DNA from: Candidatus Sungiibacteriota bacterium
GTDB taxonomy: Bacteria > Patescibacteriota > Minisyncoccia > Sungbacterales > JACQCQ01
Assembly: GCA_016201505.1 (NCBI GenBank)
Contig: JACQCQ010000006.1
Coordinates: 1-62,290 of the forward strand
Reading direction: 5' to 3'
DNA: 62,290 nucleotides
In this document: one piece after another, positions 1-62,290 of the stretch
How the letters are laid out: each line of letters begins with the position of its first letter
Position numbering within the stretch: position 1 is the stretch's first letter
Notes under the pieces: generated by a model
What the model saw: the letters and a program-made list of their open reading frames with translations, nothing else
Told to the model about the DNA's origin: nothing
Databases searched by the model: none
Program-made: the position numbers and the translations under genes

Positions 1-123
1 TACTACAACACGCTCCGGATTCATTCGGCCTTGAAGATGCCGCCGCATACATTTTACGAACAGGAGAAAACTCGGCTCTCCGAGCTTTCTTCCGGCCATA
101 ATTCTTTATCCGCAACTGTCTAG
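1..123 (+). mobile_element. C-terminal 40 codons of a DDE (integrase-core, rve-type) transposase; gene truncated by the window edge
   Basis: Frame +1 from base 1 reads YYNTLRIHSALKMPPHTFYEQEKTRLSELSSGHNSLSATV followed by TAG (121-123). The Y-N-x-x-R-x-H-S-x-L...P-x-x-F tail is typical of retroviral-integrase-like IS transposases. Confidence 0.5.
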
Positions 124-138
124 TTTTTCTGGGGCTTG

Positions 139-621
139 TCACTCCGGGCCCCGCCACATGGTGCGCGGGAAGACGAGGTGGAATTGGCGGAACTCTACCG
201 GGATCTCGCCTTGATGGTCGAAGACGAACTCGGCGTCCTCCTGGCCGTAGTGCCAGGCGTTGAGGGAGGGGTCATACTCGGCGCGGCCGAGCATGTCGTA
301 GCCGAGGATGGACTTCTCGTCTTCCCGCAGGAACGGGACGAGCTCGAGCTCCGCAACCGAGGTGATGATGCGCGGGCTGTGGCAGAAGAGCTTGAAGCCG
401 TCTTTCCGGAGGTCGAACTTGAGGTTCGGCTCCACGACGCCCGAAAGCTGTTTCGCCTTATTGACCAGGCCAAATGCATCGCGGTGCTCGACAGCCGCGA
501 CTTGCAGTTCAGCCAGGGTCAAAGCACCTCGAGCCAACTGCAAATCAATTTCGTGCATGATACCGGCGCGCTTCCTCAACCAGTCCGGCATCTGATCCGG
601 ACTCACGACGAGGTTTTCCAT
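139..621 (-). CDS. hypothetical protein (160 aa) in a visibly G+C-richer segment next to the transposase fragment
   Basis: ORF track 139..621(-). Residue composition is mixed (W, Y, F, K), whereas the mirror ORF 136..705(+) is E/L/V/R-rich and looks like an antisense artefact. No family recognised. Confidence 0.45.
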   Translation of the reverse strand: MENLVVSPDQMPDWLRKRAGIMHEIDLQLARGALTLAELQVAAVEHRDAFGLVNKAKQLSGVVEPNLKFDLRKDGFKLFCHSPRIITSVAELELVPFLREDEKSILGYDMLGRAEYDPSLNAWHYGQEDAEFVFDHQGEIPVEFRQFHLVFPRTMWRGPE

Positions 622-807
622 CGCCGTCTCCTTTTGACTTTACACGTCTCTATGTTGGGCCCCACCGTGCTACCCGCAACCATTGCGGTTTTGGCGTGCC
701 GCTAATTTGCCGACAATACATTATCATAGATGTAAAGGATGTCAAGTTTTAGCCCGAATGAGCTTAATATACTCGGCTTAAAGCGATTGTTTTCAGCACT
801 TTCCGTC

Positions 808-816
808 TGATATAAT
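808..816 (+). promoter_or_regulatory. extended -10 element (TGaTATAAT) upstream of uvrB
   Basis: ctgaTATAATggttgtttacgcATG: TG at 808-809, TATAAT at 811-816, 12 nt before ATG 829. Confidence 0.35.
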
Positions 817-828
817 GGTTGTTTACGC

Positions 829-2853
829 ATGCCAAACAAATTCAAACTTGTAGCGCCGTATAAACCGACTGGCGATCAGCCTCAAGCCATTGAGGCGCTG
901 GTGCATTCGCTTGAATCCGGCGTAAGAGACCAGACGCTACTCGGCGTTACCGGCTCCGGCAAAACATTTACGATTGCGAACGTCATCGAACGCGTCCAAA
1001 AGCCAACACTCGTCATTTCACATAACAAGACACTCGCCGCCCAGCTCTATCAGGAGTTTAAAGAATTTTTTCCCGAAAATGCCGTTCATTATTTCGTTTC
1101 CTATTACGATTACTACCAGCCCGAGGCCTATATCCCGCGGTCCGATACCTATATCGAAAAAGACTCAAAGATCAACGACACGATTGACGCTCTGCGGCAC
1201 GCCTCCACCGCGGATTTGCTTTCGCGAAACGACGTCATCATCGTAGCCTCGGTTTCCTGCATCTACGGCATCGGCGACCCGGAGGAATACGAAAAAATGG
1301 CGCTTGATATTAAACTGGCGCAAAAACTTTCTTCCCGCGACCTCGCCCGGAAACTGGTTTTACTTCAATACGTCCGCAATCCGATTGATCCGCGCCAGGG
1401 CAACTTCCGACTGCGTGAAGACGCGGTTGAAATTCATCTGCCATCCGGCGCGGAAGTCGTTCTGGTTGAGTTCCGAAGAGCCAAAATTATCTCGATTAAA
1501 AAAAGAAAATCAGAGTTTAATTCTAATTTTTCAAACTTCAGCACGCTCCGTATCTTCCCGGCCAAACACTTTGTTACTCCAAGACACAAATTATTGCTGG
1601 CCATCGAGCGCATCAAAGATGAACTAAGAGAACAGATGGAGAAATTTAAAAAAGAAGGCAAGGTTTTGGAACTCGAGCGCATCAAACAGCGCACAACTTT
1701 CGATATCGAAATGTTAAAACAAACCGGCATCGTCTCGGGCATTGAGAACTATTCGCGCCACCTTTCATTTCGAGACGCAGGCGATCCGCCATATACCCTG
1801 CTTGATTACTTCGCCCGCGCGAGCCAACAAGGCGCACCCGCTGCACCAAAAAAATCCCTCCACTACGATACTCTAGAGTATCCTAGTGGCGTTGATTTCC
1901 TGACCGTCATTGATGAGTCACACGTTTCTCTGCCGCAAATTCGTGGCATGTATAACGGTGACCGCGCGCGAAAAACGACGCTGGTGGACTATGGCTTCAG
2001 GCTCCCCTCCGCGCTCGATAACCGACCGCTGAAATTTGATGAATTCAGACAAAAAACCGGCCAGACAATTTATGTCTCGGCGACGCCCGCCGCCTATGAG
2101 CAATCTGTTTCCGCGGGCCATCTTGCCGAGCAGGTCATCCGGCCGACTGGGCTTCTTGATCCGGAGCTTGAGGTCCGCCCCACAGAACATCAAATTCGCG
2201 ATTTGGTAAAAGAACTAGAAAAGAGAAAAGCCAAAAACGAACGTTCATTGGTCATCGCTCTCACCAAACGGCTCGCCGAAGATATCGCCCAATATTTAGC
2301 TGACGCGGGATTAAAGACAACCTATCTGCACTCGGAGGTAAAAACGCTCGAGCGGCCGGATATTTTAGCCGATCTGCGAAGAGGCGAATACGACGTTCTG
2401 GTTGGCATCAATTTACTCCGTGAGGGGCTTGATCTGCCCGAAGTCTCGTTTGTGGCCATTTTAGATGCCGACAAAGAAGGCTTTTTGCGCAATGATACGA
2501 CACTTTTACAGATTATCGGCCGCACCGCGCGCCATCCCGATGGGCGAGTAGTTTTGTATGCCGATAGAGTTACGGATTCGATGAAACGAGCCATCGGCGA
2601 AACCAACCGTCGGCGCAAAATTCAGGCGGCTTACAACCAGGAACACGGCATCACGCCCACCGGAATTGAAAAAGCCATTCGCGCCTCGCTGTCTGAAGAA
2701 GCGGCGAGAAGGGAAGAGGCGGAAATCAAACTCGAAGGTCAGGCCAAAAAAATGCGCGAGGCTCTAACCCGCGAAATGAAAAAAGCCGCCAAAGACATGA
2801 ACTTCGAATTGGCGGCGCGCATCCGGGATCGGATTAAGAAACTAGGGGGTTAG
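829..2853 (+). CDS. uvrB: excinuclease ABC subunit B
   Basis: 674 aa. N-terminus FKLVAPYKPTGDQPQAIEAL, Walker A GVTGSGKTFT, helicase motifs DESHVSLPQIRGMY and GINLLREGLDLPEVS, and a C-terminal UVR motif (FELAARIRDRIKKL). Confidence 0.97.
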   Translation: MPNKFKLVAPYKPTGDQPQAIEALVHSLESGVRDQTLLGVTGSGKTFTIANVIERVQKPTLVISHNKTLAAQLYQEFKEFFPENAVHYFVSYYDYYQPEAYIPRSDTYIEKDSKINDTIDALRHASTADLLSRNDVIIVASVSCIYGIGDPEEYEKMALDIKLAQKLSSRDLARKLVLLQYVRNPIDPRQGNFRLREDAVEIHLPSGAEVVLVEFRRAKIISIKKRKSEFNSNFSNFSTLRIFPAKHFVTPRHKLLLAIERIKDELREQMEKFKKEGKVLELERIKQRTTFDIEMLKQTGIVSGIENYSRHLSFRDAGDPPYTLLDYFARASQQGAPAAPKKSLHYDTLEYPSGVDFLTVIDESHVSLPQIRGMYNGDRARKTTLVDYGFRLPSALDNRPLKFDEFRQKTGQTIYVSATPAAYEQSVSAGHLAEQVIRPTGLLDPELEVRPTEHQIRDLVKELEKRKAKNERSLVIALTKRLAEDIAQYLADAGLKTTYLHSEVKTLERPDILADLRRGEYDVLVGINLLREGLDLPEVSFVAILDADKEGFLRNDTTLLQIIGRTARHPDGRVVLYADRVTDSMKRAIGETNRRRKIQAAYNQEHGITPTGIEKAIRASLSEEAARREEAEIKLEGQAKKMREALTREMKKAAKDMNFELAARIRDRIKKLGG

Positions 2854-2952
2854 TACTTTTATTACGCCACATTCTATCAGCAGCGGGGATGATGTCGCGG
2901 GTTCACAGTTGTAAGCGATAAGCGCTCAAACAAATTTTTGTTTCTTTCGCAA

Positions 2953-5079
2953 TTATATCTTTTGCCGACGCAGGAGCAGGGCATTGACAGCGACAATAAT
3001 CGTGCTGGCCGACATAAATACAGCGGCGAGGGCGGGCTCGAGCAAGATACCTTTGAAAGCCAGTACGCCGGCCGCGAGAGGTAATGCAAAAATATTGTAG
3101 CCAGTCGCCCAGAAAAGGTTCTGAATCATTTTGGAATAGGTCATCCGGGAAAGTTTAATTATTTTAGCGATATCCCGAGGGTCATTCCTGACAAGAATAA
3201 TTCCGGCCGACTCTATGGCCACATTCGTCCCTGCGCCAATGGCAATGCCGAGATCGGCTTGGGTGAGTGCCGGGGCATCATTGATTCCATCGCCAACCAT
3301 GGCGACTTTTTTATTTCTCATCTGAAGTTCTTTCACCCGATCGGATTTTTGATGCGGCAGCACCCGGGCGAAGTATTCTTGAATGCCCAGTTCTTGGCTC
3401 ACCCACTTGGCCACATCTTCAGAATCGCCCGTGATCATAGCGGTTTTAACGCCAATGGTTTTTAAGACTTGAATGGCCTCCAGCGACTCTGCTCGAATAA
3501 TGTCAGCCAGAGCAATCGCCCCCCAGACCGCTTGAGCCTTAAGAACAAAAATAATGGTCTGTCCTTTTTCGCCGGCAGCTTGAACCGGCCTAGAAAGTTC
3601 ATCGGGAATATGCATCCCTATGTTGTCGAGAAGCACCGGCCCGCCCACCATCACCTCTTTTTCATCAACCAATGCTCTAACGCCTTTTCCTTTCAGTGCT
3701 TCGAATTTCTTTAGTTCTTTGAGTGAAAGCCCGCGTTCTTGGGCTTTTAGAACCACCGCCCGTGCAATCGGATGTTCCGATACAGCGTCAAGAGCAGCGG
3801 CCAATCCCAGGACTTCATCTTTAGTGTGGCCGCTTACAGGCCATATCTCTACGACGCCGAACTCACCCTTGGTCAGCGTTCCGGTCTTATCAAACAGCAC
3901 GATGTCGATTGATCGCGCGGCCTCAAGGGCCAGTCTCTGTTTTACGAGGAAACCGTTTTGTGCGGCTTTCGTCGTAGAAATCGAAGCTACCAGAGGGACT
4001 GCCAGCCCTAATGCGTGCGGACAAGCAATAACTAAAACGGCCACGAGCCGCGCCACCGCAAACCCCAGCGCAGCGCCGGAAAAAAGCCAAGCCATAAATG
4101 TGATGAAGCCCCCGACCACGGCGACAATGGTCAAATAGAGAGCCGCTCTGTCCGAGAGCACCTGCAGCCGTGATTTAGAAACTTGTGCTTCGGCGACTAA
4201 ACGCATGACCCCGGCCAGAAAAGTTTTTTCGCCGATAGTTGTTACACGGATCTTGAGGGCTCCGTCGCCGTTAACAGTTCCGGCAATAACAGAATCATTT
4301 TCTTTTTTAGATACCAGTCTTGATTCTCCGGTAACCATGGATTCATTAACATCAGATTCTCCGGCAATGACATTACCGTCGGCGGGAATTTTGGCTCCCG
4401 GCCGTGCGAGCACGGTATCACCTGCCCGCAGATCGGCGAGAGGAATAATTTCTGTTTTACCGTTTTTGATAACTTCGGCGGTATCGGGCAGCAGTTTCGA
4501 GAGTTCTTTCAGCGCACCCTGCGCCCCACTGACCGCGCGCATTTCCAGCCAGTGGCCGAGCAGCATGATGGTAATCAGCGTGGTAAGCTCCCAAAATAAG
4601 CCTTCGGTGCGCGCCCAGACGGCATAGACGCTCCAAAGATAAGCCGCCGAGATGGCAATGCCGACGAGCGTCATCATGCCCGGCAGGCGTGCCTGAATTT
4701 CTCTCCGGGCTCCGGCCAGAAAAACCCAACCGCCGTAGAAAAATACGATTGATCCAAACACCAAAGGCAGATACGCTGATCCCGAAAAATCGGGCGGAGA
4801 CCATTTGAAAATTTTCTCGACAATACCCGCGTACAGCACTACGGGAATGGTGAGGACAAGACACACCCAGAATTTTTTTAAAAACACTGCGGTACTGTGG
4901 CCGGTATGCTTATCGCGGGCAGCGTGATCCGTGGCGTCTTTTTTCTTTTTTATGGGGATGAGATTCATGCCGCATTCAGGACACATGCCCGGCGTATCCC
5001 GTTTTATTTCAGGGTGCATGGGACAGGTATATATCGCCTGCGGCGCTGATGGCTGACTGATATGGTCTTTATGATTCAT
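2953..5079 (-). CDS. heavy-metal (copper) translocating P1B-type ATPase, CPH-motif (CopB-like) subtype
   Basis: 708 aa. Phosphorylation motif DKTGTLT, hinge GDGINDAP, transmembrane CPH in ACPHALGLAVP, and N-terminal Cys-pair metal-binding domain YTCPMHPEIKRDTPGMCPECGM. Lies downstream of a CsoR gene. Confidence 0.93.
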   Translation of the reverse strand: MNHKDHISQPSAPQAIYTCPMHPEIKRDTPGMCPECGMNLIPIKKKKDATDHAARDKHTGHSTAVFLKKFWVCLVLTIPVVLYAGIVEKIFKWSPPDFSGSAYLPLVFGSIVFFYGGWVFLAGARREIQARLPGMMTLVGIAISAAYLWSVYAVWARTEGLFWELTTLITIMLLGHWLEMRAVSGAQGALKELSKLLPDTAEVIKNGKTEIIPLADLRAGDTVLARPGAKIPADGNVIAGESDVNESMVTGESRLVSKKENDSVIAGTVNGDGALKIRVTTIGEKTFLAGVMRLVAEAQVSKSRLQVLSDRAALYLTIVAVVGGFITFMAWLFSGAALGFAVARLVAVLVIACPHALGLAVPLVASISTTKAAQNGFLVKQRLALEAARSIDIVLFDKTGTLTKGEFGVVEIWPVSGHTKDEVLGLAAALDAVSEHPIARAVVLKAQERGLSLKELKKFEALKGKGVRALVDEKEVMVGGPVLLDNIGMHIPDELSRPVQAAGEKGQTIIFVLKAQAVWGAIALADIIRAESLEAIQVLKTIGVKTAMITGDSEDVAKWVSQELGIQEYFARVLPHQKSDRVKELQMRNKKVAMVGDGINDAPALTQADLGIAIGAGTNVAIESAGIILVRNDPRDIAKIIKLSRMTYSKMIQNLFWATGYNIFALPLAAGVLAFKGILLEPALAAVFMSASTIIVAVNALLLRRQKI

Positions 5080-5129
5080 AAATCTTCACCCCCCCGAATT
5101 TTCCCGACATGGGATTCTGGGGCGAGTGA

Positions 5130-5402
5130 TTATTTTTTCCTTTGGGCAAGTTTGTAGATCTTGAGAATTTCCTCGATGGCTCGATGCTCTTTTCCGCTTT
5201 TTATTTGTTTAATGACGTGCGTCGAAAGGTGGTTTTCAAGAATAAGATCCTCAATGCCCGCGAGCGCCTCCTTAACGGCGCTTGACTGTGTGATGATATC
5301 CACGCAGTATTTTTCATTCTCTACCATCGAAATAAGCCCCTGGAGCTGGCCGCGTATGATATTAAGCCGCCGCAGGGCCGCTTTTTTTATGAATTCTTTC
5401 AT
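5130..5402 (-). CDS. csoR: CsoR/RcnR-family metal-sensing transcriptional repressor (start taken at MKEFIKK, not the longer ORF start 5432)
   Basis: RRLNIIRGQLQGLISMVENEKYCVDIITQSSAVKEAL...ENHLSTHV is the DUF156/CsoR helix-bundle pattern with conserved Cys and His. A GC-tract palindrome lies just upstream, and the gene sits directly upstream of the Cu-ATPase. Confidence 0.85.
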   Translation of the reverse strand: MKEFIKKAALRRLNIIRGQLQGLISMVENEKYCVDIITQSSAVKEALAGIEDLILENHLSTHVIKQIKSGKEHRAIEEILKIYKLAQRKK

Positions 5403-5411
5403 ATTGACAGA

Positions 5412-5428
5412 ATACCCCCTGGGGGTAT
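5412..5428. promoter_or_regulatory. candidate CsoR operator, 17-nt perfect palindrome ATACCCCCTGGGGGTAT
   Basis: Read directly from the sequence. G/C-tract inverted repeats of the form TACCC-n-GGGTA are the known CsoR operator type. It lies between a TTGCAT (-35-like) and TATTCT (-10-like, 5409-5414 on the minus strand), 6 nt from the csoR ATG. Confidence 0.6.
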
Positions 5429-5463
5429 ACAATGCAAGCGTAGATTACACTAACAGCTCGTAT

Positions 5464-5718
5464 ATGATTAACACAATACAGGCATTAAAGGTCGCCGCCT
5501 CATGGGCGAGCATCGTTTATATCATCTGCTTTGGAGGCGTTGCACTCCTGCCGGGAATCAGGCCCTGGTTTATGGAGTACGCGCTCCACACGCAAATTGA
5601 CACCGGTACCAACGTGATGACACTAGCAACATTCATCACCGGTCTCATCGTTTGGAATATAATCGCGGTACTTGCCGTGTGGCTTTATATAGGGCTCAAT
5701 AATTACTTTAAGAAATAA
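5464..5718 (+). CDS. small membrane protein (84 aa, 2-3 hydrophobic segments), divergent from csoR
   Basis: In-frame ATG at 5464 within ORF 5161..5718; the upstream part of that ORF is antisense to csoR. Sequence MINTIQALKVAASWASIVYIICFGGVALLPG...ITGLIVWNIIAVLAVWLYIGL. Confidence 0.55.
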   Translation: MINTIQALKVAASWASIVYIICFGGVALLPGIRPWFMEYALHTQIDTGTNVMTLATFITGLIVWNIIAVLAVWLYIGLNNYFKK

Positions 5719-5722
5719 ATTT

Positions 5723-5860
5723 ATGATGGGATACGGATATGACGGCGACTGGGGAATGATGGGCGGCGCGGGGTTTTTCGGTCTTTTCACTTGGCTTGTG
5801 ATCACGATCGATCTCGTGCTCGTCGGCATCTGGCTCTGGCGGCAGATTTCAAAAAAATAG
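5723..5860 (+). CDS. tiny membrane peptide (45 aa), below the ORF-track cutoff
   Basis: ATG 5723 to TAG 5858-5860 reads MMGYGYDGDWGMMGGAGFFGLFTWLVITIDLVLVGIWLWRQISKK. It has one clear TM segment and starts 4 nt after the preceding gene. Confidence 0.4.
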   Translation: MMGYGYDGDWGMMGGAGFFGLFTWLVITIDLVLVGIWLWRQISKK

Positions 5861-5959
5861 CGAGCGCGTCCCAGTGATGCGGCGATCCAATCTAGGCACT
5901 AAACCGGCACCGACACAGAGGTGGCGTATGTAAAAGTGTAAAAACATCTAATCCGGGGC

Positions 5960-5988
5960 TTGACGCAAATCTAAAGAGATAGTAATCT
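5960..5988 (+). promoter_or_regulatory. candidate sigma70-type promoter for rpsT (TTGACG-17 nt-TAATCT)
   Basis: TTGACG at 5960-5965, a 17-nt spacer, and TAATCT at 5983-5988, 46 nt upstream of ATG 6035. Confidence 0.35.
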
Positions 5989-6034
5989 CACCGGGTATTT
6001 TTAACTTTGAGATTTACATTTTGAAATAGCCACC

Positions 6035-6310
6035 ATGCCAATCACGAAATCAGCTGAAAAGGCGCTTAGACAATCCATCCGAAGACGCGCACGGAACACC
6101 CTAAAAAAGGATGCTTTTAGGACTGCCATAAAAAATGTCCGGGGACTGGCCGCGGAAAAGAAAAAGAAAGAAATCGAAGCCGCCATCTCGGCGGCCTACA
6201 AAGCCTTGGATAAAGCTGCCAAAACGAACGTCATCTCGAAAAACACCGCGGCTCGCAAAAAATCCCGGCTTGTAAAATTTGTCGCGCGAACGCTCACGGC
6301 TACCCAATAG
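6035..6310 (+). CDS. rpsT: 30S ribosomal protein S20
   Basis: MPITKSAEKALRQSIRRRARNTLKKDAFRTAIKNV... is a typical S20 N-terminus; basic, 91 aa. Confidence 0.95.
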   Translation: MPITKSAEKALRQSIRRRARNTLKKDAFRTAIKNVRGLAAEKKKKEIEAAISAAYKALDKAAKTNVISKNTAARKKSRLVKFVARTLTATQ

Positions 6311-6374
6311 AAAGAAGCGAATAACTCTTGGCTCACTGCACGCGCGCATGCTCCATTCGGTCAAAATAAATCCC

Positions 6375-6408
6375 GTCTCCATTCTACGCTATAGCGTAGA
6401 ATGGAGAC
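6375..6408. repeat. 34-nt perfect palindrome GTCTCCATTCTACGCTATAGCGTAGAATGGAGAC (core ACGCTATAGCGT) between convergent rpsT and paralog P1; probable bidirectional terminator or protein-binding site
   Basis: Perfect self-complementarity read from the sequence. The same 12-nt core recurs at 7011, 29950, 30563 and 56791. Confidence 0.85.
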
Positions 6409-6429
6409 AAACACCCACATAGCTCGGCA

Positions 6430-6999
6430 TTATTTTGGCATCATCCCGAAGTGTTTGTATACCCGATACTCCTGATGGCCGAGGGATTTGGTTCTTAATA
6501 CTGTGACGAATTCTCGAATACGAAACACTGAAGCGATGAAATCTACTTCGTCTTCACAGGGCGAAGGATGAACAAACACGCTTTTGTGGAATTGAAAACA
6601 TCCCAAGTCGCAGATCTTCCTGCGCAGAGCATCGCGAGCTGTTTTGTGTCGCTCGGGTATGTCAAAAAGGATAACGTTCCAATACCCATCCCAGGATTTA
6701 AATTTTGCCAATTCTAAGTTCTCAAACTCAAATTTTTTAAGACGCGTCTTCCCGGCCTCTGTAATAGCCAGAACTTCATGCCTATTTTTATCCATTCGTA
6801 TTTCAATCAGCCTTCGCCTGCGCAACCGTCGCAGAGCTTGCTCAAGAGAGCGTTTTTTCAACTGACGACTTTTTGAAATAAAAGGTTTTAAGGCGATAGC
6901 GAGTCCGGGAAGTGTCGCTGCGGCAACACCAAGAGCCCCGCCGGTGAGAGCAGCCAAGATTGATTTCACGACTGCGCCCTTTTCTGTATCCCCCTTCAT
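6430..6999 (-). CDS. wHTH + Cas2/PaaX-like domain protein with hydrophobic N-terminal segment (paralog P1 of 3)
   Basis: 189 aa. N-terminal hydrophobic stretch ILAALTGGALGVAAATLPGLAIALKP, a basic wHTH-like block (LEQALRRLRRRRLIEI...ITEAGKTRL), and WDGYWNVILFDIPERHKTARDALRRKICDLGCFQFHKSVFVHP. The last matches the W-x-x-V-x-FDIPE...R...L...G...Q/H-x-SVFV pattern of PaaX middle domains and Cas2. Confidence 0.85.
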   Translation of the reverse strand: MKGDTEKGAVVKSILAALTGGALGVAAATLPGLAIALKPFISKSRQLKKRSLEQALRRLRRRRLIEIRMDKNRHEVLAITEAGKTRLKKFEFENLELAKFKSWDGYWNVILFDIPERHKTARDALRRKICDLGCFQFHKSVFVHPSPCEDEVDFIASVFRIREFVTVLRTKSLGHQEYRVYKHFGMMPK

Positions 7000-7007
7000 G
7001 TCTCTAT

Positions 7008-7025
7008 ATTACGCTATAGCGTAAT
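7008..7025. promoter_or_regulatory. 18-nt perfect palindrome ATTACGCTATAGCGTAAT overlapping the -10-like TAATAT of P1; candidate operator
   Basis: The minus strand reads ACGCTATAGCGTAATATagagacATG. The hexamer TAATAT (7006-7011) is 6 nt from the ATG at 6999. Confidence 0.55.
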
Positions 7026-7057
7026 GTACGTACACAAAAATGCGCCGGCGCCTTATT

Positions 7058-7945
7058 TTAGCACGAAAAAAGAATTGAATCGGTAATGGCGGAATAGGGA
7101 TCGTTCATGCCTATTTTGATTTTGGCGTCTGCTTCGAAGAATCGCTCGTACATAGCTTGAATTTCATCGATGGCCACGCGCCGCAATTTCTCGCGCCCTT
7201 TTTTCACGACAAACGGATGCAGATCTTTCGGTTCGATCGCTGGGTCAGATAATAGGAGAAGGGTCCGCAAGTGACCGACTAGACTTGCAAAAAGATAATG
7301 CCCATCGAGGCCTGATTCTTTTAGCCGCGCAAGGGCCCTTAGGGCCGAACGTTCATCAATTAAAAAGTAATCGAGGAAGGAGAAAATTTTCTCTTCGGGC
7401 AGAAATAGCGGCTCGCCGGATTCACCGCCGAGGCTCAACTTCTCTGCCTCATGCACCAGCTGCCACGTATTAGTGAAATTTGAGAGCAGATGCTCAAGGT
7501 CGTTACCCGAAATTTTTAAATTATGCGCCCCGACGTATCGCTTCAGCCAACCACGCGCTTCGGCCGGCGACATTTGCGGGAACTCCTGCGCTTTTACGTC
7601 TTTCGATTTTAAGAGTTTAGCCAGCTTCACGACATCCTTTTCGCTCCCCTCTTCCCAAAAGATGGCAACGATATTTACATCATCCCCCCAAGCGTTGAGT
7701 TCGGTTTTTAAAACTTTCTCCACGGGCTCCCAATTTAACAGCACACGCTCAATAATTAAGAGCTTTTTCTCCTGAAACAATGATTGCGATTTTCCCACGT
7801 CGCGGAGTGTTCTTGCATCATCAGTCTCTCCATCAAACCAGGCAACGTCCGGAGACTGGCCGCGCCGTTTTTTGTATTCGGCCAGAATTTCATGCAATTT
7901 TTCTCGGCTCCTGAATGAGTCTTCGCCGTAGAGGAAGTAAATCAT
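7058..7945 (-). CDS. holA: DNA polymerase III delta subunit
   Basis: 295 aa. N-terminus MIYFLYGEDSFRSREKL is typical of HolA. Size, helical C-terminal part and position fit a housekeeping replication gene. Confidence 0.75.
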   Translation of the reverse strand: MIYFLYGEDSFRSREKLHEILAEYKKRRGQSPDVAWFDGETDDARTLRDVGKSQSLFQEKKLLIIERVLLNWEPVEKVLKTELNAWGDDVNIVAIFWEEGSEKDVVKLAKLLKSKDVKAQEFPQMSPAEARGWLKRYVGAHNLKISGNDLEHLLSNFTNTWQLVHEAEKLSLGGESGEPLFLPEEKIFSFLDYFLIDERSALRALARLKESGLDGHYLFASLVGHLRTLLLLSDPAIEPKDLHPFVVKKGREKLRRVAIDEIQAMYERFFEADAKIKIGMNDPYSAITDSILFSC

Positions 7946-7980
7946 GCTTTAGCAAATAGGAAATAGCCGGTGGCAAATAG

Positions 7981-8814
7981 TTAAGCTGCTTGGCACTTGA
8001 GACAAAAGTGAGCTGACCTTTGGGCGATAACTTGGCGCGTGATTTTTGTTTGGCACCTACGGCATGGTTCATTTTCGCGGCCGTAGGCGGCCCGCTGCAT
8101 CTGAAAGTAACCGCGTGAGCCGTCGGGACGGCGATAGTCTTTCGTGCTCGCGCCCCCAGCCTTTATGCCTTCTTTTAGTATATGCTGTAGAGCTTCATAT
8201 AATCGCCCCGCTTCAGCTCTTGTCAGCCTGTTTCCTTTTTTATTCGGGTTAATACGCGCAAGCCATAAGGCTTCATCGGCATAAATGTTACCGACCCCGG
8301 CAACGCAAGTCTGATCGAGCAACAACGTTTTTACCGCCCGATTTCGCTTAATCTGGCTTCTAAAGTACTCTTTGGTGCAAAGCGGAGAGAGAGCATCGTG
8401 CGCTAACTTCCGTTGACTGAAAAATTCATCTAATTTCTCTTTTGGGACGATCCAGAATCTGCCAAACTTCCGTACATCAGAAAATAAAAGTTTAGTTCCG
8501 TTCGTAAAATTAATTTCGGCGCGGATATATTTCCTTAATTCATAATTCTTAATTCCTGATTCTAGTAAAAAGTGCCCCGTCATCTTCATATGCGCCACGA
8601 GGACCCGGCCGGAACTCAAATAAAACAAAATATACTTGCCGCGCCGGCCAATGGATGTAATCGAGTCGCCTTGTAAAAGACTGCTGATTGACTTAAATAT
8701 TTTTCTAGATTCAAACAACTGATGCGTATCACTTTTGACAGCCAAAATTGCCGCACCCACGGCTGTCTTTCGCAAGGCGCGCACTACGGTTTCGACTTCA
8801 GGCAGTTCGGGCAT
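7981..8814 (-). CDS. mutM: formamidopyrimidine-DNA glycosylase
   Basis: MPELPEVETVVRAL N-terminus (catalytic P2/E3), H2TH region, and C-terminal zinc finger CRRCQTKI...HFCLKCQ. Confidence 0.93.
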   Translation of the reverse strand: MPELPEVETVVRALRKTAVGAAILAVKSDTHQLFESRKIFKSISSLLQGDSITSIGRRGKYILFYLSSGRVLVAHMKMTGHFLLESGIKNYELRKYIRAEINFTNGTKLLFSDVRKFGRFWIVPKEKLDEFFSQRKLAHDALSPLCTKEYFRSQIKRNRAVKTLLLDQTCVAGVGNIYADEALWLARINPNKKGNRLTRAEAGRLYEALQHILKEGIKAGGASTKDYRRPDGSRGYFQMQRAAYGRENEPCRRCQTKITRQVIAQRSAHFCLKCQAA

Positions 8815-8977
8815 AAAACTTGAATATAGAATTATGAATCAATAATTAGAAACTAAGGCGATGATGATACTGATTACCAGCCTGCTGATAGGCTTCTTTT
8901 TCATATCGATTTCTTGGGGGACTACCGAATTTAAATTTAATTCTATCTTTCATTTGCCATTTACTAATTGCTCTTTG

Positions 8978-11587
8978 CTATTTGCTAAGTGACTTCATCT
9001 CTCCCCAGTTTGGGCCAACCTTCACATCAACCACAATCGGAACGCCGATATCGTACACCCGTTCCATGATGCCTTTAACCCTTGGTGCAACTGTACTCAC
9101 TTTATCCGATTTTATTTCGCAGAGAATATCATCATGCACCTGCATCAAAATATGCGCCGTATCTTTCGGCAATGCTTTAAAATATTTATCCACGTTAATC
9201 ATGGCCAGCTTTACAATATCCCCTGTCGCCGTCCCCTGAATTGGCGCGTTCATGGCCATGCGCTCGGCCTCGGCGCGCAGTCGCCAATTGGGCGAGTTAA
9301 TTTCGGGGATATAGCGACGGCGCCCCAACATTGTCTCGACATAACCTTTGCGCCGGGCCTGATCGAGCGTTCGATTCATAAACTCGCGGATTTTAGGGAA
9401 ATTTTTAAAATATTCTTCCATGAAGCGCTTAGCATCAGCCAGCGGCACGCCGGCAGACTCGGAAAACGCCCGCGACCCCATGCCGTATAAAACTCCAAAA
9501 TTAAGTGCCTTGGCCGCGTATCTCATTTCGGGTGTTACTTCCGCCAAGGTGCTGACATGATTGACCTCCATCGCGGTGAGCGCATGAATATCGCGGCCTG
9601 CGATAAAAGCTTCTTTCATCTTTTCGTCTCCCGCCATCGCGGCCGCCACCCGCAACTCAATCTGTGAATAATCAAACGAAACAAGCTCGTATCCCTGGCC
9701 GGCGACAAATGCCCGGCGAATGATACGACCGAATTCGGTCCTGGTGGGGATATTCTGCAAATTGGGGTTGGACGATGAGAGTCGGCCGGTTGCGGCAATA
9801 GTCTGGCTGAAGGTTGTATGCAGGGCGCCATCTTCGCCGACAAGCTCCGGCAGGGCGTCAATATAAGTGCTTTTTAGTTTGGCAACTTCACGGTAGTCGA
9901 GAATAGCGGCAATGATTGGGTGTGTGTTTTTAATTTTCGCCAGCTCCGAGGCATCAGTCGAAATGGCGCCGCCTTCGGTTTTTCTTAACCCCTTCGGCTC
10001 GAGCTTTAAATCATCAAATAAAACCTCCGCGACTTGCTTAGGCGAGTTGATATTAAATTCGCGTCCCGCCAGTTTATAGATTTTTTTCTCATAATCGTTC
10101 AGGGTTTTGGCCGTTTCATTCGAGAGCGTTTTTAGAAACGCCGTATCAATTTTCATACCGCGTGCCTCGACTTCCGCCAAAATTGGCACCATTGGCATTT
10201 CAATTTCGCTAAACACCTTCCAGAGTTCACGTTCTTTTAAGCGTTCACAAAGCGCCTCGCGAATTTTAAATCCGTGCCGGAAGGCAACAATATCCGAGGC
10301 CGGAATCCCTGCTTCGCGCGCCGCGCGATCAATTGAATAAACCCGCTCGCCAGCCTTTAATAAATAGAGGGCAATCAAAATATCGAAATCGTCTGGGTAG
10401 CCGAAGAAAGACTGGCTGCGGCGCAGGATTTCTTTCTCGCCAAAAAAAGTGCGTTTTCGATCTTGCTCGACGAACGTTTTTAGTTTGTTTGGCGGAAATG
10501 ATTCCGGGATGCGAAACAAGCCGCTTTTTATAGCCAGATACGCATCCGGCTCGTGGATATAAAAACCGACTTCCTGTTCGCGCGAAAGATTCTCATCTCC
10601 GGCCAAATCGGCTACTTCTTTCGACTCAACTTTCACCTCAAACAGGCCACCGGCCTGTTTGATTTTTGCTTTTTCTTCTGATTGGATATAGCCGAGCCTG
10701 CGCATCAACGAAGTGAAGCCAAACTCGCGGAAAAGTTTGCCGACCTCGTCAATCCCATGCGGCCCGTGCCACTCGGCATCTTTTAATTTGAGCACAATCG
10801 GCACCTCACGATTGATCGTCGCAAGACTCTTCGAAAACAAAGCTTCTTCTTTTTCTTTTGCCAGTTTTTCTTTTATGCCCGCCGAAATTTTGGCTTTTGT
10901 TAGTGAGGTATACAATTTTTCGATGGTACCGTATTTTTTAAGCAAATCCGAGGCTGTTTTTTCGCCGATACCATGCACCCCGGGGATGTTATCCGATGGG
11001 TCTCCTCGTAATCCTTTAAAATCAGTTAACTGATCAGGTTTTAGCCCGTAGCGCTCGCGCACGGCTTTCTCATCATAGATTACGGTGTCGGTCATACCCT
11101 TGCGCATGGTATAGACGCGGACATTTTTTTGAATCAACTGGAGCGTGTCTAAATCGCCGGTTACAATCACCACTTCGATATTTTTTTCCTTGTGGGCAAC
11201 TTGGTCGGCGATGGTGCCGATAATGTCATCGGCTTCGAAACTTTCTTTTTCTAAAACTGGGATGCCGAAGGCCTTGGTAAGGCGCCTGACTCCAGCGAAT
11301 TGTCCGATCAACGCATCCGGCGCTTTGGGCCGCTGGGCTTTATAGCGCTCGTAGGCGATATGGCGAAATGTCGGCCCGGCCATATCAAAAGCCGCCGCCA
11401 GATAATCCGGCTTTAATTCATCCAGGATGCGGAGAAGTATGTTGGCAAAGCCATAGATCGCGCCGGTCGGCTCGCCCTTGGTGTTTGTGAGCGTCGGCAA
11501 GGCATGAAAGGCGCGATGAATGATCGCGTGCGCATCAAGCAAAACCAAAATCTTTTTTTTATTTTTTGCTGATTTTTTTGCCGGCAT
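8978..11587 (-). CDS. polA: DNA polymerase I
   Basis: 869 aa. 5'-nuclease domain (LLDAHAIIHRAFHAL, GDPSDNIPGV) and family A polymerase motifs (DYSQIELRV, RRAAKALNFGVLYGM, QVHDDIL). Confidence 0.97.
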   Translation of the reverse strand: MPAKKSAKNKKKILVLLDAHAIIHRAFHALPTLTNTKGEPTGAIYGFANILLRILDELKPDYLAAAFDMAGPTFRHIAYERYKAQRPKAPDALIGQFAGVRRLTKAFGIPVLEKESFEADDIIGTIADQVAHKEKNIEVVIVTGDLDTLQLIQKNVRVYTMRKGMTDTVIYDEKAVRERYGLKPDQLTDFKGLRGDPSDNIPGVHGIGEKTASDLLKKYGTIEKLYTSLTKAKISAGIKEKLAKEKEEALFSKSLATINREVPIVLKLKDAEWHGPHGIDEVGKLFREFGFTSLMRRLGYIQSEEKAKIKQAGGLFEVKVESKEVADLAGDENLSREQEVGFYIHEPDAYLAIKSGLFRIPESFPPNKLKTFVEQDRKRTFFGEKEILRRSQSFFGYPDDFDILIALYLLKAGERVYSIDRAAREAGIPASDIVAFRHGFKIREALCERLKERELWKVFSEIEMPMVPILAEVEARGMKIDTAFLKTLSNETAKTLNDYEKKIYKLAGREFNINSPKQVAEVLFDDLKLEPKGLRKTEGGAISTDASELAKIKNTHPIIAAILDYREVAKLKSTYIDALPELVGEDGALHTTFSQTIAATGRLSSSNPNLQNIPTRTEFGRIIRRAFVAGQGYELVSFDYSQIELRVAAAMAGDEKMKEAFIAGRDIHALTAMEVNHVSTLAEVTPEMRYAAKALNFGVLYGMGSRAFSESAGVPLADAKRFMEEYFKNFPKIREFMNRTLDQARRKGYVETMLGRRRYIPEINSPNWRLRAEAERMAMNAPIQGTATGDIVKLAMINVDKYFKALPKDTAHILMQVHDDILCEIKSDKVSTVAPRVKGIMERVYDIGVPIVVDVKVGPNWGEMKSLSK

Positions 11588-12038
11588 TGAGTAGTCTAGA
11601 AAATTCTAAAATCCGCTCCTGGCTTGATTTATGTGTAAATCGAATGGCGAGATCGGATTTCGGCAACCAACGCGCCATCCGGCTGGCCCATTCGATAACG
11701 ATTATATTTTGCTTTGCTGTCAGATAATCGCCGAGGCGCAGAGATTTAAAATCAGTTTTTGATTCCAGCCGATAGGCATCGACATGAATCATTTTGGCGT
11801 AGCCGGATCTCTCGATGTCGTACTCATGAATCAAGACGAAGGTCGGCGAGAGAACTTTTTGTGCAATACCGAAGGCCTTAGCTAGATGTTTGGTGAAAGT
11901 AGTTTTGCCGCCGCCCAACTCACCGTCTAAAAATAACAAAAAGGCTCTGTTTTTGGGTTGATGATTCTTGGCAAACTCGGCTACGTTTTTTGCGAGGCCT
12001 GCTAGATCTTTTTGACGCACAACCATCAATTCCCCCAT
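11559..12038 (-). CDS. tsaE: tRNA t6A37 biosynthesis ATPase TsaE
   Basis: LFLDGELGGGKTTFTKHLAKAFGI...VLSPTFVLIHEY is the TsaE/YjeE signature. The 3' end overlaps the polA start by 29 nt. Confidence 0.9.
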   Translation of the reverse strand: MGELMVVRQKDLAGLAKNVAEFAKNHQPKNRAFLLFLDGELGGGKTTFTKHLAKAFGIAQKVLSPTFVLIHEYDIERSGYAKMIHVDAYRLESKTDFKSLRLGDYLTAKQNIIVIEWASRMARWLPKSDLAIRFTHKSSQERILEFSRLLNAGKKISKK

Positions 12039-12063
12039 TTAGTACCCGCATCGTATCAGATCG

Positions 12064-12120
12064 CCTAAAAAGAAGAAGCCCGCACGCGCGACCGACAGAT
12101 GTCGGTTGCGTGCGGGCTTC
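12064..12120 (-). terminator. intrinsic terminator downstream of 12136..12957
   Basis: GAAGCCCGCACGC (12075-12087) pairs with GCGTGCGGGCTTC (12108-12120), with an inner ACCGAC/GTCGGT stem. On the minus strand TTCTTTTT follows. Confidence 0.7.
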
Positions 12121-12135
12121 GTGAACTCTGAGAGT

Positions 12136-12957
12136 TCACTGAAGTTCCCACTGACTGAGGCACTGTTCAGCCCTCAGCGGGGGAAAATACGGGTAGACAA
12201 CGTACTCCCACCCCTCGTCGAGATACCCGACGCGGCCGTAGCCGATACCTCTCGCGGGGTCGATACCAAAAGACTGCACTGTGCACCCGCGATAGAGATA
12301 GCCTCGCTGTGGAGCGATGAGCCAGGCTTCGGCCATCACTGAGTAACGATAGTTACGAATATCGGTGCCGAGGGGTGGTGTATTGAGGACTACGGGTTCA
12401 TAGAGCGAGCCTCTCCAGGGCCGGATGACCGGCGCCTCTTCCGGATTCGACTTCCAAGTTCCGCAGGTGGTTCGGGTCTGTATGTCGGTGCACTTTAACC
12501 TCCAGCGCATCCCAATCAACTCGCCCGACCATGGTAGAAAGGTGATGTGACCCTTCAACGGATCCTGCTGGGCGCGAATTGCTGGTAGCGTTGGAAGCGA
12601 GACGTAAACCGCGCCGCCACACGCCGACGTCAGCAGGCCAATGGAAAGAAGAATGAGGAGTGGCCAGTAGTAAGGCGTTGAGCTCCTCGGCCTTTCCTTC
12701 ATGCGAATGACCTCGTGCCACACGATAAGCCCGAAGGCGATCAGCGCGAGGATGCCATAGACCGTATAGCGGAACTGTGGATGAGCCTTTAGAAAATCGA
12801 AGGCCGTGAGGCCCAGGAACTCGGCGCTCTGGACGATGTCGGAAAATCCGACCCCTTCTTCGGCGGGAAGCACCCAGTTGAGGCCAACCACCGCGAGGAA
12901 CACCGAGAACACGATGAGAAACAGGCCGCTAAAAGTCAGCTTGGCTACTGTCCACAT
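12136..12957 (-). CDS. hypothetical membrane protein (273 aa), visibly G+C-richer than its neighbours
   Basis: ORF track. Three hydrophobic segments in the N-terminal half and a Trp/Tyr/Arg-rich C-terminal domain. Has its own terminator. No family recognised. Confidence 0.6.
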   Translation of the reverse strand: MWTVAKLTFSGLFLIVFSVFLAVVGLNWVLPAEEGVGFSDIVQSAEFLGLTAFDFLKAHPQFRYTVYGILALIAFGLIVWHEVIRMKERPRSSTPYYWPLLILLSIGLLTSACGGAVYVSLPTLPAIRAQQDPLKGHITFLPWSGELIGMRWRLKCTDIQTRTTCGTWKSNPEEAPVIRPWRGSLYEPVVLNTPPLGTDIRNYRYSVMAEAWLIAPQRGYLYRGCTVQSFGIDPARGIGYGRVGYLDEGWEYVVYPYFPPLRAEQCLSQWELQ

Positions 12958-13085
12958 TGATTATTTTCCTTTCAAAGGTCGATTTTTAGCTTGTTCAGTC
13001 TTATGCAAAATTATATACCATATAATACGAAGAGTCAATAGTCGGCGATTGACGAGAGGCTAAAAGTGCGCTACGTGTAAAGCCT

Positions 13086-14222
13086 ATGATTCCGGAAGAA
13101 TCGATCCGCGAGGCCCAAACATTGATTGGCACCTCAAACCAAATCCTGCTGGCCCTCCCCCAAGCGACCTCTCCCGATACTCTGGCCGCGGCCGAATTCC
13201 TGTTGCGGAGGTTCGCTTTGATGGGGAAATCGGTCCGCGTCTCGCCCTATGTTCCCCAAAGCCGCGAGTGGGACTTTTTACCGACCAAGTCCCTCGAGCG
13301 CCTCTCCAATCCGTCGGGTGACACGGTGATTGTTATTAACACCGAGTCTTCCGCCATCAACGAAATTCGCTATGAAAAAGACGAGGATGAGGTGCGCGTC
13401 ATTATTTCGCCAAAAAATGAACCCATCTCGGCTTCCAGTGTTTCGATTTTAGAAAGCGCGAAGGAAATGGATTTAATTATTACGATCGGCGCAGAAAAGC
13501 TTGAGGCTCTCGGCGATTTCTACCACACCAACCCGAATTTATTTTTTGAAACGCCGATTATTGCACTCGATCATAGACCGTCCAATGATCACCACGGAAA
13601 TGCCAATGTCATTGACCCCGAAGCGGTCTCGCTGACGGAAGTTGGCTTTGGATTGATTGATGCCATACGCCCGCACATATTTTTTTCAAAAGACGAAGCG
13701 ACCTTAATTCTGGCCGGCATCCTTTCAAAATCAAAGAATTTTTTAGATGGCGTCATTTCGCCGAAAACTCTATTCCTCTCCAAAGCCTGCGTCATCGAGG
13801 GTGCCCGGCGCAAGAATATTCTTTCCGCCATGGGCGGCGCGTCCGCCGCGCCGGATGCCGCACTCTGGGGACGCGCCGCCATTCGGTCGCGCTATATTTT
13901 CCCCGAGTCTATTTTTATGGCCTGTCTCGTGAAGAAGGATTTTTTGGAAGCCAAAGCCGACGCCAAAGAAATTATAAATGTCATGCATAAAATTGACCTG
14001 CATTTGATCGAACCCAAAACCATCGTGCTCTTCTGGCAGGAACCCGGATCAGTCAATGTGAATGCCATCATTGAAATACGAAACGGCGATCTGCCGCGGT
14101 TCACGAGTGGGCTCGATGGCAGCCGCCAAAACGGATTCACGCGGCTTGACGGTATGTTTTACACCTTCGCCGAAGCCGAAAGAGAAGTGCTTTCACGCCT
14201 TGGGCGCCGAAACAGCCGCTAA
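13086..14222 (+). CDS. DHH-family phosphoesterase-like protein (NrnA-like) with a degenerate DHH motif
   Basis: 378 aa. LDHRPSNDHHGNANVIDP resembles the IDHH-x-x-N...D segment of NrnA-type DHH/DHHA1 proteins, but with DHR in place of DHH. Overall size fits. Confidence 0.5.
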   Translation: MIPEESIREAQTLIGTSNQILLALPQATSPDTLAAAEFLLRRFALMGKSVRVSPYVPQSREWDFLPTKSLERLSNPSGDTVIVINTESSAINEIRYEKDEDEVRVIISPKNEPISASSVSILESAKEMDLIITIGAEKLEALGDFYHTNPNLFFETPIIALDHRPSNDHHGNANVIDPEAVSLTEVGFGLIDAIRPHIFFSKDEATLILAGILSKSKNFLDGVISPKTLFLSKACVIEGARRKNILSAMGGASAAPDAALWGRAAIRSRYIFPESIFMACLVKKDFLEAKADAKEIINVMHKIDLHLIEPKTIVLFWQEPGSVNVNAIIEIRNGDLPRFTSGLDGSRQNGFTRLDGMFYTFAEAEREVLSRLGRRNSR

Positions 14223-14262
14223 TCTAGTGGGGCCTTTAGCCATCTGTTAGTATGAAGACATC

Positions 14263-15921
14263 GTGGTGCTCCAATTTGAAGAATCAAAACAACTAAAAAA
14301 ACTCTCCCAGCTTCGCGCGCGCGAGGAGGAAGAGTCGGCCAGGCAAACAGCCGAGAAACTCGGCCTGCCCTATCTTGATTTATCCGCCATTCCCATAACC
14401 ACCGAGGCTTTAAAACTGATTCCGTTTGAGACCGCGCGAAGACTCGGAATGGCGGCGATTCAGCGTGTCGGATCGAAAGTCCAGGTAGCGTTAAAAAATC
14501 CGCATAACCCCCAAGTCCAGGCTGAACTAAAGCGTCTGGAAAATGAACGGACGGAGCCCCAGCTTTTTTTGGTTTCATCCAGGTCGCTTGAGAAAGCCTT
14601 TAAAATGTACGACGAAATCCCGAAGGACCTCTCCGGCATTATCGGCCAGATCGATGTTTCCGCCGCCCGGCTCGAGTCATTTCGAACCGAAATCGTCTCG
14701 CTTGAAATGTTGCGCCAAAAAATCGGCGACATGGGCCATTCGACTATTTCAAGTTTGCTTGAAGTTATTATCGGCGGGGCTTTGGCGACTGAGGCTTCTG
14801 ATGTCCACTGCGAGCCGCAGGAGTCCGGCGTCAGAATCCGCTATCGGCTCGACGGCATCTTAATGGATATCGCCGACATTTCCAAAGAAACCTATAAATT
14901 CTTGCTCGGCCGGATTAAATTAATTTCCGAGCTCACCTTAAACATCAGGGAAAAAGCGCAGGACGGCAGATTCACCATCAAAACGCCGGACGGCGAAATT
15001 GAGGTGCGGGTCTCGACACTGCCGGGGCCGTATGGCGAAAACCTGGTCATGCGGATTTTAAATCCGACAGCCATCGGCCTTTCGCTTTCCGATCTGGGCC
15101 TGCAGCCCTGGATGGAAAAACAAATTGAAGCCGAGCTCAAAAAACCAAACGGCATGATCATTACGACCGGCCCCACAGGCTCGGGGAAAACCACCTCACT
15201 CTACGCCTTTTTAAAAAAGGTCCACCAGCCGGGGGTCAAAATCATTACTTTAGAAGACCCGATCGAGTATCATCTGCCGGGAGTTGAGCAAACCCAGGTG
15301 GAGGCGCAAAAAGGCTATGATTTTGCCAGCGGCCTTCGGGCGATTTTGCGCCAAGACCCGGATGTAATTTTAGTTGGCGAGATCCGCGACCGTGAGACGG
15401 CCGAAACCGCCATGCACGCCTCACTGACCGGTCACTTGGTATTTTCCACACTCCACACAAATAACGCCGCCGGCACCATCCCGCGGCTCATCGATATGGA
15501 AGTCAAGCCGAATATTATTGCCCCGGCCATTAATGTGGCCATGGCGCAAAGACTCGTAAGACGACTTTGCAATGATTGCAAGAAGGTGGAGCCGGCAACA
15601 GCCGCCGAGCTCGCGGTGATTAAAAAAGATTTGGAAACGTTACCCACCAATATTGAAAAACAGAACATGGCGGAATTAAAAATCGCGCATCCCGCGGGAT
15701 GCCAGGAGTGCCACGGCACCGGCTATAAAGGCCGCATCGGCGTCTATGAGTTGATTTTAATTGATGATGAAATGGAGCGGCTGATTGCGAAACAACCCTC
15801 GGAGGCGGATGTCAAAGCCGCGGCCTCAGAGCAGGGGCAGATCACGATGAGACAGGACGGGATTTTAAAAGTGATTGCAGGCGTTACGGATTTGGCCGAG
15901 CTGGAGCGTGTCGTCGGTTAG
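14263..15921 (+). CDS. pilB: GspE/PilB-family type IV pilus or type II secretion assembly ATPase
   Basis: 552 aa. N-terminal T2SSE_N-like region (LGLPYLDLSAIPITTEALKLIP), Walker A TGPTGSGKTTSL, Asp/His boxes, and a tetracysteine motif (CNDCK...CQECHGTGY). Confidence 0.9.
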   Translation: MVLQFEESKQLKKLSQLRAREEEESARQTAEKLGLPYLDLSAIPITTEALKLIPFETARRLGMAAIQRVGSKVQVALKNPHNPQVQAELKRLENERTEPQLFLVSSRSLEKAFKMYDEIPKDLSGIIGQIDVSAARLESFRTEIVSLEMLRQKIGDMGHSTISSLLEVIIGGALATEASDVHCEPQESGVRIRYRLDGILMDIADISKETYKFLLGRIKLISELTLNIREKAQDGRFTIKTPDGEIEVRVSTLPGPYGENLVMRILNPTAIGLSLSDLGLQPWMEKQIEAELKKPNGMIITTGPTGSGKTTSLYAFLKKVHQPGVKIITLEDPIEYHLPGVEQTQVEAQKGYDFASGLRAILRQDPDVILVGEIRDRETAETAMHASLTGHLVFSTLHTNNAAGTIPRLIDMEVKPNIIAPAINVAMAQRLVRRLCNDCKKVEPATAAELAVIKKDLETLPTNIEKQNMAELKIAHPAGCQECHGTGYKGRIGVYELILIDDEMERLIAKQPSEADVKAAASEQGQITMRQDGILKVIAGVTDLAELERVVG

Positions 15922-15972
15922 AGCCAAAGCTAGCCCATCCGGCGCACCATCGCGCAAAATAGTACCTATAAA

Positions 15973-15989
15973 ACACGATCGTGTATGAT
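15973..15989. promoter_or_regulatory. 12-nt palindrome ACACGATCGTGT abutting the -10-like TATGAT of paralog P2; candidate operator
   Basis: ACACGATCGTGTATGATagatacATG. Palindrome at 15973-15984, TATGAT at 15984-15989, then 6 nt to ATG 15996. Confidence 0.5.
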
Positions 15990-15995
15990 AGATAC

Positions 15996-16556
15996 ATGAA
16001 AAAGGGGGAATTCGCAAAATTAATTTTAGCCCTCCTTGCTAGCAGCACAATCGGCATCGCTGCGGCGACTATTCCTGGCGCCGCTGGTATACTGAAGATT
16101 CTGTTCAAGAGAAAAAGTCACGCCAAAAGGCATGCGGACCTTGCTCGCGCGTTACATAGATTAAGAAAAAGAAGAATGGTTAAGTTTAAGACAAAAAATG
16201 GAAAAACTTATCTTCAGATAACCGAAAGCGGCAAGACATACTTAAAGCACTTTGAATTAGAGGACCTAACATTAAATATACCAGAACATTGGGACGGGGC
16301 ATGGAGTGTCATTCTCTTCGATATACCAGAAACAAAGCGGAACGGACGCGACTCGCTGCGGGTAAAATTGCGGGATCTCGACTGCTACCAGTTCCATAAA
16401 AGTGTCTTCGTGCATCCAGCGCCTTGCGAAAATGAGATTGATTTTATCACCGAACTATTCCGGCTACAGCCGTATGTAACCGTTTTCCGAACCAAGTCGC
16501 TCGGCCGACAAGAATACAGAGCCCGCAGGTATTTCAATAATAAACTAACTCTGTAA
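15996..16556 (+). CDS. wHTH + Cas2/PaaX-like domain protein with hydrophobic N-terminal segment (paralog P2)
   Basis: Start taken at ATG 15996 (MKKGEFAKL), in frame with track ORF 15981..16556. Sequence includes IGIAAATIPGAAGILK, RALHRLRKRRMVKF...ITESGKTYL, and WDGAWSVILFDIPETKRNGRDSLRVKLRDLDCYQFHKSVFVHP. Confidence 0.85.
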   Translation: MKKGEFAKLILALLASSTIGIAAATIPGAAGILKILFKRKSHAKRHADLARALHRLRKRRMVKFKTKNGKTYLQITESGKTYLKHFELEDLTLNIPEHWDGAWSVILFDIPETKRNGRDSLRVKLRDLDCYQFHKSVFVHPAPCENEIDFITELFRLQPYVTVFRTKSLGRQEYRARRYFNNKLTL

Positions 16557-16603
16557 CCGAATCTTTCCATGCTCACCGATGTCTCGTGAAATCCCGCAAG
16601 ACA

Positions 16604-16633
16604 CCCTATTTACCACGATCGTGGTAAATAGGG
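16604..16633. repeat. 30-nt perfect palindrome CCCTATTTACCACGATCGTGGTAAATAGGG downstream of P2
   Basis: Perfect self-complementarity. Its core CACGATCGTG matches the palindrome upstream of the same gene. Confidence 0.85.
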
Positions 16634-16684
16634 CAAGAGTATGAGTTGAAAGAAAATAGGGACGTCATTGTATTCCCGCAAAGC

Positions 16685-16720
16685 AAAATGCCGCCTGACG
16701 CGAGCGGCATTTTGTGTGTC
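16685..16720. terminator. bidirectional intrinsic terminator
   Basis: AAAATGCCGC (16685-16694) pairs with GCGGCATTTT (16704-16713). A T-run follows the stem on both strands. Confidence 0.65.
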
Positions 16721-16793
16721 GCGACGCAGTAAGAATCTGAGAGCTCTCATGGTTGCCCCCCATTCTTGCGCACGAGACTTTAGGTGCGTGGGA

Positions 16794-16934
16794 TTACTTG
16801 TGCTGGCAAACGATCGGACCGTGACCGAACCCGAAGCAACGCGGGAAGTTGGGGTTCGGGTCAAGAAGCGCGATCATTGCGATGGGACCGAGACACGATC
16901 CTAAGAGCAACGCGACTCCTAAAAGTATCCTCAT
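16794..16934 (-). CDS. possible 46-aa secreted or lipo-peptide with a strong Shine-Dalgarno
   Basis: The minus strand reads cagaGAGGAGGccaagATG, giving MRILLGVALLLGSCLGPIAMIALLDPNPNFPRCFGFGHGPIVCQHK then TAA. The terminator at 16685-16720 follows. Caveat: the coding region itself contains a long hairpin and lies in an island that otherwise looks non-coding. Confidence 0.3.
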   Translation of the reverse strand: MRILLGVALLLGSCLGPIAMIALLDPNPNFPRCFGFGHGPIVCQHK

Positions 16935-17297
16935 CTTGGCCTCCTCTCTGCCAACTGGATCTCTTATCAAGCCCAGCGGGCTACCTTGGGAAAGTACCCG
17001 ACGAAGATTCTGTTTTGCAAAACGCTCGACCGACGAAGTGACCTTGGTGCCGACGTAGTCGGATCACGAGGAGTGTCGGCGAGTCGAGCTCTCGGCGGAA
17101 GAGCGAGACGCTTTTGCAAAACACGAATCGAGCCACCCAGAAAACTTGAGGCAAGGCCTCTCGCTTGGGAGCAGAGAGGTTAGGATAGACTCCTGGCACC
17201 GGTCCAGCCGGAGCCAGCCGGCCCTACGGCAACCTATCCCCTTACGGCTTGCGCCGTATTTTGCCTCAAGATTTCTGGGCGGCTCGTGTGTTACCAT
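16935..17297. ncRNA. candidate structured RNA or long structured leader in a G+C-rich non-coding island; class unassigned
   Basis: No credible ORF; only short overlapping ORFs on both strands. A 19-nt long-range pairing joins CCCAGAAAACTTGAGGCAA (17128-17146) with TTGCCTCAAGATTTCTGGG (17261-17279). Nested hairpins include CCTCTC...GAGAGG, GGATAG...CTATCC and CCGAC-GTA-GTCGG. CGGC-GCAA-GCCG forms a GNRA loop if transcribed from the minus strand. A TTTTGCAAAAC motif is duplicated. Confidence 0.25.
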
Positions 17298-17321
17298 AAA
17301 AAAGAGCTACTAAAAAGCTCT
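17296..17321 (-). terminator. hairpin AGAGCT/AGCTCT followed by a T-run on the minus strand
   Basis: The plus strand reads aaaaaAGAGCTactaaaaAGCTCT. On the minus strand a stem then TTTTTT is formed. What it terminates is unclear, because the nearest upstream minus-strand gene (tyrS) lies more than 3 kb away, so the function is uncertain. Confidence 0.3.
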
Positions 17322-17356
17322 AGAATTATATCAGAAAATAAAGCTTTGTCAATCCC

Positions 17357-18400
17357 ATGGTAAACCCGGGTAGGCGGCGTGGTATGAACCAAGAACTGGA
17401 AAAGGTAGAAAAAACCGAGGATAAAAATCTGGACTTGGCGCTCCGTCCCCAGCGCTGGGACGAGTATATTGGCCAGAATTCGGTGAAAGACAACCTGAAA
17501 ATTTTAATTGGCGCCGCCCAGGGGCGCGGTGAATCGATTGAGCATATTTTGTTATATGGCCCGGCGGGAGTTGGCAAAACTACGCTGGCCTATTTAATCG
17601 CCCGCGAGATGAATACAAACATTCGCATCACCTCGGGCCCGGCGATTGAACGCGTCGGGGACCTGGCCTCCATTCTGACAAACCTGATGCCGGGCGATAT
17701 TTTATTTATTGATGAGGCACATCGCCTAAACAAAATGATCGAGGAAGTTTTGTATCCGGCTATGGAGTCGCGCACACTCGACATTATTATCGGCAAAGGC
17801 CCTTCGGCGCGTACCATTCAACTCGATCTGCCGCCGTTTACCTTAATTGCGGCCACCACCCGCGTCGGGCTTCTGTCTTCGCCGCTGCGCTCACGTTTTG
17901 GCGTCACCTTCCGGCTTGATTTTTACACCAACGAGGATCTCGAAAAGATTCTAGCACGATCGGCGAAATTACTGACGGTTCAAATCTCAAACGATGCCCT
18001 GTCGCACGTTGCCGCCTGCTCACGCCAAACCCCGAGAGTCGCCAATCGGCTCCTAAAGCGCGTCCGCGATTATGCTCAAGTCCATGGCGACGGGAATATT
18101 ACCGGCACCACGGCCACTTCCGCGCTTAAACTTTTAAGTATAGATTTGCTGGGGCTTGAAGAAACCGACCGCCGGTTGCTACAAGCCATCATTTCAAAAT
18201 TTAACGGCGGGCCAGTCGGGCTCCAGTCGCTCGCCGCCGCCTGCTCCGAGGAAATCGACACGATTGAAGAGCTGCATGAGCCCTTCTTAATGCAGCTTGG
18301 GTTTATTGAGCGAACATCGAGGGGGAGACTTGCCACCCGCCGCGCCTACGAACACTTGGGACTCGCATTTCCCGAAACCGAGGCACGGCTCGCGCTATGA
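17357..18400 (+). CDS. ruvB: Holliday junction branch migration helicase RuvB (alternative start ATG 17384)
   Basis: [12 protein letters not shown], Walker [12 protein letters not shown], Walker B FIDEAHRL, sensor and winged-helix C-terminus. Confidence 0.97.
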
Positions 18401-18609
18401 TATTTACGATAAGTCTCATCTTATTTTCTATTTTTATACTCGGCTATCTGTTGTTTGGCTTGGCAATTTTATATCACCTGCGTGCCTACATTCTGCCCAA
18501 TTGGTATTTGGCGCGTACGGTCTCGGGACTCTTTATCGGCATTTCGATCGTATTCTTACTGCTCGCCGCATTTTATTTTTTTCAAATTCCCTGGGCCTCC
18601 TACCCATAA
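18397..18609 (+). CDS. small membrane protein (70 aa, two TM segments)
   Basis: Its ATG overlaps the ruvB stop (ATGA, 18397-18400). Strongly hydrophobic: [26 protein letters not shown]... Confidence 0.55.
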
Positions 18610-18612
18610 GCT

Positions 18613-19119
18613 ATGTCATTTCTGCATCTCGATGAAAACGAGGCGGTACAAATGGTGATTCGGCGTCACTGGTGGGCGCTTCTCACCCCAAGCGTTTCGG
18701 CGCTGGCCCTTTTGATCCTGCCCGCGCTCGTCGTCATCTTCGGCCAAAACATTATGGGCGCCATCGACCCGGCAATGATGCGCTTTGGCATCGCGGTTTA
18801 TTTTCTCCTGCTTTCGGTTTTTGTCTTTACCCTCTGGGTTGAGTATTATCTCGATGTCTGGATCATCACCTCGCGGCGCATTATCGACATCGACCAACTG
18901 GGCCTTTTCCGCCGCACCATTTCCGAATTCCCGCTCGATCGCATTCAGGATGTCACCGTTGAAGTAAAAGGTATCATCCCCACCCTGCTGCGATTTGGCG
19001 ATTTAAAAGTTGAAACGGCGGGCCACTTAAAATCGTTCGTCTTGCTCGATGCGCCAAACCCCGAGGCCGCCAAAAATCTACTCCTTTCAAACGTTGAAAA
19101 AAGCGAGACGGTTTCTTGA
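18613..19119 (+). CDS. bacterial PH-domain (YdbS/YdbT-like, bPH_2) membrane protein
   Basis: LHLDENEAVQMVIRRHWWALL, then two TM segments, then SRRIIDIDQLGLFRRTISEFPLDRIQDV, the typical bPH_2 arrangement. Confidence 0.7.
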   Translation: MSFLHLDENEAVQMVIRRHWWALLTPSVSALALLILPALVVIFGQNIMGAIDPAMMRFGIAVYFLLLSVFVFTLWVEYYLDVWIITSRRIIDIDQLGLFRRTISEFPLDRIQDVTVEVKGIIPTLLRFGDLKVETAGHLKSFVLLDAPNPEAAKNLLLSNVEKSETVS

Positions 19120-19163
19120 TTCTTGATTCTCGCGCTGCATACCCGCCAGCCTAAACCTCAGCC

Positions 19164-19874
19164 ATGTCAGGACATTCTAAATGGGCCCAAATTAAGCATA
19201 AGAAGGCCGTGGTCGACGCCAAGCGCTCGAACCTTTTTTCCAAATTGGTTCGTGCCATAATGATTGCGGCGCGTACCGGTGAAAATCCGGACATGAATCC
19301 AAGACTCAAGCTTGAAATTGACCGCGCACGGGAGTTTAATATGCCTGCCGAGAATATTGAGCGAGCGATTAAAAAGGCAACCTCGGCCAAAGAGGCTGAT
19401 TTGCTCTCTGAAGTTCTCTATGAAGCCTACGGGCCGGGGGGTGTGGCGATTTTGATTGAGGGGGTAACTGACAACAAAAATCGGACGGCCGCCGAAATCA
19501 AGCGGATTCTCGCCGATCACGGCGGGAAGTTGGCAGAAGCGGGGTCGGTTCAATGGCTTTTTGAACGAAAAGCTATTCTCATCGCCGACGCATTTCATTC
19601 CGACGAGATCGAACTTGGCCTGATTGATGCCGGCGCCGAAGATATCTCGCATGAAGCAGATGCCACTCTCATTCTTTCTCCGTTTGAAATCAAAGAAATT
19701 CTGGCGTATAAATTACGCGAACTGGACATTTCACTGCGCGAAATGAAGGCGGTCTACCTGCCAAAAAATAAAGTGGCGCGGGGTTTGGAGGCTGATCGTC
19801 TGGCAAGCCTGGTAGAAGCACTTGAAACGCACGATGATGTATTATCGGTATGGACGAACACGGCAGAAGATTAA
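19164..19874 (+). CDS. yebC: YebC/PmpR-family DNA-binding regulator
   Basis: MSGHSKWAQIKHKKAVVDAKRSNLFSKLVRAI is the invariant YebC N-terminus. Confidence 0.95.
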   Translation: MSGHSKWAQIKHKKAVVDAKRSNLFSKLVRAIMIAARTGENPDMNPRLKLEIDRAREFNMPAENIERAIKKATSAKEADLLSEVLYEAYGPGGVAILIEGVTDNKNRTAAEIKRILADHGGKLAEAGSVQWLFERKAILIADAFHSDEIELGLIDAGAEDISHEADATLILSPFEIKEILAYKLRELDISLREMKAVYLPKNKVARGLEADRLASLVEALETHDDVLSVWTNTAED

Positions 19875-20341
19875 AACGGGTTCTGGGTGTTGACCCGGGG
19901 ACAACCCGCGTGGGGTATGCCGTCTTGGAGGGCGCGAAAAATCACTCGGTGGTTGCATCCGGCGTTTTCACCGAACGGGGCACGAACCCGGCCCATCAAT
20001 TGTTCCTGCTTCATAAAAGACTTCGCGGGGTCATCAGACGCACAAAACCCGAGGCTATCGCCATCGAAAAATTATTCTTTTCGAAAAACGTAAAGACGGC
20101 GCTGGCAGTCGCCGAGGCCCGTGGCATAATTCTCTTGACAGCCGAAATGTCCAATCTTAGAGTGTACGAGTATACGCCGCAAGAAATTAAAATCGCCTTG
20201 ACTTCCAGGGGCAATGCAGATAAAAAACAAGTTGCGGCAATGATTCGCTTACTGCTCCATCTATCACGCTTGCCGAAATTAGACGACGAGACCGATGCTA
20301 TGGCCATAGCGCTGACGGCTCTCGTCAGCCAGCCTATATAA
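19850..20341 (+). CDS. ruvC: crossover junction endodeoxyribonuclease RuvC
   Basis: RVLGVDPGTTRVGYAVLE (catalytic Asp), AIEKLFFSKN, and a C-terminal DDETDAMAIAL (catalytic acidic residues). Overlaps the yebC 3' end by 25 nt. Confidence 0.9.
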   Translation: MDEHGRRLKRVLGVDPGTTRVGYAVLEGAKNHSVVASGVFTERGTNPAHQLFLLHKRLRGVIRRTKPEAIAIEKLFFSKNVKTALAVAEARGIILLTAEMSNLRVYEYTPQEIKIALTSRGNADKKQVAAMIRLLLHLSRLPKLDDETDAMAIALTALVSQPI

Positions 20342-20380
20342 CATCAAAGGTCGCAAACAAACGAACGTTATTCTAGAACA

Positions 20381-20533
20381 ATGGAACTTTACGACGAATT
20401 GCACGATCCTATAGCGGTCGAGACCAGCGAGGACGATGGAACGGGTGACGGAGACGACAAGTTGGGCGAGGACGCCGACGACGATGAGGAACTCGAAGAT
20501 GACGATGATTTCGATACCGATGACGATGAATAA
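20381..20533 (+). CDS. hyper-acidic 50-aa protein (28 of 50 residues D/E)
   Basis: ATG 20381 to TAA 20531-20533 reads MELYDELHDPIAVETSEDDGTGDGDDKLGEDADDDEELEDDDDFDTDDDE. A -10-like TATTCT (20369-20374) lies 6 nt upstream, and a strong terminator follows immediately. Confidence 0.5.
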   Translation: MELYDELHDPIAVETSEDDGTGDGDDKLGEDADDDEELEDDDDFDTDDDE

Positions 20534-20539
20534 ATAAAA

Positions 20540-20577
20540 GAGACCCTCCGACGTTACGTCGGAGGGTCTCTTTTTAG
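20540..20577 (+). terminator. intrinsic terminator
   Basis: GAGACCCTCCGACG-tta-CGTCGGAGGGTCTC followed by TTTTT. Confidence 0.85.
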
Positions 20578-20859
20578 ATAACATCTAGCCGCCGTCGCAG
20601 CAGACCTCCGGCATTAGCCTAAGGGTGAGTGCGATTATGACAGATAATCTTGAGCCGAGTTTGGAAGTGGATGCTTTGGCGCCTGCCCGCCAGTGCCTGT
20701 GCCATAAGACTCCGCCATATATCGCAAGAACACTCTATATCCTCACACTTTCCTAAGCTCGTCTAGCAGGCAGATGGCAGGCAGGGATTCCGCTGATCTC
20801 GCCAGCGTTTGCCTGAAGGCGAATTGCGAGATGCCACGGCCGTACGGCCCCGCGGGGCT

Positions 20860-22068
20860 TCATTTAATTCGCATGAACCTCGTCTTACCTACTCGCACTA
20901 CCATTTTTGCAGTAACGGACACGATCTGCTTTGAATCTCTAATTTTCTCGGCCAGGCCCTGCTTTGGGATAATCTCGACCGCCCCCTGCTCCACGAGCCG
21001 CCGAGCCTCGGATTTCGATGGAGCCATGCCAAGTGCCATCAGCAGGGCTACAATTTCATAGGATCCGGGGCGGAGTTCTTTTTGAAGAATTGCTGAAGGT
21101 AGCTCCTTTTTTGAAAATACTTTTATAAATTCAGCCCGCGACTTTTCGCCCGCAACCGCTCCGTGATAAAGACTGACGATGTCTTGCGCCAAATCTAACT
21201 TGATGTCCCGTGGGTTTTCGCCGGACTTCAGGCGTTTTTTAATCGCCTGGATTTCTGCGTCGTTTCGGTCGGTGGTAAGTTTAAAATAGAGCAGGATCGA
21301 CGAATCAGGTAACGACATAGCTTTACCAAACATTGAGTCTTGCGATTCTGTTACACCAATGTAATTGTCGAGAGATTTTGACATCTTTTCTTTGCCATCG
21401 AGCCCGGGTAGAATTTCAAATGTGATAATATCTTGCGGCGGCATGCCGAGTTTCTCCATCAAGTGCCGGGCTGCAAGAAAATTAAAGAGTTGATCGGTCC
21501 CGCCGATTTCTATATCAGCTTTTACGGCGACGGAGTCATAGCCTTGGAAAATCGGGTACAGCAACTCATGCAGCCAAACCTCGGTGCCGGCTTTCAAGCG
21601 CTTTGCAAAATCGTCGCGTTCTAAAATGCGTGCGGCGGTAAATTGACCGGCGAGTCGGATAATCTCTTCAGCGCTCAACTTGGAAAGCCATTGGCTATTT
21701 TTTCTAATCTCGGCTTTTTTTACATCAAGAAATTTAGCAACTTGATCAAAGTATGTCTTGGAGTTTCTCGCGGCTTCTTTAGCGGTCAAAGATTTTTTGG
21801 CATTGGCTCGCCCAGATGGGTCTCCGATACGGGCGGTAAAATCGCCGATAATAAAAACGACGGTGTGGCCGAGGTCCTGCAGAGCGCGCAGGCGGCGCAG
21901 CACGACGGCGTGACCCAGATGTAAATCGGGCCGCGTGGGGTCACAGCCGAGTTTGATGCGTAATTTTTTTCCGGAAGTTAATTTCCTTTCCAAAGATGCC
22001 CGGTCGATCGCGTTCACCGCATTGCGCGTCAGTATTTTGTGAACGCTGTCGGGGCTGGCTTTTTTCAT
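20860..22068 (-). CDS. tyrS: tyrosine--tRNA ligase
   Basis: HIGH-type motif (PDLHLGHAVV), KMSKS present, and a C-terminal S4-like domain (SKSEARRLVEQGAV). Confidence 0.96.
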   Translation of the reverse strand: MKKASPDSVHKILTRNAVNAIDRASLERKLTSGKKLRIKLGCDPTRPDLHLGHAVVLRRLRALQDLGHTVVFIIGDFTARIGDPSGRANAKKSLTAKEAARNSKTYFDQVAKFLDVKKAEIRKNSQWLSKLSAEEIIRLAGQFTAARILERDDFAKRLKAGTEVWLHELLYPIFQGYDSVAVKADIEIGGTDQLFNFLAARHLMEKLGMPPQDIITFEILPGLDGKEKMSKSLDNYIGVTESQDSMFGKAMSLPDSSILLYFKLTTDRNDAEIQAIKKRLKSGENPRDIKLDLAQDIVSLYHGAVAGEKSRAEFIKVFSKKELPSAILQKELRPGSYEIVALLMALGMAPSKSEARRLVEQGAVEIIPKQGLAEKIRDSKQIVSVTAKMVVRVGKTRFMRIK

Positions 22069-22147
22069 AATTTAAACTCTAGCGCACTTTTTCCACGCGC
22101 GCTACCGGCATTGAAAAAGGCGCCTCTTAGCATTACCCTGGAAAAAT

Positions 22148-24700
22148 ATGCGTCGTCGACGTCGTATGCTTGGGGTCAACTCCTGGAAAAAACTAATCTG
22201 GATTATTGTCGGTACAGCCGGGGGGTTACTCCTAGGCGGCGGCGTTTCAATTTACTTGGTTCTGGCGGGCGTGCCTGATCCGACTCGGCTGGAAGACCGG
22301 AAAATTGCCCAGTCTACCCGCATCATGGATCGCACCAGCACTGTCGTGCTCTATGATATCCACGGCGAGGAAAAAAGAACGGTGATCCCCTTTGATCAAA
22401 TCCCCGATTCCGTAAAAAAAGCTACCGTTGCTATCGAGGACGAGCGATTTTATTCGCACGGCGGCGTTGATATTCGGGGCATGCTGCGCGCCTTGTTGGT
22501 GGATATCACCTCCGGCAGTTTGAGAGAGGGCGGATCCACCATCACCCAGCAATTTGTAAAAGGAGCCTTACTGAAACCCGATCGATCGATTGTGAGAAAA
22601 ATCCGCGAGGCGATTATCGCCATCATTCTGGAATCGCGCTACTCCAAGGATGAAATTCTCGGCTTCTATTTAAACCAGATCCCCTACGGTGCCAACGCCT
22701 ACGGCATCGAAGCCGCGGCCCAAACCTACTTTGGCAAAAGCGCCCGAAATCTAGACCCGGCGGAATCGGCCTTGCTCGCCGCCCTGCCGCAGGCGCCATC
22801 TTATTATTCTCCTTTCGGTTCACACCGCGACGAGTTGCTGAAACGAAAAGACGTGGTGCTTGACCATATGGTTGACCTCGGATTTATTTCAAAACCGGAC
22901 GCCGCAGCGGCGAAAAAGGAAGTTCTCGAGATCAAGAAAGCCAAGCAAGACATACTCGCGCCTCACTTCGTAAATTACATCCGTGAATATTTAGCCCAAA
23001 CCTACGGTGAGGAAACTGTCGAGCAGGGCGGACTCACCGTCATTACGACCCTAAACTGGGATCTGCAGCAAAAAGCAGAAGAAGTCGTGCAGAACGGAGC
23101 TCTTAGAAATGACAACCTGATTGATGCCAAAAATTCAGCGCTCGTCGCCATGGATCCAAAGACGGGGGAAATTCTGGCCATGGTTGGCTCGCGCGATTAT
23201 TTTTCTGATCCCCTACCGAAAGGTTGCACGCCGGGCCTTAACTGCCAGCTTGATCCCCAAGTTAATGTGACCATAAAGCCGCGGCAGCCGGGCTCTGCAT
23301 TTAAGCCGTTCGTTTATGCGACCGCGCTTTTAAAAGGCTACACGGATAAGACCGTGCTCTTTGATGTTCCAACAGAGTTTAATGCGATTTGTAATCCTGA
23401 CGGCACGGCACCCGCCGGATATGACCCCCGAAACTGCTACATGCCGGGAAACTATGATGAAAAATTCCGCGGGCCGGTTGTTGTTCGCAATGCGCTGGCA
23501 GAGTCACTCAATGTTCCTTCGGTTGAGTTGCTCTATCTGGCCGGCGTTGAAAATTCGATTAAAACGGCCAACGCCATGGGCATTACCACGATCCAATATG
23601 ATCCGGCGCGCTACGGACTGGCCTTAGTGCTCGGCGGCGCGGAAGTGACACTGCTGGATATGGTCCACGGATACGGCGGATTCGCGCGCGATGGAGTACA
23701 GGCCAACCTGACCGGCATCATAAAAATTACCGATGCGAATGGAACGGTCCTAGAAGCAGAGCATATAAAGACTTCCGAGATCATCGACCCCGAAGTGGCG
23801 CGCATGATCAACGACATCCTTTCAGACAATAATGCACGACAGCCGATATTCGCTCCTCAGTCGTCGCTGTACTTTCCCGATCGGCAGGTCGCCGCTAAAA
23901 CTGGAACGACGCAGGACTATCGCGACGCCTGGACGATCGGCTATACGCCGTCGCTGGTTGTCGGGGTATGGAGTGGAAACAATAATAATAAGCCGATGAA
24001 ACAAAAAGGCTCCGGCGTGCTCGCCTCCGCCCCCATCTTCCACGCTTTTTTTGAAGCGGCCCTCGCGGGATCGCCTCCCGAACAATTTACCAAACCCGCC
24101 CCCGTCCAAACGGACAAGCCGATTTTAAGCGGCCTCTGGCGAGGGGGACAGGTCATTGTGATTGACAGGTTATCAGGAAAATTGGCGACAGCCGATACAC
24201 CAGAAGAGTTACGTCAGCAGATTACAGCGGGTGAGCCGCATACGATTTTATATTGGGTGGACAAAGATAATCCTCGGGGTCCTGTGCCGCAAAATCCTGC
24301 GGCCGATCCCGAGTACAGTCATTGGGAGTATGCCCTCAATCGATGGCTCCAAGTAAATCCAATCGGTCCCCCTAGCATCGTGCCGACTGAATTTGATCCA
24401 TTGCACACTGGGGCCACAAAACCACAGCTTCAAATACTTTTTCCTAAGGCTGGCGATGTCATCCAAAAAGGTTCAGCCATACATGTCAATCTGACTTTTT
24501 CTGTCAAATTTCCGATTCAGGAAATTACGTTTCTGGTGAATGATAAAATCGAAAAATCACTGACTTTTGGCGCCTCGCCGATCGCCATCGAAATTCCAAC
24601 CGACGACTTAGACGCGGGAGAAATTGAATTAAAAATCCGCATCCGTGATGTGGTTGAAAATTCAAACGAGGTAACGATCCCGATACTCCTTACACCGTGA
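22148..24700 (+). CDS. class A penicillin-binding protein (glycosyltransferase + transpeptidase)
   Basis: GT51 motifs EDERFYSHGGVD, GGSTITQQF and RKIREA. Transpeptidase motifs SAFKP and KTGTT. N-terminal TM anchor. Confidence 0.93.
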   Translation: MRRRRRMLGVNSWKKLIWIIVGTAGGLLLGGGVSIYLVLAGVPDPTRLEDRKIAQSTRIMDRTSTVVLYDIHGEEKRTVIPFDQIPDSVKKATVAIEDERFYSHGGVDIRGMLRALLVDITSGSLREGGSTITQQFVKGALLKPDRSIVRKIREAIIAIILESRYSKDEILGFYLNQIPYGANAYGIEAAAQTYFGKSARNLDPAESALLAALPQAPSYYSPFGSHRDELLKRKDVVLDHMVDLGFISKPDAAAAKKEVLEIKKAKQDILAPHFVNYIREYLAQTYGEETVEQGGLTVITTLNWDLQQKAEEVVQNGALRNDNLIDAKNSALVAMDPKTGEILAMVGSRDYFSDPLPKGCTPGLNCQLDPQVNVTIKPRQPGSAFKPFVYATALLKGYTDKTVLFDVPTEFNAICNPDGTAPAGYDPRNCYMPGNYDEKFRGPVVVRNALAESLNVPSVELLYLAGVENSIKTANAMGITTIQYDPARYGLALVLGGAEVTLLDMVHGYGGFARDGVQANLTGIIKITDANGTVLEAEHIKTSEIIDPEVARMINDILSDNNARQPIFAPQSSLYFPDRQVAAKTGTTQDYRDAWTIGYTPSLVVGVWSGNNNNKPMKQKGSGVLASAPIFHAFFEAALAGSPPEQFTKPAPVQTDKPILSGLWRGGQVIVIDRLSGKLATADTPEELRQQITAGEPHTILYWVDKDNPRGPVPQNPAADPEYSHWEYALNRWLQVNPIGPPSIVPTEFDPLHTGATKPQLQILFPKAGDVIQKGSAIHVNLTFSVKFPIQEITFLVNDKIEKSLTFGASPIAIEIPTDDLDAGEIELKIRIRDVVENSNEVTIPILLTP

Positions 24701-24977
24701 ATCGAACCCGCCGACTGTCTAATCCCCGTTCTTTCAGGACCTTTTGAATAGTCAGGCGCGCCGTGAATAGTTCTGACAGAGCCGAATGAGACGCGGCGCG
24801 AATTACAATAGCCGACGATGACTCAATTACCGAGCGAATGCTGCCTGCGGCGTTTGGATTTTTTTGAGCCACCGCCTCTCGGATGGCGGAAAGTAGGCCC
24901 GCGTTGTAGTGGGTCACGGATTTGGCTTGATGGGTGTAGTGTTTTCCCTCGAAATCTTTTTTAATAGACCGCAACAT
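24690..24977 (-). CDS. DUF721 (DciA-like) protein downstream of dnaN
   Basis: 95 aa. AIVIRAASHSALSELFTARLTIQKVL resembles the conserved L-x-V-x-V-x-S-x-x-W-x-x-E-L block of DUF721. Position after dnaN is typical. The 3' end overlaps the convergent PBP gene by 11 nt. Confidence 0.45.
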   Translation of the reverse strand: MLRSIKKDFEGKHYTHQAKSVTHYNAGLLSAIREAVAQKNPNAAGSIRSVIESSSAIVIRAASHSALSELFTARLTIQKVLKERGLDSRRVRFTV

Positions 24978-24982
24978 GGGGT

Positions 24983-26074
24983 TTAAGAAATCCGAATCGG
25001 CATTAATATGGTAAAAAACTGAGGATCTTGGTCATCACGAATCAGGGCTGGTCTGGTTTCATCAATCAGCGAGACGGAAATCTCACTTGACCGCAGGCCC
25101 TCTAGGGCATCGGAGAGATAGCGGTAATTAAATCCGATGCGTCCGCTTTTGCCTGAGACTTTAGCATTAATCTCTTTTGTGTGCTTACCGACGTCGGGAT
25201 TTAAAATTTCAAGCATCAGGTGATTGGGTCGGTATGATAGGACGACATCGTTTAGTTTTGATGAAAATACGCTCGAGAGCTTAACGGATGAGAGCATCTC
25301 ATCCCGCGGAATAAACAGCGAGGTCGAAAAATCTTTTGGGATTAAATTCTCATAATCAGGATACCGGTCTTGGATGAGCCGTGTCACAATTTTAACATTC
25401 TCTGATTCAATCGCTACCTGTCCTTCGTGAAACAGAAATGTTGTCTCTTGGTCTGGATCGGCAATTTTTACAAATTCTTGTAGGGGGCGTAGGGGGATAA
25501 TGGCAGAAGTTTCTTCGGTGGCGGCGAATTCACTGATTTTGGCTTCAGCTAAGCGAAACGTATCCGTGCCGGTAAGGGTCAGTTGTTTTTTCCCCGCGCG
25601 AAAAAAAAGGCCGCTGATACCGGGTTTAAAGTCAGAGGCGGAAATTGACGGTAGAATACGTAGTAATTGAGGAATTAATATTGAATTCTTAATCGTTACT
25701 TTAGTTTTACCTTTAATCTGGGGCATGATGGGAAAATCTTTTGAGATAATACCTCTTATCTCTGATTGAGAACTGTCTGTTTCTAGGGTAATAACACCCT
25801 CTTTTTCTTCGAGTGTGATTTTTTCATCAGGTAGGGTTTGTAGGAGAGAAGATAAAACACGTGGAGGAATAGCAATTGACCCCTCGCGCGCAATTTTAGC
25901 CGGGATTTGCACCTCGACCCCCATTTCTAAATTGGTGGCTTGGATCTTTAGCTTTTGTGAATCTGTTTTTATTAAAATATTACCAATTATTGGTAACGAG
26001 AGCTGTTTCCCTAAAAAACGTTCAGCAACGAGGAGTGCGTCGCGGAGTGTAGTTCGTAAGACTGTAACAACCAT
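24983..26074 (-). CDS. dnaN: DNA polymerase III beta sliding clamp
   Basis: 363 aa, directly downstream of dnaA. Three-domain length and typical N-terminus (L..AL..V......LPIL.NILI). Confidence 0.93.
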   Translation of the reverse strand: MVVTVLRTTLRDALLVAERFLGKQLSLPIIGNILIKTDSQKLKIQATNLEMGVEVQIPAKIAREGSIAIPPRVLSSLLQTLPDEKITLEEKEGVITLETDSSQSEIRGIISKDFPIMPQIKGKTKVTIKNSILIPQLLRILPSISASDFKPGISGLFFRAGKKQLTLTGTDTFRLAEAKISEFAATEETSAIIPLRPLQEFVKIADPDQETTFLFHEGQVAIESENVKIVTRLIQDRYPDYENLIPKDFSTSLFIPRDEMLSSVKLSSVFSSKLNDVVLSYRPNHLMLEILNPDVGKHTKEINAKVSGKSGRIGFNYRYLSDALEGLRSSEISVSLIDETRPALIRDDQDPQFFTILMPIRIS

Positions 26075-26274
26075 ATCTTATATCTATGTTAAATATTTTA
26101 CTTATTGTTGTTATTAGTACTCTTAATATGTGGATGATGAACTAAAAATTGTTTATCTATATATGTTTTTTATATATTAGCCGCCGTCATTACTTGTGGG
26201 TAAAATTTTATAACATGTGTGTAAGGTAGAGTGTGAATAGTTATTTTATTTTAGACCCCACATTCATCCACACC
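26075..26274. other. probable oriC (dnaA-dnaN intergenic, AT-rich with DnaA-box-like 9-mers)
   Basis: Compared with TGTGGATAA/TTATCCACA: TGTGGATGA 26129-26137, TGTGGGTAA 26205-26213 and TCATCCACA 26264-26272 (1 mismatch each), and TGTGAATAG 26232-26240 (2 mismatches). An AT-rich run spans about 26140-26185. An additional GTATCCACA lies at 27675-27683 at the dnaA 5' end. Flanking synteny is rpmH-rnpA-yidD-yidC-jag and dnaA-dnaN. Confidence 0.6.
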
Positions 26275-27684
26275 TTATACTTCATATATCTTCTCTTTAA
26301 TCATTTGTAGTTCATTTTCAATCATTGGATTATTTTTTAATTCGTTGGTGATTTTTTTACAAGCATGGATCACCGTCGTATGGTCTTTTTTACCCAACTT
26401 TTCTCCAATAAACGGAAAAGAACTTTTCATTTCTTCACGAAGGAGATACATAGCAATTTGGCGCGGTTTTACCACCTCCTTTTTTCGACTGTGATTTGTT
26501 AATGCCTTTTCTTCCACATCATAAAATTCAGCGACCGCTTTTAAGACTTTTTTGACTGAAGTAAATCTCCGAGGCTCTTGTGAGATATACGTGAGAATCC
26601 TTTTTGTTTCCTCTATTGTGATCGGGCTATTGGTTAATTTGGCGCTTATCACAATACGGTTTAAGGCGCCCTCAAGCTCGCGAACATTCGTTTTAATAGA
26701 GTCGGCAATGTACCACAGGGCCTCTTCGGGGATAACGATCCCTTTTTGGTCAGCCTTTGCCTTCAAAATCGTCATCCGCGTCTCGCGGTCGGGTTGGCCA
26801 ATATCCGCAATCATCCCACCCTCGAAGCGAGACCTAAGCCGTTCTTCCAGCGTCGGAATTGATTTGGGCGGGCGATCAGATGAAATTAATATCTGCTTGT
26901 TCCTTTCGTATAAAGCATTAAATATATGGAAAAACTCTTCCTGCATTTTCTCAGTGCGGGCAATAAATTGGATGTCGTCCATAATGAGCATGTCTACCGA
27001 GCGGTATTTTTCTTTCAGTCGCGACATCTCCTGATTTTTTAAAGCCTCTACAATCTCGCCCATGAAACGCTCTGCCGGAACGTATCTCACCTTTCGTGTC
27101 GGATTTTGTTTCATCATCTCGTTCCCGATCGCCTGGATCAGATGCGTTTTACCAAGACCCACGCCGCCATAAATAAAAAGCGGATTATAAGTTGTTCCTG
27201 GATTTTTAACGATCGATTGTCCTGCCGCGTGCGCTAACTCATTGAATGAACCAACGATGAAGGTCTCAAAGACGTAGCGCGGATTCAAATTTGTGTCAGG
27301 ATCGACCGAAAGATCCCGCAGCGAGAATTCCTCGTCGGGGATCACGACCCCCGGCTCGGGGGCATACCGTTTTTCGGCGGAGGGCCGGCGCCGGGATTCT
27401 TCCGGCGGCTGGTATTTCCCAATCACGTACTCAACATCCTTAATGTCATTATTTAAATTACGGATCGCGCGTAAAATTGATTTATGGTATTTAGATTTTA
27501 GCCATTCGCGGGCGAATCCATTGGGTACAGAGAGCGTGATAATGCCGTCTCGCAGGTCGGCAATCGCTGTTTGCTTGAACCACGTAATAAAGTTGGCTTT
27601 GGTTGTTGCCAATTCTATTTCTTGAAGCGCGTTGCGCCACAATTCTTCGTGGGTCATATGCGAGTTCGTTTTAAGTATCCACAT
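26275..27684 (-). CDS. dnaA: chromosomal replication initiator DnaA (possible true start at MTHEELW, 27657)
   Basis: Walker A GGVGLGKTHL, DDIQF, box VII/VIII, and C-terminal DNA-binding domain (PRQIAMYLLRE...DHTTVIHA). Confidence 0.97.
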   Translation of the reverse strand: MWILKTNSHMTHEELWRNALQEIELATTKANFITWFKQTAIADLRDGIITLSVPNGFAREWLKSKYHKSILRAIRNLNNDIKDVEYVIGKYQPPEESRRRPSAEKRYAPEPGVVIPDEEFSLRDLSVDPDTNLNPRYVFETFIVGSFNELAHAAGQSIVKNPGTTYNPLFIYGGVGLGKTHLIQAIGNEMMKQNPTRKVRYVPAERFMGEIVEALKNQEMSRLKEKYRSVDMLIMDDIQFIARTEKMQEEFFHIFNALYERNKQILISSDRPPKSIPTLEERLRSRFEGGMIADIGQPDRETRMTILKAKADQKGIVIPEEALWYIADSIKTNVRELEGALNRIVISAKLTNSPITIEETKRILTYISQEPRRFTSVKKVLKAVAEFYDVEEKALTNHSRKKEVVKPRQIAMYLLREEMKSSFPFIGEKLGKKDHTTVIHACKKITNELKNNPMIENELQMIKEKIYEV

Positions 27685-27792
27685 TATACTCTGCGTTGGT
27701 AATCTGGAAAGCGAGCTGAATTTCCGCCCAAATGGGGATAGACTGTTGGCTACTTGTGAATGTCAAAAAAATGATAGTATACTGTCTACCAC

Positions 27793-27927
27793 ATGTCTAT
27801 AACATACCAACCTAAAAAAAGAAAACGAAGTAAAACACACGGGTTTCTGAAACGATCAAGATCGCGCGGAGGGAAAAATGTCCTGTCTCGACGCAGGACG
27901 AAGGGGCGGCATCGACTTTCCGTCTAA
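27793..27927 (+). CDS. rpmH: 50S ribosomal protein L34
   Basis: ATG 27793 to TAA 27925-27927 reads [44 protein letters not shown] (44 aa, below the ORF-track cutoff). Canonical L34 sequence and position. Confidence 0.93.
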
Positions 27928-27932
27928 TCAGC

Positions 27933-28283
27933 TTGCGAATTTCCATGCCCCTACCAAAATCGGCCCGGCTTTCGAAAGATCGAGAAATCCAGGCGGTCTT
28001 TAAGAAATCAAAACGAGCGGAGAATGATTTTTTTATTCTCCGCGTGCATTATAAACAAGGCGCCCCCGGCAGGATGGCGATTGTTATCTCGAAAGGAGTC
28101 TCAAAAAAAGCCACCGACCGCGTGAGACTCCGCCGCAGAATATCTGAATGGGTGCGGCAGAATAAAATTCTCAAAACGAAGACCAGCGATTATGTCCTCT
28201 CGGTAAAACCGAGCGCTATGGGTATTTCTCGAACGCATTTTTATCAGTCGCTCGGCTCTTTATGGAAGCACCCTCAATTATGA
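27933..28283 (+). CDS. rnpA: ribonuclease P protein component
   Basis: LPKSARLSKDREIQAVFKK...ISKGVSKKATDRVRLRRRISE contains the RNR-type motif. Follows rpmH. Confidence 0.88.
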   Translation: MRISMPLPKSARLSKDREIQAVFKKSKRAENDFFILRVHYKQGAPGRMAIVISKGVSKKATDRVRLRRRISEWVRQNKILKTKTSDYVLSVKPSAMGISRTHFYQSLGSLWKHPQL

Positions 28284-28504
28284 AGTTCACACGCGCAATC
28301 TTTCATTTCTATCGAACGTTTTTTTCTCCAGCTTGGCACGGACTATTCGGGCCGGGCGCGGGCTGCCGGTATTATCCGACGTGTTCGCGCTATGCCGAGC
28401 GATCAATACAAAATTATGGGTTATGGCGCGGCAGCCTCAAGGCGGGAAGACGCATCCTGTCATGCAATCCATTTTCCAAAGGCGGGTTTGATCCGGTGAT
28501 ATGA
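28262..28504 (+). CDS. yidD: membrane protein insertion efficiency factor YidD
   Basis: FYRTFFSP...CRYYPTCSRYAERSIQNYGLWRGSLKAGRRILSCNPFSKGGFDPV is the canonical YidD sequence. Confidence 0.93.
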   Translation: MEAPSIMKFTRAIFHFYRTFFSPAWHGLFGPGAGCRYYPTCSRYAERSIQNYGLWRGSLKAGRRILSCNPFSKGGFDPVI

Positions 28505-28615
28505 CCCGCCAAAGTTTTTGTTAAGCTGATGTATATGAGAAAAATAAACATGAAACAACCGGGCTTTAGAAAATTTCTCGCGAAACAAAATAACATAACA
28601 AAAATTTAGGCGGGT

Positions 28616-29362
28616 ATGATTGGCGCGATTTATAACGAGATTCTTTACCGGCCGCTCGCGAATATCCTAGTTTTTTTCTATGCGGCTATCCCCTACCACG
28701 ACCTTGGTCTTTCAATAATTTTACTGACCATTGTTATTCGGCTGTTACTCTATCCCTTTATTGCCAAGCAAATGAAAGCCCAGAAGCAGCTTTCCGCCAT
28801 ACAGCCAGCATTAAAAAAAATTCAGGACCAATATAAAGACAACAAGGAGGAGCAGGCAAAAAAAGTTATGGAGCTTTACAAATCAAAGGGCGTCAACCCC
28901 GCTTCGGGCTGTTTGCCGTTACTCATTCAGTTGCCGCTCTTAATTGCGCTCTATCAAGTATTCCGGCAGGTCTCTGATCCGGCCTACTTCCAGACCTTTC
29001 TGGGCCAACTCTATTCATTTGTGCCGCACCCAACCTCAATAAATCCGACCGCTTTCGGTTTTATCAATTTGGCCCATACGAGTATCGTTCTCGGAATCTT
29101 GGCCGCGGCAACTCAGTTTTTCCAGGGCTATGTGATGACGCCATCTTCAGGAATTATCACAGGAGAAAAAAAAGTAGGGACCCCCAGCGCAGGAGATTCG
29201 TTCCAGAAAGCGCTTCAAATGCAGACGCTCTATATGCTCCCGATTATTATTTTTATTTTTTCAATCAAATTTGCTGCTGCCCTACCTCTCTACTGGGTGA
29301 CGCTAAACGTCTTCGGCATTATTCAGCAGGTGGTCACGAAAATCGATACGCCCTACATTTAA
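28616..29362 (+). CDS. yidC: membrane protein insertase YidC (short, Oxa1-like form)
   Basis: LSIILLTIVIRLLLYPF...KQMKAQKQLSAIQPALKKIQDQYKDNKEE...GVNPASGCLPLLIQLPLLIALY. Confidence 0.92.
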   Translation: MIGAIYNEILYRPLANILVFFYAAIPYHDLGLSIILLTIVIRLLLYPFIAKQMKAQKQLSAIQPALKKIQDQYKDNKEEQAKKVMELYKSKGVNPASGCLPLLIQLPLLIALYQVFRQVSDPAYFQTFLGQLYSFVPHPTSINPTAFGFINLAHTSIVLGILAAATQFFQGYVMTPSSGIITGEKKVGTPSAGDSFQKALQMQTLYMLPIIIFIFSIKFAAALPLYWVTLNVFGIIQQVVTKIDTPYI

Positions 29363-29425
29363 ATTTCTAAAAAATAGTAGACAAAAAGGCCATTTTTTGC
29401 TAGTCTCGAGCCAGAATTTTCCCCT

Positions 29426-29899
29426 ATGGCCCCCGCTGATTTGCAAGAAATGGAGACGAATGTATGCCGGGAAATTGAGAAGTTTTTAGAACTTACCAAA
29501 ATCCCGGGCAGAGTCACCCCCGAAGAATCAATGCACTTCGGGTTGCGTTTTAATATCGAAGTGCCAGACGCCAGATTTTTAATCGGCGAGCACGGCGCGA
29601 ACCTGGCCTCACTTGAATATTTGGTGAAAAAAATTGTCCAGAAAAAATTTCCCGATGGCCCTAATTTTTCGCTTGATGTGAACGATTATAAATTGCGTCA
29701 CGCCGAGATGCTCCGCGATGAGGTAAAAATGATCGCCAAAAAAGTCCGCATGTATCGAAAAGAAATTATTTTAAAACCCATGTCTTCTTATGAACGGCGC
29801 ATCATTCACATGTCGCTCGCCGAGTATCCCGATATTATAACGGAATCGGTTGGCGAAAACCCCGACCGAAGAGTCGTCATTAAACCGAATCCTCTCTAG
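29426..29899 (+). CDS. jag: Jag-like KH + R3H RNA-binding protein
   Basis: R3H motif YERRIIHMSLAEYPDIITESVGENPDRRVVIKP, preceded by a KH-like region. Follows yidC. Confidence 0.85.
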   Translation: MAPADLQEMETNVCREIEKFLELTKIPGRVTPEESMHFGLRFNIEVPDARFLIGEHGANLASLEYLVKKIVQKKFPDGPNFSLDVNDYKLRHAEMLRDEVKMIAKKVRMYRKEIILKPMSSYERRIIHMSLAEYPDIITESVGENPDRRVVIKPNPL

Positions 29900-29949
29900 T
29901 GAATCTAGTTATATTTATTACATCTAATTTATTAGTTCTACTCTATCCC

Positions 29950-29966
29950 ACGCTATAGCGTATAAT
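29950..29966. promoter_or_regulatory. palindrome ACGCTATAGCGT fused to a consensus TATAAT upstream of paralog P3; candidate operator and promoter
   Basis: ctatcccACGCTATAGCGTATAATgatgtagATG. Palindrome at 29950-29961, TATAAT at 29961-29966, then 7 nt to ATG 29974. The 19 nt CTATCCCACGCTATAGCGT are identical to the left part of the palindrome at 56780-56813. Confidence 0.55.
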
Positions 29967-29973
29967 GATGTAG

Positions 29974-30546
29974 ATGAGAAAAAATGAAATTGTAAGATCA
30001 ATCCTTATGGTATTGGCGAGTACGGGGTTGGTGGCTGCAACGGTGATGCTACCGGGGTTGGCAATAGCGCTTAAGCCGTTACTCACCAAAAAGCATTCCG
30101 GCATTAAGAGACTTTCGATTGAACGCGCGTTGCGTCGCCTTAAAACGCGCAGGATGGTTCAAATTACTCTTGATGCGGGGGGTAACGAGACTCTCTCTAT
30201 AACTGAAGCTGGCAGGGTGCGTCTACGGAGACTTGAATTCGAGGATTTAATCTTAAAAATTCCTAAATCCTGGGACGGTTACTGGAGTGTAATTTTGTTT
30301 GATATCCCTGAACGGCATAAAACTGCTCGGGACGCACTGCGCATGAAATTGCGCAGTCTCGGGTGCTTTCAGTATCACAAGAGTGTGTTTGTGCATTTTG
30401 TCCCCTGCGAAGATGAAGTCGACTTTATAGCGGAGACATTCCAAATTCGGCGCTATGTTACTGTGTTCCGGACACGATCTCTGGGCCACCAAGAGCATCG
30501 AGCGTATCGACACTTCCATTTGAAACCCCAAGCGCTCCGACGGTAA
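29974..30546 (+). CDS. wHTH + Cas2/PaaX-like domain protein with hydrophobic N-terminal segment (paralog P3)
   Basis: 190 aa. Contains LVAATVMLPGLAIALKP, ERALRRLKTRRMVQI...ITEAGRVRL, and WDGYWSVILFDIPERHKTARDALRMKLRSLGCFQYHKSVFVHF. Long identical stretches shared with P1. Confidence 0.85.
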   Translation: MRKNEIVRSILMVLASTGLVAATVMLPGLAIALKPLLTKKHSGIKRLSIERALRRLKTRRMVQITLDAGGNETLSITEAGRVRLRRLEFEDLILKIPKSWDGYWSVILFDIPERHKTARDALRMKLRSLGCFQYHKSVFVHFVPCEDEVDFIAETFQIRRYVTVFRTRSLGHQEHRAYRHFHLKPQALRR

Positions 30547-30551
30547 GCATA

Positions 30552-30585
30552 TACCCTATGCCACGCTATAGCGTGGCATAGGGTA
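30552..30585. repeat. 34-nt perfect palindrome TACCCTATGCCACGCTATAGCGTGGCATAGGGTA downstream of P3
   Basis: Perfect self-complementarity. Differs from the palindrome at 56780-56813 by a single compensated base pair. Confidence 0.85.
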
Positions 30586-30605
30586 GCGGCTCGAGGAAAA
30601 GCGAG

Positions 30606-31817
30606 TTACTTAACGCCCGCATTCGTTGCCGGGCCTATATTCACGCGCCAGAGTGTTGAATCTTTTTTGTTTATGAAATAGAGATACTTCTCGTCGGGGG
30701 TAAGGAAGAGATGTGTCATATCAAATTGCGAGTCCGTCATGAGTAGGGACGCATTTCCCGTTGAGGCCTCAATTTTTACGAGTGCATCGTGGAAGTTGAC
30801 TTTCCCTTGATACCAATCGTCCGGAAGCCGGATTGATCCATCGCTGTTTATCGTGTCAGCGCCAAGCGGCACCGCGCAGTAGGTACTCGAGCCAACCTGA
30901 TTCCAGGCACATTTTTCCGCCAGCGTGCGGATCCCCGAAACGTCAAGAATGGCAGACGTTTTTTGATTCACCAGTCTAAGATCCTGAAGATTTCCGGCGG
31001 CGTCCGTTGATGAATATAGAAGCAGATTTTTTGCGCCAGCCGGGAGTAACGAGAGGCCGGGTCTTGAAAGAAAATTCTTAGCCGAACCACCAATCGGAAT
31101 GACATAGGCAAGACCAGACACCGCGTAGGTCGGCGTTGTGGTCAGGATCAGGCTGTTGGGGTCAATCCAGCTGACGTGAAAATCCGGGATTGATGTCTGG
31201 TAGATTGTTTTTTGGCTTTTGCCTTTGGCATCCGTCGTGGCGACGCGCAAGGTACTCCCAATCATCTCTGTGTAGGCAATCATGCTTGATTTTGGCGACC
31301 AGGCAGCGCTCGTTACTCCCGGCGGCAGAAATGATGTGCTGGACGCGGCGGTAGTTTGGTTAAAATATTTAGTTCCTCTGGCGTCGCTGTAGCCGACCGT
31401 TGAGTAGGCTTTGTCCGCCGCCCACATAACGTTTGTAATTCCAACCACAGTCAGATTAGATATCGCCGTCTCGTGCCCTCCGTCTAAATCTGCTCTCATC
31501 AGATTCCCGCCGATTTTTTGGTAGAACAAGAGACTCTTTCCGTCACCCGCCAGCGTCGCGCCGATGACGGGCTCTTTGGTAATTTGGGTCACGCTCGCGT
31601 TTACAGGCTGATTTTGATCAGCCGTTCCCGTTTTGTTGCCCGTTGTCGCGCCCGATGAACTCGAGGAACTGCCGCCCCCGCCCGGGAAGGAAAGGAATTT
31701 CGTAATTGTGGTACTCACGGAATTCGGTGAAGTGATGCGCGAATAAATAAACCAGCCAATTAGAATAAAGAGAATAATGGCAACGATACCGACTGAAATT
31801 TTTGTGACTCTTGTCAT
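30606..31817 (-). CDS. membrane-anchored TolB-like beta-propeller protein (last gene of the secretion-apparatus operon)
   Basis: Start taken at MTRVTKISVG (31817), 2 nt after the upstream stop. Has an N-terminal TM segment and a Gly/Ser linker. Repeats resemble PD40/TolB blades (AAWSPKSSMIAYTE..., LFYQKIGGNLMRADLDG). Confidence 0.55.
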   Translation of the reverse strand: MTRVTKISVGIVAIILFILIGWFIYSRITSPNSVSTTITKFLSFPGGGGSSSSSSGATTGNKTGTADQNQPVNASVTQITKEPVIGATLAGDGKSLLFYQKIGGNLMRADLDGGHETAISNLTVVGITNVMWAADKAYSTVGYSDARGTKYFNQTTAASSTSFLPPGVTSAAWSPKSSMIAYTEMIGSTLRVATTDAKGKSQKTIYQTSIPDFHVSWIDPNSLILTTTPTYAVSGLAYVIPIGGSAKNFLSRPGLSLLPAGAKNLLLYSSTDAAGNLQDLRLVNQKTSAILDVSGIRTLAEKCAWNQVGSSTYCAVPLGADTINSDGSIRLPDDWYQGKVNFHDALVKIEASTGNASLLMTDSQFDMTHLFLTPDEKYLYFINKKDSTLWRVNIGPATNAGVK

Positions 31818-31819
31818 AT

Positions 31820-32449
31820 TTAGTAAGGCGGTCCCACGTAGGTACAAACTGACTTATCGCCAAATGCTGGTTTGTAGTTTACTGGACAGGATCCACTATT
31901 AGAAGAAATTATTCCCGGCCAGCAGCTTCCGGCGTATTTATCTTTTACGTACGGGCTGGGACACGTATCGCCTGTTGATGGGATAGATCCGGGCGGGAGA
32001 GGCGCATTATTTGGGATATTGGGGTTAGCGCTTTGTAAAGCTGGGATTTGAATACTCCCAATGTTTAACTGCACCAGATGCGGATTGATTGTGTAGAGAA
32101 TAATATAAGAGCTAAGGGCTAAGACGATGCCCCAGATGGCATTGGTGATTTTGGTGTTGGCTTCGCTAATCTTACTCGGATTTCCTGCCGCATAGATACG
32201 CTTAAGCCCGCCCCAGCTGATCATGAACACCGATGAGACGCCAATGAGGGCAAGACCTAATTTATAAATAAAAATGAGGATGGCGTAGGCGTTTTGATCA
32301 GAGGCGGTGGGGACGTCATTAGCCGCTTGTGAATTTCCAGTAGCCGGCCTATCGGCGGTAAATTGGGCATCGTAATCAGCCGCAAAAGCCAACGAAGCAA
32401 TAGATACAAACAAGAGACAGAAGATAATGGATGTCGCGAAGTATTTCAT
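31820..32449 (-). CDS. pilin-like protein (VirB2/TrbC-like topology) with a Cys-rich C-terminal extension
   Basis: Signal peptide MKYFATSIIFCLLFVSIASLAFA, two hydrophobic helices (AYAILIFIYKLGLALIGVSSVFMISWGGL and AIWGIVLALSSYIILYTI) separated by a short polar loop, then a tail with 5 Cys. The assignment rests on topology only. Confidence 0.4.
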   Translation of the reverse strand: MKYFATSIIFCLLFVSIASLAFAADYDAQFTADRPATGNSQAANDVPTASDQNAYAILIFIYKLGLALIGVSSVFMISWGGLKRIYAAGNPSKISEANTKITNAIWGIVLALSSYIILYTINPHLVQLNIGSIQIPALQSANPNIPNNAPLPPGSIPSTGDTCPSPYVKDKYAGSCWPGIISSNSGSCPVNYKPAFGDKSVCTYVGPPY

Positions 32450-32458
32450 AGGTCTTCG

Positions 32459-33781
32459 TTATTGCACACTGGCCGCAAATGAGCCGAATATACGGAATAG
32501 TTTATCAACCGCGCTTTGGATCGTGACTGAAATATCTTGATTCCCCCGGATACCGGCAGCGCTTCGCAAGGTAAGGAGTTCAGGTGAAGCGCCCTTATTT
32601 TCGAGAACCTGGTTATTGGCCACCCATTGGTATTGTAAATCTTTTACGTAATTTTTCGGCGCAAAAAACGGCTCGGCGATAAAGTCATTGGCACCCCCCG
32701 ACTGGATGGGTATGCTCGAAATGGCGCGCGAGCCGTCAATGCCAGAGAGCGGAATTTTTTGGTAAATCAACGCTTCGGGCTCTGCCAGCGGCAACGGGAA
32801 CGTCGCCTCTTGGGAGAATGTGCCGGAAATATTTTCCACTTTTACGGAAATCGTATCGACAAGCTCTTTAACCGCGGGAATCGTATAGGCGAATATGCTC
32901 TTGGCTTGGCCGGATTGAGATGGAATAATATCGCCATTTATTTTCCAGGTATAAACCAGTGAGTTGGCAATGGCGTCTGCATATGAGGGACGGGCTTGGA
33001 TGTGGATGGTGCTGCCCGGTGTCGCTAGAGCTTTCCCCTGATACCAGGTTGGCACGTAGGTATCCGCCCACCAATAAAATGAAATTGAAAGCGGAATCAG
33101 TGTTTTTGAAGCTCGAAGAACAGTGCCGTCAATTTTCGTGATAGCCAGATCAACGCTGGTTCCGGTCCCGGCCGCCCCGAGACTAAGCGAAAGAGTTTGC
33201 TCGCCTTTCCCCGACTTGGCTATTTTTCCATTTACCCGCCATTCAAATGTGGCAGCCGCGAGCGCATCTCCAAGCGACGTCGCGGTCAAAAGAACGGCCT
33301 CGCCCGGCGCCGGTGAATCGTTGGAGGTATTGATATTGATTTGTGAAAGTCCCAAGAGGCTTGCGCCCACTGCACTCAAGTTATTTTGAATATCTGCCGG
33401 TGAGAGTTGAACACTCATGTATGTCGTCGCCTCGACCGGATTCTGATTCGGGATTGTAGCTCTCACGCGTAGCGGGTAAGATCCAGGACTGGCGGGTGCT
33501 TGGAATGTAAACAGCGTTCTATTGATCCCCGTGACAGTTGGGATCGAGCCATTATTGAAGTACCAGTAAAAAGTGGCCGTTTTAGGATCTGCGCCGACGA
33601 GCGTGGCTTGTGCCGAGAGCTGGGCATTTGTAAACGTCGTTGTTGACGGGATGACCGTTAGATTGATGCCGACGGTGCTTGTCGCGCTTTGCGCCAGGAC
33701 CGAGGCGCCCGGCATCAAGAGCATACAAACCAAGGCCGTCTCCGCCAGCCAGTATTTTTTTATGAGCCAAAAAGTTTTCAT
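32459..33781 (-). CDS. secreted protein with four Ig/PKD-like repeats
   Basis: Signal peptide ...LLMPGASVLAQS. Four repeats of roughly 90-100 aa are each marked by (F/Y)xW..N(G/N): FYWYFNNG, FEWRVNGK, YTWKINGD, YQWVANNQ. Confidence 0.6.
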   Translation of the reverse strand: MKTFWLIKKYWLAETALVCMLLMPGASVLAQSATSTVGINLTVIPSTTTFTNAQLSAQATLVGADPKTATFYWYFNNGSIPTVTGINRTLFTFQAPASPGSYPLRVRATIPNQNPVEATTYMSVQLSPADIQNNLSAVGASLLGLSQININTSNDSPAPGEAVLLTATSLGDALAAATFEWRVNGKIAKSGKGEQTLSLSLGAAGTGTSVDLAITKIDGTVLRASKTLIPLSISFYWWADTYVPTWYQGKALATPGSTIHIQARPSYADAIANSLVYTWKINGDIIPSQSGQAKSIFAYTIPAVKELVDTISVKVENISGTFSQEATFPLPLAEPEALIYQKIPLSGIDGSRAISSIPIQSGGANDFIAEPFFAPKNYVKDLQYQWVANNQVLENKGASPELLTLRSAAGIRGNQDISVTIQSAVDKLFRIFGSFAASVQ

Positions 33782-34425
33782 TGGTTTGACATCCAGAGGG
33801 CGAATAAATACACCAGCGGGCTGATGCCGGAAAACAATATGTAGACCAGCTCCGAACCCGGCACGGCTTCTTCTGCTTTTTGCATGGCTTCAGATCCCGG
33901 AGTGTTGACCCCGGCGAGTTTCATAGCCCGCGCGCCGCTCGTCATCGAGGCCGGATGCAGTTGGTGCCCCACGCGCCAGATCCAGAGAAAGCCTACAATC
34001 ACATAATCAATCATGATCGCAATAAAGGGAATGATAAAATCAGCCAGATAGCCAATCAGTGAAAAGAATGAGACCGCCGCGAATAACAACAACCACTGCA
34101 TCGAGCCGATTTTCTTTTGGGCTTTTTGTTCCGCCTCTTCTGCCCGTTCGGCTTGGGCAAGCGTTTGTTGGCGCCGGCTTTGAGACAGAGCGAGGTAATA
34201 ATTTTCTTCGGCTATTTGCTGGGCTTCGGCGGCCGCCTGTTCCTCCAGGGCCGCGGCTTCAGCCGACCGCATTTTTTCCTGCCGAGCCTGCTCGGCTTCA
34301 GTCCGCTGGTACCACGCTTCATTATCGTCATGATAATCAGTCGCAGGCATCGGCTCGCGTCGCAACACATCCGCAGTCTCAACCGCTCCTAAAATATTTT
34401 CTCTTTTCGTTTCTGTGCTCGGCAT
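33778..34425 (-). CDS. membrane protein with an N-terminal E/A/Q-rich coiled coil
   Basis: 215 aa. AEQARQEKMRSAEAAALEEQAAAEAQQIAEE... is followed by 2-4 hydrophobic segments. Its stop overlaps the next start by 4 nt. Confidence 0.6.
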   Translation of the reverse strand: MPSTETKRENILGAVETADVLRREPMPATDYHDDNEAWYQRTEAEQARQEKMRSAEAAALEEQAAAEAQQIAEENYYLALSQSRRQQTLAQAERAEEAEQKAQKKIGSMQWLLLFAAVSFFSLIGYLADFIIPFIAIMIDYVIVGFLWIWRVGHQLHPASMTSGARAMKLAGVNTPGSEAMQKAEEAVPGSELVYILFSGISPLVYLFALWMSNQ

Positions 34426-34429
34426 AGGT

Positions 34430-36238
34430 TTAACTTGCAGCCAGTTCGGCTTTCGCCTGCTTGATTAATAGTAACTGCTTGGGGTCGGAGGTGATGACCT
34501 GGTCTTCCGTGTAGGAGGCGATAATTTTAATGGCGACGTGCTTAAGTCCCGCAAAGAAAATCCCCTCCCCGACGTCGGACTCAAGCAACAGAAATTTTTC
34601 CTCTTCCGTCAGGTTAAAGGTCTGGGCGACGGCCTCAATCGTGGCGGGAGATTGCTTGAGTAACAGCTGGATCGAGGAGTTCGTCACGATCGGCTTCCCG
34701 TAGGGAGAGCCCATGAAGTCCGCCACATCCTGCGTGATGGTCGAAAGACCCAGATAATATTTGCGGCCGCGTTTGGCAATGCCGTATAGAAACGAGGCGC
34801 CGTCCTCATGCCGCATCAAGACCCAGGCCTCATCCACCACCAGGAGCCGCTTTTTCAACTCGGCCCTGACCAGGTTCCATATATAATGAAGCACGATATA
34901 CATCGCGACCGGCCGCAGTTCTTCTTCCATGTCGCGGACCGAGAAGACCACCATCTTGGAGTTAATATCAATGTTTGTCGGCTGGTTTAAGAATCCGGCC
35001 CAGGTGCCCTCGGTGTATTTTTTGAGCCGGGTGGCCAGCCCCGCGCCGCCCTCGGTATTGGCGAGCACCAAGGCCAGATCAGACAGCGTGGGAAAATTGG
35101 CTTTTGAGAAATCGGAGTTGGGCGTAATGTCGCGCGAGGCGTAAGTTTCGGTAATAGCGCGGTCAAGCACCGAATCTTCATCGGGCGTTAGGCCGCCCAA
35201 CATAATGCGAAAGAGTCCGACCAAGTTGATGATGTTCGATCTTAAAATATCCGAGGGCGACTCATCTTCGCGCGGCGGCGGCAGGTCAAAGGGATTAATG
35301 TGATGGGGCGAATTTAGTGAAATGTTAAAATATCGTCCGCCGACCGTTTCAGCAAGATACTCATACTCGCGTTCAGGATCAATCACCACCACATCCGTTC
35401 CGATCATGAGCGAACGCAGGATCTCAAGCTTTGAAGCGTAGGATTTGCCGCTGCCGGACTGGGCAAACATAACCGAGTTGCCGTTTGGCATTGAGAAGCG
35501 GTCGAAAATGATCAGCGAGTTGTTGTGGCGGTTAACGCCATACATGATGCCGCGCGACGAGGTCAGGTCGAATGAGACAAAGGGGAAGGTCGAAGAGATT
35601 GGTGCCGAATTCATGTAGCTATGAATGAGGAGCTCGTCATTGTTTAAGGGCAAGGTTGATTGGAAGCCTTCTTCCTGCTGGAAGAGTGCCGGCTTCAGGT
35701 AGACGAGTTTGGCTTCCAGCGCAGACTTAATTTGCGTTTCCAATTTATTTAACTCGGTTTCCGAGTCGCCGTAGATTGTAATGTAGAGGGCGAAGTTAAA
35801 TAATTTTTCGGTGGCTTGCTGGAGCTTGTCTCTTAATTCTTCCAGATCGCGGTAGGCGGTATCGAGCACCGGATCGCGCACCAAACCCTTTTCTTCTCTG
35901 GTGGCGAGCTGGGATTGGACTTGGGCCACTTTCTTGCGTAGCTGGTTTAAGACGTTCGATGTATCCACGGGGTGGACAAACATGGAAATGTCGAAGACCT
36001 TATCGAGATTGATGATCGGCGTAAACCAGTTGGTGTGCAGATACCGCGGGTAGGAAAAGGCAAAAAGAGTTCGGACCAGTTTTTCACCAAGTTGCAACGA
36101 AGATGGATTGACTTGCAAAGCCGAGGGCGAGATGATATCGCGCAATGATAATTCGGCCGTGCGGTAAATATCCTCGGGGAAAACGGCCAGTATTTCATCA
36201 GCCTCATTCTTTTTAGATTTTAGAAAATCAAACGCCAT
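34430..36238 (-). CDS. VirB4/TrsE-type type IV secretion ATPase, C-terminal about 600 residues (lacks the usual N-terminal domain)
   Basis: Walker A FAQSGSGKSYASK and Walker B RLLVVDEAWVLM. The segment ISPSALQVNPSSLQLGEKLVRTLFAFSYPRYL...DISMFVHPVD matches the mid-region of Gram-positive VirB4 proteins such as Tn916 Orf16 (from memory). Confidence 0.9.
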   Translation of the reverse strand: MAFDFLKSKKNEADEILAVFPEDIYRTAELSLRDIISPSALQVNPSSLQLGEKLVRTLFAFSYPRYLHTNWFTPIINLDKVFDISMFVHPVDTSNVLNQLRKKVAQVQSQLATREEKGLVRDPVLDTAYRDLEELRDKLQQATEKLFNFALYITIYGDSETELNKLETQIKSALEAKLVYLKPALFQQEEGFQSTLPLNNDELLIHSYMNSAPISSTFPFVSFDLTSSRGIMYGVNRHNNSLIIFDRFSMPNGNSVMFAQSGSGKSYASKLEILRSLMIGTDVVVIDPEREYEYLAETVGGRYFNISLNSPHHINPFDLPPPREDESPSDILRSNIINLVGLFRIMLGGLTPDEDSVLDRAITETYASRDITPNSDFSKANFPTLSDLALVLANTEGGAGLATRLKKYTEGTWAGFLNQPTNIDINSKMVVFSVRDMEEELRPVAMYIVLHYIWNLVRAELKKRLLVVDEAWVLMRHEDGASFLYGIAKRGRKYYLGLSTITQDVADFMGSPYGKPIVTNSSIQLLLKQSPATIEAVAQTFNLTEEEKFLLLESDVGEGIFFAGLKHVAIKIIASYTEDQVITSDPKQLLLIKQAKAELAAS

Positions 36239-36247
36239 CCCAGTCTA

Positions 36248-36562
36248 TCAACTTTCAGAGACGCCAAGCGCCGTTTTTCGGCGTGTGTACTCTTTTAGTC
36301 TTAATCCTAAAAATCTGCGACCTTGTGTGCCTTTGAGGTAATGCTCTCGGCGCTTGGCGTCGTCTTGATTTAAACAGGCTGCGTAATAAACAAGCTCGAA
36401 TGGCAATCGAAACTTGGTCGCAACAGAATAACCTCGTTTGTGTTCTTCTACTCGTTTTCGAAGATTAGGCGTATAACCAATATATCTTTTTTTATCTTTC
36501 ATACTTTCTAGTGCATATGTATAGGAGAACACACTGGAAGTTGTATTACTGGGCATAATCAT
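36248..36562 (-). CDS. stand-alone GIY-YIG nuclease-domain protein lying between the two VirB4 pieces
   Basis: 104 aa. FSYTYALESMKDKKRYIGYTPNLRKRVEEHKRG carries the GIY...YIG...R...E motifs. Its start overlaps the upstream stop (ATGA), and its stop is 9 nt from the VirB4 ATPase ATG. Confidence 0.85.
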   Translation of the reverse strand: MIMPSNTTSSVFSYTYALESMKDKKRYIGYTPNLRKRVEEHKRGYSVATKFRLPFELVYYAACLNQDDAKRREHYLKGTQGRRFLGLRLKEYTRRKTALGVSES

Positions 36563-37236
36563 ATGGTTTCCTCACTGGTTGGTTTCTCTTTTTCCAACTC
36601 CTGCATATTGTACAAACTGTAGAAAAGCTCAATTAGTTCATCCGTTTTTAAAACGGCGCTGCGTACTCCGATGCGCTGGAGGCCGAGTTGCACAGAGTCG
36701 ACTCTCTGCAGAAGCTGGATTTTATTTTGCGCGAACTCGTCGTCGCTTTTCGTTTTGGCGGATTGGTTTTTGGAAAACAGAGAAGAAAGAAAATGCGCCG
36801 CTCCGGCCGGATTTAGGTTTATCGGCTCAAAGGGAACGACAATATAGAAAGATTTCGCCACGATATTCGACAGTTCAACGAACCCGCGCACGAACTCGAT
36901 GTATTCTGCGGTCTGGAGTTTTAATAAGTCATTGTCTTGCGCTTTTTCAAATTCGCGGAGGGATGAAAGGTAGGGCTCGATGTTCAATTTGCGGGATTGA
37001 ATCACGAACTGAAGCGAAAAATCAACCGAATTCAAAAAGTTCTGGTACTGGAAAATAATCGCATCCTGTTCCTCGGGAGATTTCAGCGCAAAGTTAAAAG
37101 CCGAGGCCATCAGGACCATACACAGGCGGCCGTTTTTCATCACAATCAGACCATCGCGGATTGAATCAATCACCAAAAAGTCCTGCGAGGCGCGGGCTGA
37201 TTTTGATTTTTTCGATTCTTGAGGGGCGGTAACCAC
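36559..37236 (-). CDS. VirB4 N-terminal domain encoded as a separate 225-aa protein
   Basis: DFLVIDSIRDGLIVMKNGRLCMVLMASAFNFALKSPEEQDAIIFQYQNFLNSVDFSLQFVIQSR matches the N-terminal module of Gram-positive VirB4/TrsE proteins (D-I-x-Y...E-D/E...F...FLN...Q). 225 + 602 aa is about the length of a full VirB4. Confidence 0.65.
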   Translation of the reverse strand: MVTAPQESKKSKSARASQDFLVIDSIRDGLIVMKNGRLCMVLMASAFNFALKSPEEQDAIIFQYQNFLNSVDFSLQFVIQSRKLNIEPYLSSLREFEKAQDNDLLKLQTAEYIEFVRGFVELSNIVAKSFYIVVPFEPINLNPAGAAHFLSSLFSKNQSAKTKSDDEFAQNKIQLLQRVDSVQLGLQRIGVRSAVLKTDELIELFYSLYNMQELEKEKPTSEETI

Positions 37237-37256
37237 GAATGTTTACAAGAATTGTA

Positions 37257-37658
37257 TTATTCCAGGTTCTCTTTTATATCCAGGCTCCAAGCCAAATCCT
37301 GCAACTTGGATTCGGTTAACTTGGGGATTTTAGAGAGCGGAGTTTTAGGCGTTGCGGTCGGCCCTTCTTTTTTCGCCGGCTGCTGCTTCCAGAGGTATAG
37401 ATGCGGGTGGGTGTAGAAGCCGATGGCGTTCATGACCACTTTCGGAAATGGCACGTTGTTTAATTTAAAAAAGGCCAGAGCCAATGAAAACAAGCCGATG
37501 GGAACAGCCAGCACGATAAAAATATAAAAATTGAAAAGATAGTAAAAAATAACTAAGAGACCGGCTCCCACGGCTAGGTACATAAATTGTTTCAGCGTCA
37601 GCGGGCCGATAATTTTATCCTCGATGTCGATAAATTGCGGGACTTGGTATTGTCTCAT
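37257..37658 (-). CDS. PrgI-family (VirB3-like) type IV secretion membrane protein
   Basis: MRQYQVPQFIDIEDKIIGPLTLKQFMYLAVGAGLLVIFYYL is the characteristic PrgI-family N-terminus, followed by two TM helices. Confidence 0.85.
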   Translation of the reverse strand: MRQYQVPQFIDIEDKIIGPLTLKQFMYLAVGAGLLVIFYYLFNFYIFIVLAVPIGLFSLALAFFKLNNVPFPKVVMNAIGFYTHPHLYLWKQQPAKKEGPTATPKTPLSKIPKLTESKLQDLAWSLDIKENLE

Positions 37659-37662
37659 GATT

Positions 37663-38119
37663 AGGAAATAGGCATTGGGTAATGGGGAATGGATAGGTAT
37701 GTCATAGACGATTGAGACTTGTTATTAAAGCATTCAGCATTTTCATTATGGAAGTTCTGCTCTGCGAGAACCTGTCAAAATTGGATGTATTCAATAGGCC
37801 AACGTTTTTGCTTACCAGCAATTGAGTTTCTAATTCTGCAGCTGAACCTCGAGCAATCCTTAAAAATTGATTGTACTCCTTAATATTTTTACGTGACCAT
37901 CCTTCAGCAATATTAGAAGCAATTGAAATCGCCGCCCGTCTAATTTGGCTCGTCAACCCATACACTTCAGATTTTGGATATAATTCTGTCATACGATATG
38001 TTTCAGTGGTCAGCTCAATTGACTTTTGCCACACCAGTAATTCTCGATACGAATTCATGTTCCATTCGCTGTTCCCCGTTTACCGTCCCTCATTTCCCAT
38101 TCGCTATCCCCCATTTCCT
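37663..38119. mobile_element. four-helix-bundle gene cassette bounded by imperfect inverted GGGAAT/AGGAAAT-word arms (IVS-like insertion)
   Basis: The left arm AGGAAATAGGCATTGGGTAATGGGGAATGGATAGG (37663-37697) pairs with the right arm whose reverse complement is AGGAAATGGGGGATAGCGAATGGGAAATGAGGG... (ending at 38119). The outer 7 nt are perfectly complementary. The first 12 nt are identical to the hairpin at 48681. Confidence 0.6.
37702..38058 (-). CDS. four-helix-bundle protein (23S rRNA intervening-sequence protein / Avd-like family)
   Basis: YRELLVWQKSIELTTETYRMTELYPKSEVYGLTSQIRRAAISIASNIAEGWSR...RIARGSAAELETQLLVS is the canonical TIGR02436-type sequence. Confidence 0.9.
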   Translation of the reverse strand: MNSYRELLVWQKSIELTTETYRMTELYPKSEVYGLTSQIRRAAISIASNIAEGWSRKNIKEYNQFLRIARGSAAELETQLLVSKNVGLLNTSNFDRFSQSRTSIMKMLNALITSLNRL

Positions 38120-39032
38120 AGCCGACTGGTTCACGGTATGGATCGGACGCCTCGTAGGTTTGGGTTTTTGGCGCCGGAGACGTTGCCGGCTTTACAAGCG
38201 GCGGCAGTTTTTCGGGTGCGGGCGGCGGAGGCACAATAATTTTTGGCGTTTGAGGTTCGGTTACTGGTTCTGGTTTTTTAATTTCGGGACTAGGTGCGGG
38301 CACTGGGGTGTGCATGATACCAGACTCCTGCGGCATGGTTTTTATGACCGGAACGGGAGCCGGTTTTGGTTGTAGGCTCGGCATCTCTGGTGTCTCTCGT
38401 GCAGGAGGCGCCGGGGGTTTTGCAATATCCGGCAATTTTTCCGGCAGAATTTCTTTTAAGATGATTGGCGCTTCGGATTTTGGTTCCGTTTGAATCGGCT
38501 TTGGCGTAAATGTCGGCCTTGGCACTGGAGTTTCAAGCGTCATTTGGGGTGCCGCTGTTTTAATTTCCGCTATGGGCGCCGGCGCGTTCGGCGTTTTTAT
38601 TGGAATAGGCACTACCCCCGGACTTTTTGTTTCTTTGGCCATTTGGGTTTCCCGTTTTAATTCCGCCAGCGATGCGGGTTTCTCTTCTGGAATGAGAGGA
38701 CTATTCATTTCTACTTTATGAAGTGTTTTTAAACTTTCGCGGATTGGCGAGAAGAGTTGATGATTTACGTCCTCGGCGATCAAAATGGCTTTATCTCGGG
38801 AAACGCCAAGCGAAGACTTGATGTTGTCAATAAATTCCCGCGCGGGAGACGCGCCGACGAGCACGAGACCGATTTCGTAGCTTAAGTCCCCCACGATATC
38901 AATCGGCAAGGCGTATTTCTTACCGATACTCATGATAATTTGCGAAGTCTCTTGCGCTTCGTAGATTCTCGCGATATCGATCGGGAGAGTTTTATATAGT
39001 TCGATCAGCTGTTCTTTCGATATTTTTCTCAT
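38118..39032 (-). CDS. protein with a helical N-terminal domain and a long Pro-rich tail
   Basis: 304 aa. The N-terminal roughly 105 residues look ordered and the remainder is P/A/E/K/T-rich (PAPIAEIKTAAPQ..., PPPPAPEKLPPLVKP). Its start overlaps the upstream stop by 4 nt. Confidence 0.65.
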   Translation of the reverse strand: MRKISKEQLIELYKTLPIDIARIYEAQETSQIIMSIGKKYALPIDIVGDLSYEIGLVLVGASPAREFIDNIKSSLGVSRDKAILIAEDVNHQLFSPIRESLKTLHKVEMNSPLIPEEKPASLAELKRETQMAKETKSPGVVPIPIKTPNAPAPIAEIKTAAPQMTLETPVPRPTFTPKPIQTEPKSEAPIILKEILPEKLPDIAKPPAPPARETPEMPSLQPKPAPVPVIKTMPQESGIMHTPVPAPSPEIKKPEPVTEPQTPKIIVPPPPAPEKLPPLVKPATSPAPKTQTYEASDPYREPVG

Positions 39033-41641
39033 GGTTGTGTTTGTTGCTGCTGCGGTCCGGTCGCTGGCGGAGGTGGGACTTCGGCTGCGGCAGCCGCCGT
39101 CTCGCCGGCCTTATTCGATAATGGTATTTCATTTCGGACAGAAGTTTGTGCGTCCGGATTTGAAGTGAGAGTTTGGGCCATACCTTGGAATCGAGGGATA
39201 CTTCTAAGTTTTCTTACTGCATACCGCATATTAGTACCCCTTGTGCTGTCGTAAGCATCAAGGATTTTATCAGACTGCTCCCTATCCCATTGCTGGTAGC
39301 GCGCAGTTTTCTCGCCCGGGTCAGTGATAGCATCAAACGAAGGAATTATATAACCCGAAACCATGCGTTTCTGCCCCAGCCATCGATTCATCTCTTGACG
39401 TTGCTGGTTTTTATCATCAGGGAATATGCTCGTGATGCGTTCGAGTGTTTCTCGGAGATCTCGATCACTGCCCGTCGTAAGCGTCACGTTGGTCTCGGGG
39501 TGCTGGATAGTAACCTTATTGAAGTGCTCATCAGCCCCGTCATTTAGATTGGCGTCTAAACCAAGGCCAGCTCCCTGTTTAATGATTTTGCCAAGCTCTT
39601 TTACTCTAAACAGATCGCTGAATATATTCCGCATCGTATTAATGTTGGTCAGCGCCAGAGGCAGAGCCGCACGGAAGACTCCGTTCTTTTCGAAGGTTTC
39701 AGCGCTGATTTTTCTTTGATCGTCTGCCGACATGGAGGCAATCGTCTGCGCCATGCCGCGCATCATGGCTTCGGCTCTCTCCCGCTCATCAGGCTTGCCG
39801 CTCTTAAGAAGCGCCTCGAACTGATTCTCGGGCATATCCCTAATGTTTTCATTGCCCGTCAGAACGCGGGCTTTCTTGCTTAGATCAGATCCGATCGCCT
39901 CCAGCACCTTGCTTTGGTTCTTGGGACTCAATTGCTCAAAGCCTGTTTGATCTCGAATGTCTGCTGACTCTTTGTCTGCAAAAGTATTGCGCAGTTGAAC
40001 AGGCTTGGCATCTTCAATAAACTTCTCCTTTACATTTTTAGCCGCTGATTCAAAGAGCCCGGAGGCTACTCCTGTTTTAATAAACCTTCCGCTGGAATCC
40101 GCAGCCGCTTGCAGAGCAGCAACGCGCGCCTTCTCTCGGTCATCACGCAGTTTTTTGTCTCGTTGCGTAACTGTCAGTAACGGCGCGGCCGCTAATCTGC
40201 CAAGACCCGGGAAAGCTGAAAGTCCTGTCGCTGATTGCACACGAAGCCCAAGTCTTGCGAGCGGAGCGGCTCCCCAACGCACTCCCGCATTCTGCAACTT
40301 CGTCTGGCCCCAATTGCGCAATTGCTTACCGTACTTCATGACACTGCTTGATCCGGCAATGCCCATCTTTTGCGCCACAATTATGGAAATAAATAGGAAG
40401 CTCACGCTAAGGATGAATTGTAGCCAGATGCTGAGGGGTTGGGCTACGGGTTGTCCATTAATATTTGCGAGTGGAGGCGGGATAGCATTTATCAAGGAGC
40501 GCGATACGAGAATTGAAAACATGAAAAACAAGGCAAACGCGGGGTAGTATAGGGAATATTTTATGAGGTTGTCTCTCCAGGGATTCCACATTTGGCCTTG
40601 TGTATAAGGAATCAGTGTTGAGAGAAAGGCCAGCGGACTGACCATCATGAGAAAAGCCAATACCGTAATTCGAACAATCAGAAAAATGGTGGCAGCAAGT
40701 AAGGCAAACAGGCCAACTGGATAAAAGATAAGTTTTAGAGCCAAAGCTTTGCCCACCAGCGAGAGCGTATCATTGTTCTCGCTTATCTGGTTGTTTACGG
40801 TGAGGAGTGCGGCACTAGCGCTATCGCACTTATCGCTATTTTCTTTGGTATAATTCAGAAAGACTGCTTTACACGCTTCAAACCTATCCGCTTCGGCTTT
40901 TTTAAGGCCCTCATTTCCCGCATAAGCCGCTGGTGGTGTTAGGGCAGCATTAACGGGCAGTGTGGGATCAAGCATCGTACGAATGACATCCCCCATCGAT
41001 TGATCTTTTTGCTGGATACGGCCAATAAAGAGATCGCCCAGCGCGTTCGTCACCTGCACGGTAAATTGAACAATGGGAAAGCTGAAGTTGATAATTAAAG
41101 CAATCAGAACTACTTTCCCAATCATTTCTTTTTTGAATGTGCCGACATCAAAAATAGTGCCGAGCGCCATCACGATCAGGATGATGATGAAAAATAAATT
41201 CGCAACATCGCGCGAAATTTGCCAGCCGGCTTGAATTGCGGGAGTGGCTGATAGATTGGCCCGTGTTTCATCAAGAGCCATGCTGAAGAGGTAACTGGCT
41301 ATGCCATAGACGAGATAGGCTAAGCCGTCGAGAGTCTTGATACCCGCCAAGATAAAACCGCAGGCATACAATTTCCAGCTCAAGACGTTGTATCCGCAGC
41401 CCAAGTTGGGTGAGACCGTTGGTGTTGTGGCCGGGCTGCCTCCAGTCAGATTAGTTTTCTGCAAATCACTCTGTTGCGCTTGTGCCGCGGGACTTGACGT
41501 TTTTTCATACTCGAATTGGCCAAGGTCTGGCGGAGAAGCCGGGTTTGCATTTTGTGCCAAACTGATGGCCGGCATCAAAAGGCCTAGGCTGATAGAGGCG
41601 AGTAAGAAAGTATTGAGAATTGTTTTCAGGATTTTGCTCAT
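39029..41641 (-). CDS. large polytopic membrane protein; possible VirB6/TrbL functional analogue
   Basis: 870 aa. Signal peptide, at least 7 hydrophobic segments in residues about 90-470, then a soluble roughly 400-aa C-terminal domain ending in QQQQTQP. The assignment rests on topology and operon context only. Confidence 0.4.
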   Translation of the reverse strand: MSKILKTILNTFLLASISLGLLMPAISLAQNANPASPPDLGQFEYEKTSSPAAQAQQSDLQKTNLTGGSPATTPTVSPNLGCGYNVLSWKLYACGFILAGIKTLDGLAYLVYGIASYLFSMALDETRANLSATPAIQAGWQISRDVANLFFIIILIVMALGTIFDVGTFKKEMIGKVVLIALIINFSFPIVQFTVQVTNALGDLFIGRIQQKDQSMGDVIRTMLDPTLPVNAALTPPAAYAGNEGLKKAEADRFEACKAVFLNYTKENSDKCDSASAALLTVNNQISENNDTLSLVGKALALKLIFYPVGLFALLAATIFLIVRITVLAFLMMVSPLAFLSTLIPYTQGQMWNPWRDNLIKYSLYYPAFALFFMFSILVSRSLINAIPPPLANINGQPVAQPLSIWLQFILSVSFLFISIIVAQKMGIAGSSSVMKYGKQLRNWGQTKLQNAGVRWGAAPLARLGLRVQSATGLSAFPGLGRLAAAPLLTVTQRDKKLRDDREKARVAALQAAADSSGRFIKTGVASGLFESAAKNVKEKFIEDAKPVQLRNTFADKESADIRDQTGFEQLSPKNQSKVLEAIGSDLSKKARVLTGNENIRDMPENQFEALLKSGKPDERERAEAMMRGMAQTIASMSADDQRKISAETFEKNGVFRAALPLALTNINTMRNIFSDLFRVKELGKIIKQGAGLGLDANLNDGADEHFNKVTIQHPETNVTLTTGSDRDLRETLERITSIFPDDKNQQRQEMNRWLGQKRMVSGYIIPSFDAITDPGEKTARYQQWDREQSDKILDAYDSTRGTNMRYAVRKLRSIPRFQGMAQTLTSNPDAQTSVRNEIPLSNKAGETAAAAAEVPPPPATGPQQQQTQP

Positions 41642-43107
41642 CGCTGGAAAATATTACCCAGTCCCTTATTGATCATCTGGCCGACGGCGGTGTTGACAAT
41701 GCTCGCAATCGCTTGGCCGATTTCATTGACCAAATCACGTTGGCGGTCATTTGATTGAATCAAAGATTTCAGCGGTTCGGCTACGATCGAGCCCGGCGTC
41801 ACAATAGAGCCATTGGCATTCTGCTGGCCGTAGAATCCGTTGTTGGCAATGGTTTGAGTTCTCCAGGCGTTGACCGCGGCCGTCTCATAAGCCGCTTTGG
41901 CGTCTTGTGCATTAATTACAGTCTGGACGTAATCACGATTCGGGCTTTGAGCCGCGATCCAATCAGAAATCGGGTAGTTACCGGTGTACGGCGAATAAAA
42001 TTGCGTGTATAAAGCCAGTTGCGGATTGGCTACGTTACAAGCCAGGCTTATGGAGATGTTATTGGAAAATAACGCCGGACCGACGATGGGCGGGAAGTAG
42101 TTGCAGAAATTAATGCCGGTGATTTGCGAGACAAAGATACGCGCCGCGTTTTCGGCGATTTTTTTCGGGTCGGCCGTAAAACTTTGCACGAACTGCGGCG
42201 CGCCGAAGTTGCCGGTTAAAATCCAGCGGATGACCATGTCATGCGCGAGCCGTATCACCTGACGCTCGAGGGCGGTCGCGATGCTATCGAGGCAGTATTC
42301 TTTTTTTACGAGGGCGGCCACATCTTTTTCCGTTTTGGTATTTTCTCCCAAAATCTTCGTCAATATGGTGTCTGTTTTTGCATGTGCAACGCTTTCGGAT
42401 ATGGATAGAAGTAGATCATGCACGGGGATTCCTGTTATCACACCCGCAGTGTCTACTACCTCCGTGCCGCCGTAATCGAATACTTCGTCTGCATAACTTC
42501 CAACGTTACTCGCGACTGTATCCGCCGTTTGACTTGCATCTTCCGTCATGAATTGCCCCACAGCCACTGACCCAGAAGTACCGGCGGTTTCAGTTTCCTC
42601 GACAGCTTTATTGGCAAAATCAGTGCTGGCTTTGTCAAGCGCGTCAGATGAAGCTTGGGACTGCGCGGTGTTTACTACAGAACTTTGACTAATGTCTTGC
42701 TTGATTTCGGTTTTGAATAAACCCCTCAATTGGTCTTGGGCATATTTTTTAGCCCCCTCAACGCCGCCGACTTTAGCCAGTACTGCGCTGACGCCATCTT
42801 TTACCGCGCCGCCAATAGCGCCCTGCGCGATGTTGGCAATATCACCGCCGTTGACGCAACCCGCCCCCGGGATAAATCCCTTGAGGAAACTGGTGATACC
42901 GCTGTCGACCCCGCTATCTACTACGCCGCTTGCCGGCAGATTATTATTGATTTCTTGCAGAACTTGGTCTCCCGTTCCGGGCAGTCCGCCCTGCTCTTGG
43001 GCCAAAGACACGCTGGGCACGACCAATTCAAGCCCTAACACCAGGCATAACCCAATTCCGATCAATCTATTTCTCCAAAAATGAAAATTCCGATTCATGG
43101 TTACCAC
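41638..43107 (-). CDS. secreted hypothetical protein (489 aa)
   Basis: N-terminal signal/anchor [24 protein letters not shown] and a Gly/Ala/Val-rich N-terminal part. 4-nt overlap with the next gene. Confidence 0.6.
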
Positions 43108-44087
43108 CGAAACGTCAAAATGGCTGAATCATGCGATTTAAACTTGACCCCGAGACTGTTGAGCCGCGCAGGAATGGTTGTATTAAAAAGGTCGGCTAAC
43201 TTTTTGCCGGTTACTTCGTAGTCTTGGACCGCGATGATGGCCGACATCGGATCTTTTTGGGTATTGGCGAACGTTTTGTAAATAAATTTTTCTTTGCCGA
43301 TCAGCTGCAAAATCTGCAGGTGGAGATCTTTGACAGGCGCGGGGACTGGGATGGCGGCAATGGCCTGAAACGAGGCCTCGGCCGCCGCGGCATAATAATT
43401 GAATAATCCGTAGCGCGATGCGCTGTTCGGATTGCGCGAAATCTGAAACATCAGCTGAATCGGGTCTTGTCTCACGCCGGCCGAATGTTCACGCAAAATT
43501 TCCGCCATCGAATTAAAATAGTCGCGGATGGCGTCGGGGCTTGCGTCCCCGCCGACTCGAATTTGATTGGGACTTACAGCGCCCGCGGTTTCCGAGGCGG
43601 TTTCATAATTTGATCCGAGCGATTGGATATTTTGCAGCGAGGTCTGAATATCGGGCGATGGCTGAAGCGTGTTGGCGAGTGCGCCCGAGTTGATGATGGA
43701 TTCAGCAAGCTGTGAAGTCAGACCCGCCGATCCGGCAGTCGAGTCGGGGTTTAAGTTTCCGCAACCTTTGACTGTCGGGTCACAGCCCTTTTTCACCTCA
43801 TCACCGTCAGAAACCCCGTCACCGTCGGTGTCGGGATTGTTCGGGTCCGTATGCCAGAGGGTCTCCTCCCAGTTTTTCAGCCCGTCGTGGTCTGGATCAA
43901 CGAGTAAGCCATTAGCCTCGCCGTTGCCGCCGACCGCCGCCGAGAGCCGATTTTGGATAGCCTCCCCGCGGTGCTTCAAAGCGACGTATTCGATCGCAAA
44001 AAATAAGACCAAGAGACCGGCCAGCAACAGCAAAACCACCACGAGCTTTCGCCTGTACGCCAAAATCGCATGGACGATATTCGCCAT
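43101..44087 (-). CDS. membrane-anchored protein with thrombospondin-type-3-like calcium-binding Asp repeats (first gene of the operon)
   Basis: TM anchor [17 protein letters not shown], then [35 protein letters not shown] (DxDxDG repeats). Confidence 0.6.
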
Positions 44088-44099
44088 GACTTAATTATA
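44088..44099 (-). promoter_or_regulatory. consensus -10 (TATAAT) 6 nt upstream of the operon's first ATG; probable leaderless transcript
   Basis: The minus strand reads TATAATtaagtcATGGCG. TATAAT corresponds to plus-strand 44094-44099, and the ATG is at 44087. Confidence 0.45.
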
Positions 44100-44338
44100 C
44101 CAGCATAAGGCTGGGATAATCTGTTAATAACTCTTCATTTTTAATAGTCTGTCTGTGGGAAGTCGTTAAAGCGGGGTTCTGGGCCTTAACCCAATGATGG
44201 AAATTGAGTAGTCTCCCCCTCATCTTTGTATAGGCGCCCAGATTGACCTCGCATTTTAGCTGTTGAGATGAGGTGTTACCTAAAACCCAGCCTGGAGGCA
44301 ACGGTAACTGGGTGAGGCAGACGCGGCATTAACTGTAT

Positions 44339-45175
44339 TTAATCCCCTTTTTCCAATTGCGAAACAATGGCTATCCAGTCAAGCAATGAAAGTGTTTCTG
44401 GTCGCCGATTCGGGTCAATGCCGACGTCGCGCAATAGTTTTTCTAATTTTTGTTTAGAAGAAAATTGTGCCAGTCCGTTTAGAATAGTTTTTCGCTTAGT
44501 CTGGAAAGCTCTGCGCGCAATTTCAAAGAACTTTTTCTCCGGTATATGGTGGTGGGTAAAAAAATTCTTTGAGATCGCAGAAATTGAAATAAGGGCAGAG
44601 TCAATCAGGGGTGGTGGCCAAAATGATTCCCGCGAAACGGAAAATAATTTTTTGGGTCGGCCGTAAGCCTGGACCGAAAGCGCCAGGAGATTCATCTGCG
44701 GCGGGCGCGCCATCATGCGCTCGGCCACTTCCTTTTGGACCATCAATATAATTTCTTGTGGCGGCGAAACTTCGGCCAGCAATTTTCGGATAAGCCGCGA
44801 AGTTAAATAATACGGGATGTTGGCGATGACGCGGTATTCGCGGATGTCGCGGAAGAATTTTTCGGCGAGCCGCAAGATATCGTCTCTCACCAGTTCAATA
44901 TTTTTTACTCCGCGTTGCCTGATTTCTTTTTCTAAAACTTCAAACATTTGTCTGTCCTTTTCAACCGCCATGACGCGTTTTGCGCGTTTGGCTAAATCAA
45001 AGGTGAGTATCCCCAGTCCGGGGCCAATCTCGAGAATAGTCTCGCTTGGTTTTACATCGGCCTGTGCCACAATTTTTTTTAAGACGTTTTGGTCAATTAA
45101 AAAATGCTGGCCCAGCAATTTGTTGGGACGCAGTCCGGCCGCGATCAGCCTCGACTTAATTTCAGAAGTTGTCAT
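44339..45175 (-). CDS. rsmA: 16S rRNA (adenine1518/1519-N6)-dimethyltransferase
   Basis: PNKLLGQHFLIDQNVLKKIV, SAM motif ILEIGPGLGILT, and NIPYYLTS. Confidence 0.93.
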   Translation of the reverse strand: MTTSEIKSRLIAAGLRPNKLLGQHFLIDQNVLKKIVAQADVKPSETILEIGPGLGILTFDLAKRAKRVMAVEKDRQMFEVLEKEIRQRGVKNIELVRDDILRLAEKFFRDIREYRVIANIPYYLTSRLIRKLLAEVSPPQEIILMVQKEVAERMMARPPQMNLLALSVQAYGRPKKLFSVSRESFWPPPLIDSALISISAISKNFFTHHHIPEKKFFEIARRAFQTKRKTILNGLAQFSSKQKLEKLLRDVGIDPNRRPETLSLLDWIAIVSQLEKGD

Positions 45176-47138
45176 ATTCGTTTTCTAAATATTCATCATC
45201 AAGATCATTATAATTTCCGGACATCGCAATGGCCGTCTCGGGCAGTTCACGCAAAAATCGCGAGGGAGGGTTGGCTTGCAACGCGCCAAACAGCATGCGG
45301 CGGCGGGCCCATAAAATATAGAGTTTTTCTTTGGCGCGGGTGATGCCCACATAGCAAAGCCGCCGCTCTTCCTCAAGCTCTCGCGGGTCAAGCATGGCTC
45401 TACCATGCGGGAAAATCCCCTCCTCCACCCCGATAATAAAAACCACGCGAAACTCAAGACCCTTGGCGGCGTGGAGTGTCAGGCAGTGCACCGCATGAGT
45501 ACCCCGATCGATGGCATCGGTCTCCTGAATTAAGGCGATATCCTCAAGCAGTTTTTGGTAGGCTTCTTCCGGCGGAAATTGATCATAACGCGCGGCGAGC
45601 GAAATAAATTCTTTGACGTTCTCCCAACGTTCCTCGGCGTTTCGCGATTCGTCTTCGAGATAGACCTCGTATTTTATTTTTTGAACCAGATGCAAAATAA
45701 ATTTGGAAGGCGTCAGGCTGGCCATCTCTTTTTTCAGTTCCTGCGTGAGCGACTCAAATTTTTGGTAGACTTCTTTTTCTTTAGGTGTCAGGGCATCTAT
45801 ATCGGATGCTAAAATTTTAAGCATCAGAATTTTGCCGATGCCGCGCGGCGGCGTATTCGCTATACGTTTTAGCGAGACCGTGTCCGCGGGGTTTTGCAGC
45901 ACGCGCAAGTAGCCAATGATATCTTTTACCTCGCGCCGCAGGTAGAATTTTGTTCCGCCGACGATGCGGTAAGGAATGTCGGCGCGCAAAAACATTTCTT
46001 CTACCACACGCGATTGGGCGTTGGTGCGATAGAGCACGGCAAAATCTTCATACTGATGTCCTTTGGTTCTTAACTCCGCAATTTTTTCCGCGATGAAGGC
46101 GGCTTCTTGGCGTTCATCCGACAGCGGGACGAGAACTATTTTTTCACCTGCGGGGTTTTCGGTCCATAATTTTTTTTCTTTTTGCAGGCTGTTTTGCGAA
46201 ATAATGCCGTGCGCCGCGTCGAGGATGGTTTGGGTTGAGCGGTAATTTTGATCGAGCACGATCACTTTCGCATCGGGCCAGTCTTTTTCGAATGAGAGAA
46301 TATTGGTGAAGTCCGCGCCGCGCCAAGAGTAAATCGATTGGGCATCATCGCCGATGGCAAAAATATTCCGATATTTAGCGGCCAGGAGTTTGATTAAAAT
46401 GTATTGCGCGTGATTTGTATCCTGATACTCGTCGATGTGAATGAATGGGTATTGGTCTTGATACTCTTCGAGCGTCTTGGGATCATTTTGAAAAAGTAAA
46501 ACCAGTTGCATTAAGAGATCATCAAAATCCATGCCGTTTGAAGATTTCAGTCGGGCTTGATATTCGCGATAAACGCGGGCGATTGTTTTGGCAAATGGGC
46601 CCGGTTCAATTTCATACCCCTCCGGCCCAATCAGCTGGTTCTTTAATGATGAAATGATGTTTTGAACCGTGCCGGCTGGGTATTGCTTGGTTGAAATATC
46701 AAGCGAGCTCATAACATCTTTAATCAGTGAGAGCGAATCATCCTCGTCAAATACTGAAAACCGCGCGAAAAAGCCTATCTTTTTCGCCTCCTGGCGTAAA
46801 ATTCTTAGGGCAAAGGAGTGAAATGTGCCGATGAATGGGAATTGGGTGATGGGCAATGGGGAATAGTCATTCGGTAGCGGAGCCCTATGGCCTATTTCCT
46901 TCTTCCCATTCCCTAGCAGCTGCTTAATTCGGCCCCGCATCTCATCGGCCGCCCTATTGGTGAAAGTAACAGCCAAAATATGCTGGGGTGAGACGCCTTT
47001 TTCAATCTGGTAGGCCACCCGGTGGGTCAGCGCCTTCGTTTTGCCTGATCCGGCGCCAGCAATGATTAAAACCGGCCCGTCGGGGGCGAGAACGGCTGCT
47101 TTTTGGCGCTCATTTAAGCCCTCAAGAATATGGTTCAC
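45162..47138 (-). CDS. pcrA: UvrD/PcrA-family ATP-dependent DNA helicase with a repeat-encoded insertion between motifs Ia and Ib
   Basis: GAGSGKTKALTHR (motif I), AVTFTNRAADEM (Ia), GTFHSFALRIL, DEYQDTN (II), YRSTQTIL, TLHAAKGLEF and VGITRAKEKL. Confidence 0.92.
   Translation of the reverse strand: MNHILEGLNERQKAAVLAPDGPVLIIAGAGSGKTKALTHRVAYQIEKGVSPQHILAVTFTNRAADEMRGRIKQLLGNGKKEIGHRAPLPNDYSPLPITQFPFIGTFHSFALRILRQEAKKIGFFARFSVFDEDDSLSLIKDVMSSLDISTKQYPAGTVQNIISSLKNQLIGPEGYEIEPGPFAKTIARVYREYQARLKSSNGMDFDDLLMQLVLLFQNDPKTLEEYQDQYPFIHIDEYQDTNHAQYILIKLLAAKYRNIFAIGDDAQSIYSWRGADFTNILSFEKDWPDAKVIVLDQNYRSTQTILDAAHGIISQNSLQKEKKLWTENPAGEKIVLVPLSDERQEAAFIAEKIAELRTKGHQYEDFAVLYRTNAQSRVVEEMFLRADIPYRIVGGTKFYLRREVKDIIGYLRVLQNPADTVSLKRIANTPPRGIGKILMLKILASDIDALTPKEKEVYQKFESLTQELKKEMASLTPSKFILHLVQKIKYEVYLEDESRNAEERWENVKEFISLAARYDQFPPEEAYQKLLEDIALIQETDAIDRGTHAVHCLTLHAAKGLEFRVVFIIGVEEGIFPHGRAMLDPRELEEERRLCYVGITRAKEKLYILWARRRMLFGALQANPPSRFLRELPETAIAMSGNYNDLDDEYLENEYDNF
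46833..46911. repeat. GGGAAT-word palindromic element inserted in frame inside pcrA
   Basis: The terminal 9-nt arms GAATGGGAA (46833-46841) and TTCCCATTC (46903-46911) are perfectly complementary. It shares GGCAATGGGGAATAG (46852-46866) and GCCTATTTCC (46890-46899) exactly with the intergenic hairpin at 48680-48770. It encodes roughly ...GNGKKEIGHRAPLPNDYSPLPITQFPF... Confidence 0.65.
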
Positions 47139-47623
47139 CGGGTGCTATTTTACCCCGGATTAGCTTAATTAGAAAAGAAAAGCACCCCAGGGCCACCCAG
47201 AGCGCTCAAACGACCAGAGACTTCTCCGACCAGATATGAAATTGTAGCTAGTTCCCGAAAGAACCAAAAAATGAACAGATTTCGACGCAATCCTGCAGAG
47301 CTCGTTGGTTCGATGGACCGAAGGTCCGATAGGTTCTGCCAGACTATTGCTTCGCTCGTCTTCCATAGTACATCTATAGGACATTTAATCAATCCAGCTT
47401 TATCCACACCCGGACGAATGTCCTTTAGATTGTCCTTTAGGTTCCGAGTCGGATGATTTGTGGACGATTTTTGATTGTAGGCTGGCTCGCCGGCTGGTAC
47501 TATTGGTTCGTACCGCTTGATGACCAACTGGTACGCCTGAACTCACCGCGGTACGTCTATGGAAAATGAAAACTGGCCCGGTTGTTCTCGTCTTTGCTCG
47601 CGAGCCAATCGGGAAATAACCAA

Positions 47624-48682
47624 ATGAAGTCACCGATTTTAAGACCAGCCTCGGCTGGGATTCTGCTTGTATTGATACTCATCGGCGCTTTAGCAGTTCG
47701 AGCGGACGCAGCGCAGGCCGGGTTTATCTCGGAGCTGATTAAGTTTTTTACCAATGCCGCCGCGACACCAGCCGGCAAAGCCGATTTTATTAATGAAACA
47801 AAGGCCGCTTCGAATGCGGCACCCGTGCTTTATGCCATCCCCAATCCCGAAGCCGCGAAAATGAATCTAAGTCAATTACCCGATCTTGCCTTCATCCAAA
47901 ATGACTCGCTGGTCGCACCGGCCAATCCACTCGGCAGTATTCAAGATCAAGACAACGCCGGCCGCATTTTTGTCTATACCGTGAAACCGGGCGATACCCC
48001 CTCTGCCATCGCCAAATCATTTAGCATCAGCGTCAATACGATCCTGGTCGCCAACAACCTAAAAAATGCCTCGTCTATTAAGATCGGTGACCAATTGGTT
48101 ATTCTGCCAATCTCGGGGGTGACCTATGTCGTAAAAAAAGGAGATACGATCGAGTCGATTGCAAAAAAATATAATCAGACGGCTTCAGACATTCTCTCAT
48201 ATAATAATTTACCCATTGGGGGGACGTTGGATCCCGGCATAGAACTGATTATTCCGGATGGCGAATTGAACGTTGAAAGCCTGCCAAGCCCCGGTGCATC
48301 AGAGCGTTTTGCATCGCTGCCGAATTTGAAAGGTTATTTCATCCGGCCGATTGGAGGCGGCATTAAAACCCAGGGTATTCATGGAAACAATGGCGTGGAT
48401 TTGGCAAACTCCTGCGGTACGCCTATCATGGCGGCGGCCGATGGCGTGGTGCTACTTGCCAGGATAAATGGCTATAACAGTGGATTCGGAGACTATATTG
48501 TTATTGACCACGCCAACGGAACGCAGACGGTCTATGCGCATATTGGGAAAAGTATGGTCACACCGGGTGAGAATGTGACAGCGGGCCAGATCATTGCGCT
48601 TATCGGCAATACCGGTAACACCAAAGGCTCAACCGGCTGTCACGTGCATTTTGAAATTCACGGCGCGCGGAATCCATTTTAG
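47624..48682 (+). CDS. LysM-domain M23-family peptidoglycan metalloendopeptidase
   Basis: Start taken at MKSPILRP (signal peptide). Two LysM repeats (YTVKPGDTPSAIAKSF, YVVKKGDTIESIAKKY). M23 motifs HGNNGVDLA, DHANGTQTVYAH and HVHFEIH. Confidence 0.9.
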   Translation: MKSPILRPASAGILLVLILIGALAVRADAAQAGFISELIKFFTNAAATPAGKADFINETKAASNAAPVLYAIPNPEAAKMNLSQLPDLAFIQNDSLVAPANPLGSIQDQDNAGRIFVYTVKPGDTPSAIAKSFSISVNTILVANNLKNASSIKIGDQLVILPISGVTYVVKKGDTIESIAKKYNQTASDILSYNNLPIGGTLDPGIELIIPDGELNVESLPSPGASERFASLPNLKGYFIRPIGGGIKTQGIHGNNGVDLANSCGTPIMAAADGVVLLARINGYNSGFGDYIVIDHANGTQTVYAHIGKSMVTPGENVTAGQIIALIGNTGNTKGSTGCHVHFEIHGARNPF

Positions 48683-48770
48683 GAAATAGGCAATGGGGAA
48701 TAGGGAATAGGGAATGGGAAACAAATCCAGCGATCACTTTTCTCCCTATTGCCTATTTCCTATTGCCTAT
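48680..48770. repeat. empty GGGAAT/AGGAAATAGG-word hairpin between the convergent M23 peptidase and comM genes (overlaps both stop codons)
   Basis: GGAAATAGGCAAT (48682-48694) is perfectly complementary to ATTGCCTATTTCC (48748-48760). The left arm continues as GGGGAATAGGGAATAGGGAATGGGAA. It probably acts as a bidirectional terminator. Confidence 0.75.
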
Positions 48771-50296
48771 ACTTCCCGCACGGGACGGTAACGGAGCGCC
48801 TCGAGGAGGTGGTCTTTTTTTATGCGGGCCTCGCGAGCTAAATCGGCAATGGTGCGGGCAATTTTTAAGACCCGATGGTAGGCGCGTGCCGATAAGTGGT
48901 ACGTATCAACGGCTTTGCGCATGACTTCTTTTCCCTCCTCATCAATGGCGGCGTGGAGTTTCACCTGCCGAATACCCATCTCCGCATTTTTTAGAATTTT
49001 ATCTTTGGTAAACCTTTGAACTTGAATCGCGCCCGCCCGCCGAATCCGCTCGCGAACATCGAGCGACGATTCACCCGGTGGTTGATTTTCTAATGTCTCA
49101 AACGGAAGATTAGGAACATGCACATGCAGGTCAATGCGGTCCATTAAGGGGCCGGAAACTTTTCGCTGGTATTTATGGATCTCGCCGGGCGAGCAGATGC
49201 AGTGGATTTTTGTGTTGCCCAAATTGCCGCAGGGGCAGGGGTTCATGGCAGCCACTAAAATGAAATCGGCCGGATACTGGACCGTTCCTTGCACGCGCGA
49301 GACGGTAACATGCCGCTCTTCCAATGGCTCGCGCAGGGCCTCTAACACGGGCCGCTGAAATTCCGGAAACTCATCCAGAAACAATACGCCGCGATGCGCC
49401 AAAGAGATTTCGCCCGGACGCGGAAAGGTACCGCCGCCGATAATTGAAGCGGCAGACGCGGTGTGGTGCGGCGAGCGAAAGGGTCGCGTATGCCGAACGC
49501 TGCTCGTTTTCGTAAGCCCGGCAGCAGAATAGATTTTCGTAATTTCGATGGCCTCATTGAGTGAAAGCGGCGGCAGAATCGAGGCCAGTGCTCGGGCGAG
49601 CATTGTTTTTCCCGTGCCCGGCGGACCAAAGAATAAAATATTATGCCCGCCGGCTGCTGCAATTTCGAGTGCGCGTTTCGCCGATTCCTGGCCGCTGATT
49701 TCAGATAGATCGGTTAGATTAGTATCCCAATCCTCCGCCGATTCTAAAAAGGGCTTTGGCTCGGCGGGAGCCATAAGCCTTCTCTTCTCCAGATGCTGCA
49801 GACATTCCTCGAGGGCAGAAACGCCGAAAATTTTTAGATCGCGGATGAGGCAGGCTTCAGCCGCATTTTCCTTGGGTAGGTAAAGTTCGTGAAAGCCGAG
49901 GTCTCTCGTCAAAAGCGCGATGGCGAGGGCCCCACGTACCGGTTGGATCTTCCCGTCAAGGCTTAATTCTCCGATGAATAATTTTTTCTCGGCATCGAAA
50001 GCTGCCTGTCCTGAAGCCAGTAAATAGCCGAGCGCGATGGGAAGATCAAAAGCCGGACCCTCTTTTTTTAAATCCGCCGGCGCTAAATTTACAATTACGC
50101 GCTGAGGTTTTTTGTGCGGCGCTAAAGCGCCAATATTTTTAATGGCTGCTGCAATTCGCTCTTTTGATTCCTGCACTTCTTTGTCGGCAAGTCCGACAAG
50201 CGAAAATAGGTAGAGGCCCGGTGTAATATCCACTTCGACGCGAATTAACTCCGCATCAAGTCCGGTGAGCAGCGCTGAATAAATTGTATGAGCCAC
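48767..50296 (-). CDS. comM: YifB/ComM-family Mg-chelatase-like AAA+ ATPase
   Basis: 509 aa. N-terminal Lon-protease-like domain, Walker A GPPGTGKTMLA, LFLDEFPEF, and a C-terminal ChlI-like domain. Confidence 0.92.
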   Translation of the reverse strand: MAHTIYSALLTGLDAELIRVEVDITPGLYLFSLVGLADKEVQESKERIAAAIKNIGALAPHKKPQRVIVNLAPADLKKEGPAFDLPIALGYLLASGQAAFDAEKKLFIGELSLDGKIQPVRGALAIALLTRDLGFHELYLPKENAAEACLIRDLKIFGVSALEECLQHLEKRRLMAPAEPKPFLESAEDWDTNLTDLSEISGQESAKRALEIAAAGGHNILFFGPPGTGKTMLARALASILPPLSLNEAIEITKIYSAAGLTKTSSVRHTRPFRSPHHTASAASIIGGGTFPRPGEISLAHRGVLFLDEFPEFQRPVLEALREPLEERHVTVSRVQGTVQYPADFILVAAMNPCPCGNLGNTKIHCICSPGEIHKYQRKVSGPLMDRIDLHVHVPNLPFETLENQPPGESSLDVRERIRRAGAIQVQRFTKDKILKNAEMGIRQVKLHAAIDEEGKEVMRKAVDTYHLSARAYHRVLKIARTIADLAREARIKKDHLLEALRYRPVREV

Positions 50297-50377
50297 AGTA
50301 AGAAATAAATTCTAAATCCTAAACTTTTATTTGGGATTTTTGGTTTAGCATTGGATTAGAAATTAGATATTAGAAAT

Positions 50378-50752
50378 TCAGTCGCCGGCGTGTTCCATAT
50401 CGAACCGAGCGGCGGGATTGGCGGCTAGGCGCTCTGCGGGAATAGAATTCGCGCAATTCTCACATATTCCATACCCGCCGTTTTCGATTTTCTCGAGCGC
50501 GCGATTTACTTCGCGGAGCCGGTCCTCCAGGGCATCTTCAGTCTCAAGCCGCGTACCAAATTCTTCCACCTCGTCGGCATTTTCATCAGCAATATTGTCG
50601 CCCTTCGTCCCCCTGTCGGTTAATTCGGGGTAGGTTACTCGCCAATTCTCGGGATTCTTGGGGTCGGGTTTGGCAATATTCTGGAGGCTTCGCTCGAGTC
50701 GTCCCTGCTCTTTTATCAGTGCCTCTTTCAATTGGGGTATGTCCGCTTTCAT
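50378..50752 (-). CDS. DksA/TraR-family zinc-finger protein
   Basis: Coiled-coil N-terminal part, then YGICENCANSIPAERLAANPAARF (C4-type finger region with one CxxC retained). Confidence 0.7.
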   Translation of the reverse strand: MKADIPQLKEALIKEQGRLERSLQNIAKPDPKNPENWRVTYPELTDRGTKGDNIADENADEVEEFGTRLETEDALEDRLREVNRALEKIENGGYGICENCANSIPAERLAANPAARFDMEHAGD

Positions 50753-50790
50753 AGTAACTTCATTATTTCATGCTGACTTTCTTGTCGCAA

Positions 50791-51726
50791 TCAGCTGGCT
50801 TGGTAGAGACGGCTGATGATAATCTCGAAACTTTCTTCTGAAGTTGTAATGATGATGTAATTTTTTGCCGGAAATAAGCCGTAGATCAGCTGAATATCGC
50901 CCCCGGCGTCAAGTGGCAAAATGCGGTAGTTGATGTTGCGGTAGGTTCGGTCTTGAAACGGCAGAATCGAGGTCGGCGGCTGGCCCGAGACAAAAAGTCC
51001 TGACCAATCGGCGGCCAAATGTCCTTCAGCCGAGAATAATGCTTGGAGGGCACGGCTGGCATCAGTTGTTTTGATAATGAGGCCAAGCTGGCTTTTACCT
51101 GTCACACTTCTAAACAAAATCGGCATAATGGGACCATCCAGCGCTGAAAGAAAGCCGAAAGGCGCATTGATATGGACTAATTTAAAAAAGTCTACTCCGG
51201 AAAGCGAGCCCATTGGGCTGCCATTCCTTTGGTCAATCAGTACGAGCCGCGTCAGAAAACCCGGAGGCGCATCCCCTAACGCCGCATCTTGAATCTTTGA
51301 GATCAAATTAAAATTAAAATCAGAGGTAACGGAAATCTCGGACGTCCGATCGATGGAGAAAAAAGGTAAAGACACAGGAGCCGAAGCCTCATGCCCCGTT
51401 GCAGCGATGATCTTTTGGTAGATGAGATAGCCGGCCAGCACCAAAATGCCGGCCATAATCAGGCTGATGAGACCGATGCCGATCCAACGCCCCCAGTTGA
51501 GGTTCGTTCTTTTTTTAGGATGGCGTTCGGACTCAACTTGCGAAGAAAGCATCTGGACAAGCGAGGGCTTGGTCTCTTTCAAAAACTGCGAAATATCAGA
51601 CTTCATCGTCCGAATGCCGGGGGTCACGTCTTTTAGTTTTTCTGCCGGGTTTTCACCCGCTTCGAAATGCGGAAAATCCTGTTCTGGCACAGATATAATT
51701 TTGCTTATAGATTGAGCAGACAACAA
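50791..51726 (-). CDS. hypothetical membrane-anchored protein (311 aa)
   Basis: ORF track. Single TM segment IGIGLISLIMAGILVLAGYLIY. No family recognised. Confidence 0.6.
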   Translation of the reverse strand: MLSAQSISKIISVPEQDFPHFEAGENPAEKLKDVTPGIRTMKSDISQFLKETKPSLVQMLSSQVESERHPKKRTNLNWGRWIGIGLISLIMAGILVLAGYLIYQKIIAATGHEASAPVSLPFFSIDRTSEISVTSDFNFNLISKIQDAALGDAPPGFLTRLVLIDQRNGSPMGSLSGVDFFKLVHINAPFGFLSALDGPIMPILFRSVTGKSQLGLIIKTTDASRALQALFSAEGHLAADWSGLFVSGQPPTSILPFQDRTYRNINYRILPLDAGGDIQLIYGLFPAKNYIIITTSEESFEIIISRLYQAS

Positions 51727-51736
51727 GCTTTAACGC

Positions 51737-53965
51737 TTAGTGACGCGGTCTCCGGTCGTGATGTTCGCGCCGGAACGTTGGCGAACCTCCCCGGCGCGGC
51801 CCGCGATCATCTTCGAGTCTGCCAGCGTAGGGATTGGGATTGGCGGCTTTGGCGGCCGCTACGTCTTCATCCGAATAGCGGCCGGGTACGTCTTTTAGCG
51901 AAAGATTAATGCGTCCCTGGTCATCGATATTTTTTACTTTGACCGGAATGACGTCGCCAATGTTTACTATATCAGTTACGCGACTCACTCGGTACGGCGC
52001 GAGTTCTGAAATATGCACCAAGCCTTCTTGCCTCGGCCCAACTTCGACCATGGCGCCGAATTCAAACAGGCGCGAGACGCGGCCTTCCAGCAATTCGCCG
52101 GGCATGATTTCGCGCGTAATTTTTTTGATCCACTCGATGGCTTCAGCGCTTGAGTCCTGACTGCGCGCCGTCACAAATACCGTTCCGTCATCCTCGATAT
52201 CAATTTGCGCGCCGGTCGTATCAATAATTTCATTGATGACTTTGCCGCCCGGCCCAATCAAATCGCGAATTTTATCCGGGTTGATTTTTAAGGTCGTAAT
52301 GCGCGGCGCGGTGGGCGAAAGTTCTGGGCGCGGCTCCGCAATGGCTTGATTCATCACCTCTAAAATCTCCAGCCGGGCTTTTTTAGCTTGTGCCAGGGCC
52401 TCTTTTAAAACCGGCACGGTAATACCTTCAATTTTTACATCCATCTGAAGCGCGTTCACACCATTTTTGGTGCCGGCCACTTTTAAATCCATGTCGCCGT
52501 GATGATCTTCCGGTCCCTGGATGTCGGTTAAAATTTTATAATGACCTTTCCCGTCCATCATGAGGCCCATGGCGATACCGGTGGCCGGTTCTTTAATCGG
52601 CACGCCGGCATCCATCAAGGCGAGTGACGCGGCAGTGACTGCGGCCATGGAAGTTGAACCATTGGAAGTCAGTGTTTCAGAAACAACCCGAATGGTGTAA
52701 GGAAACTCTTCGCGTGAAGGCATAACCGTCTCGAGTGCCCGTTCAGCCAGCGCCCCATGCCCGATTTCTCTGCGGCCCCCGCCCATTCTGCCGACCTCGC
52801 CGGTCGAATATTTGGGATGATTGTAGTGATGCATGAAGCGCTTTTTGAACTCCCCCTCCATGGTGTCGAATAATTGCTCTTCCGATGGCGCACCGAGCGT
52901 CACGATTGATAAGAGTTGTGTTTCACCTCGACTAAACATGCCCGAGCCGTGCACGCGCGGCAGTACGCTAACTTCAGCCGACAAGGCGCGCAATTCATCC
53001 ATTTTGCGGCCGTCAATGCGCTCGTTACCCGCGATTGCCCGGCGATGCACGATATCGTTTACGGCTTCATGGAAGACATGCTCTAAGGTATTCGTGCCCG
53101 CCGCCTCGCCGAACATTTCAGTCGCCCGCGTTTTCCATTCGGCCTCTAGCTCATCACGCTTGGCATATTTTTCCAACTTTTTGAGACCGGAATATAAAAT
53201 TTCTTCAAGCCGCGGCTCGAAATCATCTTTCATAAATTGAGTCATCTCGTGTGAGGGTTCGGCCAGCGGCACCATGACTTTTCCTGTGGTATGTTCGGCG
53301 ATGATAGCCTTCTGGAATTGAATTAATTCATGGATTTCTTTTTCGGCGAGCTCGAGGGCTTCAACTATTTCGCCCTCCTCTATTTCTTTGGCACCTGACT
53401 CAATCATGTTGATCTTGCCTTCGGGCCCCGAGACGAGTAAATCTAAATCCGCTCCCTCTCGTTCCTCGTAGGTTGGATTGACGATCAGTTTTCCATCTTT
53501 TTTTCCGATGCGAATGCCGGCCACCGGCCCATTCCAGGGAATTTCCGAAATGGCGAGCGACAGTGAAGCGCCGACGAGTGCCGGGATATCGGGATCGTTT
53601 TTCCCGTCAAAGGCCATGACCGTGGTCACGACCTGTGTTTCATTTCGCATTCGGGGGTCAAATCGCGGCCGGATGGTGCGGTCAATCAAGCGGGTCGATA
53701 AAATCGCCTCATCCGTCGGGCGGCCCTCGCGCTTCATGAATCGCGAGCCGGAAATGCGGCCGGCGGCATAGAATTTTTCTTCGTAGTCGCAGGTTAACGG
53801 AAAAAAGTCGCCGCCTTCTTTGGGGGTTTTCGACATAACGGAGATGGCCAGCACCAAGGTGTCGCCGTAGCGCACCGCCACCCCATTGGCATTATGCGCA
53901 AATCGATCCATTTCGACGCTTAACTCTTTTCCCCCAATCGAGAGGGCATATTTTGTTGGTTTCAT
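51737..53965 (-). CDS. pnp: polyribonucleotide nucleotidyltransferase (PNPase)
   Basis: 742 aa. Two RNase PH domains, a KH domain (IRDLIGPGGKVINEI) and an S1 domain (GRVSRLFEFGAMVEV), plus a basic C-terminal tail. Confidence 0.97.
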   Translation of the reverse strand: MKPTKYALSIGGKELSVEMDRFAHNANGVAVRYGDTLVLAISVMSKTPKEGGDFFPLTCDYEEKFYAAGRISGSRFMKREGRPTDEAILSTRLIDRTIRPRFDPRMRNETQVVTTVMAFDGKNDPDIPALVGASLSLAISEIPWNGPVAGIRIGKKDGKLIVNPTYEEREGADLDLLVSGPEGKINMIESGAKEIEEGEIVEALELAEKEIHELIQFQKAIIAEHTTGKVMVPLAEPSHEMTQFMKDDFEPRLEEILYSGLKKLEKYAKRDELEAEWKTRATEMFGEAAGTNTLEHVFHEAVNDIVHRRAIAGNERIDGRKMDELRALSAEVSVLPRVHGSGMFSRGETQLLSIVTLGAPSEEQLFDTMEGEFKKRFMHHYNHPKYSTGEVGRMGGGRREIGHGALAERALETVMPSREEFPYTIRVVSETLTSNGSTSMAAVTAASLALMDAGVPIKEPATGIAMGLMMDGKGHYKILTDIQGPEDHHGDMDLKVAGTKNGVNALQMDVKIEGITVPVLKEALAQAKKARLEILEVMNQAIAEPRPELSPTAPRITTLKINPDKIRDLIGPGGKVINEIIDTTGAQIDIEDDGTVFVTARSQDSSAEAIEWIKKITREIMPGELLEGRVSRLFEFGAMVEVGPRQEGLVHISELAPYRVSRVTDIVNIGDVIPVKVKNIDDQGRINLSLKDVPGRYSDEDVAAAKAANPNPYAGRLEDDRGPRRGGSPTFRREHHDRRPRH

Positions 53966-54104
53966 TTTTTCTAGTACGAAGAGCGATGGAAGAGGGTGAG
54001 CCTTCAGTTTACTCGTTTGCTTGTTGCGCGACCTTTGGGTCGCCTCAGTTACAACTTGGCAACTAGCAAACTAGTCAACTGTACGGCTCATTCCTCACCG
54101 CAGC

Positions 54105-54707
54105 TTACTCTCCGTTTGGGTTAACGTGCTCTCTCGGCGCCTCATTGTTATTTTGATACGCTGCTTCGCGCCGCGGCCGGCGAAATGAGGCCGACCGCAC
54201 CATTCGAATCGTGTATTTTTCAGGTTCCGCGCCAAGATCGGTAAAGTCATCGGTCATCTCCTTTAATCTGGCAGAAGCCGACCGGCCAAAGGCCATAACT
54301 TCAACCTGAACGCCGAGCGCCTGTCGGATGTATTCAAGTAGGGGAATGTAATCCCCGTCCCCAGATACAATTACCACCGCATCGACTAGGTTCGCAAGCC
54401 GGATGGCGTCGACCGCGAGCCCAACATCCCAGTCGGCTTTTTTCATGCCACCCGGAAAAATCTGCAGGTCTTTTACTTTTAACTCGATGCCGATTTTGGT
54501 GAGCGCTTCGAAAAAGCCTTTCTCTTCGCCCGATTCGGTGGCAATCACGTAGCCGATGGCGCGGATTAATTGTCTGCCCGCCGTCGCCGCTTTTAAGATG
54601 GCGCCAAAATTAACCCGCGCGCCATATAAGTTTTTGGCCGAGTGATATAAGTTCTGCACGTCAAAAAGAATGGCGACGCGCTGATTTTTGTGTTTTATGA
54701 CTGACAT
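54105..54707 (-). CDS. NYN-domain (LabA/DUF88-like) protein located between rpsO and pnp
   Basis: VAILFDVQNLYHSAK...VIVSGDGDYIPLLEYIR are the characteristic NYN/LabA acidic motifs. Confidence 0.8.
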   Translation of the reverse strand: MSVIKHKNQRVAILFDVQNLYHSAKNLYGARVNFGAILKAATAGRQLIRAIGYVIATESGEEKGFFEALTKIGIELKVKDLQIFPGGMKKADWDVGLAVDAIRLANLVDAVVIVSGDGDYIPLLEYIRQALGVQVEVMAFGRSASARLKEMTDDFTDLGAEPEKYTIRMVRSASFRRPRREAAYQNNNEAPREHVNPNGE

Positions 54708-54774
54708 GAGTTTCGCAACTAGCCAATGGCAAATAGCCGCTCGTTACGAATATTAAAAATAAAAAATATTAAAA

Positions 54775-55077
54775 TTACTTTTTGGCTAGAGTTTTTACTG
54801 GAACGGCGGGCTGGACTTTCAACCCTAGTTTCTTTGCAACTTGAGCATAGCGCTTCGGCTCGGACTGCGAAAGATAATTCATTAAGCGGCGGCGTTTCGA
54901 GACCATCGCCAAAAGACCTCTCCGCGAATGATTATCCTTCGGGTGCTTTTTTAAGTGGCCTGTTAACTTCTCAATTTCTTCAGTTAAAACGGCCACCTGC
55001 ACCGCCGAAGAGCCGGTATCGGTCGCATGTGTCCGGAAGGCTTCAATGACTTTCGATTTTCGCTTAGCTTTTAACAT
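54775..55077 (-). CDS. rpsO: 30S ribosomal protein S15
   Basis: FRTHATDTGSSAVQVAVLTEEIEKLTGHLKKHPKDNHSRRGLLAMVSKRRRLMNYL is the canonical S15 sequence. A short C-terminal extension is present. Confidence 0.95.
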   Translation of the reverse strand: MLKAKRKSKVIEAFRTHATDTGSSAVQVAVLTEEIEKLTGHLKKHPKDNHSRRGLLAMVSKRRRLMNYLSQSEPKRYAQVAKKLGLKVQPAVPVKTLAKK

Positions 55078-55196
55078 TTAAACTGTCCACCGACTACTGT
55101 CTACGGACTACGGCTCAACGTTTTATTTTCTGTAGTCAGGAGTCTGTGGTCGGTAGCCGGTTTAAAAAGAGTATCACATTTTACGTAAATTGCAAG

Positions 55197-55226
55197 ACCC
55201 TACGCGACGGCTTCGTCGCGTAGGGT
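55197..55226 (-). terminator. hairpin downstream of 55236..55601
   Basis: ACCCTACGCGACG-gctt-CGTCGCGTAGGGT, a 13-bp perfect stem with a weak T-run on the minus strand. Confidence 0.55.
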
Positions 55227-55235
55227 TCCCGCCCC

Positions 55236-55601
55236 CTACCGTGGCCTCAATGCAGACTTATGAACGTACTCGAACCAAAAGTCTGCCGAGGCCCCATTCT
55301 CCCCAGAAGAAGAATAGAGGAAACGGACCACGCGAAGGATCTCGAACCCATTGGGGTCGCTTCCCCCCGCCTTTTCGAACAACTCGCGGATGGTACTACC
55401 ACCACTGCCAAAGCCAGGCGAAAAAGGGCCGTGGAATGCAATCGTTCGAACTGCGAGAGGGTCGCTGAGTCGCGCGTATCCATCACGGTTGCGGTAGATC
55501 TCCTCCTTGGTCCCTGAGCAAAGTCCCTCTGCTTCGACCTGGCTCATGCCAAGCAGCATGACGGTCAGTATAGCTATCAAAACTTTGGTCATGGTGGTCA
55601 T
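55236..55601 (-). CDS. small secreted hypothetical protein, G+C-richer than its neighbours
   Basis: Start taken at ATG 55601, preceded by AGGAGGAAACC. Signal peptide MTTMTKVLIAILTVMLLGMSQVEA. No family recognised. Confidence 0.6.
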   Translation of the reverse strand: MTTMTKVLIAILTVMLLGMSQVEAEGLCSGTKEEIYRNRDGYARLSDPLAVRTIAFHGPFSPGFGSGGSTIRELFEKAGGSDPNGFEILRVVRFLYSSSGENGASADFWFEYVHKSALRPR

Positions 55602-55731
55602 GGTTTCCTCCTGGACCAATCGAGTTTCGCAAACATTAAACTATTTTTGCTGTACTGACAATATATGAGCCTAAGTCAAAATAATGTCGTACAATATGAT
55701 TAAAGCAACTCTGAAGAGTCGTTTTAATCAG

Positions 55732-55769
55732 TCTGTATTGTGCAACCCTAAAAAGTCGCACAATACAGA
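55732..55769. promoter_or_regulatory. 12-bp perfect inverted repeat TCTGTATTGTGC-14 nt-GCACAATACAGA, 8 nt upstream of the recombinase ATG
   Basis: Read from the sequence. It lies inside the 5' extension of track ORF 55684..56748, which argues for the start at 55777. Confidence 0.45.
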
Positions 55770-55776
55770 CCACTCT

Positions 55777-56748
55777 ATGAAGCTCCAAGATCTAAAAAAA
55801 GACTACTTAGAATCGCTCGAAGTTGAAAAAGGCCGGTCGAAGCTTACGATCCGGAATTATGACCACTACCTCTCACGCTTTTTGGCGTATGCCAAGATTG
55901 AGTCCCCTACTAAAATAACCGAATCTCTGATTCGCGAGTATCGGCTCTATTTAAATCGGCTGGATAAAAACGGGACGCTTAAAAAACAGACACAAAATTA
56001 TCACTTGATCGCGCTGCGCAATTTCCTGAAATACTTATCGAAGCGTGATGTGGAATCACTTGCTGCCGAAAAAATAGAGCTTGCGAAAACTCCGTCACGC
56101 GATCTTGAGTTTATGGAGGAGGATGAGCTCTCGCGATTACTCAAAGCACCCGAAGCCAATAATCTGCGAGCTTTGCGCGACCGGGCGATTATCGAATTAT
56201 TTTTTTCGACCGGACTGCGTCTTTCCGAACTCACCAACTTAAATCGTGATTCGGTTAATTTAAAAAGGGGTGAGTTCTCTGTTCGCGGTAAGGGTGATAA
56301 AATTCGCGTGGTTTTTTTATCCGATACCGCGCGCGACGCGCTTAAAAAATATTTGGATAAACGCGAGGATGTTGACCCCGCCATGTTTGTGCGAATTGTT
56401 CACCCCGTTAGAAATAGGAGACGAAAAACATCTGCCAGCTCCGAAGCAAATAAAATTTCTAACGGGGTAAAAAAGGCCGGCACCGAGGATAACCTGCGAC
56501 TCACTCCCCGTTCGGTTGAGCGCATGGTGAAATATTATGCGGCCAAAGCCGGTATTACAAAGCGAGTAACGCCGCACCAATTGCGTCATTCGTTTGCCAC
56601 CGATCTTCTGCGAAATGGCGCGGATATCAGATCGGTCCAAGCTCTGCTTGGTCACTCGCACATCACGACGACGCAAATTTATACCCATGTCACCGATAAA
56701 GGCCTTCGCGAAATTCATCAGAAATTCCACGGCAAAAATCTTAGATAA
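55777..56748 (+). CDS. XerC/XerD-type tyrosine recombinase with a roughly 30-aa repeat-encoded insertion
   Basis: N-terminal SAM-like domain (YLESLEVEKGRSKLTIRNYDHYLSRF). Catalytic residues R (GLRLSEL), HQLRHSFAT, and LLGHSHITTTQIYTHV (Tyr). Start taken at MKLQDLKK. Confidence 0.88.
   Translation: MKLQDLKKDYLESLEVEKGRSKLTIRNYDHYLSRFLAYAKIESPTKITESLIREYRLYLNRLDKNGTLKKQTQNYHLIALRNFLKYLSKRDVESLAAEKIELAKTPSRDLEFMEEDELSRLLKAPEANNLRALRDRAIIELFFSTGLRLSELTNLNRDSVNLKRGEFSVRGKGDKIRVVFLSDTARDALKKYLDKREDVDPAMFVRIVHPVRNRRRKTSASSEANKISNGVKKAGTEDNLRLTPRSVERMVKYYAAKAGITKRVTPHQLRHSFATDLLRNGADIRSVQALLGHSHITTTQIYTHVTDKGLREIHQKFHGKNLR
56402..56468. repeat. 14-bp perfect inverted repeat (ACCCCGTTAGAAAT ... ATTTCTAACGGGGT) inside the recombinase coding sequence
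   Basis: Arms at 56402-56415 and 56455-56468, with a 39-nt loop. It encodes ...HPVRNRRRKTSASSEANKISNGV..., an insertion relative to Xer recombinases as I recall them. Confidence 0.7.
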
Positions 56749-56779
56749 CTTCATCTTCCGTTACGTACTCCGCTGCATA

Positions 56780-56813
56780 TACCCTATCCCACGCTATAGC
56801 GTGGGATAGGGTA
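56780..56813. repeat. 34-nt perfect palindrome TACCCTATCCCACGCTATAGCGTGGGATAGGGTA between the recombinase and the C39-like peptidase gene
   Basis: Perfect self-complementarity, from the same family as 30552-30585. Confidence 0.85.
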
Positions 56814-56854
56814 AGACAGATTGTTTTGAATCCAGTGTCGTTTAAAATGGAACT

Positions 56855-57505
56855 ATGAAAAGAATTGGCTGTTTCCTCGGTCTTTTTTTGTGGCTTTCTG
56901 CTCTTCCGGCGCTCGCTGTCCAGGAAGCCGACACCACCACAACGCACTTTTTCTCGCTTTCAGTTCCCTTCGTGGTGCAAGCGCCCTTTGGCGATTGGTC
57001 TTCACCCTGGCAAGATTTTTGCGAAGAAGCTTCAATCACCATGAGCTACTCATATCTCACCGGCAAGGTCCCGGACAAATATGAGTCGGCCCTCGTTATG
57101 TTACGGCTCGCCATTTTTGAGATGAAAACACTAGGCTACGACAAAGATACCGATGTGCGCGACACCGAACGCATGATGCACGAGTATTTTGGTTATATGA
57201 AAACGCTGATTCTCAAAAATCCATCCGTTGCTGACATTAAAAATGCACTCTTATCAGGAAATTTAGTATTGGCGCCCTTTGACGGACAACTGGTCGATAA
57301 TCCCTATTACGTCCCGCCGGGACCGCGGTATCACATGGTGGTTATTAAGGGCTACGACAATGATAATTTCATTGTGAATGATCCGGGCACGCGCCACGGC
57401 GAAGGATTCCGCTATCCGATTAATTCGTTTATGAACGCGATTCATGACTTGGTCACCGGCGATATTAGAGAGGGTCCAAAATCAGTTCTGGTCATAGAGA
57501 AATAG
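56855..57505 (+). CDS. secreted C39-like (peptidase_C39_2 / BtrH-like) cysteine peptidase-fold protein
   Basis: Signal peptide, then FFSLSVPFVVQAPFGDWSSPWQDFCEEASITMSYSYL (the VP-x-x-Q-x-P...W...C-E-E-A-S pattern), and later HMVVIKGYDNDNFIVNDPG. A -10-like TAAAAT (56843-56848) lies 6 nt upstream of the ATG. Confidence 0.65.
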   Translation: MKRIGCFLGLFLWLSALPALAVQEADTTTTHFFSLSVPFVVQAPFGDWSSPWQDFCEEASITMSYSYLTGKVPDKYESALVMLRLAIFEMKTLGYDKDTDVRDTERMMHEYFGYMKTLILKNPSVADIKNALLSGNLVLAPFDGQLVDNPYYVPPGPRYHMVVIKGYDNDNFIVNDPGTRHGEGFRYPINSFMNAIHDLVTGDIREGPKSVLVIEK

Positions 57506-57507
57506 GT

Positions 57508-57541
57508 CTACCGATAAGGTACTATAGTACCTTATCGGTAG
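57508..57541. repeat. 34-nt perfect palindrome CTACCGATAAGGTACTATAGTACCTTATCGGTAG downstream of the C39-like gene
   Basis: Perfect self-complementarity with the same central CTATAG as the ACGCTATAGCGT family. Confidence 0.85.
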
Positions 57542-57612
57542 TGTCTCTGTGAGCCCGCGAATTTATTGGTAAACTTGCCAAAACCTGTTAGAGTAGGCCT
57601 CGTATAATCACT

Positions 57613-57684
57613 GCCCTCGTAGTGAAATGGATATCACCACTGCCTTCGAAGCAGTTATTGTAGGTTCGAGTCCTGCCGAGGGCG
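57613..57684 (+). tRNA. tRNA-Arg (anticodon TCG), CCA not encoded
   Basis: Manual cloverleaf: acceptor GCCCTCG/CGAGGGC, D stem GTGA/TCAC, anticodon stem ACTGC/GCAGT with loop CTTCGAA, T arm GTAGG-TTCGAGT-CCTGC, discriminator G followed by CAA. Confidence 0.85.
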
Positions 57685-57701
57685 CAAGGAATTAACTGCA
57701 A

Positions 57702-57772
57702 GCCCCCATAGCTTAATGGTAAAGCTGCGGACTCTTAATCCGTTGATCTAAGTTCGATTCTTAGTGTGGGCA
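57702..57772 (+). tRNA. tRNA-Lys (anticodon CTT), CCA not encoded
   Basis: Manual cloverleaf: acceptor GCCCCCA/TGTGGGC (one C-U mismatch), D stem GCTT/AAGC, anticodon stem GCGGA/TCCGT with loop CTCTTAA, T arm CTAAG-TTCGATT-CTTAG, discriminator A followed by TAA. Confidence 0.8.
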
Positions 57773-57779
57773 TAAAGCT

Positions 57780-59324
57780 ATGAAATCTCACAATAAAGAA
57801 AATAAAAATTTCGTAATTCCGAAAGAAGTCTCGGCGGTTTTGCGGACACTTCAGGAAAATGATTTTGAGGCCTATATAGTTGGCGGATCGGTGCGCGATC
57901 TTTTGATTGGCAAAACGCCTGGCGATTGGGATGTAACCACCAATGCCTCGCCCGAGGAGATTGTAAAATTATTTCCCGATTCGTTTTATGCCAACAAATT
58001 TTTTACGGTCACCGTAAAAACTAAGTCAGATGATCCGCGTCTCGCCGAAATTGAAGTAACAACCTATCGCAGTGAAGCCGGATATACCGACCAGCGCCAT
58101 CCGGATGCGGTGCGTCCCGCCAAATCGTTGGAGGAGGATTTGTCGCGCCGCGATTTTACGATTAACGCCATAGCATTGGAAGTAAGAAGTGAGAAGTTAG
58201 AAGTTGGATCAAAGTCGAACCTTAAACCTCCGACCCCCAACCTCTATCATGTCATCGATCCATTTGGGGGTATGAATGATCTCGAAGCAAAAATTGTGCG
58301 TACCGTTGGCGATGCCAAAGAACGATTTTCGGAAGACGCGCTGCGCATGCTGCGCGCTGTACGCATCGCGACTGAACTCGATTTTACCATCGAAGAGAAA
58401 ACTTCATCCGCCATTAAAGAACATGCCGGCTGGCTGCGCGCGATTGCAAAAGAGAGGATTCGCGATGAACTTCTTAAAATGTTTGCTTCTCCAAATTCAG
58501 CCCAGGGCATTCAGGCGCTCCATGATCTAGGGTTGCTTTCAACGATTATGCCGGAGCTTGAAGAGGGCCTCGGTGTTGGCCAAAACAAACATCATGTCTA
58601 TACCGTTTGGGAACATAATGTCTTTGCGCTCCAATGGGCGGATAAGGAAAAATATTCAGTGCCGGTGAAAATTTCAGCTCTCCTGCATGATGTGGCCAAA
58701 CCCCGTTGCAAGCGCGGCGAGGGACCGGATTCAACCTTCTATCAGCATGATGTGGTCGGCGCAAAAATGGCGACGAATATGCTTGAGACTCTCCATTTCC
58801 CCCGCGAAGAAATTATTACAATTGCTAAACTCATTCGCTGGCATTTATTTAAGTATGATCCCGATGAGGGCATTACCGACTCTGCCATTCGCCGGTTGAT
58901 TCGCAATGTCGGAGCGGAAAACATCGCAGACTTGGTCCTGCTGCGCATTTGCGATCGCATGGGGTCGGGCGTCCCCAAGGCCGTTCCATATCGGCTGCGG
59001 CACTTTAAATTCCGGGTTGAAAAAATTCTTCGCGAAGAGGAAGCGCCCTCGCCTAAAATGCTAAAAGTAAATGGCGAGGATGTAATGGAGATTTTGGGTA
59101 TCGAACCCGGCCCCCAGGTCGGATTTATGTTGGCGGCACTGCTTGAAGAAGTAATTGACGATCCGACAAAAAACAGCAAAGATATATTAGTTTCTCGAGT
59201 TCGCGAGTTAGGCCAGTTTTCGATTGATGAATTAAAAAAGCTCGCCGAGTCGGCGGAGTCTAAAGTCGAGCTGATCGAAGATGAACGCGAACAAGAAATT
59301 AAAAATAAGTATTACGTGCAATAG
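57780..59324 (+). CDS. cca: CCA-adding tRNA nucleotidyltransferase with HD domain
   Basis: AYIVGGSVRDLLIGKTPGDWDVTT, RRDFTINAIA, and an HD region (LLHDVAKP...). The ATG is 7 nt after tRNA-Lys. Confidence 0.9.
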   Translation: MKSHNKENKNFVIPKEVSAVLRTLQENDFEAYIVGGSVRDLLIGKTPGDWDVTTNASPEEIVKLFPDSFYANKFFTVTVKTKSDDPRLAEIEVTTYRSEAGYTDQRHPDAVRPAKSLEEDLSRRDFTINAIALEVRSEKLEVGSKSNLKPPTPNLYHVIDPFGGMNDLEAKIVRTVGDAKERFSEDALRMLRAVRIATELDFTIEEKTSSAIKEHAGWLRAIAKERIRDELLKMFASPNSAQGIQALHDLGLLSTIMPELEEGLGVGQNKHHVYTVWEHNVFALQWADKEKYSVPVKISALLHDVAKPRCKRGEGPDSTFYQHDVVGAKMATNMLETLHFPREEIITIAKLIRWHLFKYDPDEGITDSAIRRLIRNVGAENIADLVLLRICDRMGSGVPKAVPYRLRHFKFRVEKILREEEAPSPKMLKVNGEDVMEILGIEPGPQVGFMLAALLEEVIDDPTKNSKDILVSRVRELGQFSIDELKKLAESAESKVELIEDEREQEIKNKYYVQ

Positions 59325-59398
59325 ATACAAGTGACAGGAGACAAGAAACAAGTGGGGCGGGTTGGTAAAATCGCACGTTCACTCGCCTAAGTTTTTAT

Positions 59399-59469
59399 CG
59401 GGCCATAGTGTAGCGGTAGCACGAGTCCTTCGGGAGGATTTAGCCCCGGTTCGATTCCGGGTGGCCCGA
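59399..59469 (+). tRNA. tRNA-Pro (anticodon CGG), CCA not encoded
   Basis: Manual cloverleaf: acceptor CGGGCCA/TGGCCCG, D stem GTGT/GCAC, anticodon stem AGTCC/GGATT with loop TTCGGGA (G37), T arm CCCGG-TTCGATT-CCGGG, discriminator A. Confidence 0.85.
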
Positions 59470-59532
59470 CAGATAAAAATTTAGGCGGGCAAGGGTGCGC
59501 CTGCCTGTCGCGAGACAGGTGTAGACTGGGTT

Positions 59533-59597
59533 CTCCGCCAGCCGGCTCCGCCAGCCGGCTCCGCCAGCCGGCTCCGCCAGCCGGCTCCGCCAGCCGG
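59533..59597. repeat. five perfect tandem copies of the 13-mer CTCCGCCAGCCGG
   Basis: Copies start at 59533, 59546, 59559, 59572 and 59585. The array begins 64 nt downstream of tRNA-Pro. Confidence 0.95.
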
Positions 59598-59693
59598 CGG
59601 ACTAGTGCCCCGACTGAAACTAGGATCGAGATTCTCGATTGGCTCTTCGACAAGGATCAATCACGGGATCTTAATCTTAGAAAGGAAAAATAC

Positions 59694-60422
59694 ATGCGTT
59701 TTTACGAGAACGTTTCGGCGTATCTTTCCACCGTCGATGACGGGCCTATGGGCAGTTCAACCAACCGGGTCGGCCAATATGCCGAGAATCGAGAACGATT
59801 TTTGGCAAAGAACGGCATTGCGCCCGGCCAGCTCGTTTTGGGCGGTCTCGTGTCAAAAGACAGAATTGGTCTCGTGACGAAAGTCCCGCCGACCCAGCGC
59901 GTTCCGGACACCGATGCGCTGGTCACCAAAATCCCTGGCATCGCGCTTGGCATGGTGCATTCCGATTGCTTCCCGGTGTATCTGCGTTGGCCGTCGGGTA
60001 TCGCACTCGTACACGCCGGTTGGCGCGGCATTTCTCTCGGCATCGTATCGAAGACCCTAAAGCGCTTAAAAGCTCTGGGTGTGGATCCCTCGCTGCTCGC
60101 CATCCAGATCGGTGTTGGCATCCAACAATGCCATTTCGTCATGCAGGATGACGAAAATGGCGTGAGTCATTTCCTGAACGATCGCGATCCCTCGCTTGAC
60201 TACCGGCGGCACATTAAAAGGGTGGGCGAGCTGTTCTATGTTGATCTGCGTGCCGTTGCCCTGGTCCAAATCCACGCAACCTATAAAGCCTTCGGCCTTA
60301 CGGTTCTCCCTGGCCAGATGAGAGCCTCGAAAGAATGTTCCTTTTGCGGGGAAGGAAGTTTCTACTCACAACGGAGACAGCCAACTCCAGGCCACAACAA
60401 TCTCTCGGTCATGGTGTGCTGA
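59694..60422 (+). CDS. pgeF: YfiH/PgeF-family (DUF152, laccase-domain) protein
   Basis: TDALVTKIPGIALGMVHSDCFPVYL...ALVHAGWRG matches the D-A-x-x-T...ADC-x-P...HAGWRG signature. Confidence 0.85.
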   Translation: MRFYENVSAYLSTVDDGPMGSSTNRVGQYAENRERFLAKNGIAPGQLVLGGLVSKDRIGLVTKVPPTQRVPDTDALVTKIPGIALGMVHSDCFPVYLRWPSGIALVHAGWRGISLGIVSKTLKRLKALGVDPSLLAIQIGVGIQQCHFVMQDDENGVSHFLNDRDPSLDYRRHIKRVGELFYVDLRAVALVQIHATYKAFGLTVLPGQMRASKECSFCGEGSFYSQRRQPTPGHNNLSVMVC

Positions 60423-60434
60423 AACGACCGAGAT

Positions 60435-60479
60435 CCCCGCGCCGGTCCGCCGGCTGGCGGATCGGCGCGGGGCCTTTTT
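60435..60479 (+). terminator. intrinsic terminator after pgeF
   Basis: CCCCGCGCCG (60435-60444) pairs with CGGCGCGGGG (60463-60472), with an inner stem TCCGCC/GGCGGA, followed by CCTTTTT. Confidence 0.85.
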
Positions 60480-60552
60480 AATTCAGCCCAAATACGTTAT
60501 ACATTCGAGAGGTGGGCTTCATAGTACAGCTCCCATGTCCCGATAGATTTTC

Positions 60553-60626
60553 GGGGATATAGTAAAGTGGCATTACACCTCATTCGCATTGAGGAGGCTC
60601 GGGTTCGATTCCCGATATCTCCACCA
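60553..60626 (+). tRNA. tRNA-Ala (anticodon CGC) with encoded CCA
   Basis: Manual cloverleaf: acceptor GGGGATA/TATCTCC including the G3:U70 alanine identity pair, D stem GTAA/TTAC, anticodon stem CCTCA/TGAGG with loop TTCGCAT, T arm TCGGG-TTCGATT-CCCGA, then ACCA. Confidence 0.88.
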
Positions 60627-62141
60627 ATCGCAACTTTCGCCGTTTTGGGAAAGCATTGCCTCGCGGCTTCGCCGCTCGGCAGGGGCGCGTCCCGCAAGAC
60701 GGGACGCGGCAAAATCCCACGGCTCACCAAACGAAACGGAAACGGATTTGTCCAAAAGTAAGGGGTTCGTTCCGATCTTTTGGACAAATGCCTTGATTTC
60801 AGGAAAACTGTCGCTCGCCGACAGTTTTTCGGCTTTATTAGCGTCTAAAATCCACGCCCGCAAGGGTTGGAGCCAATTCTTTCCCGTTTGTCCAAAATCC
60901 TCCAAATCGTTCGCAAGAGAAACTTTTTGATTCAGAAGTTGCTCCTTTTTCACCAAGTAGTTTTCTTTGGGAATATCGCCGTCAATGTAGGCGGAAACGA
61001 GCTTGTCCAGTTTCTCTTGCGTTTCAGAAAGTTTATTTTTCAGATTCTGGACAAACTTTTGCGACGAGTGATTTTGCTCTCTTTCCCATTCGTCAACTTG
61101 CTTTAACATTTTATCCGTCCACTCATCGCAAATGGCAACGCTTTTGAGCCGTGCCTTCAGTTGCGCGGCAAGGTCTTTTTCTTGAATATACTTTTGCGAA
61201 CACGCGCCTTTCTTTTTGGTACAGCGATAGTAGCGATATATGCCGCCGCACTTGCCGCGCGAAAATTGCGCCGTGATTGCCGAGCCACATTCGCCACAAG
61301 TGAGTAAGCCGGTAAATGGGAAATCGTGGCGTTGTTTGCTTTTTCTTGGTTTCGCTTTACGGCGCAATACTTCCTGCACGGCTTCAAAAAGCGTTGAGGA
61401 AAGAATTGGCTCAAAGCGTCCTTCGTGATATTCGCCCTTGTGCTTCACTAAACCTAAATATGCTTGATTAGTAAGCATTCTTGAAATGGACGCTTTGGCA
61501 AGTGGCGTTCGGTTTTTTGTTTCCAAACCAAGTTCAGCCAAAAACTCCGCCAAACTTCCGAGAGTATGTTTTCCGGTGGCGAATTCCTCAAAAGCGCGAA
61601 CGATAACTTTTGAAAGTGTCGGGTGAGGTTCAATAGTTCTCGTTTTTGTATTATTCACATAACCAAACGGCGCTTTTGTTAGCCATTCGCCACGGCGGAG
61701 TTTTTGGCGGATACCGCGATTGATATTTTCAACCAAGTTATCAGAATAGTATTTTGATTGACCAAACGCCACTTGCAACATGAATAACCCTTGCGGCGTG
61801 GGCTCAAACCAAAATGTCGGAAAGCGCAAAGAAACTATTTTTTGCGTATCCACGAGATAAATGACTTTGCCGCCGTCCACAGAATTACGCGCCAATCTGT
61901 CGGGGTGCCATGCGAGTATTCCAACGCCTTCCATTTTCTCAATTTCGGCAATCATGGCGGCAAACATTTGCCTCCCTGGTTTCTTTGCGCTTTTCGCCTC
62001 GGTAAATTCTGCAAGAATTTCCACATTTTCTCTACGCGCATATTCCCGCAATTCAAAGAGTTGAGCTTCATTACTCATAATTTGGTGGTCGTCATCTTCA
62101 GTTGATTTTCTAGCGTAGAGAAAATATTTTGGTTTGAGCAT
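60573..62141 (-). CDS. large serine recombinase (start taken at MLKPKYFLYARKST; the last roughly 60 codons run through the left repeat and antisense to tRNA-Ala)
   Basis: Resolvase catalytic domain (YARKSTEDDDHQ...HPDRLARN), recombinase domain, zinc ribbon (CGECGSAITAQF...YRYYRC), and a coiled-coil region. Confidence 0.88.
   Translation of the reverse strand: MLKPKYFLYARKSTEDDDHQIMSNEAQLFELREYARRENVEILAEFTEAKSAKKPGRQMFAAMIAEIEKMEGVGILAWHPDRLARNSVDGGKVIYLVDTQKIVSLRFPTFWFEPTPQGLFMLQVAFGQSKYYSDNLVENINRGIRQKLRRGEWLTKAPFGYVNNTKTRTIEPHPTLSKVIVRAFEEFATGKHTLGSLAEFLAELGLETKNRTPLAKASISRMLTNQAYLGLVKHKGEYHEGRFEPILSSTLFEAVQEVLRRKAKPRKSKQRHDFPFTGLLTCGECGSAITAQFSRGKCGGIYRYYRCTKKKGACSQKYIQEKDLAAQLKARLKSVAICDEWTDKMLKQVDEWEREQNHSSQKFVQNLKNKLSETQEKLDKLVSAYIDGDIPKENYLVKKEQLLNQKVSLANDLEDFGQTGKNWLQPLRAWILDANKAEKLSASDSFPEIKAFVQKIGTNPLLLDKSVSVSFGEPWDFAASRLAGRAPAERRSREAMLSQNGESCDWWRYRESNPSLLNANEV
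60637..60760. repeat. left inverted repeat flanking the serine recombinase gene
   Basis: 60637-60681 is 45/45 identical to the reverse complement of 62246-62290. It is followed by a hairpin with a different sequence but equivalent structure, and a second conserved block (AAAATCCCACGG, 60711-60722 versus 62205-62216 reverse complement). Confidence 0.9.
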
Positions 62142-62164
62142 AATTTTATAAATTATTATTTTAG

Positions 62165-62290
62165 ATACGAAAACGACAAATTCATTTCCTTTTCTTTTTG
62201 TTCGCCGTGGGATTTTAGGGCTTTGCGCCTTGCGCAAAGCCCGAATGCCGAGCGGCGAAGCCGCGAGGCAATGCTTTCCCAAAACGGCGA
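62165..62290. repeat. right inverted repeat flanking the serine recombinase gene (runs off the window)
   Basis: It is the reverse complement of the left repeat. Perfect identity extends exactly to the window edge, so the true extent is unknown. Confidence 0.9.

Follow-up and report, generated by a model that had tools for sequence, protein, structure and literature searches.

The window, that is, the whole 62,290-nt stretch of DNA analysed here, carries three paralogous genes, P1, P2 and P3, each having a palindrome on its promoter side and another past its stop codon, and two solo palindromes of the same class (Table 1). The 12-mer ACGCTATAGCGT was observed five times in the window (at 6386, 7011, 29950, 30563 and 56791), as reported in the initial annotation, against a count of 0.07 expected from shuffles. 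No variants with 1 mismatch were present, and allowing up to 3 mismatches gave no further matches above chance in the window.

Four of the five copies bracket the paralogous genes P1 and P2. Also as described previously, the upstream palindrome of P1 overlaps a TAATAT located 6 nt from the ATG, and the downstream copy is the centre of a perfect 34-nt palindrome. The picture of two paralogs was correct for P1 and P2 but overlooked P3, a third paralog that likewise has a matched palindrome pair; the core of this pair, CACGATCGTG, occurs just twice in the window, both times at P3. Similarly, the site inventory was complete for ACGCTATAGCGT and lacked the second solo palindrome, CTACCGATAAGGTACTATAGTACCTTATCGGTAG, for which no cognate paralog was found in the window. 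Upstream and downstream cores were matched in all three genes, and the cores of P1/P2 differed from that of P3.

Table 1. Positions of the family genes and their palindromic sites in the window
Feature	Position	Strand	Description
P1 gene, 189 aa	6430..6999	minus	PadR/PaaX-type winged helix (approximately residues 3-93) and Cas2-like PaaX_M (101-177), without PaaX_C
P1 promoter-side palindrome, ATTACGCTATAGCGTAAT	7008-7025		Gene-proximal arm overlaps the -10-like box
-10-like box of P1, TAATAT	7011-7006	minus	Followed by 6 nt (AGAGAC), then ATG at 6999
P1 3'-side perfect palindrome, 34 nt, GTCTCCATTCTACGCTATAGCGTAGAATGGAGAC	6375-6408		Between convergent P1 and rpsT
P3 gene, 186 aa	15996..16556	plus	Approximately 52% identical to P1
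P3 promoter-side imperfect palindrome, GTACCTATAAAACACGATCGTGTATGATAGATAC	15962-15995		Core CACGATCGTG at 15974-15983, TATGAT at 15984-15989, 6 nt, ATG
P3 3'-side perfect palindrome, 30 nt, CCCTATTTACCACGATCGTGGTAAATAGGG	16604-16633
P2 gene, 190 aa	29974..30546	plus	61% identical to P1
P2 promoter-side site	29937-29966		Left arm CTCTATCCC, core ACGCTATAGCGT at 29950-29961, TATAAT at 29961-29966, 7 nt, ATG
P2 3'-side perfect palindrome, 34 nt, TACCCTATGCCACGCTATAGCGTGGCATAGGGTA	30552-30585		5 nt past the stop
Solo palindrome, 34 nt, TACCCTATCCCACGCTATAGCGTGGGATAGGGTA	56780-56813		Flanked by the xer-like recombinase gene and a Peptidase_C39_2-like gene
Second solo palindrome, same class, CTACCGATAAGGTACTATAGTACCTTATCGGTAG	57508-57541		Centre AC-TATA-GT; 3 nt past the stop of the C39_2-like gene

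The upstream copy at P2 consists of the 12-nt core and the left arm only, the TATAAT box taking the place of the right arm. As RNA, the 3' palindromes would form hairpins with loops of 4 nt and folding energies between -20 and -28 kcal/mol (-25.7 kcal/mol for P1). Among the 3' copies in the window, only that of P1 has a T-rich tail and passed a terminator-like scan; those of P2 and P3 have no T tails and did not pass. The solo palindrome TACCCTATCCCACGCTATAGCGTGGGATAGGGTA lies 32 nt past the xer-like gene, contains the fifth copy of ACGCTATAGCGT and is 95% identical to the P2 3' copy over 39 nt, the two palindromes differing by one compensated base pair. Other long perfect palindromes also occur at gene ends in the window and in its relatives. 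A search of the window for a dispersed regulon gave no near-miss sites above chance, Rfam returned 4 tRNAs and nothing else, and neither a CRISPR array nor cas1 was found within the 62 kb.

Domain composition and predicted fold of the protein family

P1, P2 and P3 are members of a large family of two-domain proteins of approximately 185 aa, essentially specific to Patescibacteria, with 821 clusters (50% identity) at E ≤ 1e-30. PF20803 (PaaX_M) was matched with E values of 1.5e-19 (P1) and 3.6e-21 (P2), at 70-75 bits versus a cut-off of 24; PaaX_C (PF08223) gave no match, the protein stopping about 10 residues past PaaX_M. A Foldseek search of an AF2 model (pLDDT 77), a kind of search suggested in the initial annotation, gave E. 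coli PaaX (8A39) as the best PDB match, over 180 columns, followed by PadR/LmrR. The N-terminal half matched PadR/LmrR structures with TM 0.53-0.60 on the target, and the topology predicted for this domain was H-S-H-H-S-S, with residues 20-45 at low confidence. The Pfam and model-based matches support the earlier proposal of a winged helix joined to a ferredoxin-like domain of the PaaX/Cas2 type. The membrane tether proposed at the same time is doubtful, since the AF2 model places the hydrophobic N-terminus in helices 1-2 of the wHTH (pLDDT approximately 45-65) and its hydropathy is borderline, with a maximum KD(19) of 1.6-2.0.

Many polar residues of the Cas2-like domain are conserved (D113, E116, R122, D123, S140, H144, C148, E151 and D153), which hints at a role beyond dimerisation. 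The FDIPE motif, at the position of the Cas2 catalytic Asp, is invariant in the family and is also present in P0078, an ordinary three-domain PaaX-like protein. In profile searches of the protein, no nuclease or recombinase family reached threshold and Y1_Tnp (HUH Y1 transposase) gave no match, the protein consisting of wHTH and PaaX_M; a PDB sequence search with the Cas2-like half gave no match, and the family profile matched PadR only, weakly. The Roquin ROQ-RNA complex was among the weak structural matches of the model. A phage or defence origin was rejected, the matches in PADLOC and PHROGs being weak and non-significant (best E approximately 0.007) and IMG/VR giving 1 match. Full-text literature searches returned a description of neither the family nor the gene-plus-sites arrangement.

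PaaX has the same N-terminal winged helix and central Cas2-like domain. It differs from the family in size (approximately 305 aa with a PaaX_C effector domain for phenylacetyl-CoA, versus approximately 185 aa without PaaX_C), in its linkage to paa genes, which are absent near the family genes, and in its operator, TGATTC-N27-GAATCA (PMC9493321), as opposed to the compact, hairpin-capable GC-KATM-GC palindrome of the family, which unlike that of PaaX stands at both gene ends. The PaaX equivalog TIGR02277 scored 24-29 bits, compared with a cut-off of 264.55. PadR/LmrR are likewise small winged-helix proteins, acting as dimeric autorepressors on inverted repeats at their own promoters; they dimerise by a C-terminal helix, whereas the family has the Cas2-like ferredoxin domain in the dimerisation part, and Pfam PadR remained below threshold (14.9 bits versus 27). 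We know of no PadR with a second operator past its gene. The ferredoxin-like domain is shared with Cas2/VapD, the pattern FD(I/M)P...SVF being common to the family and Cas2, at scores of 13.3 bits for TIGR01573 (cut-off, 24.5) and E 0.02 for PADLOC Cas2. Unlike in Cas2 itself, a winged helix is attached to this domain in the family, and the window has no cas1 or CRISPR array.

Palindrome bracket in related loci

In a comparison set of 80 related loci from Patescibacteria, which showed no synteny with the window, the palindrome bracket around the family gene was found to recur. In 41 of 78 loci, the upstream and downstream regions had 14 nt or more in common, compared with 6 of 390 mismatched pairs. 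Core-type perfect palindromes (arm of at least 8) were located within 150 nt of family gene ends in 44 of 46 cases, the census covering approximately 24 kb around the gene ends (44) and approximately 400 kb of flank (2), whereas the 71 other palindromes in the surveyed loci were evenly spread. The initial annotation had pointed to palindromes at most gene ends, irrespective of the neighbouring gene, as the case against its reading; the distribution observed indicates instead that the core-type sites are not generic terminators. An unbiased scan for paired palindromes with the same central 12-mer detected 14 family genes, 2 TrpR-like genes and no others, the TrpR-like modules having palindromes with a TCTAGA core. 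A palindrome of related type lies in-frame inside uvrB. No conserved neighbouring target gene was found, the neighbours being unrelated housekeeping genes, and the spacing between the 3' palindrome and the gene that follows was variable.

The centre of the palindromes is always GC-KATM-GC (K being G or T and M being A or C) or NCGATCGN, with the closing C 100% and the adjacent G 79% conserved. The two sides of the central 4 nt vary independently and without strand bias (GATA versus TATC, p = 0.24 and 0.66), and loop type did not correlate with the recognition helix. Asymmetric centres stand in direct relative orientation in some cases and inverted in others. Arm positions s6-s11, located 8-13 bp away from the dyad, track the clade of the protein: for protein pairs at least 60% identical, these positions were 57-80% identical, compared with 35-44% for s3-s5 and 34-49% beyond s12. 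A second CTAT motif, 9-10 nt from the central one, was enriched (29 of 182 half-sites). The arms are also compensated. Pairing was found in 91% of arm cells versus 50% in shuffles, the former figure being inflated because the sites were chosen partly for Watson-Crick complementarity; the covariation score was 0.96 versus 0.21, matched by none of 500 shuffles, and 65 of the 174 differences between upstream and downstream copies were doubly compensated. G-U pairs, which site selection penalised, made up approximately 3% of arm cells.

On the promoter side, the order of core, a TAATAT, TATAAT or TATGAT box, 6-7 nt and ATG was observed at P1-P3 and at loci L006, L008, L009, L028 and L048. Shine-Dalgarno-like motifs were present in only 4 of the 49 window genes, and the P1 promoter is predicted from its sequence to be leaderless. 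A sigma-70 -35/-10 scan returned no full promoter upstream of P1, P2 or P3, because the -35 is poor.

Solo palindromes of the class numbered 2 in the window, 2 in the approximately 400 kb of flanks and approximately 8 in approximately 195 kb of sequence from Sungbacteria relatives. The last lie at the 3' ends of unrelated genes, so the sites may have a role beyond their own gene.

Unit of duplication and its probable turnover

In a pair of dispersed paralogs (L008/L009), homology extended from -39 to +42, positions corresponding to the outer palindrome edges. It ended likewise in L011/L016, and rearrangement breakpoints were located at palindrome edges in L010/L020 and L042/L051. A collinear relative, L105, keeps the order polA-mutM-holA-rpsT-uvrB and has nothing but TTTATATTGCGCTATAGCGCAATATAAA in the P1 slot; in a hand alignment, this sequence agrees with the upstream site of P1 at 20 of 24 positions. 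This "empty site" is suggestive only, since a PaaX-type palindrome is estimated to occur by chance at approximately 8% of intergenic junctions in these genomes. The slot after xer also varies, containing modules or palindromes among otherwise collinear relatives. An identical 36-nt palindrome was found in two genomes, the family genes of which are only 76% nucleotide-identical.

The boundaries in L008/L009 and the solo site of L105 support the alternative, also raised in the initial annotation, that gene and palindromes form a duplicating module. As the gene, the promoter-operator and the 3' site make up one closed unit, this unit behaves as a cassette, copies of which have arisen at other locations, the breakpoints falling on the outer edges of the palindromes. 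Gain and loss of the cassette appear to proceed via the palindrome, with solo copies left behind or used in the process. Given the full synteny of some orthologs (L010/L037), the modules are of limited mobility, and no target-site duplications were seen.

Proposed self-repression from a two-ended site and alternative readings

We infer from these comparisons that the family protein, as a dimer or higher oligomer, most likely binds the palindrome that flanks its own gene on both sides. The copy on the promoter side, with its dyad centre approximately 17 nt before the ATG, abuts or overlaps the -10 box of a predicted leaderless promoter, and protein bound there would shut off transcription of this gene, by analogy to PaaX at the Px promoter. 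PaaX blocks RNA polymerase and thereby represses its own promoter (PMC9493321). The 3' copy is the complete, perfectly self-complementary version, the transcribed form of which can fold into a hairpin of 13-15 bp; it is probably a terminator or insulator and, in addition, a second, high-affinity operator. The reading that we prefer, with a probability of roughly 0.5, is thus that of a palindrome-binding protein which represses itself and the site of which also closes the gene, with cassette-like turnover of the entire unit by a putative recombination route and enzyme. The initial annotation had proposed a membrane-tethered autoregulator with a site at both gene ends; the two-ended site fits the comparative data, and the tether is the doubtful part.

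A second cognate site beside or downstream of the regulated gene is also found in lac O2, gal OI, Tus-Ter and RTP-Ter, and the tus and rtp genes are autoregulated via the neighbouring Ter site. Unlike in these systems, the second site of the family is a long perfect palindrome right past the stop, conserved family-wide. DNA looping between the two sites was analysed by helical phasing, which gave a weak, period-dependent and unconvincing signal; there was no evidence for looping in this analysis, or for fork arrest, at the family sites.

To our knowledge, hardly anything is known about regulation in bacteria of the candidate phyla radiation (CPR), in the genomes of which recognisable regulators are few. 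In this study, a large family was identified with a precise predicted DNA target and a predicted leaderless promoter architecture having the operator against the -10, together with an unusual two-ended arrangement of sites at its genes. P1 and P2 with ACGCTATAGCGT, and P3 with CACGATCGTG, provide protein/site pairs for experiments, and the arms offer a route to reading specificity. The results also point to cassette-like movement of small regulator genes, together with their hairpin sites, in genomes of very small size.

An active mobile element, with a protein that would itself recognise the hairpins at the ends and use its Cas2-like domain to nick or cleave these or to steer recombination at them, is an unlikely alternative that would account for several of the observations. 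The palindrome-gene-palindrome unit would be autonomous and the solo palindromes would be footprints, landing sites or non-autonomous derivatives, making the unit a functional analogue, with another protein, of the REP/RAYT or IS200/IS605 hairpin elements. Such an element would be consistent with the duplication unit and the breakpoints in L010/L020 and L042/L051 stopping at palindrome edges, the solo palindrome in the syntenic P1 slot of L105, the 36-nt palindrome common to two genomes with diverged family genes, the palindrome within uvrB, the invariant Asp position of FDIPE with its conserved H/C/E/D residues, and multiple paralogs per small genome. However, the paralogs, at 50-61% amino-acid identity, are old, synteny is kept in some orthologs, solo copies are sparse in the sequence surveyed, target-site duplications were not found, FDIPE occurs in P0078 as well, the family is near-absent from viral contigs, and nuclease and recombinase families all scored below threshold. 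REPtrons (REP + RAYT) and IS200/IS605 also have a gene flanked by cognate hairpin palindromes, solo copies and several specificity classes per genome; in the family, by contrast, the protein is not an HUH/Y1 transposase, the sequence surveyed has a few solo copies as opposed to hundreds, and the upstream palindrome doubles as a putative promoter-operator. Neither a cleavage site nor a conserved guide tetranucleotide was identified. We regard it as a tentative possibility at best that these loci represent a new self-contained CPR element, in which a wHTH/Cas2-like protein recognises hairpins with a universal GC-KATM-GC tip at either end of its gene and helps to excise, integrate and copy the unit by nicking or directing recombination, solo copies being landing pads or scars and the TrpR-like modules an example of parallel systems with other small DNA-binding proteins. 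If the Cas2-like domain were active on hairpins, a new class of hairpin-based mobile elements and a new context for the Cas2 fold would result.

The palindromes might instead be core sites for a host tyrosine recombinase, e.g. an Xer-like one, the modules moving like Acinetobacter pdif modules or integron cassettes with the protein as regulator or accessory factor; we consider this improbable. Inverted arms around a centre of 4-6 bp resemble lox/dif-type core sites, one solo copy follows the xer-like gene by 32 nt, the slot past xer is occupied by modules or palindromes that differ between genomes which are collinear elsewhere, and palindrome-gene-palindrome versus solo palindrome is the product pattern of conservative site-specific integration and excision. 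Pdif modules and integron cassettes are also small single-gene units bounded by recombination-type sites, and site-gene-site versus a single site in one genomic slot is a pattern common to them and the family. On the other hand, the xer-adjacent palindromes differ completely among relatives with 69-78% identical Xer, so that they are not a conserved dif site and the Xer/dif reading was rejected on this ground. The arms differ among the paralogs of one genome and track the clade of the family protein, not Xer, and asymmetric centres occur in direct as well as inverted relative orientation. Unlike in pdif modules and integrons, the cargo always belongs to one DNA-binding family, an integrase and an attI platform are absent, and recombination is putative.

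Control at the RNA level, in which the protein would bind or cleave the hairpin of its own transcript, with the conserved GC-KAUM-GC tip as RNA ligand, the winged helix as stem-loop reader and the Cas2/VapD-like domain as RNase, is highly improbable. Cas2 and VapD are reported RNases, the 3' palindromes would form stable hairpins with 4-nt loops, the tip is conserved with variable and compensated stems, and the Roquin complex was among the weak structural matches. Against it, an oriented RNA loop was rejected by the lack of strand bias between GATA and TATC, G-U pairs are rare even allowing for their penalty in site selection, and the clade-following arm positions fit a duplex half-site. Moreover, the upstream copies lie upstream of or over the -10 of leaderless genes and are therefore probably absent from the mRNA.

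Finally, generic terminators or REP-like hairpins standing near the genes by chance and unlinked to the protein, as could be suggested by the other long perfect palindromes at gene ends, the terminator-like 3' copy of P1 and the solo copies 3' of unrelated genes, are barely probable, having been largely rejected by the position statistics and the unbiased scan for paired palindromes: the 3' copies of P2 and P3 have no T tails, the upstream copies stand on the promoter side, where a terminator of the own gene makes no sense, cores are matched within a paralog and different between P1/P2 and P3, and the arms co-vary with the protein clade.

Palindrome-bracketed genes in the window

The 12-mer ACGCTATAGCGT occurred five times in the window (at 6386, 7011, 29950, 30563, and 56791), against a chance expectation of 0.07 matches from dinucleotide shuffles. 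One-mismatch variants were absent from the window, and allowing up to three mismatches gave no gain above chance. Re-checking the window sequence showed that the initial annotation had described the copies, genes, and palindromes correctly; its account held for P1 and P2, and a third paralog, P3 (protein P0015), which it had missed, was recovered by protein search. The P3 core, CACGATCGTG, had exactly two copies in the window.

Coordinates of the bracketed genes, palindromes, and one nearby repeat in the window
Feature	Position	Strand	Description
P1 ORF	6430..6999	minus	189 aa
P1 promoter-side palindrome	7008-7025		18 nt; reads ATTACGCTATAGCGTAATATAGAGACATG in gene orientation
P1 3′ palindrome	6375-6408		34 nt, perfect; beyond the P1 stop
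P2	29974..30546	plus	190 aa
P2 3′ palindrome	30552-30585		34 nt, perfect; starts 5 nt past the P2 stop
P3	15996..16556	plus	Bracketed like P1 and P2 but with a different core
P3 upstream palindrome			GTACCTATAAAACACGATCGTGTATGATAGATAC; abuts the ATG; includes TATGAT, then 6 nt
P3 downstream palindrome			CCCTATTTACCACGATCGTGGTAAATAGGG; perfect 30-mer
Solo palindrome (fifth ACGCTATAGCGT copy)	56780-56813		34 nt; after the xer-like recombinase gene
Second solo palindrome, same class	57508-57541		CTACCGATAAGGTAC-TATA-GTACCTTATCGGTAG; after the Peptidase_C39_2-like gene
Tandem repeat	59533-59598		about 5 units of 13 nt (CTCCGCCAGCCGG) in the gap separating tRNA-Pro from the following ORF

Upstream of P1, the proximal arm of the palindrome merged into TAATAT, with the ATG 6 nt further on; at P2, the core was followed by TATAAT, which stood in place of the gene-proximal arm, 7 nt, and the ATG. 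The same order of core, TAnnnT hexamer, 6-8 nt, and ATG was found in P1 to P3 and in related loci from other genomes (L006, L008, L009, L028, and L048), and the dyad centre therefore lay approximately 17 nt upstream of the start. In more distant clades, 30-90 nt separated the upstream site from the ATG, and a -10-like box lay within this interval. A Shine-Dalgarno-like motif was present at only 4 of the window's 49 long ORFs, and many had a -10-like hexamer or TATAAT-like box 6-8 nt upstream of the ATG, which points to leaderless mRNAs being widespread in this organism.

The solo palindrome at 56780-56813 was 95% identical to the P2 3′ copy across 39 nt, differing solely by a G/C swap mirrored in both arms. 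The Peptidase_C39_2-like gene (56855..57505) sat between two PaaX-type solo palindromes with unlike arms (56780-57541), and a comparable arrangement was seen in another locus, L084. These flanking palindromes may be terminators or regulated insulators.

The encoded protein and its putative function

The P proteins matched a single Pfam domain, PaaX_M (E 1e-19 to 1e-21), which in PaaX is the central, Cas2-like domain; PaaX_C was absent and PadR sub-threshold in this search, and the NCBIfam PaaX and Cas2 models scored far under their cut-offs. An AlphaFold2 model with 75 homologs in the input (mean pLDDT 77) displayed the order of a canonical winged helix (helices 3-19, 30-41 and 49-61, with a short strand after the first, and a wing at 65-79) and then a ferredoxin-like domain. 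Its best PDB match was E. coli PaaX (8A39, 180 columns), followed by PadR/LmrR proteins. The membrane tether proposed initially is doubtful, because the hydrophobic N-terminus was modelled as winged-helix helices 1 and 2, with low confidence there in both models, and its hydropathy (1.6-2.0) is borderline for a membrane helix. The Cas2-like domain kept the pattern FDIPE...ARDAL...SVFVHP..C..E.D with many invariant polar residues; since FDIPE is also found in an ordinary three-domain PaaX-like protein, it is by itself no argument for catalysis.

On sequence and predicted fold, the protein is a truncated PaaX relative, and its putative function is most like that of a PadR/PaaX-type autorepressor. 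PaaX occludes RNA polymerase at its own Px promoter (PMC9493321); by analogy, the family protein bound to the promoter-side palindrome would occlude RNA polymerase. It differs from the known PaaX system in three of the features tested, namely effector domain, operator, and paa context.

With a cut-off of E<=1e-30 and clustering at 50% identity, the family comprised 821 clusters; going by record titles, it was essentially limited to Patescibacteria, and it was nearly missing from viral contigs. Three family loci (L011, L016, and L021) came from MAGs labelled Deltaproteobacteria or Thermodesulfobacteriota, and could reflect mis-binning or horizontal transfer; their proteins were longer at the N-terminus (206-212 aa), and the genes had the same bracket, with CTATAAA-GCGATCGC arms.

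Cassette-like behaviour of the bracketed genes

In a comparison set of 80 related loci from species-representative genomes, several genomes carried two to five paralogs, and matching palindromes flanked both sides of the gene in most loci. In 41 of 78 loci, the upstream and downstream regions had an identical stretch of 14 nt or more in common, compared with 6 of 390 mismatched pairs of loci. The paralogs L008 and L009, on different contigs of one MAG, shared 78% DNA identity; their homology spanned -39 to +42, the exact outer palindrome edges, and their flanks were unrelated. Homology between L011 and L016, from different genomes, ended likewise at the palindrome edges, and in other pairs synteny broke at the outer end of the palindrome on the upstream side.

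The region from 45.9 to 59.3 kb of the window was collinear with several Sungbacteria contigs, among which the slot from xer to the C39_2-like gene varied. It held a solo palindrome in the window, other solo palindromes in three relatives, a TrpR-like gene flanked by a pair of TCTAGA-core palindromes in two relatives, and unrelated genes in one lineage. A further contig, L105, kept the order polA-mutM-holA-rpsT-uvrB without a family gene between holA and rpsT; this 97-nt spacer contained a single perfect 28-nt palindrome, TTTATATTGCGCTATAGCGCAATATAAA; in a hand alignment, it and the P1 upstream site agreed at 20 of 24 positions. The chance of a same-class palindrome at a given junction in these genomes was estimated at approximately 8%, so the L105 spacer is only suggestive of an empty slot. 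Bracketed gene and solo palindrome in the same slot could possibly arise by integration of a circle at a solo site or by deletion between two copies.

These observations fit an active mobile element acting through the Cas2-like domain, an activity that is putative. Turnover of the cassettes appears slow, since some orthologs were fully syntenic, no target-site duplications were seen, and the paralogs are old (P1 and P2 proteins 61% identical). The shape of the sites would also suit a cassette driven by host Xer, an explanation weakened by the lack of conservation of the sites beside xer and by arms that track the family protein.

A TrpR/YerC-like gene of 135-141 aa was bracketed alike in two loci (L082, 10939-11425; L088, 1123-1620), with a short TCTAGA-core palindrome against the ATG and a perfect one of 42-48 nt after the stop; the bracket design is thus not limited to the PaaX-like family. 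The window uvrB (829..2853, plus strand) carried a 27-aa in-frame insertion (site at 1860-1889), absent from all solved UvrB structures and holding the imperfect palindrome CCACTACGATACTCTAGAGTATCCTAGTGG; a near-identical palindrome flanks the TrpR-like gene in relatives. The insertion resembles the Rickettsia palindromic elements, which insert into ORFs.

Site anatomy and distribution

At family loci, the site centre was always C-[G/T][A/G]T[A/C]-G, and the next base pair was mostly G-C, giving centres GCTATAGC, GCGATCGC, ACGATCGT, GCGATAGC, or GCGGTCGC. Among 230 half-sites, the closing C was invariant, the next G was 79% conserved, and the four central bases were GATC, TATA, TATC, GATA, or GGTC. 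Centre type was independent of protein clade, and upstream and downstream copies were direct or inverted to each other. Where two proteins shared at least 60% identity, their sites were 57-80% identical at arm positions 6-11 counted from the centre (8-13 bp off the dyad), 35-44% at positions 3-5, and 34-49% past position 12. A second CTAT motif was enriched 9-10 nt away from the central one. This pattern is as would be expected for a dimer or oligomer reading a half-site that is specific to the clade and located one helical turn away from a universal centre.

In 96 aligned sites, chosen partly by Watson-Crick pairing, 91% of arm cells paired; shuffles gave 50%, and sliding the partner gave 28-41%. 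The covariation score of the arms was 0.96 versus 0.21. Where the two copies of one gene were unlike, 65 of 174 positions were compensated in both copies; G-T type cells were rare (approximately 3%), the choice of sites having also penalised G-T. The arms thus appear constrained by self-complementarity itself (hairpin, cruciform, or hairpin-templated correction), atop sequence-specific positions. If transcribed, the 3′ copies of the window would fold at -20 to -28 kcal/mol, and only that of P1 had a T-rich tail. Such hairpins fit a mechanism at the RNA level, which would account neither for the promoter-side copies nor for the lack of loop orientation; asymmetric centres faced either way with respect to the gene, without significant bias.

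Generic terminators, the possibility against which the initial annotation had set its reading, were largely rejected, since, of the perfect palindromes (arm >=8) bearing the family centre, 44 of 46 lay within 150 nt of family gene ends, unlike 71 palindromes with other centres, which were evenly distributed across the 3-kb flanks; moreover, no neighbouring gene family was conserved among the loci compared, and the 3′ palindrome had a short gap to the stop of its own gene and a variable gap to the next gene. Likewise, when all retrieved DNA was scanned in an unbiased way for palindrome pairs sharing a central 12-mer, 250-1600 nt apart, 16 pairs emerged, 14 at family genes and 2 at TrpR-like genes, and none at any other kind of gene. 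Canonical bidirectional terminators with unrelated centres also exist in the genome: the hairpins at 20536-20574 (AAAAGAGACCCTCCGACGT-A-ACGTCGGAGGGTCTCTTTT with A/T-run flanks) and 55197-55226 look ordinary.

Bracketing of a gene at both ends by palindromes that share a universal centre, arms following the protein clade, and the cassette-like behaviour of such units appear new, none having been found in the literature searched. A novel class of genetic element built around hairpins is an unlikely reading of these units.

Around the 80 diverse loci, solo copies were rare in the 3-kb flanks (2 in approximately 400 kb); approximately 195 kb of Sungbacteria-type sequence held about 8 solo and 9 bracket copies, all of the solos being intergenic at gene 3′ ends. 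The 36-nt palindrome TGCTATTATAATACGCGATAGCGTATTATAATAGCA was 100% identical upstream of the family gene in L107 (9876-9911) and as a solo in L109 (9354-9389), although the two contigs come from genomes with family genes of only 76% identity. Away from the gene of the protein, the sites may therefore have a role as well, for instance as terminators or roadblocks under control of the protein, or as landing pads. In L109, an IS200-like Y1_Tnp gene lay 1.3 kb from the family gene. G-rich repeats of the ATAGGGAAT type were found at 48679-48770 of the window, where they form a long imperfect inverted repeat beyond a gene end, and also at 37661-37690 and 46835-46864; their CCCTAT/ATAGGG motif recurs in the P2 and P3 palindromes, on the outer arms.

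Follow-up and report, generated by a model that had tools for sequence, protein, structure and literature searches.

Each of three paralogous genes (P1, P2, and P3) in the window (i.e., the whole 62,290-nt stretch analyzed here) lies between two palindromic sites that resemble each other, and the upstream and downstream sites were found to match at nearly every gene of the same family in a sample of ~70 nonredundant homologs from CPR genomes and metagenomes. The best reading of the P1, P2, and P3 units, for which we judge the chances to be about even, is a cognate two-operator autoregulatory cassette. This reading draws on the observed anatomy of the units, the pairing and bipartite conservation of their sites, the fold of the proteins, and the covariation of proteins and sites across genomes.

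Three mini-PaaX genes and their paired palindromes

P2 (positions 15996 to 16556, plus strand) encodes a 186-aa mini-PaaX protein matching Pfam PF20803 PaaX_M (E = 4.8e-21, 75 bits). Its paralogs are P1 (6430 to 6999, minus strand; 189 aa), located between holA and rpsT, and P3 (29974 to 30546, plus strand; 190 aa), located after yidC-jag. P2 is the most divergent of the three, as an earlier note on this DNA had proposed, with 51 to 52% identity to P1 and P3, compared with 61% between P1 and P3. PaaX_M scores for the three proteins were 70 to 75 bits (cutoff, 24; E of ~1e-20), and PF20803 was present in 54 of 54 homologs. The family comprises 770 clusters at 50% identity (E <= 1e-30), often with several copies per genome.

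All three proteins (186 to 190 aa) consist of a predicted winged helix and a Cas2-like ferredoxin-fold domain, joined in P2 by a linker helix, and they stop ~10 residues past the Cas2-like domain; the C-terminal domain of PaaX (i.e., the helical phenylacetyl-CoA effector domain) is absent. The AF2 model of P2 (pLDDT of 77.5) combined a wHTH with a beta-alpha-beta-beta-alpha-beta topology. Its N-terminal region showed an H-H-H-beta-beta topology with a pLDDT of only 40 to 74, and this region of the paralogs had no match to the N-terminal PaaX model of Pfam, giving weak PadR and DUF4364 matches only. The top Foldseek match of the model was E. coli PaaX (8a39; 139 columns aligned, E = 6.7e-4), followed by Cas2 structures. 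A sequence search of solved structures returned no significant match. The full-length PaaX equivalog model (TIGR02277) scored 24 to 29 bits against a cutoff of 264.55 and matched only over profile positions 31 to 162 of 279; the cas2 model TIGR01573 reached 13.3 bits, below its cutoff of 24.5, and PF09827 gave an E value of 0.15. Invariant positions of the Cas2-like domain include several polar residues, among them the Asp of FDIPE and an H-P-x-x-C-x-x-E motif. Searches of Pfam and NCBIfam detected PaaX_M and weak HTH matches but no HUH/Y1 (IS200/IS605-like) transposase in the paralogs, and no paa genes were found near P1, P2, or P3. An N-terminal hydrophobic stretch was considered as a membrane anchor and rejected; alignment to less hydrophobic clades and the AF2 topology place it, with low confidence, in helices 1 and 2 of the winged helix.

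The P2 upstream site (15962 to 15995) is an imperfect 34-nt palindrome in which the blocks CTAT-N4-CACGATCGTG-N4-ATAG occupy positions 15966 to 15991 and the core ACACGATCGTGT occupies positions 15973 to 15984. The earlier note had identified this core correctly but took the palindrome to be 12 nt long; it extends over 26 to 34 nt, and its outer CTAT/ATAG block is common with the downstream copy. A putative -10 promoter hexamer, TATGAT (15984 to 15989, plus strand), lies inside the right arm, sharing the last T of ACACGATCGTGT and ending 6 nt before the ATG at 15996, a spacing that implies a leaderless or near-leaderless mRNA. The downstream site (16604 to 16633) is a perfect 30-nt palindrome, CCCTATTTACCACGATCGTGGTAAATAGGG, between P2 and a convergent minus-strand unit with a predicted promoter at 17352 to 17325. 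All of the P2 site sequences reported earlier were recovered at their positions, including the fusion to TATGAT and the perfect symmetry of the downstream copy. The claim that a variant core is present at both ends of P2 also held, with CACGATCGTG occurring exactly twice in the 62-kb window, both times flanking P2. Both sites match CTAT-N4-CACGATCGTG-N4-ATAG with 0 mismatches, and shuffled sequences gave an expectation of 0.00 even with 2 mismatches allowed. A chance origin of the pairing was rejected on the basis of core counts, shuffles, and permutations. As DNA, the downstream site forms a hairpin of -12.7 kcal/mol (z = -7.9); the upstream site forms no stable hairpin as single-stranded DNA (z = -0.85), yet its conserved blocks are kept.

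At the other two paralogs the core is ACGCTATAGCGT, which occurs five times in the window: at the flanks of P1 (6386 and 7011), at the flanks of P3 (29950 and 30563), and in one orphan (56791). The P1 upstream site (7005 to 7028) has ATTACGCTATAGCGTAAT as its core, which is fused to TAATAT at a distance of 6 nt from the minus-strand ATG, and the downstream site (6375 to 6408) is a perfect 34-nt palindrome, GTCTCCATTCTACGCTATAGCGTAGAATGGAGAC, between the convergent P1 and rpsT genes. The P3 upstream site (29937 to 29974), CTATCCCACGCTATAGCGT, is fused to TATAAT (29961 to 29966), 7 nt before the ATG, and the downstream site (30552 to 30585) is again a perfect 34-nt palindrome, TACCCTATGCCACGCTATAGCGTGGCATAGGGTA, between convergent genes. 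The arms differ between the P1, P2, and P3 sites, and outer arms are gene specific within a single genome. The orphan is a solo palindrome of the P3 type (56780 to 56813), located 32 nt past a gene for an Xer-like recombinase (55684 to 56748) and upstream of one for a C39-like peptidase; it differs from the P3 downstream site by one symmetric base-pair change and has 5 further nucleotides of the left, asymmetric flank in common with it. A second solo palindrome of the family type, CTACCGATAAGGTACTATAGTACCTTATCGGTAG (57508 to 57541), lies downstream of the C39-like peptidase gene, and its core, TACTATAGTA, is identical to that of a homologous locus (L069). A genome-wide REP-like repeat was rejected for the window, in which all CACGATCGTG copies and four of the five ACGCTATAGCGT copies flank paralogs. 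Palindromes of the CGATCG type, which the earlier note had proposed to look for beside unrelated genes, were not scattered in this way in the 62-kb window.

The same pairing was observed across the family. Over 38 nonredundant loci, the downstream site matched its own upstream region with an average of 4.4 mismatches in 22 positions, versus 9.2 for other loci (0 of 10,000 permutations), and 95 of the 134 long palindromes (71%) in 660 kb of loci lay within 320 nt of the end of a family gene. The comparison of protein and site phylogenies suggested in the earlier note gave a positive result, with site similarity following protein similarity (Mantel r = 0.29 to 0.54, p <= 4e-4). Sites are 30 to 54 bp long (median, 38 to 40) and bipartite, with a CG-rich center of 6 to 8 bp (CTATAG or CGATCG type) and an outer block 10 to 17 nt from the dyad. 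A profile of 47 loci showed high copy-to-copy identity and symmetry at 1 to 4 and 10 to 17 nt from the dyad, with a trough at 5 to 9 nt, and clades with less palindromic sites retain only the center and the outer arms. Every site can be parsed as a 6-bp CNNNNG center plus arms, the center being identical at both ends of a gene.

The variant center at P2

The earlier note described the P2 sites as the half-sites of P1 and P3 with a spacer shortened by 4 nt, which is not the best parse. The span from CCCTAT to ATAGGG is exactly 30 nt in the downstream sites of both P2 and P3; relative to P3, P2 has 4 nt fewer in the center, compensated by 2 extra nucleotides on each side. The outer CCTAT keeps a distance of 9 nt to the dyad in P2, P3, and two further loci (L005 and L022). 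Given this constancy and a family-wide profile in which a loose 5-nt spacer separates the center from the outer block, P2 differs in its inner 18 bp rather than in half-site spacing. The difference can be read equally well as a replacement of the 6-bp center CTATAG by CGATCG.

A cognate protein-site pair had been proposed to account for the covariation at P2. The matched ends and the tracking of protein similarity by site similarity support this proposal, and a joint change of the center at both ends was also seen among orthologs with lepA as a neighbor (L009 versus L058 and L060). The part of the proposal that did not stand is the attribution of the P2 core to protein specificity alone. The nearest relatives of P2 all carry CTATAG or CGATAG centers, and no code relating recognition-helix residues to center type was visible in the family comparison. 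Furthermore, at the P2 position after pilB, syntenic relatives without a P2-like gene have a solo palindrome of the CGATCG type, in one case with P2-like arms. In view of the CTATAG centers of P2's relatives and these solo CGATCG palindromes, the P2 center may be a property of the locus rather than of the protein.

Proposed autoregulation, with mobile and structural alternatives

Binding of the sites by the P1, P2, and P3 proteins, repression, and insulation are what we infer from these patterns. In an autoregulatory cassette, each protein would bind its own flanking sites as a dimer or a dimer of dimers; the Cas2-like domain is a dimerization module in PaaX. The upstream site overlaps the gene's own putative -10 box, with the start codon following almost at once, and binding there would repress the gene's own transcription. 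The downstream copy would be a second operator; lying as a perfect palindrome between convergent genes, it might in addition insulate the cassette as a hairpin or roadblock in both directions. The gene and both sites would be inherited, gained, and lost as one unit, and at P2 the center would have switched to CGATCG in both sites, with the outer CCTAT block remaining in place. At P1, P2, P3, and three further genes (L110, L111, and L056), the upstream site is fused to a hexamer of the -10 type. The trough at 5 to 9 nt is predicted by contact blocks and not by a uniform stem. Among asymmetric sites, 12 pairs were in direct and 14 in inverted relative orientation, and this mixture is the expectation for symmetrically acting sites.

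Besides the recognition-helix and P2 center results described above, several features count against operators. The perfect symmetry of up to 54 nt is more than a dimer requires, and the family-wide enrichment of -10-like boxes beside start codons is modest (17 versus 10 of 69). The solo palindromes of the family type (~10 in 660 kb of loci; 2 in the 62-kb window) are located at the 3' ends of genes, for the most part where two genes converge, which is an odd position for operators. In addition, changes between the two copies of one locus are mostly compensatory within a copy (54 of 77 double changes, p = 5e-11), which suggests base pairing or template-switch correction besides protein readout.

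PaaX of E. coli and Pseudomonas is a phenylacetyl-CoA-responsive repressor, and it is the closest known relative in architecture: the best structural match (PDB 8a39 and 3l09), it has an N-terminal winged helix, also predicted for the mini-PaaX proteins, ahead of the Cas2-like middle domain (PF20803) common to both. However, proteins of the present family have 180 to 200 aa and entirely lack the C-terminal ligand-binding domain, their sites flank the gene of the regulator itself on either side, and several paralogs occur per genome in CPR bacteria. PaaX binds widely spaced inverted repeats, TGATTC-N27-GAATCA, and is autorepressing through a block of RNA polymerase at its promoter (PMC9493321). 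The family sites, 30 to 54 bp long with an outer block 10 to 17 nt from the dyad, differ from these operators (6 bp-N27-6 bp) in being full palindromes with a conserved center. Another parallel is RTP/Ter of B. subtilis, in which a small winged-helix dimer has sites beside its own gene and combines autoregulation with a polymerase block. It differs from the present family, which has a Cas2-like fold partner, sites on both sides of the gene, and many paralogs.

Gain and loss of whole cassettes, which was absent from the earlier note, is an important part of the picture. In the nearest relatives, gene order around the P1, P2, and P3 cassettes is otherwise preserved, but all three cassettes are missing: rpsT and holA adjoin or overlap at the empty P1 position, jag is directly convergent with the next gene at the P3 position, and pilB is followed by a conserved gap and then ruvB at the P2 position. 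Solo CGATCG palindromes stand at the P2 position in L100/L104 and L102/L103, and one locus (L052) has a solo palindrome at the holA/rpsT junction. Since syntenic relatives without P1, P2, or P3 carry solo CGATCG palindromes at the P2 position, the cassette may be mobile or excisable. In this alternative, which we consider possible but improbable, the palindromes are the ends of an element that moves whole (palindrome-gene-palindrome), the solo palindromes are leftovers or targets, and the two ends match because of how the element inserts, excises, or has its ends recognized, as in REP/RAYT systems or dif modules. The catalyst might be the encoded protein, with the winged helix binding the ends and a Cas2-like fold that is a nuclease fold in Cas2 and VapD; the invariant polar residues (the Asp of FDIPE and H-P-x-x-C-x-x-E) fit this variant. 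Alternatively, a host tyrosine recombinase might act on a 12-6-12 site. The parse into arms and a 6-bp CNNNNG center that is the same at both gene ends is compatible with mobility, as is the orphan at 56780, with its 5-nt flank in common with the P3 downstream site and its position 32 nt past the Xer-like recombinase gene.

However, the paralogs are only 51 to 61% identical, which implies no recent intragenomic transposition, and synteny is stable within subclades (tsaD, lepA, or ksgA neighbors). No target-site duplications were detected around P1, P2, or P3, where only chance repeats of 6 to 7 nt were present. In a tblastn search, none of the other family loci (i.e., 5 kb around the gene) contained a homolog of the window's Xer-like protein, the mixed orientation of the sites contrasts with the fixed orientation needed by recombinase systems, and outer arms that are gene specific within one genome are a poor fit to a single host recombinase. 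Ordinary deletion between flanking repeats can also produce presence and absence. A phage, plasmid, or defense origin was rejected; no relatives were found in viral contigs or in phage and plasmid records, and no PHROG or PADLOC match exceeded noise.

Comparison with known elements of this kind gave likenesses and differences. Like REP/RAYT systems, the family combines a single-copy gene between short extragenic palindromes with a correspondence of gene class and palindrome class, further palindrome copies at gene 3' ends, and largely vertical inheritance (PMC2817692 and PMC3116915). Unlike them, its protein is not an HUH/Y1 transposase, its solo palindromes are few in the DNA covered (2 in 62 kb and ~10 in 660 kb of loci, against hundreds per genome in RAYT systems), and its palindromes exceed those of REP systems in length and are perfect; REPIN doublets were not observed. 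The dif modules and Xer elements (PMC6449649) likewise are small gene modules with two-arm, palindrome-like sites, a 6-bp center, and modular presence and absence, and one solo site here adjoins an Xer-like recombinase gene. Although a 12-6-12 parse is possible, the family sites have neither the common arms nor the fixed orientation of dif sites (12 direct, 14 inverted), and no Xer homolog occurs within 5 kb of other family genes. Moreover, the cargo is always the same protein family, the arms are gene specific, the centers are often fully palindromic, and there is no plasmid context.

A related proposal, which we regard as doubtful, is that the units represent an undescribed CPR cassette, made of a Cas2-fold/winged-helix protein and a palindrome pair the size of CRISPR repeats that the protein would recognize, and able to enter and leave intergenic sites whole, or, alternatively, a protein-dependent terminator or insulator system with dispersed palindromes. 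If the inserting and excising cassette were true, the solo palindromes would have been left at gene ends, and the system would be a functional parallel of REP/RAYT on a different fold. Under either form, P2 may be a cassette with respecified ends or one that landed in a resident CGATCG palindrome.

It is unlikely that the palindromes are protein-independent two-way terminators or cruciform-forming DNA characteristic of these genomes, between two of which the family gene merely sits, for instance after landing and duplication. The perfect hairpins of downstream and solo copies (z = -7 to -9.5), their position at gene 3' ends and often between convergent genes, the compensatory preservation of pairing, and the persistence of a solo palindrome at a P2 locus without the gene are all compatible with such structural elements; G.T mismatches are no commoner than A.C mismatches, both being rare, as would be the case if folding were required of each strand. 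However, a T-rich tail was found at only 2 of 38 sites, and ordinary terminators with A/T runs and unrelated stems occur in the same genomes. An intrinsic terminator combines a GC-rich stem-loop with a T/U tract; the downstream sites have stable stems but mostly lack the tract, and in a terminator scan, the P1 downstream site passed and those of P2 and P3 did not. Upstream copies are often poor hairpins but keep the center and the outer block, and the conservation trough at 5 to 9 nt is unexpected for a stem. The earlier note had argued against unrelated terminators, and the scarcity of T tails together with the unstable upstream copy of P2 bears this out. The association of 71% of long palindromes with an adjoining family gene, the matched pair at nearly every member, and the empty P1 and P3 positions of relatives, where no intact palindrome was found, also speak against structural elements. 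To our knowledge, no mechanism duplicates a 30- to 50-bp terminator around an inserted gene.

Very unlikely, finally, is an action at the RNA level, in which the Cas2-like, RRM-like domain would bind or cleave hairpins formed by the sites and so control or process the gene's own transcript, akin to CRISPR repeat processing: ribonucleases of the Cas2 fold (SSO8090, SSO1404, and VapD) are among the structural matches and the repeat-insert-repeat layout recalls a CRISPR unit, but the -10-like box inside or after the upstream site implies that the upstream copy is not in the gene's own mRNA, the sense strand shows no excess of G.U over A.C mismatches (13 versus 12; 6 versus 7), the P2 upstream site has no stable fold, the cas2 model stays below its cutoff (13.3 versus 24.5 bits), and the window has no CRISPR array. 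An Rfam search of the window (gathering and E-value thresholds) detected four tRNAs only, with nothing over the palindromes. The likeness to Cas2 and CRISPR consists of the C-terminal Cas2 ferredoxin fold and a palindromic repeat of 30 to 46 nt on either side of an insert; in contrast to CRISPR systems, there is no cas1, array, or leader, the "insert" is the gene itself, and Cas2 is not the catalytic integrase. Housekeeping genes are the neighbors of P1, P2, and P3, and only the fold is common to Cas2.

Possible implications for regulation in Patescibacteria

A literature search on PaaX with a Cas2-like domain, Patescibacteria, or PF20803 returned nothing on the mini-PaaX family. CPR bacteria (Patescibacteria) have tiny genomes and very few characterized regulators, and the family is large among them. 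Should the cassette be mobile, or serve as a terminator or insulator, a major uncultured lineage would harbor a new class of genome element, which might bear on the origin of Cas2-fold proteins that work with palindromic repeats. The palindrome pair at nearly every copy provides hundreds of natural protein-site pairs that could be used for a DNA recognition code, and the targets of each paralog might be predictable from sequence alone through its own palindrome pair.

The mini-PaaX paralogs and their palindromes

Three paralogous genes in the window, P1 (6430-6999, minus strand), P2 (15996-16556, plus strand), and P3 (29974-30546, plus strand), encode proteins in the range of 186 to 190 aa. 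P2 is the most divergent, as an earlier note on this DNA had claimed (51 to 52% identity to P1 and P3, against 61% between P1 and P3). All three matched the Cas2-like middle domain of PaaX (Pfam PF20803; E, ~1e-20), end directly after it, and score far under the cutoff of the full-length PaaX model. In an AlphaFold2 model of P2 (pLDDT, 77.5), three helices and a beta-hairpin wing are followed by a linker helix and a ferredoxin-like domain (beta-alpha-beta-beta-alpha-beta); the closest solved structure is Escherichia coli PaaX, with many Cas2 proteins next. On the basis of the domain match, the protein ends, and this resemblance, we call the proteins "mini-PaaX," predicted to comprise the DNA-binding and dimerization parts but to lack the effector domain. 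A profile search (E ≤ 1e-30) identified 770 family clusters (50% identity), nearly all of 170 to 210 aa; named sources were Sungbacteria, Parcubacteria, Giovannonibacteria, and other CPR MAGs. No relatives were found in viral contigs, phage records, or plasmid records, and no PHROG or PADLOC family matched above noise.

The core of the site upstream of P2 (P2_up), ACACGATCGTGT (15973-15984), overlaps into a TATGAT hexamer (15984-15989) that ends 6 nt 5′ of the ATG; the downstream site (P2_down) is a perfect 30-nt palindrome, CCCTATTTACCACGATCGTGGTAAATAGGG (16604-16633). The earlier note had placed both correctly, and its observation of a variant core at both ends of P2 and another at P1 and P3 agrees with the counts: CACGATCGTG occurs twice in the 62 kb, at P2_up and P2_down only, and ACGCTATAGCGT has five copies, of which two flank P1, two flank P3, and one is an orphan at 56791. 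Similarity between the two P2 sites extends beyond that described previously, and CTAT-N4-CACGATCGTG-N4-ATAG fits both exactly (0.00 expected in shuffles, even with two mismatches). The spacer 4 nt shorter that the note proposed for P2 does not make for a shorter site; the CCCTAT-to-ATAGGG span is 30 nt in P2_down and in the downstream site of P3 alike, so the shorter center is offset by two additional bases per side. An extra outer half-site, AAATAGGG (16653-16660), lies 22 nt 3′ of P2_down in the orientation of its right arm.

Elsewhere in the window, a C39-like peptidase gene (56855-57505) lies between two unlike family-type palindromes, one P3-like (56780-56813) and the other with the core TACTATAGTA (57508-57541); the gene for a Xer-like tyrosine recombinase (55684-56748) stops 32 nt 5′ of the former. 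A perfect 13-nt tandem repeat, CTCCGCCAGCCGG × 5.1 (59533-59598), is located between tRNA-Pro (59399-59470) and an ORF at 59694.

Matched site pairs across the family

Loci were gathered from genomes (18) and metagenomes (80), and the flanks of the 98 family genes located, reduced to 70 nonredundant short members, were searched. Nearly every member has an upstream and a downstream long palindrome or partly palindromic site. The two sites of a gene agree with each other and vary from locus to locus; genes missed by the strict palindrome finder still have matched sites, as judged by eye. A 22-mer from the middle of each downstream site served as a probe; it matched the 150 nt upstream of its own gene with 4.4 mismatches on average and other loci with 9.2, and none of 10,000 random re-pairings equaled the real pairing. 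The loci together (660 kb) contain 134 long zero-loop palindromes, of which 95 are no more than 320 nt away from the end of a family gene. The centers form a small set, all readable as 6-bp CNNNNG (CTATAG, CGATCG, CGACCG, CGATAG, CCATGG, and CGGCCG). Solo family-type palindromes with AT-rich arms and a CG-rich 6- to 8-bp center were also seen at gene 3′ ends, far away from the family gene of the locus, whose own sites they do not resemble (L052, 9167-9204; L011, 5586-5623; L028, 10041-10082; L035, 9955-9998; L093, 2029-2064; L034, 9355-9390). The L052 copy occupies the holA/rpsT convergent junction, which in the window is the position of the entire P1 cassette.

For 47 loci, the two copies were compared for identity, and each copy was assessed for symmetry, as a function of distance from the dyad. 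Both measures are high at 1 to 4 nt, drop to 0.55 to 0.75 at 5 to 9 nt, return to 0.8 to 0.95 at 10 to 17 nt, and decay past 18 nt; P2 conforms, with its CACGATCGTG center, free N4, and outer CTAT/ATAG. Protein contact points would be expected to give two blocks of this kind, whereas a hairpin stem should pair uniformly. Consistent with protein contact, P2_up retains both blocks with an unstable hairpin (z = −0.85). Downstream and solo copies form very stable hairpins (z = −7 to −9.5). As a counterweight to a pure protein-contact reading, base pairing is also maintained, being preserved in 54 of 77 double-sided differences between copies of one locus (P = 5e-11 versus one third). Site mismatches showed no excess of G·T over A·C, and therefore the sites do not look like sense-strand RNA hairpins; nor do they look like classical terminators, since a T-rich tail follows just 2 of the 38 downstream sites. 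The symmetry looks DNA level, or like that of a hairpin required on both strands. Purely structural terminators would explain part of the data, namely, where the downstream and solo copies lie and why they are perfect, but leave unexplained the two separate conserved blocks, the weak hairpins of the upstream copies, and the fact that almost every gene of a single family is flanked by a matched pair.

The P2 center and cassette gain or loss

The earlier note read the shared P2 variant as the product of a cognate protein-site pair or of a unit duplication with later concerted change. Family-wide, site similarity does track protein similarity for both center and arms (Mantel r = 0.29 to 0.54; P ≤ 4e-4), and the comparison across relatives that the note proposed leaves its finding standing. 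However, all other members of the P2 clade in the protein tree, including the closest relatives (55 to 61% identity), have CTATAG or CGATAG; CGATCG is common in distant clades only. No residue pattern following center type was seen in family proteins. P3, L005, and L022, with recognition helices similar to that of P2, have their outer CCTAT block at exactly the same 9-nt distance from the dyad as P2, and the P2 winged helix probably still reads an unchanged outer half-site.

In the nearest syntenic relatives (PilB, 68 to 73% identical), the order polA-tsaE-...-pilB-gap-ruvB-yebC-ruvC is retained, but no family gene follows pilB. Solo palindromes with a CGATCG center stand at the P2 position in two of the gene-less relatives, AGCGTAGCCACTATAATACGATCGTATTATAGTGGCTACGCT (L100/L104) and TGTAACCATTTACTCACGATCGTGGGAAAATGGTTACA (L102/L103), the latter with ATTTAC-CACGATCGTG arms resembling P2_down. 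A P2-type center can thus occur at this locus without a family gene; it may be the trace left by deletion between the flanking repeats or a resident palindrome that received the gene. This region, otherwise collinear, has a further insertion polymorphism, a LAGLIDADG_3-like ORF between the bPH_2 gene and yebC (L105, 14265-15080), which the window and L104 lack.

P1 and P3 are absent at syntenic positions in relatives, with no intact palindrome remaining; rpsT and holA abut or overlap at the empty P1 position, and at the empty P3 position jag and the gene after it converge directly. The three cassettes are thus gained or lost as units. Mobility or excision of the cassette, in the manner of REP/RAYT or dif modules, would account for such presence and absence, for solo palindromes, for the same center at both gene ends, and for the orphan beside the Xer-like recombinase gene. 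This explanation is weakened by old paralog divergence, stable synteny within subclades, gene-specific arms inside one genome, and the lack of a fixed orientation of asymmetric sites relative to each other (12 direct and 14 inverted); target duplications were not found, and other family genes have no recombinase nearby. The idea that the palindromes are RNA-processing sites found little support. ORFs 24983-26074 and 26275-27684 (both minus strand) are dnaN and dnaA by size and synteny with L104 and L106 to L108, and rnpA/yidC/jag come after them (24983-29899 in all); the window therefore spans the replication-origin region, with P3 just past it.

Proposed two-site autoregulation

TGATTC-N27-GAATCA is bound by E. 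coli PaaX, which keeps RNA polymerase off its own promoter and so represses it (PMC9493321). Long inverted-repeat operators with widely spaced half-sites are known in PaaX-type repressors, and the family sites are comparably long (median, 38 to 40 bp). In the upstream sites of P1 to P3, a −10-like hexamer (TATGAT, TATAAT, or TAATAT) takes the place of the right arm, 6 to 7 nt 5′ of the ATG, a layout that would place an operator on the promoter and give a leaderless mRNA. The same layout was found in L110, L111, L056, and others; family-wide enrichment of −10-like boxes is modest (17 versus 10 of 69). Each of the three downstream sites separates two convergent units: P1 and rpsT, P3 and gene 30606-31847, and P2 and a minus-strand unit with a perfect sigma-70 promoter (TTGACA-16-TATAAT, 17352-17325).

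That promoter precedes a conserved structured noncoding element (17125-17300, minus strand) between P2_down and ruvB, followed by a small membrane-like ORF (16970-16794, minus strand). Counterparts occur in L099 (6100-6300), L100 (6050-6250), and L102 (2940-3130). RNAalifold, on four sequences only, gave 54 pairs, 10 with compensatory changes; the element had no Rfam match and is possibly a leader or riboswitch-like RNA that has yet to be described. In several Sungbacteria-like loci (L004, L019, L023, and L025), one or two small secreted/membrane proteins resembling type IV secretion pilins are encoded 0.3 to 1.1 kb 5′ of the family gene, and P2 comes after a PilB/GspE-type ATPase gene; these neighbors may hint at a link of the family to cell surface genes.

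Nothing on the mini-PaaX family or its arrangement was found in the literature searched, and the bracketing of each family gene by its own palindrome pair is distinctive and apparently undescribed. We consider it a real, if less likely, possibility that the mini-PaaX unit is a new type of cassette element. Given the PaaX precedent, the −10 boxes in upstream sites, and the convergent downstream sites, we favor P1 to P3 as cognate two-site autoregulatory cassettes, for which we infer binding and repression: the upstream site would be an operator on the gene's own promoter, repressed by bound mini-PaaX, and the downstream site would additionally insulate the cassette.

Follow-up and report, generated by a model that had tools for sequence, protein, structure and literature searches.

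The operon o1 to o13 very probably encodes a chromosomal, non-conjugative type IV secretion system (T4SS) of the Patescibacteria. It is the Paceibacteria (Parcubacteria) version, closest to Sungbacteria, of a real and well-conserved machine already described for Patescibacteria, and not a new kind of apparatus. Publications of 2023 and 2025 already describe patescibacterial T4SS with TrsD, PrgI, VirB6 and VirB2-like parts, a missing relaxase and dnaA, ksgA and rnpA close by (PMC10633639; PMC12102498; review PMC12857230). The 2025 survey covered the same clade, with TrsD, PrgI, VirB6, VirB2-like pilins, a mostly absent relaxase and, in Paceibacteria, dnaA, dnaN, rnpA and ksgA as neighbours (PMC12102498). 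The first-pass annotation called the composition largely undefined, which understates this literature. It also regarded the operon as mostly unrecognisable, with PrgI/VirB3 and VirB4 as its only recognisable components. Both of these calls were sound, but through orthologues five of the eleven conserved genes can be identified as T4SS parts, namely VirB6/TrbL, PrgI/VirB3, TrsD, VirB4 and a VirB2-like pilin.

All thirteen co-directional minus-strand ORFs, running from 44087 to 30606, were verified at their coordinates (Table 1). Adjacent ORFs overlap by 4 nt at o2/o3, o3/o4, o7/o8 and o10/o11, and are separated by 4 nt at o9/o10 and by 9 nt each at o8/o9 and o11/o12. The o1/o2 junction is a 7-nt overlap if o2 starts at a GTG and a 2-nt gap if it starts at the ATG at 43098; likewise, o12/o13 overlap by 28 nt with a TTG start or leave 2 nt with the ATG at 31817. 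The earlier description of 4-7-nt overlaps or few-nt gaps thus holds for most junctions, but not for o4/o5 (59 nt), o5/o6 (43 nt) and o6/o7 (20 nt), the first two being the two sides of the inserted gene o5. This spacing suggests co-transcription of o1 to o13. The TATAAT reported in front of the first ATG was found exactly at 44099-44094, preceded by a TG. Upstream of o1 neither a -35 match nor a Shine-Dalgarno sequence was found, and a generic promoter scan, which demands a -35 hexamer, therefore left the box unflagged. At least 9 of 38 orthologous operons have a TATAAT-type box 5-9 nt ahead of the first-gene start. The box may act as the operon promoter, and the first cistron is probably leaderless or near-leaderless. 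At the other end, a hairpin with no T-run marks the probable end of the transcription unit and may function as a terminator.

Table 1. Predicted features in and near the operon, in minus-strand order (coordinates of the window, the whole 62,290-nt stretch analysed)
Feature	Coordinates	Strand	Basis or remark
LysM + M23 peptidase	47582..48682	+	Peptidase_M23 2.1e-26, LysM 7.1e-26
Extended -10 box TGgTATAAT	44094..44102	-	sequence reading; 6 nt upstream of o1 ATG
o1, TSP3 anchor, 328 aa, first core gene	43101..44087	-	Pfam TSP3_bac 2.5e-9
o2, helical secreted protein, 489 aa	41638..43107	-	start ATG 43098 probable
o3, extended VirB6/TrbL-type, 870 aa	39029..41641	-	orthologues, locus position
o4, Pro-rich protein, 304 aa	38118..39032	-	composition, hydrophobicity
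Inserted cassette with o5 (37702-38058, 118 aa)	37662..38120	-	PF05635, inverted repeat
o6, PrgI/VirB3, 133 aa	37257..37658	-	Pfam PF12666
o7, TrsD-type, 225 aa	36559..37236	-	NCBIfam, family HMM
o8, GIY-YIG nuclease-family gene, 104 aa	36248..36562	-	PF01541 1.8e-13
o9, VirB4 ATPase, 602 aa	34430..36238	-	NCBIfam CD1110 family, Pfam, PDB
o10, small polytopic protein, 215 aa	33778..34425	-	hydrophobicity, composition
o11, Ig-repeat secreted protein, 440 aa	32459..33781	-	weak Pfam, orthologues
o12, VirB2-like pilin, 209 aa	31820..32449	-	orthologue scan, family HMM
o13, anchored beta-propeller, 413 aa, last operon gene	30606..31847	-	start ATG 31817 probable
Perfect 13-bp hairpin, 4-nt loop	30554..30583		between convergent stops of o13 and a PaaX-like gene

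The putative motor of the system, o9, matched the NCBIfam profile conju_CD1110 above its cut-off (4.2e-108; 362.6 bits versus 325), with the alignment beginning at profile position 181. It also matched the TraG P-loop domain in Pfam (2.8e-25) and, in the PDB, the VirB4 structure 4AG5 (7.6e-46) and TrwK (4e-11). Its Walker A and Walker B motifs read SGSGKS and LLVVDE. VirB4 identity was 62-87% in 80 related loci, and at most 36% between o9 and any plasmid VirB4 among those listed. The preceding core gene, o7, gave NCBIfam matches to VirB4_plasma (1.5e-8), TrsD (4e-6) and CD1110 (1.9e-5, profile positions 11-129). Its family HMM recognised the N-terminal part of the pCDC3875 VirB4, a full-length protein (1.2e-10), and a separate 274-aa protein of Pontibacillus (8.3e-48). 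The first-pass annotation had read o7 as the first part of VirB4; it is indeed VirB4-like, but is a TrsD-type protein with a homologue in 78 of the 80 loci, each time as a gene of its own. These matches show a VirB4 of Gram-positive (MPF-FATA, CD1110) ancestry which is split into a short VirB4 and a free-standing homologue of its N-terminal domain, supplied by the TrsD-type o7.

The predicted membrane partner of VirB4 is the PrgI/VirB3-family protein o6 (PF12666, 8.3e-11), with hydrophobic segments at residues 28-46 and 48-66 as two putative transmembrane helices. It was found in 72 of the 80 loci, and its family HMM matched PrgI of pCDC3875 (1.1e-6) and the Pontibacillus locus (7.5e-13). A polytopic VirB6/TrbL-type channel subunit is the likely identity of o3, assigned through its orthologues. 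It has a signal-like N-terminus, seven hydrophobic segments in all and a charged C-terminal domain of about 440 aa. Its own sequence had no Pfam match; seven of 40 orthologues matched PF04610 TrbL/VirB6 (best 8.3e-6), and the family HMM matched a 779-aa protein at the Pontibacillus VirB6 position (1.6e-8). As with VirB6 in pCDC3875, o3 lies upstream of prgI. The candidate VirB2-like pilin o12, also assigned through orthologues, combines a signal peptide and two transmembrane helices with a Cys-rich tail of about 70 aa; it has three hydrophobic segments and five Cys. Its own matches to PF18895 T4SS_pilin (2.1e-4; 21.7 bits versus 26.6) and NCBIfam Mbov_0395 pilin-like (9.5e-5) were below threshold. 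A merged orthologue scan of o11, o12 and o13, which took in 50 o12-family and 45 o13-family sequences, found T4SS_pilin in 44 members (best 1.6e-10) and TrbC/VirB2 in five. The o12 family HMM matched two Pontibacillus ORFs (2.4e-21 and 2.8e-16), of which one carries a pilin-like annotation.

The remaining six of the eleven core genes (o1, o2, o4, o10, o11 and o13) were not assignable by profile and structure attempts, although the shapes given for them in the first-pass annotation were borne out. The TSP3-like anchor o1 has one hydrophobic N-terminal segment (residues 13-31), two calcium-type DxDxDG motifs and a C-terminal domain of about 190 aa, the profile of which had no match in the PDB. 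Orthologues occur in 40 loci, TSP3 being the sole match in 28 of 38, and a family HMM search found no counterpart in two Firmicute reference loci. The secreted protein o2 consists of a signal peptide, a low-complexity spacer and a conserved helical domain of about 265 aa (residues 225-489), in which two Cys are invariant and the motifs GxFGxPxF and TPG are conserved. Its orthologues, also in 40 loci, range from 275 to about 1,800 aa, some carrying CARDB domains, and the family amounts to 5,818 clusters in a 1.84-billion representative set. No match was found in Pfam, NCBIfam or the PDB sequences. The only structural model obtained, an AlphaFold2 model of o2, showed long helices at moderate confidence (pLDDT 68.2), and a fold search with it of the PDB and BFVD returned no match.

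A conserved N-terminal domain of about 110 aa and a Pro-rich tail (17.8% Pro) make up o4, presumably cytoplasmic because it has no hydrophobic segment. The domain gave 53 matches across related loci and is duplicated in some; Pfam and PDB searches gave no match, and its homologues were without informative domain fusions. The N-terminal half of o10 is charged and coiled-coil-like, and its three hydrophobic segments are C-terminal. Family profile searches gave no match, and sequence homologues were found in just 4-6 loci. An ORF of 105-337 aa lies immediately 3' of virB4 in 57 of 80 loci, however, with at least one hydrophobic segment in 52 of the 57 and at least two in 41, and o10 appears to be a fast-evolving small membrane protein. 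In o11, a signal peptide precedes four Ig/PKD-like repeats of about 105 aa, with (F/Y)xW..N motifs at residues 71, 179, 277 and 384. Weak matches of its own sequence to PKD (4.4e-4) and BiPBP_C (1.1e-5), and those of orthologues to Ig_3, PKD_3 and BiPBP_C (the gene occurs in 64 loci), suggest a secreted wall-spanning or adhesive component. The TolB-like reading of o13 was likewise upheld by a weak PD40 match. An N-terminal anchor (hydrophobic residues 17-35) and a Gly/Ser linker lead into its PD40/TolB-type beta-propeller; the family is present in 60 loci, and in the merged scan, with its 45 o13-family sequences, 15 members matched PD40 (best 3e-11) and others further propeller families.

By analogy, the apparatus may be a pilus-bearing channel for host-dependent growth. 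TrsD and VirB4 would dock on PrgI and VirB6, giving a cytoplasmic-membrane channel driven by ATP, and this channel would assemble the pilin by polymerisation into a pilus or tube. The TSP3 protein o1, helical o2, Ig-repeat o11 and beta-propeller o13, all apparently fast-evolving, would build or decorate a wall-spanning, host-contacting part. Macromolecules could then be moved across the contact with the host cell, supporting host-dependent growth rather than conjugation. In Saccharibacteria, epibiotic growth requires the counterpart of this T4SS, whereas cells stay viable without comEC (PMC10633639). For the Paceibacteria operon, essentiality and a role in host contact are an extrapolation from Saccharimonadia, another class, whose T4SS has different accessory genes. 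A 2026 preprint on a cultured Microgenomatia strain describes tubular structures, possibly T4SS pili, that penetrate the host envelope.

Rather unlikely, in our judgement, is an inward-working machine for the uptake of DNA or other nucleic acids, like ComB of Helicobacter pylori or the archaeal Ced system. Both of these work with a VirB4-type ATPase but have neither relaxase nor coupling protein, and ComB comprises VirB2-like, VirB3, VirB4 and VirB6 parts with no T4CP, a list that the present operon resembles. In addition, comM lies about 5 kb upstream in conserved synteny. Patescibacteria are without nucleotide synthesis, and host RNA uptake via tubular structures has been proposed (2026 preprint). 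The weak match of o9 to CedB (3.1e-12), however, scored 45.9 against a family cut-off of 700 bits and thus reflects superfamily similarity only. In Southlakia, competence needs comEC and type IV pili, and comEC deletion abolishes competence but not viability, whereas the T4SS is essential. Moreover, the window encodes a separate PilB-type pilus ATPase that could serve uptake, and the direction of transport is not readable from sequence.

The secretion system is set in a stable chromosomal context. The eleven-ORF core keeps its order between rsmA and jag-yidC-rnpA/dnaA-dnaN. The synteny comparison suggested with the first-pass annotation recovered the order uvrD-rsmA-o1..o13-jag-yidC-rnpA-dnaA-dnaN, whole or in large part, in every one of the 26 fully bracketed loci. 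These loci represent no fewer than seven named candidate phyla within the Parcubacteria group (Sung-, Taylor-, Nomura-, Portnoy-, Azam-, Ryan- and Yonathbacteria). The same gene order was seen on a 618-kb contig. The sharing of this gene order by dozens of species far exceeds what chance would give; throughout the class, the eleven-gene unit is fixed beside the replication origin. In each of 41 loci, identity was higher for VirB4 than for DnaA (medians 68% and 51%), and the G+C content of the operon (0.496) is similar to that of the flanking DNA. The proposal of a chromosomal, lineage-specific VirB4/PrgI machine is in line with this slot, shared with at least 26 other species.

These observations bear on a disfavoured and very unlikely alternative, that the operon served as transfer module for an integrated or decayed conjugative element with relaxase, T4CP and integrase elsewhere. 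VirB4, PrgI, TrsD and VirB6 do derive from Gram-positive conjugation genes, and VirD4 homologues occur in many Patescibacteria genomes at a distance from virB4, T4CP genes being frequently unlinked (PMC12102498). Against this, the rsmA-jag slot beside dnaA is identical in widely diverged lineages, there is no compositional island, and VirB4 is more conserved than DnaA, unlike mobile-element cargo. Proteins scanned across the window, one whole contig, gave no family match to relaxase, VirD4/TcpA, VirB11 or VirB8/9/10, in accordance with the first-pass annotation; no VirB8-like and no in-operon VirB1-like component was found. A relaxase or T4CP could still be encoded elsewhere in the genome. Two recombinases are encoded in the window, one of the tyrosine type (55684-56748) and one of the serine type (60573-62282), but they lie 11-16 kb from the operon, beyond housekeeping genes and beside tRNA genes, and no integrase adjoins it. 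An ordinary integrative element, with standard Gram-positive modules and adjacent relaxase, T4CP and integrase, was thus not found, consistent with the earlier statement that this is no obvious conjugative element.

Not all thirteen ORFs are apparatus, as first assumed: o5 and o8 look like insertions that would have arrived later and left the operon intact. The four-helix-bundle protein o5 is of the 23S-rRNA-intervening-sequence type (23S_rRNA_IVP, 8.7e-37). It is bounded by a 30-nt imperfect inverted repeat (arms 37662-37691 and 38091-38120) in a cassette with a G+C content of 0.378 versus 0.496 for the operon. No more than 14 of the 80 related loci have such a gene, in varying slots, and many of these copies carry flanking inverted repeats of their own. 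The GIY-YIG gene o8 (G+C 0.41) sits exactly between trsD and virB4, where the closest relative (L001) has 41 nt versus about 350 nt here; a homologue was present in only one of 80 loci, in a different slot. These two foreign-looking genes might indicate a non-functional relic interrupted by selfish DNA, which is hardly credible given eleven intact core ORFs with tight or overlapping junctions, insertions between and never inside genes (o8 shares 4 nt with the end of trsD and stops 9 nt short of virB4), intact VirB4 catalytic motifs and the VirB4 identity among the surveyed loci.

Outside the operon, 3.5 kb upstream on the opposite strand, lies a LysM/M23 peptidase gene, tentatively a peptidoglycan-remodelling helper that may be associated with the T4SS. 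The order comM - LysM/M23 - x - uvrD - rsmA - T4SS recurs in a second locus (L084), another (L046) has an M23 match on the same side, and the next gene after virB4 in the Pontibacillus cousin locus encodes an M23 peptidase.

The operon is a further member of an already described kind of system, the type IV secretion systems (T4SS) of Patescibacteria, as follows from the published surveys of these systems. In a survey of 2,474 virB4 genes, the patescibacterial VirB4 proteins formed a clade sister to MPF-FATA; genes for TrsD, PrgI/VirB3, VirB6 and pilins of VirB2-like type were located near virB4, very few genomes had a relaxase, and dnaA, dnaN, rnpA and ksgA were the typical neighbours in Paceibacteria (Quinonero-Coronel et al. 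2025, PMC12102498). A review lists the Patescibacteria systems as a new T4SS type (2025 review, PMC12857230). The window shares with this clade the MPF-FATA-type VirB4, a separate TrsD, PrgI/VirB3, a putative VirB6 and a VirB2-like pilin; it likewise has no relaxase or coupling protein (T4CP) nearby, and its layout is exactly the Paceibacteria dnaA/dnaN/rnpA/ksgA pattern. The analysis shows directly which parts are encoded, that VirB4 is split, that the operon keeps a fixed place on the chromosome and that DNA-processing genes are absent from the 62 kb. The first-pass annotation is thereby confirmed in its observation and supported in its interpretation, for a class of system that was already known.

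An ORF scan of the window recovered the thirteen co-directional ORFs that had been claimed, here numbered o1 to o13 in transcription order. The tight spacing reported for them holds for most junctions, at which neighbours overlap by 4 nt or stand 2-9 nt apart, but not around o5 and prgI, where gaps of 59, 43 and 20 nt are located. Eleven of the ORFs form a conserved core, and o5 and o8 are insertions. The first-pass annotation had recognised only two components, PrgI/VirB3 and VirB4, which is too low a count: five of the 11 conserved genes encode recognisable T4SS parts.

Features of the operon and of its surroundings in the window
Feature	Position	Strand	Length	Remarks
Promoter site	44088-44102			TATAAT hexamer at 44099-44094
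Operon o1-o13	44087-30606	minus		first ATG at 44087
o1, TSP3 anchor		minus	328 aa
o2, helical secreted protein		minus	489 aa
o3, putative VirB6-type protein		minus	870 aa
o4, Pro-rich protein		minus	304 aa
o5, 23S-rRNA-IVS four-helix-bundle protein	37702-38058	minus	118 aa	PF05635 8.7e-37; within cassette 37662-38120; G+C 0.38
o6, PrgI/VirB3		minus	133 aa
o7, TrsD		minus	225 aa
o8, GIY-YIG protein	36248-36562	minus	104 aa	1.8e-13; exactly between trsD and virB4; G+C 0.41
o9, VirB4		minus	602 aa
o10, small membrane protein		minus	215 aa
o11, Ig-repeat protein		minus	440 aa
o12, VirB2-like pilin		minus	209 aa
o13, anchored beta-propeller		minus	413 aa
Perfect 13-bp hairpin	30554-30583			between last operon stop and convergent neighbour gene
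PaaX_M (Cas2-like) paralogue	6430-6999	minus	~190 aa	paralogues 52-61% identical
PaaX_M (Cas2-like) paralogue	15981-16556	plus	~190 aa
PaaX_M (Cas2-like) paralogue	29974-30546	plus	~190 aa
Putative type IV pilus locus	12136-15921
PilB/T2SSE-type ATPase	14263-15921			1.9e-119
LysM+M23 peptidase	47582-48682	plus		3.5 kb upstream of operon
Part of upstream comM-M23 block	48767-50296	minus

The ATPase o9 matched the NCBIfam family conju_CD1110 at 4.2e-108 (362.6 bits, cut-off 325), with an alignment that starts at profile position 181, and the TraG P-loop at 2.8e-25. Its Walker A (SGSGKS) and Walker B (LLVVDE) motifs are both intact, as in a type IV secretion ATPase of the VirB4 family, and among solved structures it matched PDB 4AG5 (7.6e-46) and TrwK (4e-11). 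The protein o7 matched the NCBIfam families TrsD (4e-6) and VirB4_plasma (1.5e-8), as a homologue of the VirB4 N-terminal region. A separate TrsD adjoining virB4 is typical of the Patescibacteria clade, and the family was present in 78 of 80 related loci, the best 80 of 365 VirB4 relatives. The PrgI/VirB3 assignment of o6 is based on a PF12666 match over the gathering score (8.3e-11) and on two transmembrane helices.

Two further parts were recognised through their orthologues. The polytopic protein o3 itself matched no Pfam or NCBIfam family, and 7 of 40 orthologues matched TrbL/VirB6 (best 8.3e-6). The o3 family HMM found the protein in VirB6 position of a Pontibacillus locus (1.6e-8) and did not match the CD1112 VirB6 of plasmid pCDC3875. 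Topology and gene position are consistent with VirB6, and o3 is accepted as a putative VirB6/TrbL polytopic protein on this transitive evidence. The candidate pilin o12 has a signal peptide and two transmembrane helices and is itself sub-threshold (PF18895, 21.7 vs 26.6 bits; NF045849, 22 vs 40). A merged scan of orthologues (alignment A6), which took in 50 o12-family and 45 o13-family sequences plus the o11 family, gave 44 members matching T4SS_pilin (best 1.6e-10) and five matching TrbC/VirB2. Through these orthologues and the HMM matches in Pontibacillus, o12 qualifies as the VirB2-like pilin that the Patescibacteria clade carries near virB4.

The relatives were collected by a scan of one genome per species. 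VirB4 identity among the best 80 of the 365 was 62-87%, and the informative taxon labels were those of Patescibacteria/Parcubacteria assemblies, namely Sung-, Taylor-, Nomura-, Portnoy-, Azam-, Ryan- and Yonathbacteria, with Sungbacteria as the closest named group. The best plasmid-borne VirB4 proteins belong to Bacillota or Actinomycetota at no more than 36% identity. By identity, the window VirB4 thus groups with Patescibacteria, and its nearest outside relatives are monoderm (FATA). Searches of the related loci by tblastn and iterated HMMs yielded the common order uvrD-rsmA-o1-o2-o3-o4-prgI-trsD-virB4-[small membrane protein]-o11-pilin-o13, followed by jag-yidC-rnpA and dnaA-dnaN. Of the loci with both rsmA on one side and jag/yidC on the other, all 26 retain the core in full or for the most part, as does a 618-kb contig with comM and LysM/M23 genes farther upstream. 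In 57 of the 80 loci, virB4 is followed by an ORF of 105-337 aa that no longer resembles o10 in sequence; 52 of these ORFs contain one or more hydrophobic segments, and 41 contain two or more. The proteins o1, o2, o4, o11 and o13 and the o10 position are therefore conserved members of the Paceibacteria operon. The survey of Quinonero-Coronel et al. (2025) leaves neighbour genes without profiles unnamed, whereas six of them are placed here in the operon; the two inserted genes of the window are without mention there.

VirB4 was the most conserved protein of the neighbourhood (median identity 68%), although the selection of the loci by VirB4 similarity inflates the contrast somewhat. The other medians were 51% for DnaA, 47% for TrsD, 43% for PrgI and 40% each for YidC and RsmA, down to 27-35% for the extracellular or surface parts (o1, o2, o11, pilin and o13) and 25% for o3. 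VirB4 exceeded DnaA in all 41 loci in which both were nearly full-length (68% vs 51%). Despite the VirB4-based selection, a difference of this size and uniformity speaks for a core function in the cell, combined with an outer face that evolves fast.

The operon had also been described as mostly unrecognisable, which holds for six core proteins but not for the five T4SS parts. Hydrophobicity and composition bore out the shapes that had been assigned to the ORFs. A profile search identified TSP3 repeats in o1 (2.5e-9), and TSP3 was the only family matched by its orthologues (28 of 38). The sequence of o11 showed weak PKD and BiPBP_C matches and its orthologues matched Ig/PKD families, while the weak PD40 match of o13 recurred in 15 members of the merged scan. 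Orthologues of o2, o4 and o10 matched no family. Pfam searches on up to 140 orthologues per batch added TSP3, Ig/PKD and PD40 and nothing more. Profiles of o3, o2, the N-domain of o4 and the C-domain of o1 matched nothing in the PDB beyond coiled-coil and designed-protein noise, and no VirB8, TcpC, TraM or PrgL chain, and single-sequence PDB searches with TrsD and the propeller gave nothing useful. Word-indexed protein searches found few relatives (4, 12 and 13) and no informative names or fusions for o2 and o4. Given these searches and the fold comparison of an o2 model, the six core proteins are described by shape only.

The conserved domain of o2 (residues 225-489) defines a family without a Pfam model that comprised 5,818 clusters at E <= 1e-3 and 2,466 at E <= 1e-30; one distant member, P0158, was located on a 3.8-kb contig with uninformative context. 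An AlphaFold2 prediction of the domain from a 15-sequence alignment was unusable (pLDDT 43.5). A 79-sequence alignment built from representative-library matches gave a moderate model (pLDDT 68.2, pTM 0.43) of long helices and a small hairpin. Foldseek comparison of this model with the PDB and BFVD returned nothing better than E = 1.9, which leaves the assignment of o2 to a known fold, VirB5-like or other, without support.

Three characterised or comparable loci place the operon further. The saccharibacterium Southlakia epibionticum ML1 depends for its epibiotic growth on the T4SS encoded by SEML1_0005-0019, an essential system whose genes lie close to the origin, include pilin genes and comprise no coupling protein or relaxase that can be recognised (Wang et al. 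2023, PMC10633639). Both loci lie near the origin and share the order VirB6 - PrgI - TrsD-like - VirB4 and pilin genes. Southlakia possesses two VirB6-like genes, an NTF2-like (VirB8-like) protein, a PEGA Ig-like protein, a triple lysozyme-like protein after virB4 and an array of six pilins, whereas the window operon encodes a single putative VirB6, a single pilin and no NTF2-like protein or lysozyme. In place of these accessories stand the TSP3 anchor, the helical o2, the Pro-rich protein, the fourfold Ig-repeat protein and the beta-propeller. The genetic evidence of essentiality belongs to the Southlakia system only.

The Clostridium botulinum plasmid pCDC3875, an example of the conjugative MPF-FATA systems of the CTn2/CD1110 type, has the similar order VirB6 - PrgI - x - VirB4 - small protein. 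Its VirB4 belongs to the same NCBIfam family as that of the window at only ~30% identity, and the window TrsD HMM matched the N-terminus of this full-length, 797-aa VirB4 (1.2e-10). The plasmid further encodes a VirD4-like T4CP beside VirB6, a 957-aa SLT hydrolase and a relaxase typed as MOBP, and has no annotated pilin. In contrast, the window operon is chromosomal and without T4CP, relaxase or in-operon hydrolase.

The closest relative outside Patescibacteria found here is a locus of Pontibacillus sp. ALD_SL1 (Bacillota) at ~351.8-361.4 kb of the 898-kb replicon NZ_CP062975.1. It comprises two pilin-family ORFs, a VirB6-like protein (779 aa), a PrgI-like protein, a separate TrsD-like protein (274 aa) and a short VirB4 (621 aa), and neither a T4CP nor a relaxase is annotated within 12 kb. 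The VirB4 is 34.7% identical to that of the window over 99% of its length. In addition to the VirB6 match, window HMMs detected the TrsD-like protein (8.3e-48), both pilin-family ORFs (2.4e-21 and 2.8e-16) and the PrgI-like protein (7.5e-13). Unlike the window, the locus has an M23 metallopeptidase directly after virB4 and lies beside flagellar genes, away from the replication origin. Judged by these homologies, the arrangement of a split VirB4 with a VirB2-like pilin is not exclusive to Patescibacteria. Family HMMs for o1, o2, o4, o10, o11 and o13 found no counterpart in the Pontibacillus or pCDC3875 loci, the two references for these searches, and the possibility that the six proteins are diverged standard Gram-positive modules was rejected.

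With regard to function, the recognisable parts would assemble a channel and form a pilus, o1, o2, o11 and o13 may contribute an outer module, and the machine as a whole would serve host-facing transport. The main rival explanation is inward transport of nucleic acids by a ComB/Ced-like machine, with which the operon has its part list in common. The ComB system for DNA uptake in Helicobacter pylori has VirB2-, VirB3-, VirB4- and VirB6-like parts and no relaxase or VirD4-type coupling protein; it is a diderm system with VirB7-10 homologues that feeds ComEC. In sequence, no relationship to the window operon beyond the VirB4 superfamily was seen. The rival is weakened by the finding that comEC is dispensable in Southlakia while the T4SS is essential, and the window proteins scored far under the family cut-offs for CedB (45.9 bits vs 700) and CedD (17.7 vs 600), which amounts to no family-level Ced match. 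The transfer module of an integrative conjugative element (ICE), which would have a variable site bounded by integrase and att sites, is an unlikely reading of a locus with conjugation-type parts that occupies a fixed site between housekeeping genes in 26 of 26 bracketed loci. A non-functional relic is unlikely as well.

Among the scanned proteins of the 62-kb contig (about six small ORFs of <200 aa were left out) no relaxase family was found, nor a VirD4/TcpA coupling protein or a VirB11 or VirB8/9/10 family. A sub-threshold T4SS-DNA_transf match (0.0043) on the 118-aa four-helix-bundle protein was judged to be noise. G+C content across the operon and its surroundings revealed no compositional island, and two recombinases lie 11-16 kb from the operon beside tRNA genes. 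The earlier statements that relaxase and coupling protein are absent and that this is not an obvious conjugative element were both upheld within this scope.

Host-facing transport is the preferred reading. In a cultured Microgenomatia strain, tubular structures that are possibly T4SS pili reach into the host, and uptake of host RNA was proposed (2026 preprint). A far-reaching version, which we regard as improbable, would see the six core proteins and the Cys-tailed pilin as a Paceibacteria-specific outer module replacing VirB8, VirB1 and adhesins, by which a conjugation channel was turned into a host-penetrating feeding tube that imports host macromolecules (e.g. RNA) and does not export DNA or effectors. 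Patescibacteria are host-dependent and account for much of the diversity of uncultured bacteria. Their T4SS is among the few machines shown to be essential, in Saccharibacteria, for this lifestyle. The system in the window is not of a new kind, but it is a clean example from Parcubacteria. Modest novelty lies in the 11-gene Paceibacteria core with five T4SS parts and six conserved shape-only members, in the size of the secreted o2 family, which is large, lacks annotation and belongs to the unit, in the Pontibacillus cousin locus with split VirB4 and pilin, and in the two inserted genes. The 11-gene unit, the contrast between ATPase and outer parts, the o2 family and the Pontibacillus locus are useful targets for structural and genetic work on the machine.

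On one side the operon is flanked by dnaN, dnaA, rnpA, yidD, yidC, jag and a PaaX_M-domain gene, on the other by rsmA (ksgA), uvrD, a LysM+M23 peptidase gene and comM. This location near dnaA/dnaN/rnpA/ksgA, the Paceibacteria pattern, recurred in related loci. The remaining window genes are housekeeping genes (among them uvrB, polA, fpg, holA, ruvB, tyrS, class A PBP, PNPase and CCA-adding enzyme). Profile searches detected no VirB1-like peptidoglycan hydrolase among the 13 ORFs. The LysM+M23 peptidase is encoded on the opposite strand in a synteny kept in at least two relatives, most related-locus stretches being too short to show the block; by analogy with the M23 gene after virB4 in Pontibacillus, it could be the cell-wall hydrolase of the T4SS. 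The block comM - LysM/M23 - small ORF - uvrD - rsmA also occurs on the distant 618-kb contig (L084, 1-1514), and related locus L046 has an M23 match on that side of the operon, at about position 41.

A few entries of the merged A6 scan carry SLT (3.2e-30), SLT_2, YkuD or VanY peptidoglycan-enzyme domains. The pilin family ranges from 127 to 1,477 aa and these entries are presumably its long members, although the scan gives no sequence-by-sequence attribution. If they are pilins, VirB1-like wall remodelling would be fused to a pilin-like protein in some lineages. The pilin of the window has a Cys-rich tail in place of such a domain.

Both inserted genes are low in G+C (0.38 and 0.41 vs 0.50). 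The o5 gene is bordered by a 30-nt imperfect inverted repeat. Genes of this type were found in 14 of the 80 loci (L002, L006, L010, L012, L014, L015, L026, L030, L049, L050, L055, L061, L062 and L073) in three different slots, 13 of them within one gene of prgI, and many copies have their own bordering inverted repeats made of short tandem motifs. The unit looks like a small mobile or RNA-structured cassette that favours this part of the operon; its bordering repeats pair in the predicted fold, the overall energy of which is not significant, being no better than shuffled (z = 0.34). The o8 gene overlaps the trsD stop by 4 nt, and the virB4 ATG begins 9 nt after its end. The trsD-virB4 spacing is ~350 nt in the window vs 41 nt in the closest relative (L001), and a GIY-YIG gene of this type occurred in one of the 80 loci, in another slot. 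It resembles a free-standing homing-endonuclease-like insertion between the halves of the split ATPase.

The TATAAT that had been placed 6 nt from the first ATG is present in the sequence as TGgTATAAT, with neither a Shine-Dalgarno sequence nor a -35 match upstream of the ATG. Of 38 orthologous operons, at least 9 likewise have a TATAAT-type box 5-9 nt ahead of their first gene; operon heads with such a close -10 box include those of L001, L004, L010, L012, L022 and L043. A generic sigma-70 scan, with counts equal to shuffle expectation, left the operon promoter unflagged, and the call is made because of the sequence itself and its recurrence across species, which supports a real promoter. The short distance to the start codon in many species and the missing Shine-Dalgarno sequence in the window suggest that the first cistron is probably leaderless and that its leaderless translation is a conserved feature across species. 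Rfam searches at gathering thresholds found no structured RNA or riboswitch in the 251-nt leader or the rest of the operon, the only matches in the window being four tRNAs, all distant from it.

The window also encodes a PilB-type pilus ATPase, preceded by two ORFs (273 and 378 aa) without Pfam match; the three genes probably belong to a type IV pilus locus, which would be the second envelope machine encoded in the window. The three PaaX_M paralogues share a hydrophobic N-terminal stretch. None of the 80 related loci has a PaaX-like gene beside the T4SS operon, and the copy at this site is therefore a recent addition.
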